64,000 nt of DNA from an uncultured Candidatus Binatia bacterium (GTDB lineage Bacteria; Desulfobacterota; Binatia; Bin18): positions 1,568,001-1,632,000 of the forward strand of contig OZ243961.1 in assembly GCA_965214605.1 (NCBI GenBank). The letters run 5' to 3'. Both the position numbers and the translations under genes were made by a program. Under the pieces are notes generated by a model. It searched no databases. It worked only from the letters and a program-made list of their open reading frames with translations, and had not been told where the DNA came from. Below, piece by piece: positions 1-64,000 of this stretch (the stretch's first letter is position 1; the number at the start of each line of letters is the position of its first letter).

Positions 1-489
1 AGGGTCTTTTCGTGGAGGGACGTCTTGGATGGTTGGAACCTTGCTCTGCTGTGCAATGCCGGCGAAAATAGGCGGAAATTCAAGCGCATCTACAAAATCC
101 CTGGCCCAACCCTTGCCTGCGTACCATTTCTTCTCTGCCAGCGGCCTACGCATATGTGACGGAGACGAAATATTCCGATCGCTCGAGTCGTGCCGCTCGA
201 ACAGCTTTTTCACTTTCTCGTCAGGGAGTTGCTTGAGCAGATGGGACCGAAGTCCGCGAGTATCTTCGTGGCTTCCTCTAAACAATTCCGCCCCATTCCG
301 ACGAATAAGAAGACGGGCAACCTCTAAGGGGGTTAGTCGGTTGTGTCCAAGCGATTGCAAAATGTGATTCGCCCCGTCACGTTGTTCGACACCGAAAAGC
401 TTCCCAAGGAGTTGTGGGGAAACCTGGTACTTTGTCACCAACAAGTTGGCGGCGCGCTCAATTTCTTGTTCTGTCGGAAAGATCCGCAC
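1..489 (-). CDS. Partial ORF running off the window start; hypothetical, possibly the N-terminus of an SF2 (DEAD/DEAH-like) helicase
   Basis: Manual translation from GTG at 489 gives 163 open codons (VRIFPTEQEIERAANLLV...GWARDFVDALEFPPIFAGIAQQSKVPTIQDVPPRKDP). Not in the ORF track because the stop lies outside the window. Family guess is from memory only. Confidence 0.6.
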   Translation of the reverse strand, partial: MRIFPTEQEIERAANLLVTKYQVSPQLLGKLFGVEQRDGANHILQSLGHNRLTPLEVARLLIRRNGAELFRGSHEDTRGLRSHLLKQLPDEKVKKLFERHDSSDRNISSPSHMRRPLAEKKWYAGKGWARDFVDALEFPPIFAGIAQQSKVPTIQDVPPRKDP

Positions 490-528
490 CGCAACCCCAA
501 GTATCGACTTTTATACCTGCCCCTCGCG

Positions 529-1371
529 CTACTCGGCCACACCTTTGACCAGAGGAGTCGAACCTAGGATGTCCTGCTTGGGCAGGGCGTGCTTGAGGCC
601 GGCAACAAACTGTCCGACCTGGGGGAGGAGATCAGCCTGTCCCTGATGGGTCTCAATGATCTGCGATATGGCGCTGCCGACAATGACGGCATCGGAAATC
701 CGGGCCACTTCGGCCGCGTGCCGGGGCGATGAAATACCAAAGCCTACGCCTACTGGAAGCGGCGAAATGGCTCGAATCCGCCGCACCATCTCCGATAAAT
801 CGGCCGGAAGCGAGGCGCGGGCACCAGTCACGCCGGTCACCGCGACATAATAGACAAAGCCGCGGGCGTGGCTGAGAACGGCGTCGATCCGGTCCAGAGA
901 ACTGGTCGGCGCCAGCAGGAAGATGAGGTCGAGATCGTGCGTATCGGTCTCACGTTTGAGTTCATTGGCTTCCTCGGGCGGCAGGTCTACGCACAACACG
1001 CCATCCACCCCGGCGGTCCGCGCGTCACGGGCAAAACGTTGGCAGCCGTAGCGGAAGATCGGATTATAATAGCTGAACAGAATGATCGGAACGCTCAGCG
1101 ACTGGCGGAGGCGCTGCACTAGTTCAAGAACGCCCGCCAGTGAGGTGCCGTTCCGCAAGGCGCGTTCAGCCGCCCGTTGATGAATTGGCCCGTCGGCCAT
1201 AGGATCGGAAAAGGGCACGCCAAGTTCAATAATATCGGCCCCCTGACGGGTGAGCTCGTGGACCAGCCCAAAGGTGGTCTCTAAATCAGGATCGCCGGCC
1301 GTAATATAGGGGATGAGCACGACTTCTTGGCGCGCACGCAGCGCGGCGAAGGTGTCGGTAATCCGCGTCAT
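529..1371 (-). CDS. trpA: Tryptophan synthase alpha subunit
   Basis: [26 protein letters not shown] and VGFGIS motifs. Confidence 0.97.
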
Positions 1372-2576
1372 CCTCTCCCCCCTCCCATACGGGGTGTCTG
1401 TTCCACATACCGGGCGACACTCTCAAGATCTTTGTCACCCCGTCCAGACACATTGATCACCACCGTCTCGTCCGGCCGTAAGCGCGGTACCAAAGACACC
1501 GCATAGGCAATAGCGTGGGCACTCTCCAGCGCAGGGATGATGCCCTCTGTCTCGGCTAACAGCTGAATGGCAGCGACGGCTTCGTCATCCTTGACCGTGA
1601 CATACTGGACGCGATGCCGATCGTTGAGATAGCTCAGCTCTGGTCCAACTCCAGGATAGTCCAGACCGGGAGCGAGGGAATAGGTGTCCTGAATCTGGCC
1701 CATCTCGTCTTGTAGCACATAACTCTTGCTGCCGTGCAGGACGCCGACGTGACCGCCGCTGATCGAGGCGGCGTTCTGTCCAGGACCGAGGCCGCCTGCC
1801 TCGACCCCAATCATACGAACCTGACGCATCTGCACAAAGGGAGAGAATAAACCTATGGCGTTGCTACCGCCGCCGACACAGGCAATCAGATAGTCAGGCA
1901 AACGGCCGGTCTGTTTGCGTATCTGTCGTTTGGTCTCACGGCCAATCACCGACTGAAAGTCGCGAACCAGCATGGGATAGGGGTGCGGTCCAGCTACGGT
2001 TCCAATCACATAAAAAGTGGAGGTGACTTGGGTGATCCAATCCCGTAGGGCCTCGTTCATGGCATCTTTGAGCGTGCGTGTCCCGGCGCCAACCTCACGC
2101 AGTTTGGCGCCCAGCAGGCGCATCCGAAAGACGTTTGGCGCCTGGCGAACCATATCATCGCTGCCCATGAAGACCTCGCACTCAAAACCGAACAGGGCGG
2201 CGACCGTAGCGGTCGCCACGCCGTGTTGGCCGGCTCCGGTCTCGGCAATCAGCCGTCGTTTGCTCATCCGTTTGGCTAGCAGAGCTTGCCCGATGGTATT
2301 ATTAATCTTGTGCGCCCCGGTGTGACACAGATCTTCTCGCTTAAGATAGATCTTGGCCCCCTTCAGACGTTGGGTGAGACGCTCAGCAAAGGTCAGAGGG
2401 GTTGGACGGCCAACATATTCTTGACGGAGGGCACGTAGCTCAGCCTGAAATGTTGCATCACGCCGACACTGACGATACAAGTGCTCCAGTTCGATCAGTG
2501 CCGGCATCAAAGTTTCGGCAACATACCGGCCTCCATACGGACCAAAATGGCCATGACTGTTAGGCTGTCTTCGCAT
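1368..2576 (-). CDS. trpB: Tryptophan synthase beta subunit
   Basis: [12 protein letters not shown] lysine motif, [14 protein letters not shown]; start placed at [12 protein letters not shown]. Confidence 0.97.
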
Positions 2577-3180
2577 ACTGGATAAAGGCGTGGAGTTTGT
2601 CGGCATCCTTTTGCCCTGGGGCGCGCTCTACACCGCTAGCGACATCGACCGCCCAGGGCCGCACGGTGCGGATTGCGGTGACAACATTCTCAGGCTTTAG
2701 GCCACCGGCCAGAATAAGGCGTTGACGCTGGTCTTCGGGCAGCTCGGCCAGTTGCTGCCAGGCAAAGCTGGCCCCGGTCCCTCCGTATCGGCCCGGACGA
2801 TAGGTGTCAAGCAGTAGATAATCGGCCGGATGGGCTTGCCAGCCTGGAGAGAGCGGTTGAGAACCAACACGCACGGCTTTAATCGTTTTCTTCTGCCAGC
2901 CACGGCAATCTGCCGGGGTTTCATCACCGTGGAACTGTACGGCGTGCAGGCGAAGCTGCTCGGCCAGTGTCGCTACATGATCTCGCTGAGCATTGACAAA
3001 AACCCCGACCCGCCAGACTGTAGGCGGGATGATCGCACAGATTGCTCGGGCGGTTTGCTCGGACACGCAGCGTGGGCTGGGCGGGTAGAAGTTGAGCCCA
3101 ATCAGATCGGCACCGGCCTCAACCGCCAGACGTGCGTCCTCAACACTGGTAATGCCACAGATCTTAACCCGGATATCCAT
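2560..3180 (-). CDS. trpF: Phosphoribosylanthranilate isomerase
   Basis: [30 protein letters not shown]; start placed at MDIRVKICG. Confidence 0.95.
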
Positions 3181-3202
3181 CTGATACTGAGAGAGATGCG
3201 CC

Positions 3203-3985
3203 TCATGGAGCAGTCTGGAGCATCCTCCGGAGGGGTCCGCCGGGATCTGGGGCAGCCATGAACGTCTCACCGATCAAGAACGCCTTGACACCCTGCGCTT
3301 CGAGCTGAGCCAGTTGCTCGGCACGCGACAGACCACTCTCTGATACAACAGTCACTCCGGCTGGAATATACCGTAGCAGGCGCTCGCTTGTCTTGATGCT
3401 GGTATGGAACGTCCGCAGATCGCGATTATTGATCCCCAGCAGTGAAACCTTACAGACCAAAGCTCGTTCGAGTTCGGCCTCGTCATGCACCTCAACAAGA
3501 CAATCGAGCCCGAGAGAGTCGGCCAACGCCGCTAATTCCTGGAGCTGTGTGTCTGACAAAATAGCGACGATCAGCAGGATGGCACTCGCCCCATACGACC
3601 GGGCTTCGTACACGTGGTAGGGATCAAACACAAAATCCTTACGCAGCAGCGGCAGGCTGACATGGTTCCGAATCAGGCTTAAATAATCCAGATGACCCTG
3701 AAAAAACTTCTGGTCGGTCAGCACCGAGATGGCAGCTGCACCAGCCTCAGCGTAGGTCTGGGCGAGCTGCAGCGGATCAAAATCAGCCCGGATGACGCCT
3801 TTTGACGGCGAGGCTTTTTTCACCTCAGCAATAATCGTCCGGCCGGGATGGTGCTGAAGCGTGCGCAAAAAGGCGGGAGTCACTGCACGGAAGTGAGCCG
3901 AGTCTTGCAGCTGGGAGAGAGAAACCGTCCGTTTTTGCGCGGCTAGCTCGATCCGTTTGTGGGCAATAATATCATCAAGAATCAT
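3203..3985 (-). CDS. trpC: Indole-3-glycerol phosphate synthase
   Basis: IAEVKKASPSKG, LRKDF, GINNRDL, SESG. Confidence 0.97.
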   Translation of the reverse strand: MILDDIIAHKRIELAAQKRTVSLSQLQDSAHFRAVTPAFLRTLQHHPGRTIIAEVKKASPSKGVIRADFDPLQLAQTYAEAGAAAISVLTDQKFFQGHLDYLSLIRNHVSLPLLRKDFVFDPYHVYEARSYGASAILLIVAILSDTQLQELAALADSLGLDCLVEVHDEAELERALVCKVSLLGINNRDLRTFHTSIKTSERLLRYIPAGVTVVSESGLSRAEQLAQLEAQGVKAFLIGETFMAAPDPGGPLRRMLQTAP

Positions 3986-5001
3986 ACCGCTTCTGTCAGG
4001 CTCAGAGAAATATAGGCGTCAAGGGTCCGCGCTGCAGCCCCGCTATCGATAGCGGCTTGGGCACGGGCAACCCCCTGGTGTATGGACGAAACGAGATCAC
4101 CGATGTACAGTGCGGCTCCAGCATTGATACACACAATATCACGGGCTGGACCGGGTCGACCAGCAAATATGTGGCGGATGATAGCCGCTGATTCCTGGGC
4201 GCTCCTCACCTGCAGGTCGGATAGCTGGCACGGGGAAAAGCCAAACTCTGCGGGTTGAAGGGTATAGGTCTTCACCCGACCCTCAACCCACTCGGCAACA
4301 TGGCTGGGACCAGACAGCGAGACTTCATCCAGACCGTCCGCGCCATGCACAACCAGCGCATGGCTGCTCCCCAGGCGGCCTAAAGCTTCGGCCAGCGGCA
4401 CTACCCAGTGTTGGGAAAAAACGCCGATGAGTTGGTGTTCAGCCCCGGCCGGATTGGTCAGCGGACCGAGAATGTTGAAAATCGTCCGAATCCCGATTTC
4501 CCGACGCGGCCCGACGGCATAGCGCATTGCCCGATGAAAAGCCGGCGCCAGGAAGAAGCCAAAGCCGACCGTTCGTAAACAATGGGCAACCTGGTCAGGC
4601 GTCAGGTCGATACGTGCCCCGAGCGTTTCCAAGACGTCCGCACCACCCACCGCGCCGGACATGGCGCGGTTACCGTGCTTGGCCACATAGCCGCCAGCCG
4701 CTGCAACGACAAAGGCCGCCGCAGTAGAGATATTAAAAGTGCGGCACCCGTCCCCACCTGTCCCACACGTATCAATCACCGGCTCTAGCGGCTCGACTCG
4801 TATGGCGCGCTCCCGCATCACCCGGGCAGCACCAACAATCTCGGCCACAACCTCTCCCTTCACGTGGAGGCCGGTCAAGAGGGCACCAATTTGGGCCGGG
4901 GTGGCCTGACCGTCCATGATCTCGGCAGTGACTGCGGCCATCTCCTGTTCGCTCAGGTCGTGGTCGCTGACTACACGGGCGATGGCCTCTCGTACCGTCA
5001 T
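3982..5001 (-). CDS. trpD: Anthranilate phosphoribosyltransferase
   Basis: DTCGTGGDG, TFNIST, KHGNR, LGPLTNP. Confidence 0.97.
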   Translation of the reverse strand: MTVREAIARVVSDHDLSEQEMAAVTAEIMDGQATPAQIGALLTGLHVKGEVVAEIVGAARVMRERAIRVEPLEPVIDTCGTGGDGCRTFNISTAAAFVVAAAGGYVAKHGNRAMSGAVGGADVLETLGARIDLTPDQVAHCLRTVGFGFFLAPAFHRAMRYAVGPRREIGIRTIFNILGPLTNPAGAEHQLIGVFSQHWVVPLAEALGRLGSSHALVVHGADGLDEVSLSGPSHVAEWVEGRVKTYTLQPAEFGFSPCQLSDLQVRSAQESAAIIRHIFAGRPGPARDIVCINAGAALYIGDLVSSIHQGVARAQAAIDSGAAARTLDAYISLSLTEAV

Positions 5002-5010
5002 AGGCCGCTC

Positions 5011-5694
5011 TTAGTGCGAAACGGGGTAGGCCTGGACGAACGTCTTCTGGCGCCGAAAGCGCGAGACCGCAGCCTTGGCCTCTAGCTCTTTAAAAGGGCC
5101 GACTCGGACCCGGTACCACACCCTGCCCTGCCGGACCACCTTGCTGAGCGAGGGGCTATAGCCCTGCCGGCGCAGGTGCTGCACCGTTCGCCGAGCTGCT
5201 TTTTCCTGAGTGGTGGCCTGGACCTGAACACTCCACAGCCTTGAGTCGGGCAGTCGTTTTTCTTGGGATGCCACCGTTGGTGTGGGTCGTTTTTTTGGCG
5301 TGGTATCCGCTCTCGCCGGGGGCTTGGCCGCCGGCTTGTCGGCCACGGGCTTGGATTTGACTCGCTGGACAGGCAACGGCGCGGGACTCGGCGGCTCAAC
5401 GATCTGTTTCAAGGCCAGCCGTTCTTGGACCGGCTGGTCGTGGGCTGAGACTACCGGCTGAGGACCAGCCGGAGAGGTCGGTAGCAAGGCGGGTGAGCGG
5501 TCGAGAAGGGCGGTTTTTGACTCCCCAACAGGCACCCGAAGCGGTTTGACCTGTTCGACCGTTTTCTGAGCCTGGACCTCTTTCCCAACATAGATACCAA
5601 AGACAAAAATGAGAAAGGAAACAAACAAGCCGCTTACCACGAGCATGCTTCCTTCAACCACATTCACCTGTAAGCTATAGCATCGTTGTGCCAT
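5011..5694 (-). CDS. SPOR-domain membrane protein (FtsN/DedD-like)
   Basis: N-terminal TM helix, Pro/Lys-rich linker, C-terminal WSVQV...WYRVRVGPF SPOR motif. Confidence 0.85.
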   Translation of the reverse strand: MAQRCYSLQVNVVEGSMLVVSGLFVSFLIFVFGIYVGKEVQAQKTVEQVKPLRVPVGESKTALLDRSPALLPTSPAGPQPVVSAHDQPVQERLALKQIVEPPSPAPLPVQRVKSKPVADKPAAKPPARADTTPKKRPTPTVASQEKRLPDSRLWSVQVQATTQEKAARRTVQHLRRQGYSPSLSKVVRQGRVWYRVRVGPFKELEAKAAVSRFRRQKTFVQAYPVSH

Positions 5695-5863
5695 ACTGTT
5701 TGTCCGGGCCTGGCCATCAGAACACTAGGGAGGAGACATCTGACACCCCTCCTGTCTGATACTCTCTCGGCTCGTCGCGCCCGCTCCTCCCACTCCTCCG
5801 ATATTGAGCCGGGCCTGCCCTCACAGCTGGCTCGCTTATTGCACGGCCGTCCGGCTCTAGCCT

Positions 5864-6241
5864 TTAGTCGGTTGCCGTCTCTGCTTCACGTTCGGTGAAC
5901 TCAATTAAGGATAGCGGAGCCGCGTCGCCGCGTCGAGGGCCAAGCTTAATAATACGGGTATATCCACCAGCACGATTTTCAAAACGTGGGGCAATGTCGT
6001 CAAACAAACGCGAGACTAGAGCCCGACTACCCAACTGTGCGTATGCCAGACGGCGAGCGTGCAGGGTATTCCTCTTGCCCAAGGTAACAATACGGTCAGC
6101 CCAACGGCGGAGTTCTTTGGCCTTGGCGTCGGTCGTTTGGATTTGCTCACGTTGGATGAGCGCCTTGAGCAGGTTGCGGATCAGCGCTCGGCGGTGGGCC
6201 GCGGTACGGTTCAGTTTTCGTCCGGCTTTAAGGTGTCGCAT
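5864..6241 (-). CDS. rplQ: 50S ribosomal protein L17
   Basis: [12 protein letters not shown]...GGYTRIIK; start trimmed to MRH. Confidence 0.97.
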
Positions 6242-6284
6242 GACTGTGTATCGTGTATCTCGTGTTCCACGGCGCACGGAGATC

Positions 6285-7313
6285 TTAGGAGCTGAGATCG
6301 GACTCTTGTTCTGCCCGTATGCGGTCAAGCTCTTCGCGTGAAGGAAAGTCGCCGAGTTGGAGTCCCAACTCAAGCCCCATGCTCTGGAGGGTTTCCTTGA
6401 TTTCGTTTAAGGATTTCCGACCAAAGTTCTTTGTCTTGAGTAGCTCTGGTTCGCTGCGCTGGACGAGTTCACCCACATAGCGCAGATCGGCACTCTGCAG
6501 ACAGTTGGCGGAGCGCACCGACAGGTTTAATTCTTCAATCGGTCGTAACAGATTCTCATTCACGACCACAGCCGGCTCTTCGCTGGTCTCGGCTCCCCAT
6601 TCTTGTTCCTCATCTGGGCCGACAAAAACGCTGAGCTGAGCTTGAATAATCCGGGCCGCAGCCGCAACCGCCTCTCCCGGCTTCAGGCTGCCATCGGTCC
6701 ATACTTCGAGGGCCAGCCGCTCATAATCAGTCCGCTGGCCTCTCCGCGCGTTGGTGACAGCGATATTGACCTTGCGAACCGGAGAAAATGCCGCGTCTAG
6801 CGGAATCGTGCCAATGGGATCTTCTTCAGATTTATGCCGCTCAGCGGTCACATATCCCCGACCGGTTTGGACGACCGCCTCAAATTCAAGGCTGGCGTCT
6901 TTCCCTAAGTTGGCCAAACGTTTGTCAGGGTTCAGAACCTCGATCTGAGCACCAAGCGTCAGGTCGGCCGCGGTCACCTCACGTTGGCCCTCTACGTTGA
7001 GCCGGATCGTCTCCGTCGTCTCTTTGTCGGTGTTGTCAAGCCGAAAGCGGACTTCTTTGAGGTTTAATAAAAGGTCAGTAACGTCTTCGGTCATCCCAGA
7101 CACGGTTGAGAACTCGTGCAAAACCCTGTTGATGCGAACTTTGGTAATCGCTGCGCCGGTCAGCGAAGAGAGCAAGACCCGACGTAAGGCATTCCCTAGG
7201 GTTGTGCCAAAGCCACGCTCAAAAGGTTCTCCGATAAAGCGGCCGTAGGTTGAGGTCAGGGTCTCTTCCTCAACGTCGAGCGTCGTGGGTTTGATAAGAT
7301 CATTTTTCTGCAT
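6285..7313 (-). CDS. rpoA: RNA polymerase alpha subunit
   Basis: [22 protein letters not shown]; [12 protein letters not shown]...[10 protein letters not shown]. Confidence 0.98.
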
Positions 7314-7383
7314 GGTGTATCTTCCAGGCCACCTATTCCCGCTACTCGGGCGACATGCCATACCCACTCACGCCGCTAGGACG

Positions 7384-8016
7384 CTAGACTTTCGAGTAGA
7401 GCTCAACAATCAGTTGTTCATTGACCGGAACGGTGAGGTCGGCCCGTTCGGGAAGGGCCTTCATTTTGCCAACAAACGTATCCTTCTCAACCTCTAACCA
7501 TTCTGGCACGCCACGTCTTTGGGCCAGGTCAGCCGCCTCTTGGATGCGGGTAATTTTGCGGCTGGCCTCCCGGACCTGGACCTCATCACCAATGGCGACC
7601 ATGTATGAGGGAATGGTCACCCGATGATTGTTGACCAGAAAGTGTCCGTGCCGGACGAGCTGTCTGGCTTCTGAGCGGGAGGTCGCAAATCCCATCCGAT
7701 ACACCGTATTGTCAAGACGGCGCTCTAGGAATAAGAGCAGGTTCTCTCCAGTGACACCACGTTGACGTTCGGCTAAGGAGAACATCCGCCGAAAGGGCTT
7801 CTCCAGATATCCGTAGATGCGTTTGAGCTTTTGCTTCTCGCGCAACTGGATACTGTACTCGGTCGCCTTCCGTCCTCGGCCCTGGCCGTGCTGTCCCGGC
7901 GGATAACTCCGCCGTTCTATCGCACATTTATCAGTGTAGCAGCGCTCTCCTTTGAGGAAGAGCTTAATGCCTTCTCGCCTGCACAAGCGGCAGACCGGCC
8001 CGCTGTATCGCGCCAC
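7384..8016 (-). CDS. rpsD: 30S ribosomal protein S4 (zinc-finger type)
   Basis: CRLCRRE, PPGQHG, LERRLDN. Confidence 0.98.
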
Positions 8017-8133
8017 AAAATCCTCCAGCTTCCATATACCTTACCTTTGGTGGGGGCTATATCTTGTCAGTAGTAGCTCACTCTCTCCCTTATGAGTTTT
8101 GCTCTTTTGACTGACTTATCTTCCTCGGTCGTC

Positions 8134-8532
8134 TCATACCCGCCGCCGTTTTGGGGGACGGCAGCCGTTATGCGGAATCGGGGTGACATCTCGGATAACG
8201 CTTACGGCAAACCCGGTGGCTTGAAGCGAGCGCAGGGCCGATTCCCGACCCGCCCCTGGTCCCTTCACATGTACCTGAACGGCACGCATCCCGGCGTCAG
8301 CCGCTTTCCGAGCCGCGCTTTCAGCAGCCATTTGTGCGGCATACGGGGTCCCTTTGCGTGAGCCTTTGAAGCCCACACTGCCCGAGCTCGCCCAGGCGAC
8401 GGAATTCCCCTGGGGGTCGGTAATTGTCACAATAGTGTTGTTGAAAGTCGAGTAGATATGAACGACACCTTCTGGAACAGACCGTCTAATGCGTTTCCTG
8501 CGTGTCGAAGCACGCTCACCGGCTCTGGCCAT
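8134..8532 (-). CDS. rpsK: 30S ribosomal protein S11
   Basis: [26 protein letters not shown]. Confidence 0.98.
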
Positions 8533-8556
8533 GGCAGGTTCTCCTTCAGCTGCGGA

Positions 8557-8937
8557 CTAGCGGACCGGTGCCTGTTTTTTCCCGGCTACCGTGCGTTTAG
8601 GACCTTTTCGCGTCCGTGAGTTTGTCTTGGTCCGTTGTCCTCGGACCGGCAGGTTCTTGCGGTGACGGACACCTCGGTGAGAACCGATGTCGATATAGCG
8701 CTTAATATTCCCGGTAACGTCCCGGCGCAGATCACCCTCAACCCGATAGCTTTCCTCAATAACACGGCGGATAGTAGCGACCTCGTCATCGTTTAAATCA
8801 TCGGTGTTCCGCTCCAGCGGCACGCTGGCTGCGGTAAGGATGTCAGTTGCCGTCTTGCGGCCAATTCCATAGATGTAAGTGAGACCGATTTCGATCCGCT
8901 TATTCCGGGGCAGTTCAATCCCGGCGACACGTGCCAT
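8557..8937 (-). CDS. rpsM: 30S ribosomal protein S13
   Basis: [17 protein letters not shown]. Confidence 0.98.
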
Positions 8938-8964
8938 GGTTCTTCTCCCTGTCTTCGCTGGGTA

Positions 8965-9078
8965 CTAGCCTTGGCGCTGTTTGTGGCGTGGATTCTCACA
9001 AATAACGCGCACTTTTCCAAAACGGCGAATCAGCTTGCATTTCCGACAAATCCTTTTGACTGAGGCCCGAACCTTCAT
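8965..9078 (-). CDS. rpmJ: 50S ribosomal protein L36
   Basis: Manual translation [37 protein letters not shown] (37 aa, below the ORF-track cutoff). Confidence 0.96.
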
Positions 9079-9101
9079 AATACGGCTCCTCCCTAGCGAT
9101 C

Positions 9102-9869
9102 TTAGAGCTGGCTCAGAATCTGTGGTCCGCGCTCAGTAATCGCAATAGAGTGCTCAAAATGCGCCGACAAGCTACCGTCTTTTGTTACCGCAGTCCAGGC
9201 ATCGTCTTTCATCATGACCTCCGCCCGTCCCATATTGACCATAGGCTCAATAGCCAGGACCATCCCTTCACGGAGGCGAACCCCACGATTTTTTGTACCA
9301 TAATTGGGTACGGCAGGATCCTCATGCAGACGTCGCCCTACACCGTGGCCGACAAACTCACGCACAACAGAAAAACCCTCTCGTTCAACGCGTTCTTGGA
9401 TCGCAGCCGACACATTCCCCAGCCGGCTGCCGACTTGGGCCTGAGCGATTCCTTCTTCAAGCGATTCAGCCGTTGTCGTCAGCAGTTTGTGGACCCGCTC
9501 TGGGGCGGATCCGAGAATGAAGGAGATAGCGGCGTCCCCGTAGAATCCCTCATAGATAACGCCAAAATCAAGACTCACAAGGTCTCCGTCTTGGATGATC
9601 CGGGCGGTATTCGGAATTCCATGCACAATTTCATTGTTAATCGACACACAAATTGTGGCCGGAAACGGTACGGCTCCGTTACGGATGGTATAGCCTTTAA
9701 AGGCAGACCGCGCGCCCTTTTTCCGAATCAGCTCGGCGGCCCGGCGATCAAGATCGCCTGTTGAGACTCCAGATCGCACCTGCTCTCGCAGCTCAGACAG
9801 GATCTCAATCACAATCCCGTTTGCTTTTCGCATGATTTCGACTTCGTGTGGTGACTTGAGGAAGATCAT
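9102..9869 (-). CDS. map: Methionine aminopeptidase type I
   Basis: IVHGIP, GHGVG...HE, AIEPM, AHFEH. Confidence 0.97.
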
Positions 9870-9896
9870 AAACCTACGGGGGGGAGTAGCGAATGA

Positions 9897-11207
9897 CTAT
9901 CCTCTACGGCCCCGAATACGGCCCCGTTTCATAAACCCGTCATAATTCCGCATCATGATCTGGGTTTCCATTTGGCCAATCGTATCAAGAGCAACACCAA
10001 CCACAATAAGCAGTGCCGTGCCGCCAAAAAAGAAGGGAACGTTAAAGGAACTGACCAGCAGGTTAGGGATCACGCAAATAATGGCCACATAGATGGCGCC
10101 ACTTAAAGTGATGCGGCTCAGCACCCGATCAATGTATTCGGCCGTCCGTTGCCCCGGTCGAATGCCAGGGATAAACCCTCCATATTTCTTCATATTGTCG
10201 GCGACGTCGGTCGGATTAAAGACTACCGCAGTATAAAAATAACAGAAGAAGATGATCATGGCCACATAAGCCAGGTTGTAGAGGGAGCTGCCCGGAGCCA
10301 GGATATTAGCCACGGTTTGTGCCCACAGATGCTCGGAGAATCCGGCTATAGTCACCGGAAAGATTAAAACGGAAGAGGCAAAAATCGGTGGAATGACCCC
10401 AGCAGTATTGATCTTCAACGGCAAATGTGAACTCTGCCCGCCGTAGACCTTTCGACCGACCATACGTTTTGCGTACTGAACCGGGATACGACGCTGGGAG
10501 CGTTCCATGAAGATGACCGCCCCAACAATGGCTACCATGCCAACCAGCAGCAGGACCACGGTCAGAATACCCAGCTCGCCCTCACGTACAAATTCAGTAG
10601 TCGCGGTCACCGCTGAGGGAATACTAGCCACAATACCGGCAAAAATGACCAGGGAGATGCCGTTGCCAATGCCCCGCTCGGTAATCTGTTCGCCCAACCA
10701 CATGATGAAGGCCGTGCCAGCAGTGAGGGTAATCATGGCCATAATGCGAAACCCCCAACCAGGCTCAAACACCACGGAACTGCCGCCCGGAGCCTGGATC
10801 TGCTCCAGGCCGATACTGATGAAGAAGCCTTGCAATAGCGATAGCCCAACCGTGCTGTAGCGGGTGTATTGGGTAATTTTTCGTCGGCCCAACTCTCCCT
10901 CCTTAGACAGGCGTTCGAGGGTTGGGACCACGACGGTCAAGAGTTGCAGGATGATAGAGGCGCTGATGTAGGGCATAATGCCCAGCGCAAAAATTGAAAA
11001 GCGCTCCAGGGCTCCGCCAGAGAATAGGTTGACCAGACCAAAGACGCTGCTCGCCGCTTGTTCAAAAAAGGTAGCCAGCGCCTCTCCGTCGATGCCCGGT
11101 GTAGGGATAGCCACACCAATACGATACACCGCCAACATGCCGAGGGTAAAAAATAGGCGACGGCGCAGTTCCGTAATCTTGGCAGCGTTTTGGAAGCCTT
11201 CGAGCAT
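9897..11207 (-). CDS. secY: Preprotein translocase subunit SecY
   Basis: LGIMPYISASII, GIGNGISL, IPGIRPG. Confidence 0.98.
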   Translation of the reverse strand: MLEGFQNAAKITELRRRLFFTLGMLAVYRIGVAIPTPGIDGEALATFFEQAASSVFGLVNLFSGGALERFSIFALGIMPYISASIILQLLTVVVPTLERLSKEGELGRRKITQYTRYSTVGLSLLQGFFISIGLEQIQAPGGSSVVFEPGWGFRIMAMITLTAGTAFIMWLGEQITERGIGNGISLVIFAGIVASIPSAVTATTEFVREGELGILTVVLLLVGMVAIVGAVIFMERSQRRIPVQYAKRMVGRKVYGGQSSHLPLKINTAGVIPPIFASSVLIFPVTIAGFSEHLWAQTVANILAPGSSLYNLAYVAMIIFFCYFYTAVVFNPTDVADNMKKYGGFIPGIRPGQRTAEYIDRVLSRITLSGAIYVAIICVIPNLLVSSFNVPFFFGGTALLIVVGVALDTIGQMETQIMMRNYDGFMKRGRIRGRRG

Positions 11208-11209
11208 GA

Positions 11210-11647
11210 TTATCCGACCTCAGCCACTCCTCCCGCAGCGATGATTTTCTCACGTGCCTGTCGACTGAAGGCGTCGGCTCTGACGGTTAGCGCCTTAGTG
11301 AACTCCCCGCTTGCCAAAATTTTGATCTTTTTCCTGCCTCGAACCAAGCCCGATTCACGCAGCACGTTGGCATCAACACGCGTTCCGGCATCAAAACGTT
11401 CGAGGCTCCACAGGTTTACGACCTGATACTCGGTCCGAAACGGGTTGTGAAATCCACGTTTGGGTAGGCGTCGGGCCAGCGGCATTTGGCCGCCCTCATA
11501 GCCGGGCGACAGCGTAGCACCGGAGCGCGAGCCCTCGCCTTTATGCCCTCGCCCGGCGGTCTTACCCTGGCCCGAGCCAAGCCCGCGGCCGAGCCGTTTA
11601 CGATTTTTTGTTGACCCGGCGACTGGTTTGAGATGACTAAGATCCAT
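11210..11647 (-). CDS. rplO: 50S ribosomal protein L15
   Basis: [25 protein letters not shown]. Confidence 0.97.
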
Positions 11648-11840
11648 GCGCCCGTACCTCGATAAGATGGTGGACTTTTCGAATCATGCCCTGAAGCGAG
11701 GGCGAATTGTGACGCACCACGCTCTTTTCTCGACGGGTTAGGCCAAGCCCGCGCAGCGTCTCACGTTGGCGGCGAGTGTGACCAATCCCGCTCCGTTTAA
11801 GCGTAATTTCTAATACAGCCGGACTTGGTATTTCACTCAT
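11637..11840 (-). CDS. rpmD: 50S ribosomal protein L30
   Basis: ITLKRSGIG...TLRGLGL...GMIRKVHHL; position between rpsE and rplO. Confidence 0.92.
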
Positions 11841-11847
11841 AGCGCAC

Positions 11848-12360
11848 TTAGCCCTGTAATTCCTCGACGTTCTTTCCCAGGCGTTTAGCAACTTGCTCGG
11901 GCAGGGCCAGACTGCGCAGTGCTTCTAAAGTTGCCCGGACAGAGTTGTGAGAGTTGGTAGACCCCAGGCATTTTGTGAGTGCGTTGCGCACTCCGGCCAG
12001 TTCCATGACGGCTCGGACTCCACCACCGGCGATCAGACCAGTCCCTGGCGAGGCCGGCTTCACCAGGACCCGTCCGGCTCCGTGTCGGCCAACGACCTCG
12101 TAGGGCAGCGTTCCCTCAATGAGCGGCACATGAATCAGAGATTTTTTGGCCCTTTCCACCCCTTTACGAATGGCTTCCGGAACCTCATGCGCCTTTCCGA
12201 GTCCATAGCCGACATGGCCCTCTCCATCTCCAGCTACGACAACCGCGCTAAAGCTAAAGCGCCGCCCGCCTTTGACCACCTTGCTGACCCGATTGATATG
12301 GACAACACGCTCTTTAATATCAAGTTCGTCGGCATTGATTCGTTCATCAGCGGGAGTCAC
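11848..12360 (-). CDS. rpsE: 30S ribosomal protein S5
   Basis: [16 protein letters not shown]. Confidence 0.97.
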
Positions 12361-12371
12361 ACTTCTACTCC

Positions 12372-12737
12372 TTAAAATTGCAGTCCAGCCTCGCGGGCGG
12401 CTTCGGCAACAGCTTGGATTCGTCCGTGATATAGAAAACCGTTGCGATCGAAAACGACACGCTCAATACCCCGCTCCTGGCATTTCCGGGCGATCAGCGT
12501 TCCAACCGCCTTGGCTGCATCAACGCCGGAGATTTTTTTGGTTTGGTCGAACTCGTTCGACAAGGTTGAGGCCGCTAGCAAAGTTTGCCCGCTCTGGTCG
12601 GAAATCACCTGGACATAAAAATGTTTACTGCTCCGGTAGACGCTCAAACGAGGGCGGTTATCTGTTCCCCGCACGCCTCGGCGAACCCGCTTTTTCCGGA
12701 CCAGCCTGCCGTGTTCCCGCATATGTGTCCGCGCCAT
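12372..12737 (-). CDS. rplR: 50S ribosomal protein L18
   Basis: [20 protein letters not shown]. Confidence 0.97.
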
Positions 12738-12741
12738 CGTC

Positions 12742-13290
12742 CTACCGTGCTCCTCCGGCGGCGGTTTTGCCGGCTTTTCTCCGAATGCGCTCTTCTGCGT
12801 ATTTGATGCCCTTGCCTTTATACGGTTCGGGGGGGCGGAGGCGACGAATGGCGGCCGCGACCTCGCCTAGGAGCTGCTTATCAATCCCTTCGAGCGTGAT
12901 TTCGGTTTGTCGCTCAATCTTGGCCTGAACGCCCGGGGGCAGCTGAAAGATAATGGGGTGAGAATAGCCGAGGGTGAAGGTAATGCTATCGTCCGTACTC
13001 TCGGCCCGATAACCCACGCCGTTGACCTCAAGCCCCCGCGAAAACCCGCTGCTCACGCCCTGGATCATATTGGCAATCAACTTCCGTGTCAGGCCGTGCA
13101 AGGCTTTGGCTTTGCGGGATTCGCCCTGACGTGTGACCGCAACCTGTCCCGGCAGGATCTGGACAGACAGACAGGGATCGACGTTGCAGTCCAGTTTTCC
13201 TTTTGGGCCTTCGGCAGTCACAGTTCCGGCATTTTCAGACACTTTTACTGAGTCCGGAATAGACACAGGCCAACGTCCAATACCCGGCAT
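12742..13290 (-). CDS. rplF: 50S ribosomal protein L6
   Basis: [21 protein letters not shown]. Confidence 0.97.
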
Positions 13291-13311
13291 GGCGCTCCTC
13301 TCTTTTCCGCT

Positions 13312-13707
13312 TTACCACAAGCTGCATAAAATCTCCCCGCCAAGGTACTGTTTGCGCGCCTCACGATCGACAAGCACCCCGCGTGAGGTCGAGAGAATAC
13401 TCACCCCAAGGCCGTTACGCACCAGAGGGATCTCGTTCGCTCCAACATATTTGCGCAGGCTCGGTTTACTCTCGCGCTGCAGTCCGAGCAGGACCGGACG
13501 ACCGCTCGCGTCGTATTTGAGCTGGATCCGTAACATTCGGCGGGGGCCCTCCTGGATGGTGTTCATGTCGGTAATATAGCCTTCCTGCTTCATCACCGCC
13601 GCGATCGCTTCTTTAATACGTGACCAAGGAAAATCTACACGCTCTTTGCGTGCGTGCAGAGCGTTACGCACACAGGTTAACATGTCTGCAATCGGGTCTG
13701 TAATCAT
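13312..13707 (-). CDS. rpsH: 30S ribosomal protein S8
   Basis: TDPIADML, STSRG, GGEILC. Confidence 0.96.
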   Translation of the reverse strand: MITDPIADMLTCVRNALHARKERVDFPWSRIKEAIAAVMKQEGYITDMNTIQEGPRRMLRIQLKYDASGRPVLLGLQRESKPSLRKYVGANEIPLVRNGLGVSILSTSRGVLVDREARKQYLGGEILCSLW

Positions 13708-13715
13708 ACGTTCCT

Positions 13716-13901
13716 CTACCAACTAGCCTTGGTCAGTCCAGGGATCTGTCCCATCAGCGCCAGATCCCGCAGGCAGAGGCGACACATCCGGAAGCGCCGA
13801 TAAAAACCACGCGAGCGTCCACATAAGGGACAGCGGTTGTAGTGGCGGACCTTGAACCTTGGTTTACGTTCAGCTTTTACTCGTAGACATGTACGCGCCA
13901 T
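13716..13901 (-). CDS. rpsN: 30S ribosomal protein S14, zinc-binding type Z
   Basis: 61 aa; RCPLCGR...MCRLCLR...KASW. Confidence 0.95.
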
Positions 13902-13902
13902 A

Positions 13903-14442
13903 TTAACTCCGAAACGGCATTCCCATGGCCCGCAACAGGGCACGCCCCTCTGCGTCGGTCTGGGCCGAAGTGACCATAGTGACGGTCAAGCCTTTTACCT
14001 GCTCGACTTTATCCAAATTAATCTCAGGAAAAATAGTATGCTCCCGGATCCCTAGGGAGTAGTTGCCGCGCCCATCAAAAGCGCGGTCAGAAACGCCGCG
14101 AAAGTCCCGCACCCGGGGCAGGGCGACGTTGACTAGGCGATCGAAAAATTCGTACATAATCGCGCCGCGCAGAGTCACCGCGCAGCCAATTGGCATACCT
14201 GCGCGTAATTTAAAATTAGCGATCGATTTATGGGCTTTTGTCACCACCGGCTTCTGGCCGGCAATCAGGCTCAACTCGGCCACCCCGCTTTCGATCAGCT
14301 TAGCGTTTTGGACAGCATCTCCCAAGCCCATATTGAGCGTGATCTGTTTCAACCGAGGGACTTGCATAATATTGCGATAGCCCAACTCTTGCTTGAGAGC
14401 TGGCAATACTTGGTTACGGTAGAGGTCTTTGAGGCGTGCCAT
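13903..14442 (-). CDS. rplE: 50S ribosomal protein L5
   Basis: [22 protein letters not shown]. Confidence 0.97.
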
Positions 14443-14463
14443 GTACGTCTTCCCGCGTGTGTC

Positions 14464-14832
14464 TTAGAGCACTTCGGGGGCCAGCGAAATGATCTTCATA
14501 AAACGCTTGGCACGCAGTTCCCGAGCGACTGGCCCAAAGATACGCGTCCCAATCGGCTCACGTTGGTTGTCGAGCAACACCGCCGAGTTTGTATCAAAGC
14601 GGATATACGATCCGTCTGGCCGCCCAATTTCCTTGGCTGTCCTGACGATGACGGCACGCATGATATCGCCCTTTTTGACCTTAGTGTTCGGCAGTGCCTC
14701 GCGCACCGAAACGATGATCTCATCACCAACAGAGGCGTAGCGCCGCCGTGTTCCGCCTAGGACGCGAATGCAACGGACTGCACGAGCGCCTGAGTTATCG
14801 GCAACATCGAGCACGGTTTCGACCTGTACCAT
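14464..14832 (-). CDS. rplN: 50S ribosomal protein L14
   Basis: [26 protein letters not shown]. Confidence 0.98.
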
Positions 14833-14852
14833 CCCAGACTCCTTAATACCCC

Positions 14853-15110
14853 TTACTCTACATTTGCCGGTCTGAGAATTGTCTGAACCCGCCAGTTTTT
14901 CTCTTTGCTCAGCGGCCGTGTCTCAACAATGGCCACCTGATCTCCAAGGTGGCAACGGTTCTCAGGGTCATGCACTTTATATTTTTTTCTCTGACGGACG
15001 TATTTGCGGTACATGGGGTGTTGCACCAGGCGCTCTACCCGCACAACGATGGTCTTGTCCATCTTATCGCTAACGACGGTTCCTTGGCGTGTTTTTCTAT
15101 GTCCAGTCAC
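14853..15110 (-). CDS. rpsQ: 30S ribosomal protein S17
   Basis: [18 protein letters not shown]. Confidence 0.97.
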
Positions 15111-15118
15111 GATGTTGC

Positions 15119-15343
15119 CTACTCTTCCACCTGGGTTGCCACCGCTCCGGCCTGAGCGCGGACGCGTTCGTGTTGAATGGTCTTCAGTCGGGCCAGGTCA
15201 CGGCGGACCTTGCGTGCCTGCATGGGGTTCTCAACCTGGCTGGTGCCTTTCCGCATGCGGAGCTGGAAGAGTTCTTCAGACAGCTCGCGCTCTTTTTGAC
15301 GGATCTCGTCTTCCGTTAAGTCACGTAGCTCGCTAGCTCGCAT
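15119..15343 (-). CDS. rpmC: 50S ribosomal protein L29
   Basis: MRASELR...ELFQLR...RRDLARLKT. Confidence 0.95.
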
Positions 15344-15758
15344 AGGGGGTCTCACTCCGATCTCGAATTTGGGTGCCGACTGACAGTTTGTGCGAGGCGA
15401 GGCGCAGGGCTTCGCGGGCAAGCTCTTCGGGCACCCCTTCCATCTCAAATATCATGTGGCCCGGCTTCACCACCGCAACCCAAAACTCCGGACCGCCCTT
15501 GCCTTTTCCCATACGCGTTTCTGCCGGCTTTTTGCTCACCGGTTTATGGGGAAAAACCCTGATCCAGATCTGTCCTCCGCGTCGGGCGTGGCGGGTGAGC
15601 GCAATCCGGGCCGCTTCAATTTCGCGGGCGGTAAGCCAGCCCAGCTCGGTTGATTGTAAGCCGTATTCCCCGAAAGCCAGGGAATTGCCGCGTTGGGCAG
15701 TGCCACGCATCTTTCCTCGATGGTGTTTCCGATAACGGACTTTTTTGGGAGCAAGCAT
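15333..15758 (-). CDS. rplP: 50S ribosomal protein L16
   Basis: IEAARIA, RMGKGKG. Confidence 0.98.
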
Positions 15759-15791
15759 CGCGCAGATTCCTTTTTCGTCGGCCGATTCGCT

Positions 15792-16454
15792 TTAGGCACC
15801 CACAGCGTTCCGCTGCTGTTCCTCTTCACGGGTGAGGACCTCTCCACGAAAAATCCACACCTTGATCCCAATGATCCCGTAGGTCGTCTTGGCTTCTGCC
15901 ATACCATAGCTGATATCGGCCCGTAGGGTATGGAGAGGAACGCGGCCCTCCCGATACCATTCGGTCCGAGCAATTTCCGCCCCGGCCAGTCGTCCCGAAC
16001 ATCGGACCTTAACCCCCTGTGCGCCCATCCGGATCGCTCGCGCAACGCTCTCTTTCATTGCCCGACGGAACGCGACTCGGCGCTCCAGCTGGAGCGCCAC
16101 GTTTTCAGCAACAAGCTGACCGTCGAGGTCAGGCCGACGCACTTCGTGGATATTGAGATAGACCTCGCGCTTGGTTAAACCCGACAACTCTGATTTGAGC
16201 TTATCAATCTCAGCTCCTTTTTTACCAATCACGATACCCGGCCGTGAGGTATAAATATTAATCTTGGCTTTATTGGCCGCCCGTTCGATCTCAATCTTGG
16301 ACAGTCCTGCGTGGTAGAGACGCTTCTTAATGAAGGACCGAAGGCGAAGGTCTTCGTGCAACAGGTCGGTGTATTCTTTCTCGGCAAACCAGCGGGATTC
16401 CCAACTTTCCAGCACGCCAAGACGAAATCCTTTCGGGTGAACTTTCTGTCCCAT
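15792..16454 (-). CDS. rpsC: 30S ribosomal protein S3
   Basis: [19 protein letters not shown]. Confidence 0.98.
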
Positions 16455-16463
16455 GCGCTTCTC

Positions 16464-16799
16464 TTACTTTCCTTCGTCAACAACGACCGTGAAGTGGCTA
16501 GTGCGTTTCCGAATCGGTGTGGCCCGCCCGTGGGCCCGTGGCCTAAAACGTTTTAGCATAGCGCCTCCGTCTATATAGACCCGTTTGACATACAAGTCGT
16601 CAGGATCAACGTTCTGGGTATCAGTGGCGTTGGCGATAGCAGAACGAAGGGTCTTGGCTAGAATACTGGCCGCCTTCTTGGGGGTGAAACGCAAAACGAT
16701 CAGTGCTTCTTCGACTTGTTTGCCGCGGATTAGGTCGGCGACGAGACGGGCCTTACGTGAGGATATCCGCACCTGGCGCGTAACGGCTTTTGTTTCCAT
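16464..16799 (-). CDS. rplV: 50S ribosomal protein L22
   Basis: [17 protein letters not shown]...RTSH; start trimmed to METKA. Confidence 0.97.
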
Positions 16800-16818
16800 A
16801 GCGGATGTTCTCCTTGGC

Positions 16819-17100
16819 TTATCGTCTTCTCTCGCCTCTCCGATCACCGGCATGCCCATAAAATGTGCGGGTTGGAGAAAATTCGCCAAGTTTATGACCA
16901 ACCATATTTTCAGTAACGTAGACTGGGATAAACCTGCGACCGTTATGGACGGCAAAGGTACAGCCGATCATCTCTGGAATGATGGTTGAACGTCGAGACC
17001 AGGTCCGAATAACCTTCCGGTCTCCACTGTCCAATACAGCCTGCACCTTTTTCATCAGGTAGTCGTCAACAAAAGGACCTTTTTTAACCGAGCGTGGCAT
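16819..17100 (-). CDS. rpsS: 30S ribosomal protein S19
   Basis: [21 protein letters not shown]. Confidence 0.97.
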
Positions 17101-17101
17101 A

Positions 17102-17923
17102 CTATTTCTTTCTCTTCTGCGCGATGTATTTATCAGTCCGCGGATTATGACGGGTTTTATGGCCTTTGGCCAACACACCCCACGGGCTCTGGGGATGGTT
17201 GCCTTTGCTCTGCCCTTCACCGCCACCATGAGGATGGTCGATAGGATTCATGGCAATACCGCGCACGTGCGGTCGAATACCAAACCAACGAGAACGACCG
17301 GCTTTTCCATAGCGTATATTTTCGTGGTCAGTATTACCGATCTGACCTATGGTTGCCCGACACTGCTGATGGATCAGCCGCATCTCTCCAGACGGCATTT
17401 TGAGTGTCGCATAGTCGCCTTCTTTGGCCATCAGCTGGGCCGAGGTGCCTGCTCCGCGTACCAGCTGCCCGCCAGCTCCAATCTTCAGCTCAATATTATG
17501 GACGAGGGTTCCGAGCGGAATATTTCGCAGCGTCAGGGTATTGCCGGGCTGAATGTCGCTCCCCTCTCCGGACATTACTTGGCTGCCAACAGTGAGCCCG
17601 CCCGGAGCTAGAATGTAGCGTTTCTCGCCGTCCCGATAGTGGAGCAGAGCAATATGGGCGGAGCGGTTGGGATCATATTCGATAGAGGCGACCGTGGCCG
17701 GAACACCATCTTTTGCACGGTGGAAATCGATAATCCGATAGCGCCGCTTGTGGCCGCCGCCCCGATGCAGATTGGTAATACGGCCACGGTTGTTGCGGCC
17801 GCCACGCTTATGGAGCGGAGCGAGCAGAGAGCGTTCGGGCGAATTTTTGCTCAACTCTTGGGAACTCGATACGCTCTGCGAGCGACGGCCGGGTGAAGTC
17901 GGTTTGTAAACACGGATCGCCAT
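17102..17923 (-). CDS. rplB: 50S ribosomal protein L2
   Basis: [19 protein letters not shown]. Confidence 0.98.
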
Positions 17924-17926
17924 CGG

Positions 17927-18220
17927 CTAGGCTCCTTCGAAGAAATCAATAGTATCCCCGGCGACCAGAGTGACATAGGCCTTTTTCCAAGCCGGTTTGC
18001 GTCCAATCGAACGGCCGATACGTCGTTTTTTGCCCATATACTGGCTGGTGCGTACCTGGACGACTTTGACCTGAAAGAGCTGTTCAACAGCGTTCTTAAT
18101 CGAGATTTTGTTAGCGCGAGGGTCCACCTTAAAGACCACCTGGTTGCCGAGTGCATTCACCAGGGTTGCCTTCTCGGTGATCAACGGGGAGGCAAGAACG
18201 GTATGAAGATTCTGATTCAT
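17927..18220 (-). CDS. rplW: 50S ribosomal protein L23
   Basis: PLITEKA, WKKAYVTL. Confidence 0.97.
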   Translation of the reverse strand: MNQNLHTVLASPLITEKATLVNALGNQVVFKVDPRANKISIKNAVEQLFQVKVVQVRTSQYMGKKRRIGRSIGRKPAWKKAYVTLVAGDTIDFFEGA

Positions 18221-18861
18221 GATGTTGTAAGCCTTTGGCTAACCTGCTCAAGTGCCGCTTGGGTGAACAGACAGTGCTGATAGCGCAAGAGGTCGTACAC
18301 ATTGAGACCAACACAGCGCAAGACTTTGACGTGCGGCAGGTTCCGGGCCGCCTGTTCAACCGTCTGATCCGCATCAGCAATCACAACCAGGACACCGTCT
18401 TTGAGTTCCAGACCAGACAAAAATTCGACCATACGTTTGGTTTTTGGTTCGGGTAGGGCGATCCGATTGACAACAGTAAGGTTGCCGTCGCGCTGTTTGT
18501 GGGCCAGGGCGGCACAAAGGGCCGTGCGACGCGCACTGCGGGGAAGGCGGTAGGCATACGAGCGGGGCTGCGGGCCAAAGACGGTTGCCCCTCCGACCCA
18601 CAACGGGGAACGGCGGCTGCCAGCTCTCGCCCGACCAGTCCCTTTCTGGCGCCACGGTTTTTTCCCTCCACCCCGGACCTGTCCACGCGTCTTTGTCGAT
18701 GCTGTTCCAGCCCGTCGATTGGCGCGCTGCATTTTGACCACTTCGTAGAGGAGGTGCTCACGCGGCGGTTGTGACGCAACAATGGAAGGGAGTTCGATTT
18801 CACCGATCGTCTCGCGTTCAGGAGAGAGCACAGGAATCCGTACTGCTTGCGCGTCCACCAC
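18217..18861 (-). CDS. rplD: 50S ribosomal protein L4
   Basis: [14 protein letters not shown]. Confidence 0.97.
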
Positions 18862-18863
18862 TC

Positions 18864-19496
18864 TTATCCCTTCTTGGTTTTACTCAGCGTGATTATACCA
18901 CCGCGCGCGCCTGGGACGGCACCATGGACGAGGACCAGATGCTCTTGGGGGCGAAGGTCAATAATGCGGAGATTCTGGATCGTCGTGCGGCTGTCACCAT
19001 AATGGCCAGCCATAGCCTTGCCCTTAAAAATTTTTCCCGGATATGCACAGTTACCAATCGCTCCACCATGCCGAAAATATTCATGGGTCCCATGGCTGGA
19101 AGGGGCACCGCTCATACCGTGACGTTTCATAACGCCAGTGTAACCCCGTCCCTTTGTCCTGCCAGCAACAACAACCCGTTCTCCAAGGTGAAAAATCTCC
19201 TCGGCGGTTATCTGATGTCCGACTTCGTACTGATCAACGTCAGCAGTCCGAAACTCACGCAGCACTTCAAACGGGCCGGTCCCAGAGGCCTGGCAGTGGC
19301 CCAGAACGGGCTTACTCACCCGCTGAGGTTTGCGGCTGCCAAAGCCGAGTTGAAGCGCGGTGTAACCATCTTTTTGGCCGGTTTTCTTTTGGACGACCGT
19401 ACAGGGTCCCGCCTGGATGACAGTCACTGGGACTAGCGTCCCCTGCTCTGTAAAAATCTGACTCATTCCCAGTTTTCGACCGATTAGGCCATTCAT
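18864..19496 (-). CDS. rplC: 50S ribosomal protein L3
   Basis: [25 protein letters not shown]. Confidence 0.97.
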
Positions 19497-19505
19497 AGCA
19501 GTTCC

Positions 19506-19823
19506 TTACTCAAGCTTGATTTCCACATCAACACCGGCGGCTAATTCGAGTTTTCCCAACGCATCAATCGTTTGCTGCGTCGGATCAAGGATATCGAGAA
19601 GGCGTTTATGGGTCCGGATTTCAAATTGTTCACGGGACTTTTTATCCACGTGCGGAGAGCGGTTCACTGTAAAGCGCTCTATGCGTGTCGGTAGAGGAAT
19701 AGGACCGGCCACCCTCCCCCCGGTCCGCTTCACCGTCTCGACAATCTCTTTGACAGACTGGTCTAAGACGCGGTGATCGTACGCTTTTAAGCGGATCCGG
19801 ATCTTTTCGTTCATAATATTCAT
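19506..19823 (-). CDS. rpsJ: 30S ribosomal protein S10
   Basis: [22 protein letters not shown]. Confidence 0.98.
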
Positions 19824-19883
19824 ACAAATGGACCCATTGTTTCAGCAAGAAACGTTTGAGACGGACGCAGGCCCGAAACGGCC

Positions 19884-21091
<1,208 letters not shown>

Positions 21092-21178
21092 TGTCGTAAT
21101 CTGGGAGGGGTCTCTGTGACAGAGGGAGGTGGGACTCTCTTCGCTCTCTCTTCCCAGCACTCCACTCAAGAGGGGGAA

Positions 21179-21206
21179 ATTGTACGGACTATTGCACAAG
21201 AGTCAA
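21179..21206 (-). promoter_or_regulatory. Putative sigma70 promoter for tuf/S10 operon
   Basis: Minus strand TTGACT-N16-TACAAT in the rpsG-tuf spacer. Confidence 0.65.
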
Positions 21207-21255
21207 CCAGCCTAGGCCCCAGGCCGACAGAAAATAGCCCGCTCCTTTCCCACTT

Positions 21256-21726
21256 TTACCACCGATAGTGGACAAATGCCCTATTTGCCTCTGCCATCCG
21301 ATGCGTATCTTCTCGCTTTTTCACCGCCCCACCTCTGTTCTGTGAGGCCTCATAGAGTTCTGCTGCAAGCTTCTCTTTCATGCCTTTCTCTGGTCTGCCG
21401 CGTGCGGATTGGACCAGCCAGCGCATGGCCAGAGAGTTGCGTCGGACCTGGCGGACCTCGATAGGCACCTGGTAGGTCGCACCGCCTACCCGGCGTGAGC
21501 GAACCTCGACAAGAGGCTTCACGTTTTCTAAAGCCCGTTTGAAAATCTCTAGCGCGTCTTCGCCACTCCGCGTTCCGCTCAATTCCATCGCGTTGTACAG
21601 AATCTTTTCAGCCACCCCTTTTGCACCATTTTGCATCATCATATTCACGAATTTTGACACCGTCGTATCGTGATATTTAGGGTCGGGCAGCACTTCTCGC
21701 CTTGGGGCTGGTCCTTTGCGTGGCAT
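21256..21726 (-). CDS. rpsG: 30S ribosomal protein S7
   Basis: [21 protein letters not shown]. Confidence 0.98.
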
Positions 21727-21752
21727 TGGTCCCTCTTCTTCCGGCCTGTCGC

Positions 21753-22124
21753 TTATTTTGGTCGCTTTGCTCCATATTTCGAACGGCTCTGCTTTCGTTC
21801 CTGGACTCCAATCGAATCGAGAGTACCGCGTACGATATGGTAACGCACTCCAGGTAAGTCTTTCACCCGTCCACCCCGAATGAGGACGACGGAGTGTTCT
21901 TGGAGGTTATGTCCAATCCCTGGGATATAAGCCGTAACTTCAACCCCATTCGTGAGCCGCACGCGAGCGACTTTTCTAAGGGCCGAGTTGGGCTTCTTTG
22001 GCGTGGTGGTATACACACGCGTACACACCCCACGGCGTTGCGGACAGGCTTGTAGGGCCGGCGCAGTCAACTTCTTGCGCTGCTGCTCACGGCCTTTTCG
22101 GACGAGTTGCTGAATTGTCGGCAT
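21753..22124 (-). CDS. rpsL: 30S ribosomal protein S12
   Basis: [21 protein letters not shown]. Confidence 0.99.
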
Positions 22125-22159
22125 GCCTTCTCCATGCTGGTGTCTTGGCCTGCGCCCAC

Positions 22160-35991: not shown

Positions 35992-36081
35992 AGTAGAGAA
36001 TATTCTTCTGGCCGTTGTCTTTAACCTCCCGCTACGGAAAGACTCGACAAAATTCTGTTTTAGTTTACAAACGGATTTGGT

Positions 36082-36110
36082 AGCTTAGTCCGTTTTCTCG
36101 GACAAGTCAA
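36082..36110 (-). promoter_or_regulatory. Putative sigma70 promoter of the Thr-Tyr-Gly-Thr-tuf operon
   Basis: Minus strand TTGACT-N17-TAAGCT about 90 nt upstream of tRNA-Thr(TGT). Confidence 0.6.
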
Positions 36111-36161
36111 GTAGTGTAGAGGTGGCTGCCGAGCCGTCTCGAGCCGCTTTTGGAAGCGGCC

Positions 36162-36914
36162 TTATTGCGTCAGATTTCTCCGCAACATCTCATATAGGGC
36201 AATAGCCCCAGCCACAGCCACGTTCAAGGAGCCGATCTCCCCTTGTAGCGGAAGCGCAACCAGACAATCACACCGGGCCCGTACCACAGACCTCAGCCCT
36301 TTTTCCTCTCCCCCGAGCAACAGAGCGATATTATGCTGCAGATCGAGATCATACAAAGTTTGAGGTGCCTCGGGGGCGAGCCCAACCAACCAGTAGCCTG
36401 CGGCGTGGATGCGATCTAGTGAGCGGGCGAGATTACTGACTTGGCAGATCGGCAGATACGCGGTTGCCCCTGCCGCTGTTTTTTCAACAACAGCAGAAAG
36501 AGGAGCAGCCCGCCGCTGGGGAAGAATCACGCCTCCGACTCCTACCGCTTCGGCGGTTCGTAATAGGGCTCCAAGGTTGCGGGGATCGAGAATACCGTCG
36601 AGAACGAGGAGCAGGTTGGCGTGTTGTTCCAAGATGTGGGACAGTGCAGTGTAGGGAAAAGGCTGCAAATGAGCCGCAGCCCCTTGATGTCCGCCGCCTG
36701 GAGCCAGGGCGCGAAAAAAAGAGGGGGCTTCATACGAAAGAGGAATAGCGTGTTGACGGGCCAGGATGGCAAGCGGCGACCCCTTGAGGTTTGGCGAGAG
36801 GAAAATATGCTGAACCGCCTCAGGCGCAGCCCGGAGATACTCTCGAACAGGATGAAGCCCATACACGGTTCTTAGTTTACAAGCCTGTCCTTTTTTCCTA
36901 GGATTCAAAGACAT
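36162..36914 (-). CDS. rlmB: 23S rRNA (G2251-2'-O)-methyltransferase, SpoU family
   Basis: YGLHPV, HQG, DPRNLGALLRTA, GGEEKG, SLNVAVA. Confidence 0.9.
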   Translation of the reverse strand: MSLNPRKKGQACKLRTVYGLHPVREYLRAAPEAVQHIFLSPNLKGSPLAILARQHAIPLSYEAPSFFRALAPGGGHQGAAAHLQPFPYTALSHILEQHANLLLVLDGILDPRNLGALLRTAEAVGVGGVILPQRRAAPLSAVVEKTAAGATAYLPICQVSNLARSLDRIHAAGYWLVGLAPEAPQTLYDLDLQHNIALLLGGEEKGLRSVVRARCDCLVALPLQGEIGSLNVAVAGAIALYEMLRRNLTQ

Positions 36915-38094
36915 GGGCCGTATCCTCTTTCGCTACGTCTGCCGCGAGGTTGTACCTCCATTTCTCATCGGCCTGCTAATTTTTACTATTCTGCTGTTTA
37001 CTATTCGTATCATCAAACTCGTCGACTTGGTTGTAAATCGAGGGGTCCCAATCGCCCAACTCCTCGAAATTTTTGCCTATGTTTTGCCCGCCTTTTTTGA
37101 GAGCACTGTTCCAATGGCCTTCTTATTAGCGCTCTTATGGGGGCTTGGACGGCTGTCTGCGGACCGGGAAATAATCGCGCTTAAGAGCTGCGGGATTAGT
37201 CTGTTTCAGCTAGCAATTCCTGTCTGGATGTTGGCGGCCATCTTACTGTGTACCACATTTATCTTGACCCTCTACGCCAGTCCCTGGAGCAACGCTGCTC
37301 TCAAACAGGCGCTGTATACGATTGCGACAACTCACGCCTCAGCTGGCCTGAAAGAGAAAACGTTTAACACCGATTTTGCTGGACTCGTTATTTATATGGA
37401 AGAAATTTTGCCACCGGGAACGCATCTGCAAGGCGTCATGATTGCCGACAACCGGCATGCCCAGCATCAGAATACGATTTTTGCCGAACGCGGGAGCATT
37501 CTGGCCGCAGAGGACCACGACATCCTGACGTTGCGTTTAGTGGATGGGTCAATCCACAGCTTTAAACAACTCAGTCATACCTACCATACCACCCATTTTG
37601 CCGTCTATGATGTGAACCTTGATGTCAGCGCAATCTTGGCCAATGTGAAAGAGCCGGTATGGAAGCCAAAGGAAATGTTATTCGGGCAACTGCTCGATAC
37701 ACTCTCCCAGAGCAAAGCCGACACAAAGCAGGAACGCAACGTCTTAATAGAACTGCACCGTCGCCTGTCTGTGCCGTTTGCCTGTGTGGTCTTTAGCTTC
37801 CTTGCCCTTCCCTTAAGTCTCCAGCTTCGAGGGGCGCAACACTCGCACGGCTTTGCCCTGACGATGGGAGTCTTGTTTACCTACTATTTGCTACTCACTG
37901 TGGGAGAAGCGCTCGGCAAAAAGGCAGTCCTCCCACCGGGCATTGCCCTGTGGCTGCCGAATATTATACTGGGAATCGTTGGCGTTTACCTCTTTGAGCG
38001 CACCCGGCAGGAAAAACCTTTTTTCAAAAATCTGGTATGGAAACGAAGTTCCGTCCCAAAACCAGAAGCTTGGCTTCCGATAGCCCGTCCGTAA
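36913..38094 (+). CDS. lptF: LPS export ABC transporter permease LptF
   Basis: ILFRY, GRLSADREIIALKSCGIS, ELHRRLSVP, ALWLPN. Confidence 0.9.
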   Translation: MGRILFRYVCREVVPPFLIGLLIFTILLFTIRIIKLVDLVVNRGVPIAQLLEIFAYVLPAFFESTVPMAFLLALLWGLGRLSADREIIALKSCGISLFQLAIPVWMLAAILLCTTFILTLYASPWSNAALKQALYTIATTHASAGLKEKTFNTDFAGLVIYMEEILPPGTHLQGVMIADNRHAQHQNTIFAERGSILAAEDHDILTLRLVDGSIHSFKQLSHTYHTTHFAVYDVNLDVSAILANVKEPVWKPKEMLFGQLLDTLSQSKADTKQERNVLIELHRRLSVPFACVVFSFLALPLSLQLRGAQHSHGFALTMGVLFTYYLLLTVGEALGKKAVLPPGIALWLPNIILGIVGVYLFERTRQEKPFFKNLVWKRSSVPKPEAWLPIARP

Positions 38095-39206
38095 ATGCTC
38101 GGGCCGGCTTCTCCCCGCTCCTTCCTCGCTTCAGGCTGACACGTATTGTGAGCCTTTACCTGTGCACTGAGTACCTGCGCTTTTTCCTGTTCAATCTAGC
38201 CTTGTTCCTTGGTCTGTCATTGTTAGTCGACTTTTTTGACCGACTCGATAATTTTATCAAATACGGCGCTTCGGTGTCAGCAACCGTCCGCTATTTTGTG
38301 TTCAAAATTCCCCTCTTCGTCACCCAGGCCGCTCCAGCCGCAGCCCTGACCGGGGTTCTCATCGGCTGTGGTTTGCTGTCAAAAAACCGTGAGCTGCTCG
38401 CCTTGAAAGCGTGTGGTATGAGTCCGTGGCAGATGACGCTCCCGCTCCTCTTGACGGCCAGCCTTTTGAGCTTGGCCGTCAGAGCCTGGAACGAGTGGGT
38501 AGTCCCGGCCGCCTTTCACCATTCCCGTTATATTAACACTGTTGAAATTAAACAGCGACCGTTCAAAGGCCTCTTTCATGAACGGGGCTTCTGGTATCAT
38601 GGAGATGACGCCTTTTATCATATTGAGCATTTTGATTCGCAGAAAAAAATTATCTCAGGGCTGACCATATATATACTTGATCAGCGCTTCCGCGTCCGCT
38701 CCTTAGTCGAAATCGCAAGGGCGGAGTGGAAGGAAGAGAAGTGGCAGTTCACCGCAGTTCGAGAAAAGTCGTTGACCGGAGAAGGGCACGCCCAGCTCCA
38801 AGGGCTGAATATCCAGCTCCAAGAAACCCCGGAAGACTTCTCACTGATTGACATGAAAGCTGAGGAGTTCTCTTCGGATCAGCTCCGCAAGTATATTCTC
38901 AGCCTTCAGAAAAAAGGGCTTGATACGACCGAATATCTGGTCGATTTGCACCTCAAGAGTGCCGTGCCATTCGCGGCCCTGGTGATGACACTCATCGGCA
39001 TTGCCCTGACAATTCCCAGTTCCAAGCAGCGCGCGCTACCAGCGGTCTTAGGCCTAGCCCTCATAACAGGATTCGGCTACTGGCTTGTTTTGGCGTTCAG
39101 CATCTCTCTAGGGCACAGCGGCGCCATGCCACCTCAGCTCGCGGCCTGGCTGGCCAATGGAGTTGCTGGACTGTGTGGAGTCTTCCTTCTGCTGGGCGTT
39201 GATTAG
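38037..39206 (+). CDS. lptG: LPS export ABC transporter permease LptG
   Basis: LSKNRELLALKACGMS, AAWLAN; paired with lptF; start uncertain (in-frame GTG at 38148 is an alternative). Confidence 0.88.
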   Translation: METKFRPKTRSLASDSPSVNARAGFSPLLPRFRLTRIVSLYLCTEYLRFFLFNLALFLGLSLLVDFFDRLDNFIKYGASVSATVRYFVFKIPLFVTQAAPAAALTGVLIGCGLLSKNRELLALKACGMSPWQMTLPLLLTASLLSLAVRAWNEWVVPAAFHHSRYINTVEIKQRPFKGLFHERGFWYHGDDAFYHIEHFDSQKKIISGLTIYILDQRFRVRSLVEIARAEWKEEKWQFTAVREKSLTGEGHAQLQGLNIQLQETPEDFSLIDMKAEEFSSDQLRKYILSLQKKGLDTTEYLVDLHLKSAVPFAALVMTLIGIALTIPSSKQRALPAVLGLALITGFGYWLVLAFSISLGHSGAMPPQLAAWLANGVAGLCGVFLLLGVD

Positions 39207-39216
39207 CAGGCTCTGT

Positions 39217-39615
39217 TTAACGTTTGGAGTATTGCGGCCGTTTCCGAGCCTTGTGTCTTCCGTATTTTTTCCGTTCGACCTGGCGAGAATCTCGGGTAAT
39301 AAACCTGGCCTTCTTCAAAGTCGGACGCAAATCAGGGTTCATCTCCAGCAAGGCGCGGGTGATCCCGTGCCGAATAGCCGCGGCTTGAGCAGAATTGCCG
39401 CCACCCTTGACATTGACAACAACGTCGTATCTGTCCTGCTCCTGAATCAAGGTCAGGGGTTGCTGTACAATCATACGGACAGTTTCCCGCCCAAAATACG
39501 TATTGAGATCACGGCGATTTATCGTATATTTCCCTTCTCCGGGAGAAAGGCGGACGCGGGCAACTGCCGTCTTGCGTTTCCCGGTCCCCCAATATTCGGT
39601 CCTTTGCTCAGCCAT
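39217..39615 (-). CDS. rpsI: 30S ribosomal protein S9
   Basis: [18 protein letters not shown]...QYSKR. Confidence 0.98.
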
Positions 39616-39629
39616 GTCTTCGCTTCTCC

Positions 39630-40070
39630 TCAAACGGTCAACGGCACTGGTTGCTGGGCAGCATGGGGATGATCAGGGCCCGCATAAATCTTGAGTTTTG
39701 TGGCAAGTGCTCGGCCATGCGCATTTTTAGGCAGCATACCAACAACCGCCTTCTTCACAATGTCTTCAGGATGTTTGGCTAGCATTTCTTCGGCTGAGGT
39801 TTGACGGATGCCTCCGGGATACTCGGTATGGCGGTAATACATTTTCTGCTGCCACTTATTCCCGGAAAAGAGGACCTGGTCGGCATTGATCACGATGACA
39901 AAGTCTCCGTTATCAATATAAGGAGCAAAAGAAGGATTGTTTTTGCCTCGGAGAACCTGGGCAATCATGCTGGCCAAACGGCCGACCATCTGCCCCTCGG
40001 CATCAACAAGATACCAGCGGCGGGCAGCTAGTGAGGCTTTTCGTGAACGTGTGGAAGTCTCTTTCTTCAT
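39630..40070 (-). CDS. rplM: 50S ribosomal protein L13
   Basis: [25 protein letters not shown]. Confidence 0.98.
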
Positions 40071-40107
40071 CCTTACCTGCGTCCTTAAATAAACTGCGAA
40101 GATAGGG

Positions 40108-40184
40108 TGGCGGGGCCGACGAGACTCGAACTCGCGACCTCCGGCGTGACAGGCCGGCGTTCTAACCAGCTGAACTACGACCCC
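40108..40184 (-). tRNA. tRNA-Asp(GTC)
   Basis: CCGGC-CTGTCAC-GCCGG anticodon arm; encoded CCA end. Confidence 0.96.
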
Positions 40185-40188
40185 ACCA

Positions 40189-40260
40189 TGGGCGGTATCC
40201 GGTTTGAACGGATGGCCCTCGGCTTGTAAGGCCGATGCTCTTCCACTGAGCTAACCGCCC
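40189..40260 (-). tRNA. tRNA-Val(TAC)
   Basis: GGGCGGT acceptor stem; TCGGC-CTTACAA-GCCGA. Confidence 0.94.
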
Positions 40261-40323
40261 TTGAGCAAGGCTTGCAAGGCAGGCGTGGCAGAGAAAAGGC
40301 CCTCTCCTCTCTAGGAGGACAGA

Positions 40324-40352
40324 GCAGTACCACTGCCGCACCATCGTGTCAA
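40324..40352 (-). promoter_or_regulatory. Possible sigma70 promoter for Val-Asp-rplM-rpsI
   Basis: Minus strand TTGACA-N17-TACTGC; perfect -35 but weak -10. Confidence 0.35.
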
Positions 40353-40378
40353 TCCCCAAATACGATCCGATTGTCCGT

Positions 40379-42781
40379 CTAGTGAGTCACCACCTCCGAA
40401 GAATGCGGGACTTCGGTTTCTGGCGGATACAGGGATTGGTCAACGGCCGAGGCGTCGGCAATAAGAAACTGGTCAGGCTCGCTCAGGACCAGCGCTTTCC
40501 GCAGCACTTCATCGACATGCTCAACTACTTCAATCTGAACTGCTTTCAGAATTAGAGCGGGCACGTCTTGCAGATCTTTTTCATTTTCTGCCGGGATGAT
40601 GATCCGCTTAATCCCGCCTCGATGGGCGGCCAAAATTTTCTCTTTCAGACCGCCTATGGGGAGGACCCGTCCGCGCAGGGTCATCTCTCCAGTCATAGCA
40701 ACATCGTGGCGGACCGGAATTTTTGCTAAGGCGGACACAATTGACGTGGCCATTGTTACACCAGCTGACGGACCATCTTTTGGAATTGCGCCCTCGGGAA
40801 TATGCAGGTGGATATCAATGTTCTGATAAAAGTCTTTATCCAGACCAAGCTCAGCTGAGCGTGAGCGTACATAGCTCATTGCAGCCTGGGCGGACTCCTG
40901 CATCACATCCCCAATCTTGCCCGTAATGGTGAGTTTACCCTTGCCCGGCAAAACTGTCACCTCGGTCGCCAACAGCTCGCCGCCAACATCGGTCCAGGCC
41001 AGTCCGGTCACCACTCCCACTTTGTCTTCTTGCTCCACCTTGCTCACTCGGAACTTCAATGGACCAAGGTATTTCTGTAGGTTTTTGGTATTCAGCCGAA
41101 TTCGCGTATTCCGGTCTTTCTTGACCACCTCAACCGCAGCCTTGCGGCACAGCGTACCGATTTCGCGCTCAAGATTTCTGACGCCCGACTCTTTGGTGTA
41201 CGACCGTATGACCGAGGACAGTACACTATCCGGGAGATCGATATTCTTTTCGGTCAGCCCGTTGGCCTCGCGTTGTTTCTTCACCAAATAGCGTTTAGCG
41301 ATATGCAGCTTTTCGTATTCCGTGTAGCCCGGAAGACGAATGATTTCCATACGATCTTGTAAAGGACGGGGAATACGTTCGAGATTGTTGGCCGTGCAGA
41401 TGAAGAGGATCTGGGACAGATCATAATCCACATCAAGGTAGTGATCGTTAAAGCCCGCGTTCTGCTCAGGATCAAGCACTTCCATCAAAGCCGCAGACGG
41501 ATCGCCCCGAAAATCGGTCGACATCTTATCAATTTCGTCTAGCAGAAAGACAGGATTACCGGATCCAGCCTTTTTCATGCCCTGAATAATCTTGCCCGGC
41601 ATAGCCCCAATATACGTCCGTCGATGTCCGCGGATTTCGGCCTCATCACGGACTCCGCCAAGCGAGATGCGGACAAACTTCCGATCGGTCGCTCGCGCAA
41701 TCGACTTTCCTAACGAGGTTTTCCCAACTCCGGGAGGACCCACAAAACAGAGGATAGGGCCCTTGATCTGCCCGACTAAACTCTGAACGGCCAGATATTC
41801 GAGGATCCGCTCTTTGACCTTTTCTAGACCATAGTGATCTTCTTCGAGAATCTTCTCAGCTTCTTGAATATCAAGCTTGTCCTCAGTGTATTCATACCAT
41901 GGGAGGCACAGGAGCCAGTCGATATAGTTGCGGACGACCGTTGCCTCGGCTGACATCGGAGACATCATCTTGAGCTTCTTGAGCTCTTTTTCAAGTTTGT
42001 CCCGTGCCTCGGCCGACATCTTTTTCTGGCGAACCTTTTCTTCAAGCTCTTGGATCTCGTTTTTAAATTCATCCTTCTCACCGAGCTCTTTTTGGATCGC
42101 CCGCATCTGCTCGTTGAGATAGTACTCCTTTTGGGTCTTCTCCATCTGCTTTTTAACCCGATTGCGAATACGACGCTCGACCTCAAGAATCTCAATCTCA
42201 GAGCGCATGTACCCTAGGACTTTTTCGAGACGATCGGCGGGGTCAATTGTCTCTAGCAGTGTCTGTTTATCCTCAAGCTTGATGCCCAGGTGAGCAATGA
42301 TCGTGTCCGCCAGATGGGAGGGGTTCTTGATAGCCGCCACAGTCATGATCATTTCGGGCGGGATCTTTTTGTTAAGCCGGACGTAGTTCTCAAACGTCGA
42401 GTTGACACTCTTCACCAATGAGTCCAACTCCGCCGGGCGATTGTTCGTCTCTTGAATCTCCTCCACTTCAACGGCGAAGAAGTCTGGATGCTCAACATGT
42501 TGAACAATCTGTCCCCGCTGTTTGCCTTCGACGAGCACTTTGACTGTTCCGTCTGGCAAGCGCAACAGCTGGACGACCGTTCCCATGGTCCCGATCTGAT
42601 AGATATCTTGGGGGGTCGGATCGTTGACCTTAGCGTCACGCTGGGTGGACAGAAATATCAACTTATCGCCGGCAACGGCATCCTCAAGGGCCTTAATAGA
42701 GCGTTGCCTTCCGACAAAAAGCGGAACAACCATATGCGGAAAAACGATGATGTCCCTTAGGGGTAAAAGTGGAAGTCGCAC
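40379..42781 (-). CDS. lon: ATP-dependent protease Lon
   Basis: [25 protein letters not shown]; GGAGGG RBS before GTG. Confidence 0.98.
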
Positions 42782-42873
42782 GTTCCCTCCTTTGTCGCGA
42801 TTGCCTTTTTTCTCACGCCGTACCAGTGTAGGACAATCTTCGCCTCTCTGGTCATTTACACCATGAGTGCACC

Positions 42874-44124
42874 TTATGCAGTGGCTTTGAGATTGCGTTC
42901 AATACGAGGCTGTTCTTTGTGTGTAACCACTTCTTCAGAAATAACAACCTCTCGGATGTTTGGCTGAGAAGGAATGTCGTACATCACGTCGAGCATAATG
43001 TTTTCCATAATCGCCCGGAGACCCCGGGCTCCAGATTTTCGTGTTAAGGCTTCTTTAGCAATAGCTTCAAGCGCTTTTTCCTCAAATCGGAGATGGACAT
43101 TCTCCAAATCAAACAGCCTTTGATATTGCCGTACCAAGGCATTTTTTGGCTCTTTCAAGATACGTACGAGAGCCTGGTCGTCCAACTCCTCAAGCGTTGC
43201 CAACACAGGCAGGCGGCCAACAAATTCTGGAATCATCCCGAATTTGAGCAAATCTTCCGGCTGGACCTCGGCGAGCAGCGCGCTTCCACTCCGAGTTGAA
43301 CTCGCCTTGACATCGGCCCCGAAGCCCATATTCTTTCCTCCGGTTCGGCGTCGAATGACATCGTCGAGCCCGACGAACGCTCCGCCGCAGATAAAGAGGA
43401 TATTCGTCGTATCAATCTGGACAAACTCTTGTTGAGGGTGCTTTCTGCCTCCTTTTGGCGGAACACTGGCGACTGTTCCCTCAATGATTTTGAGCAGCGC
43501 CTGTTGGACGCCTTCCCCTGACACATCACGGGTGATGGAGGGGTTATCCCCCTTGCGGGCGACCTTGTCTATTTCATCAATGTAGACAATGCCTTTTTGG
43601 CATTTCTCCACATCGTAGTCAGCATTCTGGAGCAGGCTCAGAATAATATTCTCAACATCTTCGCCCACATAGCCCGCCTCAGTCAGGCTCGTCGCATCCC
43701 CGAGGGTGAAGGGCACCTGCAAGAAACGGGCTAAGGTCTGGGCCAGAAGTGTCTTGCCAGAGCCGGTTGGTCCAATCAGTAAAATATTCGACTTTTGCAG
43801 CTCGACGTCATTGGCTACCATTTGCGAATCAACTCGCTTATAATGGTTGTGGACAGCCACAGACAAGATCTTCTTGGCCCGCTCTTGGCCAATCACATAC
43901 TGATCGAGGACGCGTTTAATCTCGGCTGGCTTGGGAACAGCGGAGGCTGCTGTGAAGGACTCTTCATGATCACACTCTTCGGCAATGATATCGTTGCACA
44001 GGTCGATACATTCGTCGCAGATATAGACGGTGGGGCCAGCAATGAGTTTTCGTACCTCGTCCTGGCTCTTGCCACAAAAGGAGCACACTAAATTTCCTGG
44101 GCGATCGTCACTCTGTCTGGCCAT
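42874..44124 (-). CDS. clpX: Clp protease ATP-binding subunit ClpX
   Basis: CSFCGK zinc domain, [21 protein letters not shown]. Confidence 0.98.
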
Positions 44125-44144
44125 ACCCGCTCCTCACCGTTCTC

Positions 44145-44729
44145 TCATTTCCGATTTACCACCACCTCATCAACCAGCCCGTAGTCCACGGCTTGTCTGC
44201 TCTCGAAAAAGAAGTCCCGGTCAGTGTCGCGCTCAATCTTCTTGAGCGATTGTCCGGTGTGCTTGACCAGAATCTCATTCATCTGTTCCCGTATCCGTAA
44301 CATCTCGCGTGCCTGGATATCAATGTCGACAGCCTGCCCCTGTACCCCGCCCAAGGGTTGATGGATCATGACCCGGGCGTGCGGTAAGAGATAGCGCTTA
44401 CCCTTTGCGCCTGCCGCTAACAACCAAGCGGCCATACTGGCCGCTTGGCCCAAGCACAAGGTCGAGACGTCTGGCCTGATGTACTGCATCGTATCGTAGA
44501 TAGCAAGACCGGCGGTCACCGAACCACCGGGGGAATTGATGTAGAAGTGGACATCCTTATCAGGGTCCTCAGATTCGAGAAAGAGCAATTCTGCGGAGAT
44601 GAGGTTTGCGACCTCATCTGTGACGGTGGTGCCGAGGAAGACGATGCGGTCTTTTAGCAAGCGCGAGAAAATATCATACGCTCGTTCCCCGCGGCCGGTT
44701 TGTTCTACAACAATAGGAATTAGGTTCAT
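44145..44729 (-). CDS. clpP: Clp protease proteolytic subunit
   Basis: YINSPGG, AASM, MIHQP. Confidence 0.98.
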
Positions 44730-44747
44730 GGCGGCGTCCGGCCCATC

Positions 44748-46079
44748 CTAGCCCTTTTCCGGTATAGCAGCAACTTCCTTGTCTACTGTTTTTATCTCAG
44801 CCTTGTCAACGACAGCCTGGATCGCTCTCTCCCGTAACAGCTGGCGCTCTAGAGCTTGTCTATTCTCAGCCTGGGCATAAAAATTCTCAAGCCGCTGTTT
44901 TTGCTCGGGATTGGCAGAAGACAGCTCCTCAATTTTTTGACGCACGCTTTCTTCAGACACAGACAAGGACAGCTGCTCAATCAAGGTGTCAACAATAAAC
45001 GCGGACTGGACGTTTTGGCGAGCCCGGGTCGTAAACTGCTCACGCAGTTCGTCTGTTAAGCGGCTCTCGCCGACCGACACGTCTTCTTCGGGTTTTTGAA
45101 TACCAGCCTCGACAAAGAGTTGACGGAGCTGTTCACGGACCAAACTAGGCGGGACTTCGAACGGATTCTTTTCATACACTCCGGCCAGGAGCGCCTCGTG
45201 GAGCTGGTTTTCTCCCCGACGCTCGGCCACCTGGTACAGATTATCCCGAATTTTGTTTCTCAACTCCTCCAGGGTGTCGCACTCGCCGTGGTCTTTAGCA
45301 AAATCGTCATCCAGGGCTGGGACTTCTTTGCGTGCAATGTCGTGTATGATGACCCGAAAGAGCAGGGGTTGGGTGCTTTCCTCGACCGACTCAGTCTGCT
45401 CTGCCTGTCCCTCGGGCTGCGGCATAGCCACGGAGAACTGAATCGCTCTGCCCCGTTCCACGCCAAGAAGATTGTCCTGAAAGCCGGGCAGTACACTCTC
45501 ACGTCCCATCTCAACAACGCGTCCTTTAGCCTCAAACCCAGGCACCTGACGTCCCCCCCGCAGCCCAACATAATCAAGCGTCAAGACATCGCCGTCCTCA
45601 ACACGGTTTCGGTCAGTAACCGGGGCGAGCTGGGTCATCGATTCAGCGAGTCGCTGCAGCGACGCCTCAACCTCTTCCTCAGTCACCGTTTCCTGTGGTT
45701 TTTCGACCGTAATCCCAGCATAGTTCGTAATATCCACCTTTGGCCGCACTTCGACCGTTGCCGAATAGCGAAACGGCTGGCCAGGGGTGAGTTTCTCCGT
45801 CACAATCTGGGGCTGTGTCACGACATGTAAGTCGTGTTCTTCCACAGCACGAGGGTAGGACTCCTGCACGAGCAAGGAACTCACTTCCTGGGCGACCTGC
45901 TCCCCAAAATATCGATTGAGGACAGGCTGGGGGACTTTTCCGGGGCGAAATCCCTTCAGGCGAGCCTGCAACCGGACTGTCCGATATGCCTTTTCAAGCT
46001 CTTGGCTTACACGCTCAGCGGGAATCTCAAACGCGAGTTTTTTCTGAACAGCATCAACGGAGTCAATAGAAACTTTCAT
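44748..46079 (-). CDS. tig: Trigger factor
   Basis: GFRPGKVP ribosome-binding motif; tig-clpP-clpX-lon synteny. Confidence 0.95.
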   Translation of the reverse strand: MKVSIDSVDAVQKKLAFEIPAERVSQELEKAYRTVRLQARLKGFRPGKVPQPVLNRYFGEQVAQEVSSLLVQESYPRAVEEHDLHVVTQPQIVTEKLTPGQPFRYSATVEVRPKVDITNYAGITVEKPQETVTEEEVEASLQRLAESMTQLAPVTDRNRVEDGDVLTLDYVGLRGGRQVPGFEAKGRVVEMGRESVLPGFQDNLLGVERGRAIQFSVAMPQPEGQAEQTESVEESTQPLLFRVIIHDIARKEVPALDDDFAKDHGECDTLEELRNKIRDNLYQVAERRGENQLHEALLAGVYEKNPFEVPPSLVREQLRQLFVEAGIQKPEEDVSVGESRLTDELREQFTTRARQNVQSAFIVDTLIEQLSLSVSEESVRQKIEELSSANPEQKQRLENFYAQAENRQALERQLLRERAIQAVVDKAEIKTVDKEVAAIPEKG

Positions 46080-46090
46080 ACCAGAACCAC

Positions 46091-46131
46091 AAAAAAGCAT
46101 GGGACGCCCAAACATGACGTTGGGTCACCAT
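46091..46131 (-). terminator. Possible intrinsic terminator/attenuator between tRNA-Leu and tig
   Basis: Minus strand imperfect stem ATGGTGACCCAA...TTGGGCGTCCCAT followed by GC-TTTTTT. Confidence 0.4.
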
Positions 46132-46171
46132 TCGGAAGACGTTTGTGGGGAGTGGGTCGGGCTAAGGGCCG

Positions 46172-46255
46172 TGCGAGAGGGGGGACTTGAACCCCCATCC
46201 GCATGAGCGGACTAGATCCTAAGTCTAGCGCGTCTGCCAATTTCGCCACTCTCGC
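46172..46255 (-). tRNA. tRNA-Leu(TAG)
   Basis: GCGAGAG acceptor stem; CTAGA-CTTAGGA-TCTAG; long variable arm. Confidence 0.95.
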
Positions 46256-46300
46256 AAAATACGCTCCCATCCCTCTCCCCAAGCAATGCGGAGCAAAGAA

Positions 46301-46373
<73 letters not shown>

Positions 46374-46377
46374 ATAG

Positions 46378-46444
46378 AAGAGCCCGTTTCGCTCCAGGCG
46401 GCACCACTTCACGCGCCAGGCCTGTTCGAACGCAACGAACTCTT
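46378..46444 (-). other. Long stem-loop filling the tRNA-His/tRNA-Lys spacer
   Basis: AAGAGTTCGTTGCGTTC pairs with GAGCGAAACGGGCTCTT; inner stems CAGGC/GCCTG and GGCGC/GTGCC. Confidence 0.6.
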
Positions 46445-46452
46445 ACCAAGAG

Positions 46453-46526
46453 GGTGAGTGAAGGGACTTGAACCCTCGACCACTTGGGCCACAACCAAGT
46501 GCTCTACCAACTGAGCTACACCCACC
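46453..46526 (-). tRNA. tRNA-His(GTG)
   Basis: G-1:C73 pair; CTTGG-TTGTGGC-CCAAG. Confidence 0.95.
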
Positions 46527-46529
46527 ATA

Positions 46530-46603
<74 letters not shown>

Positions 46604-46651
46604 CCTCGCCAGCAGAGAGTCTGAGGACTCCCCTCTCTAGCATTTTTTCCA

Positions 46652-46725
46652 TCGGGGCGAGCCGATTTGAACGGCCGACCCCCTGCTCCCAAGGCAGGTG
46701 CGCTACCAGGCTGCGCTACGCCCCG
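46652..46725 (-). tRNA. tRNA-Pro(TGG)
   Basis: CGGGGCG acceptor stem; CCTGC-CTTGGGA-GCAGG. Confidence 0.95.
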
Positions 46726-46739
46726 ACCGGAAGAGGTCT

Positions 46740-46768
46740 ACCATACCTGCGTCCGACACCGCAGGCAA
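46740..46768 (-). promoter_or_regulatory. Putative sigma70 promoter of the Pro-Arg-His-Lys-Leu tRNA operon
   Basis: Minus strand TTGCCT-N17-TATGGT ending 14 nt before tRNA-Pro. Confidence 0.5.
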
Positions 46769-46799
46769 GTCCCAGTCTGACCGTAGCTCACCTCGTCCG

Positions 46800-48311
46800 C
46801 TAGCCGAGAAAGAAACGGGTCGAGCGGTCGGCAAAATCAAAAACTGGAGCCCAGTAAACGCCTAAGACAATCGTAGCAACACTTAATAGGGCCAAGATTG
46901 AGCCGTTATGCAGGTCAAGCCTCACCTCGCCCTCTACTCCAACCGGATTGTCAAGAAACATCGCCCTCACAATACGGGCATAGTAGTACAGAGAGACAAC
47001 ACTATTGAGAATGCCGACGACAGCGAGATAGTAGAACTCTTCTTTGATGACCGCGGCAAACAGATAGAACTTGCCGATGAATCCACCTAGTGGGGGTAGA
47101 CCCGTCAAAGAGAACAGGAAAACCCCCATCGCAATAGCCGGCAGCGCTCCCCCACGCCACGCCAGACCCCGGAATCCGTCAAGGTCCTCGCGCCCGGTAT
47201 TATTGGCCACGACAAGAACGACGACAAAAGAGCCCAGAGTCATCAGATAGTAGACAATCAGGTAGAACAGCATCGCCCGCAAACCGTCGTTGCTCAAGAC
47301 CACAAATCCCATCAGGATATAGCCCGCATGGGCGATGCTAGAGTAGGCCAACAGACGTTTCACATTGCTTTGATTCAGCGCAGCTAAATTTCCCAGCGTC
47401 ATGGTGATCATAGCGATCACCAGCATAAACTGCGGCCATTCCACTCCGGGCAGGAACTGCCAGACCCCATTGTCACCCAGCTGCGAGAGAGCGGGGTAGA
47501 AGAAGCGTATCAGCAACGCGAATCCGGCCGCCTTTGAGCCAACCGCCAAGAAGGCTGTGACCGGAATAGGCGCGCCGTGATAGACATCGGGGGCCCACAT
47601 ATGGAAAGGCACGGCCGAGATTTTATAGCCAAATCCGGCCAGAATGAGCACGAGCGCAATGAAAACCGTTAGTTGATCGGGGTTACCCTGAAACAGAGCG
47701 GTATTAATCTCAGCATAGTCCAGGCTGCCGGCCAGACCGAAAATCCAGCTCATGCCATAGATCATCGTGCCCGAAGCCACCCCCCCATAGATCAGGTATT
47801 TCAGCGCAGCTTCGCCAGAGCGACGGTTCTGCCGCAGATAGCCAGTGAGGATATACGAGGTGAGGCTGACAAATTCGAGCGCCACATAGGCAATCAGTAA
47901 ATTTGTCGCCGAGGCCATGAAAAACATGCCTAGGGTGCTAGCCAACAGGATGGCGTAATACTCGCCCTGATCGGAGTCACGGATCTCTCGTGAGCTCAAA
48001 GACATCCAGATCGCTCCCACGGCAGATAGCGACAGGATCACCTTGAAGAAAATCGCAAAATTATCAATCGCCACCATGCGGTGAAACAGCCAGCCTTCAC
48101 CAGCTCCGGGAAGACCAGCAATCAGGCGAAACCCAAACACGGACAGCCCGGAGGTAAAGACGAGGGCCATGGTCACGCCAATCAGGGCAACATTTCCCAA
48201 CCGTTCCTTTTCTTCAACGAACAGATCTGCAATGAAAATAACCAGAATGGCCAGGACGAGAATCCCTTCAGGGTAGAAATACGGGAGGCTCTCAATACTT
48301 CCAAGATTCAT
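46800..48311 (-). CDS. nuoN: NADH-quinone oxidoreductase subunit N
   Basis: EAALKY, KISAVPFHMWAPDVY, KRLLAYSSIAHAGY. Confidence 0.96.
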   Translation of the reverse strand: MNLGSIESLPYFYPEGILVLAILVIFIADLFVEEKERLGNVALIGVTMALVFTSGLSVFGFRLIAGLPGAGEGWLFHRMVAIDNFAIFFKVILSLSAVGAIWMSLSSREIRDSDQGEYYAILLASTLGMFFMASATNLLIAYVALEFVSLTSYILTGYLRQNRRSGEAALKYLIYGGVASGTMIYGMSWIFGLAGSLDYAEINTALFQGNPDQLTVFIALVLILAGFGYKISAVPFHMWAPDVYHGAPIPVTAFLAVGSKAAGFALLIRFFYPALSQLGDNGVWQFLPGVEWPQFMLVIAMITMTLGNLAALNQSNVKRLLAYSSIAHAGYILMGFVVLSNDGLRAMLFYLIVYYLMTLGSFVVVLVVANNTGREDLDGFRGLAWRGGALPAIAMGVFLFSLTGLPPLGGFIGKFYLFAAVIKEEFYYLAVVGILNSVVSLYYYARIVRAMFLDNPVGVEGEVRLDLHNGSILALLSVATIVLGVYWAPVFDFADRSTRFFLG

Positions 48312-48341
48312 AGTACGCTCCGCGGGCTTAGACCTGCGCGG

Positions 48342-49883
48342 CTAACGGAGCGCAACCGCGCCGTCCGAGACCGCCGCCTCGATAAGACTGTTTAAATGCT
48401 GGAGCGAAGCATTCATCAGATCCAGGACGGCGTGCGGGTAAACCCCGAGGATAATCACAATCGCCCCTAGTGGGACCAAGGTGCTGAGTTCGCGATTCGA
48501 GATCTCGCTCAGATGCATCTCTTCATAGTCATCCCTGGGCTGACCAAGGAACATCTGTTGGATCGTCCACAGCAGATACGCAGCGGTAAAAATGATGGTT
48601 ACTGCGCCCAAGATAGTGGGAATCTTATACTGCTGCCACGCTCCAAGCAGCACCAGAACCTCGGAGATAAAGGCTGACAGTCCAGGTAACCCCATCGCAG
48701 CAAAGAAGGCCAGGGCGACGACCCCAGTATAGACGGGCATGACTGAAGCAAGTCCACCAAAGCCATCGATCCGGCGATGATGGGCGCGATCATAGATCAC
48801 CCCGACCAATAGGAAGAGCATGGCGGTAATCGTTCCGTGGTTAAACATCTGGAGCACCGCTCCGTTGATGCCCTGGGGGGTGAAGGATGCCATGCCCAGC
48901 ATGACATAGCCCATATGGCTGATGCTGGAATACGCCACCAGCTTTTTCAGGTCTTTGGGTTCATTGAAGCATTGGGCCAACGCGCAGAACGCTCCGTAAA
49001 TAATATTCCAGGCACCAAGCGCGGCCAGAAAATAGGGAGCGAGCAGAAAGGTTTCTGCCGGTAACAACGGATAATTAATCCGCAGAATGCCATACGTACC
49101 CATTTTCAGCAGCACTCCAGCCAGAATAACAGAAATAGCCGTTGGGGCTTCGACGTGCGCATCGGGCAGCCAGGTATGCAGAGGAAAGGCCGGAATCTTG
49201 ACCGCAAAATTGATGAAGAGTGCAACCCACAAGATCTGCCCCATGGTCATGCCAAACAGGACCGGATCAGCCCCGAACGTCTTTGCCGCCTCGGGAAGCT
49301 TGGTCAGATCAAAAGAGAAGCCGGACTGGAAGTAGAAGACGAGCATGGCGACGAGCATCAGCACGCTGCCGAACATCGTGTACAAAAAAAACTTGATCGC
49401 CGCGTACTCCCGACGCGGCCCTCCCCAGATACCGATCAGAAAGTACATCGGGATCAGCATCAACTCCCAGAAGATGTAGAACAGAAAGAAGTCTAGGGCG
49501 CAAAACACGCCAACCATTGCAGTGTCAAGCAGTAAAAATAGGGCAAAATAGGCTTTAACCGCCCGGTCGATCTCCCAGGAGGCCAGAATGCAAATAGGAC
49601 ACAGCAGTACCGACAGGAGCACCATGGTGATGCTCACTCCGTCAATACCTACAAAATAGTAAATATTAAACGAGGTAATCCACGGTACCTGGACCACAAA
49701 CTGTAAGCCGGTATTGGAACCGTCAAAGGCCGCATACAGGTAGATACCACACAGCAGGGGAGGAATGGTAAATCCCAGAGCAACCCTTTTGATCAGCTCA
49801 TGCGCCTGGCTCGGCAGACACCACAGAGCGATCATCCCTAGCAAGGGGAAGAAAATAATCAGCGTTAACACATAACTTTCCAT
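48342..49883 (-). CDS. nuoM: NADH-quinone oxidoreductase subunit M
   Basis: FWELMLIP, PLHTWLPDAHVEAPT, LLKMG. Confidence 0.96.
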   Translation of the reverse strand: MESYVLTLIIFFPLLGMIALWCLPSQAHELIKRVALGFTIPPLLCGIYLYAAFDGSNTGLQFVVQVPWITSFNIYYFVGIDGVSITMVLLSVLLCPICILASWEIDRAVKAYFALFLLLDTAMVGVFCALDFFLFYIFWELMLIPMYFLIGIWGGPRREYAAIKFFLYTMFGSVLMLVAMLVFYFQSGFSFDLTKLPEAAKTFGADPVLFGMTMGQILWVALFINFAVKIPAFPLHTWLPDAHVEAPTAISVILAGVLLKMGTYGILRINYPLLPAETFLLAPYFLAALGAWNIIYGAFCALAQCFNEPKDLKKLVAYSSISHMGYVMLGMASFTPQGINGAVLQMFNHGTITAMLFLLVGVIYDRAHHRRIDGFGGLASVMPVYTGVVALAFFAAMGLPGLSAFISEVLVLLGAWQQYKIPTILGAVTIIFTAAYLLWTIQQMFLGQPRDDYEEMHLSEISNRELSTLVPLGAIVIILGVYPHAVLDLMNASLQHLNSLIEAAVSDGAVALR

Positions 49884-49918
49884 GGAGACTCCTCAAGCTT
49901 CCTCGAGCCTCACCGCCC

Positions 49919-52108
49919 TCAAACAGTATTCTCCTGGGTCGGCGCCGGACGGGCTGGACGGCGGGGAGCGAACAGCGCAATCAAACCGATCACCACCAGC
50001 ACGACAACGAGGGTGAGAGCGACGTTGATCAGCATCTGAGGCGCCAAGCGCGGCAGGAACTGCGCCACCGCTACACCGCCAACAATCACGTATAAGTAGA
50101 CATTAATGCCGCCCGTTTGGACCCGACGGAGACGATTGCCTATGGCAAAGGTCGCATTGGCGGTAATATTAATAAGCCCGTCAATAATACCATTATCAAA
50201 CATGCCAACGATCGACCCGACCCCAGATATGACCTTCGCCGTCCCATCCACAATGCCGTCAATGACGATCCGATCAAAGGCCGACCACAGCCGTGACACA
50301 AAGAGCGAAAAGCGAACGAAGGTCGCCGCGTAGATCTCGTCAATATAGTACTTATTAAAAACGGTCGTATACAGCCATCCCCCGCCCACCGACGCGAACA
50401 CGTCTGGCGACAGGGTCTTCCAGTAGTACAGTCTGGCCGACAGAAAGACGCCCAACAGGGCAATCCCCACCGACGCCAACATCAACACATACTCCATGAC
50501 AGGCGCCCCGTGACCGTGCGCCGCCCCAGCGTCATGCCCGCTGACGTGACCCGTCCCAGCAAAAACCGGCTCCAACCACTGCTCAAAGCGCAGACTCCCA
50601 CCTAGGGCGTGAGGGATACCTAATAGGCCGACCAGGACTGCACCGGCGGCCAGGACAATAAGCGGATAGGTCATCACCGGCGGAGATTCATGCAGATGTT
50701 CTTGGGTATGGGAGTCGGCCCGATTCTCACCGAAGAAGACCAGGAAAACCTGACGACCCATGTAGAAAGCGGTCATGCCAGCGCCGAGGAATCCTAAAAG
50801 CCACAGCACCTGATGCCCCCCCGAAAAGGTCTTCCACAGAATTTCGTCTTTCGAGAAAAACCCGGAGAAAGGCGGCAGACCCATTAATGCCAGGGTTGAA
50901 ATCAGGAACGTCCAATAGGTGGTCGGCATCTTATCTTTGAGACCGCCCATCTTCCGCATATCCTGCTCATCACCCATAGCATGAATCACGCTCCCCGAAC
51001 CAAGAAACAAGCATGCTTTAAAAAACGCGTGGGTAAAGACATGAAAGAAGGCCGCCGCGTACGCCCCCACCCCAACCCCGAGGACCATATAGCCCAGCTG
51101 GCTGACGGTCGAGTAGGCGAGCACCTTCTTAATATCGTTCTGGGCCAGACCAATAGTTGCGGCAAACACCGCGGTCAGCGCCCCAACCGTGGCGATGATC
51201 TGGAGTGCGGTCGGTGACAGCGAGAACAGGAAGTGCATCCGGCACATCATATAGACCCCGGCCGTCACCATCGTTGCCGCGTGTATGAGTGCGCTGACAG
51301 GGGTCGGCCCGGCCATGGCATCGGGCAGCCACACATAGAGCGGAATCTGGGCGGATTTCCCTGCCGCGCCAATAAACAGAAAGAGGGCAACCAGAGTCGC
51401 AGCAGACACACCGAAAACCGCTACCTGTGGATCAGTGAGGACTCCAGCATGGGCTTCCATCTCCCGGAACACAGCGGAGCCGTGGCCCATAGAGCTGAGA
51501 GCCCAGAAGGCGGTGAAGATACCTAGGGTGAAGCCGGCATCGCCTATCCGGTTGACAATAAAGGCTTTGTTTGCCGCCGAGGTATTGGCCTGCTCCTTAT
51601 ACCAGAAGCCGATCAGCGCGTATGAACACAAGCCGACCCCCTCCCAGCCGACAAACAACAACAGCATATTGTCGGCCAAGACCAGGGTTAGCATGGCAGC
51701 GGTGAACAGATTCAAGAAGGTAAAAAAGCGCCAGTAGGCATCATCATCGTGCATATAGCCGATGGAGTAGATGTGGATCAGCCCACCAATGCCAGTCACA
51801 ACTAGAATCATGACCGCCGAGAGCGGGTCGATCCAAAAGGCGATATTCACTTGCAGATCGCCGAGGTCGATCCAGCGCAGGGTGGTGTCCAGCAGAAAAC
51901 GCTGGGCCGGTTCGAGGTTATACACCTGAACAAAAGCCACCAGCGACAGCACAAAAGATATGCCAACCGCACCAACCGCGATACAGTGATTGGCCGTCTT
52001 GCCAAGATGCTTTTGGATAAGAGCGCCACCTATCCCGTTGATGATGGCCCCCAGCAGCGGGAAGAGGACGATCCAGCGCAAATACGAGACAAGGACGGGA
52101 TGCTCCAT
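49919..52108 (-). CDS. nuoL: NADH-quinone oxidoreductase subunit L (extended HL helix, extra C-terminal TM)
   Basis: GWEGVG, KSAQIPL, WLPDAMAGPTPVSALIHAATMV, HAFFKA. Confidence 0.96.
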   Translation of the reverse strand: MEHPVLVSYLRWIVLFPLLGAIINGIGGALIQKHLGKTANHCIAVGAVGISFVLSLVAFVQVYNLEPAQRFLLDTTLRWIDLGDLQVNIAFWIDPLSAVMILVVTGIGGLIHIYSIGYMHDDDAYWRFFTFLNLFTAAMLTLVLADNMLLLFVGWEGVGLCSYALIGFWYKEQANTSAANKAFIVNRIGDAGFTLGIFTAFWALSSMGHGSAVFREMEAHAGVLTDPQVAVFGVSAATLVALFLFIGAAGKSAQIPLYVWLPDAMAGPTPVSALIHAATMVTAGVYMMCRMHFLFSLSPTALQIIATVGALTAVFAATIGLAQNDIKKVLAYSTVSQLGYMVLGVGVGAYAAAFFHVFTHAFFKACLFLGSGSVIHAMGDEQDMRKMGGLKDKMPTTYWTFLISTLALMGLPPFSGFFSKDEILWKTFSGGHQVLWLLGFLGAGMTAFYMGRQVFLVFFGENRADSHTQEHLHESPPVMTYPLIVLAAGAVLVGLLGIPHALGGSLRFEQWLEPVFAGTGHVSGHDAGAAHGHGAPVMEYVLMLASVGIALLGVFLSARLYYWKTLSPDVFASVGGGWLYTTVFNKYYIDEIYAATFVRFSLFVSRLWSAFDRIVIDGIVDGTAKVISGVGSIVGMFDNGIIDGLINITANATFAIGNRLRRVQTGGINVYLYVIVGGVAVAQFLPRLAPQMLINVALTLVVVLVVIGLIALFAPRRPARPAPTQENTV

Positions 52109-52111
52109 AGC

Positions 52112-52435
52112 TTAGCCCTGCAGACGGTCGGTTGCCTCAACGTCAATCGTTGAAAAGTTTTGGTAGATGCCAAGCACGATCGCTAAGCCGATCACGGCTT
52201 CCGCGGCCGCCAGCATAATCACAAAGACCGAGAATACCTGACCGTCATACTCGCCAGAAGAGTAATGCGAAAAGGCGATATAGTTGATATTGGCCGAGTT
52301 CAAGATCAGCTCCACACCGAGCAGAATCCCGATCGCGTTCCTGCGGGTCAGAACACAATAAAGGCCAAGCGCGAAGATGATCAAACTGACGAGCAAAAAG
52401 TGGCGGAGCCCGATAGCGAGCAGAACTTCGTCCAT
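52112..52435 (-). CDS. nuoK: NADH-quinone oxidoreductase subunit K
   Basis: RRNAI...VELILN...AAAEAVIGLA. Confidence 0.96.
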   Translation of the reverse strand: MDEVLLAIGLRHFLLVSLIIFALGLYCVLTRRNAIGILLGVELILNSANINYIAFSHYSSGEYDGQVFSVFVIMLAAAEAVIGLAIVLGIYQNFSTIDVEATDRLQG

Positions 52436-52515
52436 AACCGTCCGTTCAGCGTAGAAGGTGAGAGAAAAGTCGTCCCCTCATAAAGGGGAATGGGCAAAAA
52501 ATCAAGGGAGGTCGG

Positions 52516-53025
52516 TTACGATGTCGGCGTCTGTCCGCGGATTTCCTTGCGCGATATGACGATCGCCCCAATTAGTGCCACTAACAGCACGACCGATGCC
52601 AGTTCAAAAGGCAAGATATACGGGCCCAGGAACGCCTGCCCAATACCAGCAGTGGTCGGTTCAGCCGACGTCGTAGCGAGGTGGCTCCAGTTCGCCCCGA
52701 CCACACACGTCCCCATAACCCCGGTGACAAGGACTACAAAGATCAGCGCCGGGACAGGCCCGACCACGCGGTTTGATATGGCGACATCAGAAATACGGTG
52801 GGTCAGCATGACCGCGAAAATCAGCAGTACCAGAATCCCACCAACATAGGTGAGGATTTGGACAATGGCGACGAAGTCCGCTGCCAACATGGCGTACATG
52901 CCAGCCACCCCGAGCAAAGTCCCGAGTAAGGCAAAGGCTGAATAGACCAGGTTTCGTGAAAAGGCAACAATAGCGGCCGAGCCAATGGTCACCCCGGCAA
53001 TCAAATAAAAGACCAGTGCACTCAT
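52516..53025 (-). CDS. nuoJ: NADH-quinone oxidoreductase subunit J
   Basis: QILTYVGGILVL, PFELASVVLL. Confidence 0.95.
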   Translation of the reverse strand: MSALVFYLIAGVTIGSAAIVAFSRNLVYSAFALLGTLLGVAGMYAMLAADFVAIVQILTYVGGILVLLIFAVMLTHRISDVAISNRVVGPVPALIFVVLVTGVMGTCVVGANWSHLATTSAEPTTAGIGQAFLGPYILPFELASVVLLVALIGAIVISRKEIRGQTPTS

Positions 53026-53057
53026 AATAGCGGTTCTCGGGCTCTGCCCCCCGCGCT

Positions 53058-53663
53058 CTAGGCTGCGTTGTCGGACGCTTTTTCGGCTTCTTCCTGTCGG
53101 GCAGCCTTATATCTTTTCATATCAATCGGCTCCGCATAATCCGCGATATAGGCTAGACCACGTTCCAAAATCGGAGCAATTGCAGGATCGGTTTCTTCCC
53201 CCTTTTTGGCCTTATAGGCAGCAACCGGGGCGGCCACATAGTGGCGAATCAAACTTTCCAGGGAGTAATCGGCGCCTTCAAACTCGGTCGTATGGTGAAT
53301 CGATCCGGTTGGACAGGCTTCGCTGCATAAGCCGCAGTACATGCACTTGGCAATATCAATGTCAAAGCGGACAAGGTCCATCTGACGGGTTTTCGGATCT
53401 TTTGGAGCGTCAATAACAATGCAGTCAATCGGACACGCCCGCTCACAGGCCAGACAGCCGGTACAAATTTCGAGATCAACCGCCAAAATGCCCCGATAGC
53501 GGGGAGGGAGGGTATCCTGAACCCGGACAGGTGTGCGGTCCGGATACTGGATGGTGTACGGCTTACGTACAAAATGCGAACAGGTGATGCTCATCCCCTC
53601 AAAAATCGTGGTAACCGCGTCGGAGAGATTTTTGAAGTAGCGACGAACGCTCGTATTCGCCAT
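53058..53663 (-). CDS. nuoI: NADH-quinone oxidoreductase subunit I (2x[4Fe-4S])
   Basis: TIQYP, CTGCLACERACP, CMYCGLCSEACP. Confidence 0.95.
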   Translation of the reverse strand: MANTSVRRYFKNLSDAVTTIFEGMSITCSHFVRKPYTIQYPDRTPVRVQDTLPPRYRGILAVDLEICTGCLACERACPIDCIVIDAPKDPKTRQMDLVRFDIDIAKCMYCGLCSEACPTGSIHHTTEFEGADYSLESLIRHYVAAPVAAYKAKKGEETDPAIAPILERGLAYIADYAEPIDMKRYKAARQEEAEKASDNAA

Positions 53664-53672
53664 ACCACACTC

Positions 53673-54860
53673 CTAAATAGCCGGGTTAAAGTACAGCTCA
53701 GGCCGGGCGCGCCGGATATGGAAAACGACCCGTCGAAAGAACTGCACGACAATGACGACAAACACTAGGCACATCAGATACCGCAGCCAGCTACTGCCGT
53801 GCGGCCAGATAACCATGAGGACTGCCGTGCCCACAATATTGATGAAGCCAATCGGCACCAAATACTTCCAACACAGCGACATCAGCTGATCGACCCGAAC
53901 GCGCGGCAGGGTTGCCCGCAGCCACATGGCAAGAAATGCCCAGAAGTAGGACTTGAGGAAAAACACCGCGAACTGCGAAATATTCAGCAGCACGACATTG
54001 TCGGTCCAGATCGGCACATGCCAACCACCCAGAAACAAGGTCGTCATCACCGCCCCGATCACATACAGCGTACCCCATTCGGCCAGGAAGAACAGCGCAA
54101 AACGTATTCCGCTATATTCGGTCGCAAAGCCGGCTACCAACTCAGATTCGGCTTCCGGAATGTCGAATGGGGTACGGTTCGCTTCGGCCAGAGCCGACAC
54201 ATAGAAGATCAGGGCGGCAATAAAGGTGAACGGGTTATGAAACGCGTACCAATCCCACGGAGCCCAGCCCTGCTGCTGGATAATGCCCTGCATGCTCAGC
54301 GTACCGGCTAGCAAAACAATGGGGACAATGGCCAATCCGGCCGGGATTTCGTAGCTGATGACCTGAGCAGCAGAACGAATCCCGCCTAACAACGACCATT
54401 TGTTATTCGACGCCCAGCCCGCCATCAGCACCCCAACCACCGACAGAGCGGTCATGGCTGTCAGGTACAGAATACCCACGTTTAGATCGGCAATGATCAG
54501 ACTGCTGCTAAAGGGCACAACCACAAAGGTAGCGACAAAGCCCCACACCAGCAGATAGGGGGCAAACCGAAACAATGGACGGTCGGCGGCGTCAGGAACA
54601 ATGTCCTCTTTGAGGATATTCTTGAGCCCATCGGCAATGCCCTGCAACACCCCTTGGGGACCAACTCGGTTCGGCCCGATGCGTGACTGAATACGCGACC
54701 ACACCCGACGCTCAAGCCAGACCGTGATCGGCACCATCGGCATCACAAAGCCAAACACAAGGATCAGCCCGAACACCAGCATTCCCCCGGCATACACCAC
54801 GTCTGCAGGCACCCCGGCAAACCACCCGTTGGTCATTAATCTGTCAAAGAGTCCCTGCAT
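53673..54860 (-). CDS. nuoH: NADH-quinone oxidoreductase subunit H
   Basis: GPNRVGP, ADGLK, NRTPFDIPEAESELVAG. Confidence 0.97.
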   Translation of the reverse strand: MQGLFDRLMTNGWFAGVPADVVYAGGMLVFGLILVFGFVMPMVPITVWLERRVWSRIQSRIGPNRVGPQGVLQGIADGLKNILKEDIVPDAADRPLFRFAPYLLVWGFVATFVVVPFSSSLIIADLNVGILYLTAMTALSVVGVLMAGWASNNKWSLLGGIRSAAQVISYEIPAGLAIVPIVLLAGTLSMQGIIQQQGWAPWDWYAFHNPFTFIAALIFYVSALAEANRTPFDIPEAESELVAGFATEYSGIRFALFFLAEWGTLYVIGAVMTTLFLGGWHVPIWTDNVVLLNISQFAVFFLKSYFWAFLAMWLRATLPRVRVDQLMSLCWKYLVPIGFINIVGTAVLMVIWPHGSSWLRYLMCLVFVVIVVQFFRRVVFHIRRARPELYFNPAI

Positions 54861-54915
54861 GGCGTCGCTCTGCCTACCCTACTCGTCCACTTTTGTCTAG
54901 GTCACCAACCGACGG

Positions 54916-56070
54916 CTAGCGGTCGACCTCCGGCGCGACCACATCAAAACTGGCAATCAGGGCAATCAGGTCGGCGATCATCAGGCCCTGGCTGACTTTA
55001 TCAACAATACTCATGGCAGAGAACGAGCCGGTTCGGATCTTGGTCCGGTACGGAAACTCAGTCCCGTCACTCACCACGTACCAGCCCATATCGCCCCGCG
55101 AGCCTTCAATCCGCACATAGACGTCGCCGGCCGGCGGCTTGAGCTTACGCGGGACTTTTGCCAACACCGGCCCATCGGGGATCATCGCCAGACACTGTCG
55201 TACAATTTTGCAGCATTCCTTGAGTTCTCGGATACGGGTCATATAGCGGTCAAAACAGTCGCCCAGTTGACCCATCTCCCCGGTGCCGACCGGAATATCA
55301 AAATCTAGCTCCGAATAGATCGAATACGGCTCATCACGACGCACGTCGTATTTGATCCCGCAGGCGCGCAGATTTGGTCCGACCAGATTATAGTTAATCG
55401 CGTCCTCTCTGCTCACCACCGCCACATTGGCTAAACGTTCCACATAAATCTTGTTGTACGAGATGAGGTCGTTATACTCGTCAACCAATGGCTCAAACTG
55501 ATCCACAAAGGCGAGGACGTTGTCAGCATAATTCGGCGGCAAATCCCAGGCCACACCACCGACTCGCATATAGTTGAAGGTGAGTCGCGCCCCACATAAC
55601 TCTTCTAGCAGATTGTTAATTTTCTCCCGCTCACGGATGGCGTGCAGAAAAGGCGTATAGCCACCGATATCCATGACCATCGTCCCGACCGAGAGCAAAT
55701 GGCTCGCCATCCGGCCCAGCTCACAAGCAATCACCCGACAGAACTCACCCCGTCTGGGCACCTCAATACCGGCCAGCCGTTCGCACGCCATACCCCAGCC
55801 CTGGTTACACTGCATGGCCGACACATAATCGACCCGATCAGTGTAGGGCATAAAACCGTGGTAGCCGACCTTTTCGGAAATTTTTTCAATGGAGCGATGG
55901 AGATAGCCGATGTCAGGAATAGCGGTGCGCATGACCTCGCCGTCCGCCTTTACCACAAAGCGCAGCACGCCGTGCGTGCTCGGGTGCTGAGGGCCCATAT
56001 TCAGGGTCATTTCTTCGGTGGCCAGTCCCTCTCCACGTTGGACCTCAACCTCATAACCTGCCAGACTCAT
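54916..56070 (-). CDS. nuoD: NADH-quinone oxidoreductase subunit D
   Basis: [26 protein letters not shown]; no NiFe CxxC ligands. Confidence 0.96.
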
Positions 56071-56129
56071 ACCATTCTCCTGTGGTCAGCGGTTTTGACG
56101 AACAATGCTCAGATTCGAGCCAAACCGTG

Positions 56130-56636
56130 TCACTTGAGCAGACTCTCGCGCCGGGTGCTAATGCCGTGGTACTCTTCGGGCTCCACAAAATCTTTGCGTA
56201 GCGGATGCCCAACCCAGTCTTCCGGCATGAGCAGACGGCGCAGATCTGAATGGCCGGTGAAATTGACCCCAAGCAAGTCGTAAATTTCACGCTCTAGCCA
56301 GTTTGCCGCCTTCCACACGTCTTCAACCGAAGGCATCTCGGGCGCATCCCGCGGGACATCGACTTTTAGCACGATCTGATGCCGGTGGGGGTATGAGTAC
56401 AGGTGCAGCACTACCTGGATTTTCGCGTCTTTGATGAGATCGACGCCTGACATGTTTGACAAACAGTCAAAGGCCAAATCAGCCTCCTGTTTGAGAAAAC
56501 GGCAGATGTCGGCCGTCAGCTTGGGCTGAATACTACAGTACGGATTCAGCGCTTCCTCGTCACGGGAGACAAGAGCCTCGGCACCAAAACGCTCGGTGAT
56601 TTTATGGAAAATATCGGTTGGGGACATAGAAATCAC
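56130..56636 (-). CDS. nuoC: NADH-quinone oxidoreductase subunit C
   Basis: ANWLEREIYDLLG, GHPLRKD. Confidence 0.95.
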   Translation of the reverse strand: MISMSPTDIFHKITERFGAEALVSRDEEALNPYCSIQPKLTADICRFLKQEADLAFDCLSNMSGVDLIKDAKIQVVLHLYSYPHRHQIVLKVDVPRDAPEMPSVEDVWKAANWLEREIYDLLGVNFTGHSDLRRLLMPEDWVGHPLRKDFVEPEEYHGISTRRESLLK

Positions 56637-56669
56637 ACAGACAGGAGGTCAGCTGTGGGCCACATGGGA

Positions 56670-57173
56670 TTATGCTGCTTGGATTTGGGCCGGCGCTTTT
56701 TTCACCAACCAGCGTTCTTGCATCATCTTTTCCTGGAGTTTGAGCAAACCTTCGGTCAAAGCCTCGGGTCTGGGTGGACAGCCAGGTACGTACACATCAA
56801 CCGGAATCACTTTATCCACCCCGTCACATACCGAGTAGGCGAGCTGAAACAGACCTCCACAGTTCGAACAGCTGCCCATCGAAATCACATATTTTGGATC
56901 GGGCATCTGGTCGTACAGCACCTTGGTGCGGAGCGCCATTTTGAGGGTCAGTGTTCCAGCAATAATCATCATGTCGGACTGTCTCGGTGTCGCCCGAGGC
57001 GCCGCTCCAAACCGCTCTAAATCGGCCCGTGGTCCACCGGTTTGCATCATCTCGATGGCACAACACGCCAGACCAAACAGCATATACCACACCGAAGATT
57101 TCCGAGTCCAATTCAGAACCTCGTCAACCTTTGTGGTAATCACCATCTCCGGTACACTATTGACAAGCGACAT
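56670..57173 (-). CDS. nuoB: NADH-quinone oxidoreductase subunit B
   Basis: [23 protein letters not shown]. Confidence 0.96.
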
Positions 57174-57207
57174 GAATCCTCCTCAATACGCTCTCGAGCG
57201 CAGTCTC

Positions 57208-57654
57208 TTAGGCAGCTCTGGGGAGCGCCGGTTCCTCTTCTGTCTGCTGGACCTGGAGGCGCTTAATCCATTCCAGATCCCGCTTCTTCCAGACATACAC
57301 CAGCCCGACACCAAGAATCCCGAGAAAGAGAAAAATCTCCGTCATGGCAAACAACCCGTTGCCAGCCAGCACAAAATCCCGAAATGCCACCGCAACCGGA
57401 TAGATAAAGGCGACCTCAATATCAAAAATCACAAAAACAAGAGCGATAAGATAAAACCGGATATTGAAGTTAATCCACGCACTGCCGGTCGGCAGCTCGC
57501 CGCACTCGTAGGTGGTTAGCTTTTTGGCCTCAGGGTTATGGGGGCGCAAAAAGCTGCCTAGGATAAGATGAAAGGCACCCAGACCGAGCCCGATGAGGGT
57601 GAATACTAAGACATTGCCGAAATTAAAATACACCGCTTTACTCCTGACCGACAT
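57208..57654 (-). CDS. nuoA: NADH-quinone oxidoreductase subunit A
   Basis: YECG, FVIFDIE, YVWKKRDLEW. Confidence 0.95.
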   Translation of the reverse strand: MSVRSKAVYFNFGNVLVFTLIGLGLGAFHLILGSFLRPHNPEAKKLTTYECGELPTGSAWINFNIRFYLIALVFVIFDIEVAFIYPVAVAFRDFVLAGNGLFAMTEIFLFLGILGVGLVYVWKKRDLEWIKRLQVQQTEEEPALPRAA

Positions 57655-58222
57655 TCACGCCGTTTTCCTGCATCTCCCCACCCTGGCCGTTGGAGCAGGT
57701 GGGAGCGGTGCCAAACGGCGCGGCTTCTCTATATCCTCCCTGTCCACGATGGGCAAGCTCTTCCCGGAGGCCGGCCCTATCAGCAATCTGCCCGAGCGAG
57801 ACACTCGCTAGGTATTCGGCAAGCCGCCGCTGGGCTTCGCCCCAGACAGAGATCTGGTGACACACCTCGCAGTACCGACATACCTGTTTACCCTCTTCGA
57901 GGCATTCCATCAGCAGGAGAGGGCCTTCAAGGCATTCATAGACCTCCTTGAGGTTGATGCACGCAGCCGGTTTCTTGAGGCTGAAACCGCCTCGGGCTCC
58001 CATATACGACTCCACCAGATTGCCTCCGGCGAGTTGCTTCATAATTTTCGACAGAAAATGGGAGGGAATATCCTGTTTGATCTGGATTTCGCGCCGAGAA
58101 ATGACTGTTCCATACGGCTGAGCAGCGAGGTAGGACAGGGCTCGTACGGCATAATCGACCCGTTTGCCGATGTTCATCAGCGAGCTGCGCTCCACCGATT
58201 TCGGCTTGCCTGTCTTGCTCAT
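57638..58222 (-). CDS. Rrf2-family transcriptional regulator with Fe-S-type Cys motif
   Basis: DYAVRAL, wHTH, GARGGF, C-x7-C-x2-C-x2-C; alternative start at 58177. Confidence 0.92.
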   Translation of the reverse strand: MSKTGKPKSVERSSLMNIGKRVDYAVRALSYLAAQPYGTVISRREIQIKQDIPSHFLSKIMKQLAGGNLVESYMGARGGFSLKKPAACINLKEVYECLEGPLLLMECLEEGKQVCRYCEVCHQISVWGEAQRRLAEYLASVSLGQIADRAGLREELAHRGQGGYREAAPFGTAPTCSNGQGGEMQENGVNVGQE

Positions 58223-58233
58223 ACCTCTTGCCT

Positions 58234-58764
58234 TTAGGCAGCCATCCCTCGAAGCTTTTGCTTCTGTGAATGAATCTTTCTCTGGAGGGCCATCAAGGCA
58301 TCCAGGACATTTTCTGGACGGGGCGGACAGCCCGGCACATAGACGTCGACCGGAACGATGCGGTCAATACCAGCCACGGTGGTGTAATTGTCATAAAATC
58401 CACCGGTCGAGGCACACGCCCCAAAGGCCATCACCCATTTGGGCTCGGTCATTTGTTCGTATACCCGCTTTAGAATAGGCGCCTGACGACACGTCACCGT
58501 CCCTATCACCATGAGCAGATCGGCTTGACGCGGACTAAAACGCGGCAGTAGGGCCCCGAAGCGATCAATGTCGTAGGGTGTCATCGACAGGGCCATATAT
58601 TCCATGGCACAGCACGCCGTGGCAAACGGATACGGAAAGATAGAGTATTTCCGCGCCCAGCCGATGGCCTTGTCAATTTGGGTGAGGACAACCGCGTCGC
58701 CAAGGAGGGCTTCATCCCCGCCTTGCAGACGCGGGGTCGTGGTCAAGGTCTGGTTATGTTCCAT
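58234..58764 (-). CDS. nuoB: Second, divergent NuoB paralogue
   Basis: [31 protein letters not shown]. Confidence 0.92.
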   Translation of the reverse strand: MEHNQTLTTTPRLQGGDEALLGDAVVLTQIDKAIGWARKYSIFPYPFATACCAMEYMALSMTPYDIDRFGALLPRFSPRQADLLMVIGTVTCRQAPILKRVYEQMTEPKWVMAFGACASTGGFYDNYTTVAGIDRIVPVDVYVPGCPPRPENVLDALMALQRKIHSQKQKLRGMAA

Positions 58765-58799
58765 TGTCTGACCTCGTGGTCCAGCGTGGACGCTGGCAG

Positions 58800-59204
58800 C
58801 TACGCAGCCTCATCGCCCGACTTGTCGTCCTTCTCACGCCAGTCTGCCACAGCTGATTTAATCGCGTCCTCGGCCAAGACCGAGCAGTGAATCTTGACTG
58901 GCGGCAGGGATAATTCCTTCACAATCTCGGTATTTTTGATCTTGTAGGCTTCTTCGACCGTCTTTCCTTTGACCAGCTCGGTCACATAGCTGGAAGAGGC
59001 AATCGCCGAGCCGCAGCCGAAGGTTTTGAAGCGGGCATCCTCAATGACCTCGGTGTTAGGGTTGATTTTGAGCTGCAGCTTCATCACATCCCCACACTCA
59101 GGGGCACCAACAACACCGGTGCCAACATTATCTTCGTCTTTGGTAAAACTGCCAACGTTCTTGGGATTTTCGTAGTGCTCAAGTACCTTATCTGTGTAGG
59201 CCAT
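58800..59204 (-). CDS. iscU: Fe-S cluster scaffold IscU
   Basis: GAPECGD, FKTFGCGSAIAS, LPPVKIHCS. Confidence 0.96.
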   Translation of the reverse strand: MAYTDKVLEHYENPKNVGSFTKDEDNVGTGVVGAPECGDVMKLQLKINPNTEVIEDARFKTFGCGSAIASSSYVTELVKGKTVEEAYKIKNTEIVKELSLPPVKIHCSVLAEDAIKSAVADWREKDDKSGDEAA

Positions 59205-59267
59205 AAGCTGCTCCTTTCGGGACACGCCCCTCGTCATAAGACTCAGAATATGTCAATTCGTGTCGCT

Positions 59268-59298
59268 AAATATAGACTGTTAGAGTCTAAGTTGTCAA
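59268..59298 (-). promoter_or_regulatory. sigma70 promoter with embedded palindromic operator (site 1, upstream of iscU)
   Basis: Minus strand TTGACA-N18-TATATT; TAGAC-N7-GTCTA at 59273-59289; repeated at 63011-63041. Confidence 0.8.
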
Positions 59299-59318
59299 CG
59301 TGGCCAAGGTCAGACTTC

Positions 59319-60038
59319 TTACCACTTCTCATATTTTACCGCGCGGCGCTCATAGCCGGCGGTCCGCAAGAGGTCACGGAGCTGTAAGATCCGATTGCCA
59401 ATCCCGCAAATATAAAAATGGCGAGACCAGTCAGTGTTGCGTTTGACATAGCACGCTTCGACATGAGTGAGAAGATCGCCCCGTAGTCCGTCCCAGTGCA
59501 GAGAGGGGTGACGCAAAAGAGGATGGAAGGTCAACACGGCGTGCGAGCGGGCCCACCCTTCCAACTGTTCCCGATACAGCAGATCTTGTTCGTGGGCCGT
59601 TCCATAGACCAGGACAAGGGGCCGCTGCGGACCACTATCAAGGGCCCGCCGAAGCATGGGCCGAATAGCCGCAATCCCAGTCCCCTCGGCAATAAAGACG
59701 CACTCAGCCAGCGGGGCTTTGTCAAGCACAAAAGCACCCCAGGGACCGGAAAAAGACAGCGTATCGCCGAGTCTTCGGGTGAATAAATAATGCGAACCCG
59801 GTCCACCGGGTACACAGTTCAAACAGATTTCCAGCAGCTCTTCATCTTCGGGATTCGAAGCAATCGTATACGCCCGAGTCAAAGGTTTCCCTCTTCCCGG
59901 TAACTGAAAGGACAAGAACTGGCCCGGTCTGAAGCTCAGACGTTGGTCGGCGTGGAGGCGCAGAAAAAACGAACGGGTATCGGGCGCATGCTCAACAATG
60001 CGCTCAATGACAGCCTGGTAGGGTGGAGCCTGTTGCAT
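59319..60038 (-). CDS. FAD/NAD(P)-binding oxidoreductase, ferredoxin-NADP reductase-like
   Basis: PGQF, RAYTIAS, GTGIA, YICG, C-terminal YEKW. Confidence 0.88.
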   Translation of the reverse strand: MQQAPPYQAVIERIVEHAPDTRSFFLRLHADQRLSFRPGQFLSFQLPGRGKPLTRAYTIASNPEDEELLEICLNCVPGGPGSHYLFTRRLGDTLSFSGPWGAFVLDKAPLAECVFIAEGTGIAAIRPMLRRALDSGPQRPLVLVYGTAHEQDLLYREQLEGWARSHAVLTFHPLLRHPSLHWDGLRGDLLTHVEACYVKRNTDWSRHFYICGIGNRILQLRDLLRTAGYERRAVKYEKW

Positions 60039-60059
60039 GGAGGAGGAGAAGCTGGACTC

Positions 60060-60413
60060 TTACACCTGTTGGTTAATCGTATACTTGGGGACGAGGATGG
60101 TGATATGCCCAGCCTCAATGACAGCCTGACAGCCAAGCCGAGAGCTGGGCGTCAAACCCGGCGCTTTATCCAGCATATCCTCCTCAGATTCTTCGCTCTC
60201 CGAGAGATATTCTTCACCAGCCTTGATAATCACATGACAGGTCGTACACGCGCAGTGACCGCCACAAGCGTGTTCAAGCGTGAGCTGATGGCCGAGGAGT
60301 ACATCCAGAATCGACCCCGGTTGTCCGTCGTCTTGAAAAGGCGCATCGGCCGGATCGAATTCGATGAGCCGTTCCGGATCACCTGTCTCGAAGAGCACCC
60401 GTAGCGTAGCCAT
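60060..60413 (-). CDS. fdx: ISC-type [2Fe-2S] ferredoxin
   Basis: HACGGHCACTTCHV...EEDMLD...SRLGCQ. Confidence 0.92.
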   Translation of the reverse strand: MATLRVLFETGDPERLIEFDPADAPFQDDGQPGSILDVLLGHQLTLEHACGGHCACTTCHVIIKAGEEYLSESEESEEDMLDKAPGLTPSSRLGCQAVIEAGHITILVPKYTINQQV

Positions 60414-60420
60414 CGGGGTA

Positions 60421-61470
60421 TCACAACTGCTGCAGCACCTGCTCAGCAATACTCACAAACCCCCGACTCTGGGGGTGATCAGGCTGAGAGACGACGAGGG
60501 GCGTGCCGCTATCCCCGCCGGAGACAATATCGCGTAGCAGCGGAATTTCGCCCAGCAGGGGCACCTGAAACTGCTCGGCCACCTGCCTGCCACCCCCCTG
60601 ACTAAAAACGTGGGCATGGTGCCCACACGAACTGCACACCAGATAGCTCATGTTTTCAACCACCCCTAGCACGGGCACCTTGACCTCTTCGAACATTTGC
60701 ACGCCACGACGGACGTCCATCAGGGCCACGTCTTGAGGGGTGGTGACGATCACACCGCCCGAAAGCGGAGCTTTTTGCACAATACTCAGCTGAGCATCGC
60801 CCGTACCAGGCGGCAGATCTATGACCAAAACGTCCACCTCTCCCCACTCGACATTCCGCAGAAACTCGGTCAGCAGTTTATCGACCATCGGCCCGCGCCA
60901 CACCGCCGCCTGCTCATCGGCCAGCAGGAAGCCCATGGACATCACTTTGATACCATACTTTGTGAGGGGAATAATCTTTTTTTCTGGGGTGCTTGTAGGC
61001 CGCTCCTTTAGGCCTAGCATCAGGGGCACACTAGGACCGTACACATCAGCATCCAAAATACCGATGCGTTTGTTGATCGAAGCCATCGCTGCCGCCAGAT
61101 TCACCGATACGGTGGATTTTCCGACTCCCCCCTTCCCGCTCGCCACCGCAATAATGTGCTCAATGCCCGGAAGACGAGGGGTGGACGGGTGACCCTGAGG
61201 TTGAGTCCGAGGCACCGGTCGCTCGTCGCCACCAGGCTGCAGGATCTCGACCTCGATCGGCAACGCAATCTGGGACGCCAGCGTGGCCTTCACGTCGCGC
61301 CGGATCTGCTCAATAACGTCTTTATTTCCAGTCGAGGGCGCAACCTGGACCACAACCCGTGACACTCCAACCGCAATGTCCTTGACCATCCCAAAGGAAA
61401 CAATATCGCGGCTAAATCCGGGATATTTAACATTTTTGAGGAACTCCATCAGTTCTTGCGGGCTTGGCAT
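60421..61470 (-). CDS. Mrp/ApbC (NBP35 family) Fe-S carrier ATPase, paralogue 2
   Basis: N-terminal DUF59-like domain, GKGGVGKST, DLPPGTGD, ENMS...CSSC. Confidence 0.95.
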   Translation of the reverse strand: MPSPQELMEFLKNVKYPGFSRDIVSFGMVKDIAVGVSRVVVQVAPSTGNKDVIEQIRRDVKATLASQIALPIEVEILQPGGDERPVPRTQPQGHPSTPRLPGIEHIIAVASGKGGVGKSTVSVNLAAAMASINKRIGILDADVYGPSVPLMLGLKERPTSTPEKKIIPLTKYGIKVMSMGFLLADEQAAVWRGPMVDKLLTEFLRNVEWGEVDVLVIDLPPGTGDAQLSIVQKAPLSGGVIVTTPQDVALMDVRRGVQMFEEVKVPVLGVVENMSYLVCSSCGHHAHVFSQGGGRQVAEQFQVPLLGEIPLLRDIVSGGDSGTPLVVSQPDHPQSRGFVSIAEQVLQQL

Positions 61471-61479
61471 ACGTCTCTC

Positions 61480-61794
61480 TTATTCTTGTCGGGACTCTTT
61501 TGGCCGGCTTTCCGCGTCTTTCCCCAGTTCTCTCAGGTAGTCAAAAGTATAGATACCATTCTCGCAGTCTTTCCAGACGATATTCAGGGCGTAGTTACCA
61601 ACCGGGCGGATATCCACCAGCTGCGGGTCGTCGACAGTGACAAAATGACGCTCCCCGCTATGGCCTTGGCACATCGCACACGGGCACCAGCCGCGCAGAT
61701 AGGCGAACGAAAACCGGCTCAGCTCGTCATCATCCCACAGGATACGCAGCTGCTTTTCTTCGTCGATGGGGGTCACCAATGTTGGTTTGGGCAT
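61480..61794 (-). CDS. DUF971 / GBBH-like N-terminal domain protein
   Basis: LRGWCPCAMC, VGNYAL, GIYTFDYL. Confidence 0.88.
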   Translation of the reverse strand: MPKPTLVTPIDEEKQLRILWDDDELSRFSFAYLRGWCPCAMCQGHSGERHFVTVDDPQLVDIRPVGNYALNIVWKDCENGIYTFDYLRELGKDAESRPKESRQE

Positions 61795-61826
61795 ATCCGT
61801 TCGCCTTACATGTATAGCGCAGAGAG

Positions 61827-62906
61827 TTAGTGTACGGACTGACCCCGGCGTTGAACATTGAGTTCATCGGCTTCCATAACACGCTGGGCAATCGCCCTGA
61901 ACTCCTGCGAAACAGGATGGTCAGGATTGGCAAGAATCAGCGGATTGCCACGATCACCGCCGAGCCGCAAATCTTCAACCAGTGGGACCTCGCCCAATAC
62001 AGGCAGGCCGATCTTTTTCGCCCCGCCCCGGCCAAAAACCTCTTCCTGATAATTGCACTCAGGACAGATAAACAGACTCATGTTCTCAATGACGCCCAGA
62101 ATGGGAACCTGCACCTGCCTGAACATGGTAATACCACGCCGCACATCGAGCAGCGCAACATCTTGCGGGGTGGTGACCACTACCCCGCCGTTGAGCGGAA
62201 CTTCTTGGGCCAGCGTCAGAGCAATATCACCCGTGCCCGGTGGCAGATCGACAATCAAATATTCCAACTCACCCCAAATCACGTCACGCAAAAACTGACG
62301 GATAATACCCATCACGATCGGCCCTCGCCAAATGACCGGGGACTTGTTATCCACAAAAAACCCCATGGAAATGAGGCGTATTCCATGTTGTTCAACCGGA
62401 TAGATCTTCTTGTTGTGCCCTGCCCGAGGCGTCGCCTGGGTCCCCATCATGAGGGGGACACTCGGCCCATACACATCCGCATCAAGCAGTCCGACAGTCT
62501 TGCCTAAAGCCCCCAGCGCCAAGCTCAGGTTCACCGCCACCGTGGACTTGCCAACCCCGCCCTTGCCGCTGGCAACCGCAATAATACGCTGTACGCCAGC
62601 CACCACCGTGGGCTCTTTCATTTGGGGTCTCGCCTGCGCTCCGTGCTGCGCGTGCGGCTGGGCTTGCCCGCCGGGGATATGGACGTGCACCTGTTTAACC
62701 CCTGGGGTGGATGACAGCGCCGTCGTAATCCGGGCTCTCAGGTGCTGCAGTACCCGCTCCTGCGCGTTCGTTGTCCGTAGATGGACAACGACCGTACCGT
62801 CTCGAATGCCGATACTGCCAACTAGGCCGAGCGTCACGATGTCGTGTTTTGAACCGGGATACTCAATCTGTGTGAGCTGATCGCGAATTTCCTCTTCGCT
62901 TGGCAT
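61827..62906 (-). CDS. Mrp/ApbC (NBP35 family) Fe-S carrier ATPase, paralogue 1
   Basis: N-terminal DUF59-like domain, GKGGVGKST, WRGP, DLPPGTGD, ENMS...CPEC. Confidence 0.95.
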   Translation of the reverse strand: MPSEEEIRDQLTQIEYPGSKHDIVTLGLVGSIGIRDGTVVVHLRTTNAQERVLQHLRARITTALSSTPGVKQVHVHIPGGQAQPHAQHGAQARPQMKEPTVVAGVQRIIAVASGKGGVGKSTVAVNLSLALGALGKTVGLLDADVYGPSVPLMMGTQATPRAGHNKKIYPVEQHGIRLISMGFFVDNKSPVIWRGPIVMGIIRQFLRDVIWGELEYLIVDLPPGTGDIALTLAQEVPLNGGVVVTTPQDVALLDVRRGITMFRQVQVPILGVIENMSLFICPECNYQEEVFGRGGAKKIGLPVLGEVPLVEDLRLGGDRGNPLILANPDHPVSQEFRAIAQRVMEADELNVQRRGQSVH

Positions 62907-63010
62907 ACGTCTTCCTTGAGAAACCGGGTCGTAGGCCCAGAGAAAGAGAGCTCGCCTCTCTTTTCTTTTTTCAGGTTTTCAGTATCTCGGAGAGCTTTTT
63001 CATGAGCTCA

Positions 63011-63041
63011 AAATATAGACCTTAAAGGTCCATATTGTCAA
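63011..63041 (-). promoter_or_regulatory. sigma70 promoter with embedded palindromic operator (site 2, upstream of mrp)
   Basis: Minus strand TTGACA-N18-TATATT; TAGAC-N7-GTCCA at 63016-63032; same layout as 59268-59298. Confidence 0.8.
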
Positions 63042-63110
63042 GCCCGGCCTCTTTTGGTCGGGACGTCCAGCTCTCCTGAGGAGCAAGAAATTTTTTCCTG
63101 CACGTGCCTT

Positions 63111-64000
63111 TCACGTAACCATCTTCTTCGGACTCGGCTGCACGTGACCCAGCACGGGATGCGGCTGATAAGGCTCTTCTAGCCTGGCTACCTCCTCGGC
63201 ACTCAGCTGGATATCGACCGCCTCAAAAATCTCTTGCAAGTGATGGATCTTGGTTGCCCCGATAATCGGCGAGGTCACGCCCGGAGCTTGGAGCACCCAT
63301 GCACACGCCATCTGGGTTGGACTGACACCATGTTCGTGGGCCAGCTTCTCGACGGTCGAGGCGACCATAAAATCATTCTCGCGGAAATAGTTCTGGCGAG
63401 CAAAGGCGTCGGTTTGGGCACGTTTCGTCACTGCCTTCCCCCCTTCGGGGGCCCGGTTTCCAGCAAAAAATCCGCGTGCCAGCGGACTCCACGGAATCAG
63501 CCCAACGCCCTGATCGATGCACAGAGGGATCATTTCCCGCTCTTCTTCGCGGTAGATCAGATTGTAGTGATTCTGCATAGCGACAAACCGCTGCCAGCCG
63601 TTTTCTTTGGCCGTGTAGAGCGCTTTCGAAAACTGCCAGGCTGCCATACTGCTAGCCCCCAGATAGCGCACCTTACCGCTCTGGACCAGAGCATCGAGCG
63701 CTTCCAGCGTTTCTTCAATCGGCGTGTTAAAGTCCCAACGATGGATTTGATACAGGTCGATGTAGTCCATCTTGAGCCGTCGCAGGGAATTCTCGCATGC
63801 CTCAACAATATGCTTCCGGCTCAACCCCCCGCTATTTTCGCCGGCCCGCATCTTGCCCCATACCTTGGTTGCCACCACAATATCGTCACGCGCAGCCATC
63901 TCGTTTAGCCAATGTCCGGTGATCTCCTCGCTCAGCCCGATCGAGTACACATCGGCCGTATCGAAAAAATTCACCCCAGCCTCAAGCGCCAGCACAAAAT
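63111..64000 (-). CDS. Aldo/keto reductase (YajO-like), 5'-truncated by the window edge
   Basis: FFDTADVY, VATK, IDLYQIHRWD, GKVRYLGAS, PWSPLARG. Confidence 0.93.
   Translation of the reverse strand, partial: FVLALEAGVNFFDTADVYSIGLSEEITGHWLNEMAARDDIVVATKVWGKMRAGENSGGLSRKHIVEACENSLRRLKMDYIDLYQIHRWDFNTPIEETLEALDALVQSGKVRYLGASSMAAWQFSKALYTAKENGWQRFVAMQNHYNLIYREEEREMIPLCIDQGVGLIPWSPLARGFFAGNRAPEGGKAVTKRAQTDAFARQNYFRENDFMVASTVEKLAHEHGVSPTQMACAWVLQAPGVTSPIIGATKIHHLQEIFEAVDIQLSAEEVARLEEPYQPHPVLGHVQPSPKKMVT

Follow-up and report, generated by a model that had tools for sequence, protein, structure and literature searches.

The canonical isc operon has the gene order iscR-iscS-iscU-iscA-hscB-hscA-fdx-iscX and is under feedback control by IscR. 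According to the sections available of PMC8593673, isc operons typically encode an ISC-type ferredoxin, which a ferredoxin-NADP reductase is able to reduce in vitro, and in E. coli the synthesis of complex I is coupled to iron status through Fur and the small RNA RyhB. Complex I-like enzymes of 11 subunits occur in Desulfitobacterium, Dehalococcoides, cyanobacteria (NDH-1) and archaea (Fpo); in the parts available of PMC11238625 and PMC3144371, their nuoABCDHIJKLMN genes lie in one operon from which the N-module genes are absent. Among the Mrp-type carriers HCF101, Ind1 and ApbC, HCF101 ends in a DUF971-type domain with a CxCxxC motif (PMC7980591, in part). Components related to several of these systems occur in the Candidatus Binatia genome described here.

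Organization of the gene run

The window (the whole 64,000 nt stretch that was analyzed) contains 19 genes in the order mrp1-DUF971-mrp2-fdx-FNR-iscU-nuoB2-rrf2-nuoABCDHIJKLMN, all on the minus strand and every one identified by Pfam. The ORF coordinates give intergenic gaps of −17 nt (the rrf2/nuoA overlap) up to 81 nt (FNR-iscU), which agrees with the co-directional, closely spaced run reported in the initial annotation. Three other observations made there were also confirmed: two near-identical promoter/operator sites are present (63041-63012 and 59298-59269), no NuoE, NuoF or NuoG domain was detected in the run by Pfam, and NuoL is modified. A tRNA cluster, Pro-Arg-His-Lys-Leu (46171..46726, minus strand; ARAGORN and Rfam), forms the conserved downstream boundary.

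One run thus holds half of the general Fe-S machinery, a stray subunit gene of an NADH-type complex I and a complete, smaller complex I, and is probably under the control of an Fe-S-type regulator. Our best explanation, to which we assign a probability of about 0.68, is that two functionally distinct units have been joined by one regulator. Its observed basis is the identity of the genes, the assignment of paralogs, synteny, the conservation of the operator, and phyletic patterns.

Synteny in related genomes

The full arrangement is retained in all five same-genus loci fetched and in two of three loci of genus g8, and to that extent the conservation expected in the initial annotation was found; in other relatives, however, the two halves are separate. 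The nuoA-N block behaves as a clean 11-kb presence or absence between rrf2 and the tRNA cluster, which starts with tRNA-Pro. This cluster directly follows nuoN in five loci (L041, L045, L047, L048 and L053), while in five others (L049, L050, L051, L052 and L060) the tRNA cluster and tig come immediately after rrf2. In one genome (G014) the mrp-to-FNR block is 437 kb from iscU, and the genes upstream of the 11-subunit operon vary among families. The Fe-S unit and the nuoA-N unit are therefore separable.

Two forms of complex I

The nuoA-B-C-D-H-I-J-K-L-M-N operon (46800..57654, minus strand; subunits assigned by Pfam) encodes a complex I-like enzyme that has 11 subunits and no N-module. It begins with nuoA (57208-57654), which overlaps rrf2 by 17 nt, followed by nuoB (56670-57173), scoring 299.8 bits against NCBIfam PRK14818 (cut-off 255), nuoC (56130-56636) and nuoD (54916-56070), the last being of the short type with PRK12322 as its best model. 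Next are nuoH (53673-54860), nuoI (53058-53663), with two CxxCxxCxxxC motifs, nuoJ (52516-53025), nuoK (52112-52435), nuoL (49919-52108), nuoM (48342-49883) and nuoN (46800-48311). Relative to its 626-aa paralog, NuoL (729 aa) carries internal inserts and about 68 additional residues at the C-terminus, where a crude hydropathy scan shows two strongly hydrophobic segments.

The genome has two NuoB genes, both in the run. The second, nuoB2 (58234-58764, minus strand; Pfam), retains all four cluster cysteines and had been taken for a second NuoB of the 11-subunit complex, an assignment that is contradicted by the remaining nuo genes. Another locus (C1:3098553-3108060) carries nuoA-C-D-E-H-J-K-L-M-N with no space for nuoB, nuoF-nuoG are found at C1:1559832-1562736, 6 kb before the first base of the window, and a further nuoI at C1:440981-441565. 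Orthologs of nuoB2 head nuoB-nuoF-nuoG operons in other Binatia families; of 15 genomes from such families, eight have the nuoB2-type gene directly beside nuoF, five have the two genes within one peripheral-arm operon, and two have it apart. The 100% complete genome G011 has a single NuoB, of the nuoB2 type and within the Fe-S module, a single NuoD, and a nuo operon without nuoB. The two NuoB types separate with 100/100 support in a tree of 41 rows. Taken together, these comparisons identify nuoB2 as the predicted missing N2-cluster subunit of an NADH-type, 14-subunit complex I and the sole NuoB available to that enzyme, which it would complete along with nuoACDEHJKLMN, nuoFG and nuoI, each of these at a locus of its own.

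A different possibility is that the 11-subunit enzyme recruits NuoE, NuoF and NuoG from their separate genes, which would give the cell two NADH dehydrogenases that differ in their membrane and Q modules. The nuoF-nuoG pair does have its own locus, about 52 kb from nuoN and linked to neither membrane-arm operon, and the NuoB from the 11-subunit operon has its nearest match, at 202.5 bits, in the NuoB of NADH-type enzymes from Paracoccus and mitochondria. Against this, nuoE lies inside the other nuo locus, the nuoF and nuoG genes of other families share an operon with the nuoB2 type and not with the 11-subunit type, and the operon NuoD is of the short, PRK12322-like type. The subunit count of the other enzyme also closes exactly (10 + 2 + 1 + 1 = 14), and we regard such borrowing as distinctly unlikely.

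Iron-sulfur assembly genes

The Fe-S part of the run begins with mrp1 (61827-62906, minus strand). Its product is an Fe-S carrier ATPase of the Mrp/ApbC/NUBPL type whose N-terminus is a DUF59 domain (Pfam: ParA/NUBPL at 324.6 bits, plus FeS_assembly_P); it has a Walker A motif and a single CxxC that provides its sole cysteines. A second carrier of this type, Mrp2 (60421-61470, minus strand; Pfam, 341.6 bits), shares 45% identity with Mrp1 and likewise has a single CxxC and a Walker A motif. Both score under the NCBIfam ApbC cut-off (327.8 versus 348 bits for Mrp1). Between the two lies the gene for a small DUF971 (GBBH-like_N) protein (61480-61794, minus strand; PF06155, 77.3 bits), with CxCxxC in its translation. 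These three proteins would hand [4Fe-4S] clusters to clients generally.

The fdx gene (60060-60449, minus strand) specifies an ISC-type (vertebrate-type) [2Fe-2S] ferredoxin by Pfam and NCBIfam, the best NCBIfam model being fdx_isc at 105.7 bits, under the cut-off of 132.1. Its cysteines are at positions 62, 68, 71 and 107, and since the proteins of relatives are 117 aa, translation probably begins about 12 codons further in. A blastp search of the genome (E 1e-5) recovered, besides the ferredoxin itself, a single weak hit to a domain within a protein of 592 aa. The adjacent FNR-superfamily flavoprotein (59319-60038, minus strand) has Pfam FAD_binding_6 and NAD_binding_1 domains and is likely an NAD(P)H:ferredoxin reductase; among NCBIfam models it scores highest, at about 100 bits, against those for the reductase domains of BenC, AntC and MmoC, in each case far under the cut-off. 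The product of iscU (58800-59237, minus strand) exceeds the NCBIfam IscU cut-off (213.7 versus 192.4 bits). It accounts for the one NifU_N match in the 99.99% complete genome, where SufBD gave no match, and is the only Fe-S scaffold found there. An iscS-iscA-hscB-hscA-iscX locus is situated 1.55 Mb away and is without exactly the regulator, iscU and fdx.

It had been proposed that FNR and ferredoxin replace NuoEFG as the electron input of the 11-subunit complex (electrons passing from NAD(P)H through ferredoxin to quinone, or in reverse), with the Mrp pair and IscU serving as its dedicated assembly factors. The genes are indeed co-directional and closely spaced with one operator in common, and the conservation of the whole arrangement within the genus and in most g8 loci is in keeping with this. 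Ferredoxins are thought to be the electron source of 11-subunit enzymes (available text of PMC11238625), and the Mrp relative Ind1 is described as complex I-specific in mitochondria in the part available of PMC7980591. The distribution of the genes points elsewhere. FNR and IscU were both found in 24 of 41 genomes and neither in 13, a concordance of 37/41 that overstates independence because the compared genomes are kin; two of the four discordant genomes are only 84–88% complete. Eleven genomes with a completeness of 95% or more carry the 11-subunit complex and no FNR match, and nine show the converse, FNR being present and the complex not found. FNR therefore tracks IscU and not the 11-subunit complex. 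In two genomes of another family (L058 and L059) fdx adjoins iscU, with no nuo genes within the 20 kb examined. The genes supposed to serve the complex include those for the only scaffold and the only ISC-type ferredoxin of the genome, the distant isc locus lacks precisely these two and a regulator, nuoB2 belongs with the other complex, and the upstream neighbors of the 11-subunit operon change from family to family. We consider the electron-input proposal very unlikely.

The Fe-S genes of the run appear instead to be housekeeping ISC genes that are not dedicated to the 11-subunit complex, and the ferredoxin and its reductase look like parts for cluster assembly and not a new electron input. 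With NAD(P)H as its electron source, FNR would reduce the ISC-type ferredoxin, which in turn would supply electrons for cluster synthesis on IscS/IscU. This role may be compatible with a second one as donor to the 11-subunit enzyme.

Promoters, operators and the Rrf2 regulator

Promoters were sought with a crude consensus scan (TTGACA, 18 nt, TATATT) that detects sigma-70-type sites only. The region has 12 promoter-like sites, against a chance expectation of 10.6; the two best are P1 (63012..63041, minus strand), upstream of mrp1, and P2 (59269..59298, minus strand), in the FNR-iscU gap. Each matches 11 of 12 consensus positions and carries, within its 18-nt spacer, a GAC-N7-GTC palindrome resembling an Rrf2-type operator. 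The strict operator motif has two matches in the 4.37-Mb genome, both at these promoters, and was not found at the distant iscS locus by the genome motif search; as the search used degenerate motifs only, weaker sites elsewhere could escape it. The P2 operator is kept at the iscU promoter in 14/14 family sequences with iscU. That of P1 lies within 260 nt of mrp1 in five of six same-genus sequences and farther upstream in the sixth (L045), and sites of the P1 type also occur in other genera (L048, L050 and L051).

The rrf2 gene (57638-58222, minus strand; Pfam Rrf2, 110.3 bits) probably starts at Met16, and C107, C115 and C121 of its product are invariant in 21/21 orthologs. Its assignment as an IscR equivalog was rejected, the NCBIfam IscR score being 63.1 bits against a cut-off of 207.55. 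With these three cysteines, Rrf2 probably binds a cluster, and at both P1 and P2 it probably occupies the palindrome that separates the −35 from the −10 element. The comparative data (the three conserved cysteines, the conserved P2 operator, the restriction of the motif to this locus and the 17-nt rrf2/nuoA overlap) support the Fe-S-sensing regulon suggested earlier. P1 would drive mrp1-DUF971-mrp2-fdx-FNR and P2 iscU-nuoB2-rrf2, these together forming a unit that represents half of a housekeeping ISC system; the second unit is the complete 11-subunit operon, attached to rrf2 at the 3' end of that gene and probably transcribed from P2 as well. We infer this co-transcription, and repression by Rrf2, from the overlapping genes, from the sigma-70 scan, which showed no promoter-like site between P2 and nuoA, and from analogy with IscR. 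Acting on both promoters, Rrf2 would create a self-regulated feedback loop in which Fe-S supply is matched to two large Fe-S consumers.

Alternatively, the adjacency could be merely historical, with nuoA-N having its own unrecognized promoter and Rrf2 regulating only the Fe-S genes and itself. The gain and loss of nuoA-N as a unit beside the tRNA cluster would fit, as would a promoter of a type beyond the reach of the scan. Yet the two reading frames overlap, the scan of the coding (minus) strand gave no promoter-like or terminator-like site within rrf2, and both family f1 and family f2 preserve the junction of rrf2 with nuoA. In family f2, moreover, an identical promoter-operator layout precedes 4Fe4S-fdx-nuoB2-rrf2-nuoA-N, an operon without any ISC genes, and a purely historical association seems unlikely. 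IscU and FNR were not found in f2 or in genome G008, where the nuoB2-rrf2-nuoA-N link is also present, and this link predates that to the ISC genes; Rrf2 may, for this reason, primarily regulate complex I and not Fe-S assembly. In family f4 (L054), the rrf2 ortholog heads rrf2-sufC-sufBD-sufS behind the same promoter-operator layout.

Comparison with described systems

The genome contains every part of a canonical isc system, with IscU, an ISC-type ferredoxin, a three-cysteine Rrf2 protein and an operator overlapping the promoter in the run, and IscS, IscA, HscB, HscA and IscX at the distant locus. Unlike the canonical operon, however, the system occupies two loci, its regulator falls outside the IscR equivalogs, and the run also encodes a ferredoxin reductase, a DUF971 protein, a pair of Mrp carriers and a NuoB of complex I. 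The Mrp proteins resemble HCF101, Ind1 and ApbC as P-loop ATPases with a single CxxC, and HCF101 also in the N-terminal DUF59 (PMC7980591, in part), but DUF971, with the CxCxxC of the HCF101 C-terminus, is a separate gene between two paralogous carriers and not a fused domain; in addition, Ind1 is known to be specific for complex I, whereas the carriers of the run would serve clients in general. The nuoA-N operon has the gene content of the known 11-subunit enzymes, from which it differs in its fusion to the gene of an Rrf2 regulator and its position after an operon for Fe-S assembly, in coexisting with a scattered NADH-type complex I, and in the extended C-terminus of its NuoL. Complex I synthesis would be coupled to iron status as in E. 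coli, with the proposed link being a direct Rrf2-type repressor site and a gene fusion instead of a small RNA.

Gene order and promoter sites

Pfam searches of the window (C1:1568001-1632000 of the Candidatus Binatia genome G000, which is 4.37 Mb in size and 99.99% complete) gave a minus-strand gene order, running from 62906 to 46800, of two Mrp/NUBPL-type ATPases flanking a DUF971 protein, a 2Fe-2S ferredoxin, an FNR-type flavoprotein, IscU, NuoB (nuoB2), an Rrf2-type regulator and NuoA-B-C-D-H-I-J-K-L-M-N. Distances between genes range from a 17 nt overlap (rrf2/nuoA) to 81 nt (FNR-iscU). An aldo-keto reductase gene flanks the run upstream, and downstream are five tRNA genes (Pro, Arg, His, Lys and Leu; 46171-46726, minus strand) lying between nuoN and tig, followed by tig, clpP and clpX. 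The two best promoter-like sites of the region are P1 (63041-63012, minus strand), before mrp1, and P2 (59298-59269, minus strand), before iscU. Both match 11 of 12 consensus positions, have identical -35 and -10 hexamers, and carry a GAC-N7-GTC palindrome within an 18 nt spacer. Genes, gaps and promoter sites all agree with the initial annotation, and its description of the run is thereby confirmed.

Conservation of the run in relatives

The full run is kept in all five same-genus loci that were fetched (L041-L045), but in several other genera and families its units separate (genes of GC-rich relatives were called with a third-position GC filter). In genus g8, the full run is found in L047 and L048, while G014 (L020/L046) has no mrp-to-FNR block ahead of iscU, its FNR gene being 437 kb distant. 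Loci from genera g9, g5, g10 and g4 (L049-L052 and L060) have an mrp1 to rrf2 module that runs straight into the tRNA cluster and tig, with nuoA-N absent; two of them, L049 and L060, end at contig ends and show part of the module only. The Pro-Arg-His-Lys-Leu cluster is directly 3' of either nuoN or rrf2 in relatives, so the 11 kb nuoA-N block shows a clean presence/absence pattern. Since the NuoB tree groups the genera that have no nuoA-N at this site in a single clade within the family, a single loss of the block is the simplest history.

The nuoB2 and rrf2 genes adjoin each other in 22 of the 24 family relatives, as they do in the one genome of family f2; the two exceptions are genomes of 74% and 88% completeness in which neither gene was found. 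The f2 locus (G025) reads 4Fe4S-ferredoxin-nuoB2-rrf2-nuoA-N-tRNAs, and no IscU, FNR or Mrp gene was detected there. In more distant families the 11-subunit operon lies elsewhere and its upstream genes vary. A FecCD-type permease and an ABC ATPase are encoded immediately ahead of the 11-subunit nuo operon or its nuoB2-rrf2 leader in three families (L075 of G038, L078 of G028 and L087 of G025), with a periplasmic binding protein added in L087. The orthologous transporter of G000 is far away (C1:3653847-3656652, contig coordinates) and is not part of the unit.

The 11-subunit complex I

The genes A, B, C, D, H, I, J, K, L, M and N are in one operon and in that order (11 ORFs by Pfam), and no Complex1_51K, 2Fe-2S_thioredx or NuoG domain was detected by Pfam in the run. 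The four cysteines of the N2 cluster (columns equivalent to C51, C52, C117 and C146) are invariant in all seven NuoB sequences aligned, and NuoI of this operon has two CxxCxxCxxxC motifs. Genes for nuoE, nuoF and nuoG are present elsewhere in the genome, and the 11-subunit enzyme might borrow these proteins; the count of subunits for a second complex I (see below) leaves it as a set of 11 self-contained genes. NuoL of the run has 729 aa (712–740 aa in orthologs) and is 57% identical to a 626 aa paralog. Inserts occur ahead of and inside the stretch of this NuoL that aligns with the lateral helix, and at its C-terminus the protein is extended by about 68 aa, in which a crude scan picked out two strongly hydrophobic segments. 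The NuoL paralogs (49919-52108 in the window and C1:3103215-3105095) are 54–57% identical, compared to 35–46% for other subunit pairs of the two complexes, and the higher similarity may reflect exchange or later duplication of NuoL.

Assignment of nuoB2 to the NADH-type enzyme

Synteny, phylogeny and gene count assign the nuoB2 gene to a second, NADH-type complex I with scattered genes. These comprise nuoA-C-D-E-H-J-K-L-M-N (C1:3098553-3108060), nuoF-nuoG (C1:1559832-1562736, 6 kb ahead of the start of the window) and nuoI (C1:440981-441565). The set is without nuoB alone: nuoA ends at C1:3098960, nuoC starts at C1:3098983 and there is no nuoB between them. A third NuoB was not found in the G000 genome, both of its NuoB genes being in the run. 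With nuoB2 included, the subunits of the NADH-type enzyme add up to 10 + 2 + 1 + 1 = 14. A similar picture is seen in G011 (100% complete), which has a single NuoB, located within the Fe-S module, a single NuoD, and a nuo operon that is without nuoB.

In 15 genomes of other Binatia families, a nuoB2-type gene adjoins nuoF in eight (76–85% identity), shares a peripheral-arm operon with nuoF in five (57–64% identity) and is apart from it in two, so that it accompanies nuoF in 13 of 15. Three-gene nuoB-nuoF-nuoG operons, apart from the remaining nuo genes, occur at L068-L073 (G038, G030, G033, G040, G028 and G036), which is an unusual encoding of NADH-type complex I; at three of these loci (L070, L072 and L073) orthologs of the nuoI at C1:440981 are nearby. 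The peripheral-arm operons (L083-L085) have the order nuoB-G-(I)-C-D-(E)-F. In a maximum-likelihood tree of 41 NuoB sequences, the 17 that are encoded in 11-subunit operons and the 24 nuoB2-type sequences fall into two groups, both with 100/100 support, and the four cluster cysteines are kept in both types. These sequence comparisons indicate that nuoB2 belongs to the 14-subunit enzyme as its NuoB, and that the gene has moved from beside nuoF-nuoG into an Fe-S assembly operon, an unusual location. Such a relocation suggests that the cell couples production of the N2 subunit to the supply of clusters. According to the main genomic study of the Binatota, complexes I and II are encoded by all of them (PMC8262859). 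A per-locus tally of nuo genes would mislead here: in Binatia the genes of the NADH-type enzyme are spread over four sites.

A second NuoF-like protein (589 aa, Complex1_51K 147 bits), which belongs to neither complex I set, is encoded at C1:1672498-1673664, 40 kb beyond the end of the window. Outside both nuo loci, at C1:3800759-3805431, a 925 aa NuoL/MrpA-like ORF adjoins a 496 aa NuoM/MrpD-like ORF; this pair may represent an antiporter of the Mrp type or a different module related to complex I.

Fe-S assembly genes

IscU of the run scored 213.7 bits against TIGR01999 (cut-off 192.4), has three cysteines, and is the only NifU_N/IscU match in the G000 genome, where SufBD gave no match. In G020 and G024 a second IscU copy is present elsewhere in the genome. 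The genes iscS-iscA-hscB-hscA-iscX are located at C1:3179009-3183378, with NCBIfam scores (cut-offs) of 642.6 (548) for IscS, 734.5 (620) for HscA, 84.1 (40.4) for IscX and 66.2 (46.75) for HscB. The ferredoxin matched TIGR02007 (fdx_isc) best, scoring 105.7 bits where the cut-off is 132.1, and its cysteines are spaced C-x5-C-x2-C-x35-C, which we take to be a mark of the vertebrate/ISC type. No close paralog of this ferredoxin was found in the G000 genome. In two genomes of family f8 (L058 and L059) iscU and this ferredoxin gene are adjacent, with no nuo genes within the 20 kb examined. Operons of the isc type typically encode such a ferredoxin, which supplies electrons to IscS/IscU, and its reduction by ferredoxin-NADP reductase is reported there in vitro only (PMC8593673).

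Mrp1 and Mrp2 scored 324.6 and 341.6 bits against PF10609, and each has a Walker A motif and a single CxxC; their ApbC equivalog scores (327.8 and 322.6) are both below the cut-off of 348. Some genomes in which no 11-subunit complex was found still carry the Mrp-containing module. The 14-subunit type is present in every genome searched, so phyletic patterns cannot decide whether the Mrp proteins are specific for complex I. Taken together, the Fe-S genes of the window are most readily seen as housekeeping genes.

Distribution of FNR and the electron donor

Among 41 genomes searched for FNR and IscU (E ≤ 1e-30), both were found in 24 and both were missing in 13. Four were discordant: G018 (84% complete), G017 (88% complete), G031 and G039. 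With its NuoB or NuoD as the marker, the 11-subunit type was present without an FNR match in 11 genomes of at least 95% completeness (G008, G025, G027, G028, G029, G030, G031, G035, G036, G038 and G039), and nine genomes had FNR without the complex (G010, G011, G015, G016, G019, G021, G022, G023 and G032). As the genomes are kin these counts are descriptive only, but they argue against an obligatory partnership of FNR with the 11-subunit enzyme; across these 41 related genomes FNR appears to follow IscU and not the complex. The initial annotation proposed a complex I that is self-contained, fed by ferredoxin and served by a dedicated assembly line; this distribution and the housekeeping character of the Fe-S genes lend that proposal no support. 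The electron donors of 11-subunit complex I enzymes are an open question to which this locus had looked like a ready answer, but the ferredoxin and reductase look like parts of cluster assembly instead. A candidate ferredoxin reductase encoded next to fdx in a bacterial ISC gene set is itself unusual.

The Rrf2 regulator and its predicted operator

The regulator is a clear member of the Rrf2 family (Pfam 110.3 bits, cut-off 30), and all 21 orthologs compared, at identities down to 36%, keep Cys107, Cys115 and Cys121. The palindrome in the spacer of P2, the promoter ahead of rrf2 itself, is a predicted operator. Each of the 14 family sequences with an iscU gene carries this promoter-operator. 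The same-genus loci have P1, as do L048, L050 and L051, while the motifs used did not find it in L047 and L052. In searches with degenerate motifs, the strict form of the operator has two matches in the 4.37 Mb genome, P1 and P2 only. The same -35 box, palindrome and -10 box occur in family f2 (L087, near 11934) ahead of 4Fe4S-fdx-nuoB2-rrf2-nuoA-N, and the same layout is found in family f4 (L054, near 13082) ahead of rrf2-sufC-sufBD-sufS, where an Rrf2 ortholog of 61% identity (12554-13082, G035) heads the operon. Since Rrf2 heads suf genes in G035, while SufBD is absent in G000, the regulator has stayed with the Fe-S system of each lineage.

The position of the operator between the -35 and -10 boxes implies repression. 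By analogy with IscR, cluster-bound Rrf2 would repress, and a shortage of clusters would free both promoters. A scan of the coding strand of rrf2 detected no promoter-like or terminator-like site, and together with the overlap of rrf2 and nuoA this means that nuoA-N is probably transcribed from P2. Five sequencing runs were found to contain the stretch, and none of them is recorded as RNA. It is conceivable that one Fe-S-sensing Rrf2 repressor couples Fe-S supply (IscU, the ISC ferredoxin, its reductase and both Mrp carriers) to the cell's greatest Fe-S demand (NADH complex I through its N2 subunit, plus the entire cluster-poor 11-subunit complex I), and that, on top of this, FNR-ferredoxin doubles as a low-iron electron input for the N-module-less enzyme when clusters are scarce. 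This combination, with its dual role for FNR-ferredoxin, is very unlikely: many genomes with the 11-subunit complex gave no FNR match, and an isoform switch fits poorly with co-repression of nuoB2. The anatomy of the locus is real and partly conserved.

Comparison with known systems

Among the papers listed for Rrf2, nuoB, iscU and complex I, no title or abstract reports a nuoB gene within an isc operon. A predicted Rrf2 regulon joining Fe-S assembly and complex I genes is unusual. Rrf2 and its well-defined, lineage-wide predicted operator make a new regulator-operator pair in an uncultured phylum. The protein failed the IscR equivalog test (TIGR02010, 63.1 bits, cut-off 207.55), but resembles IscR in having three conserved cysteines in the putative cluster-binding region and a predicted operator at its own promoter. 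The CxCxxC of the DUF971 protein is the motif described for the C-terminus of HCF101 (PMC7980591). The iscS locus of G000 differs from a canonical isc operon in being without the regulator, iscU and fdx, and these are exactly the genes found in the window.
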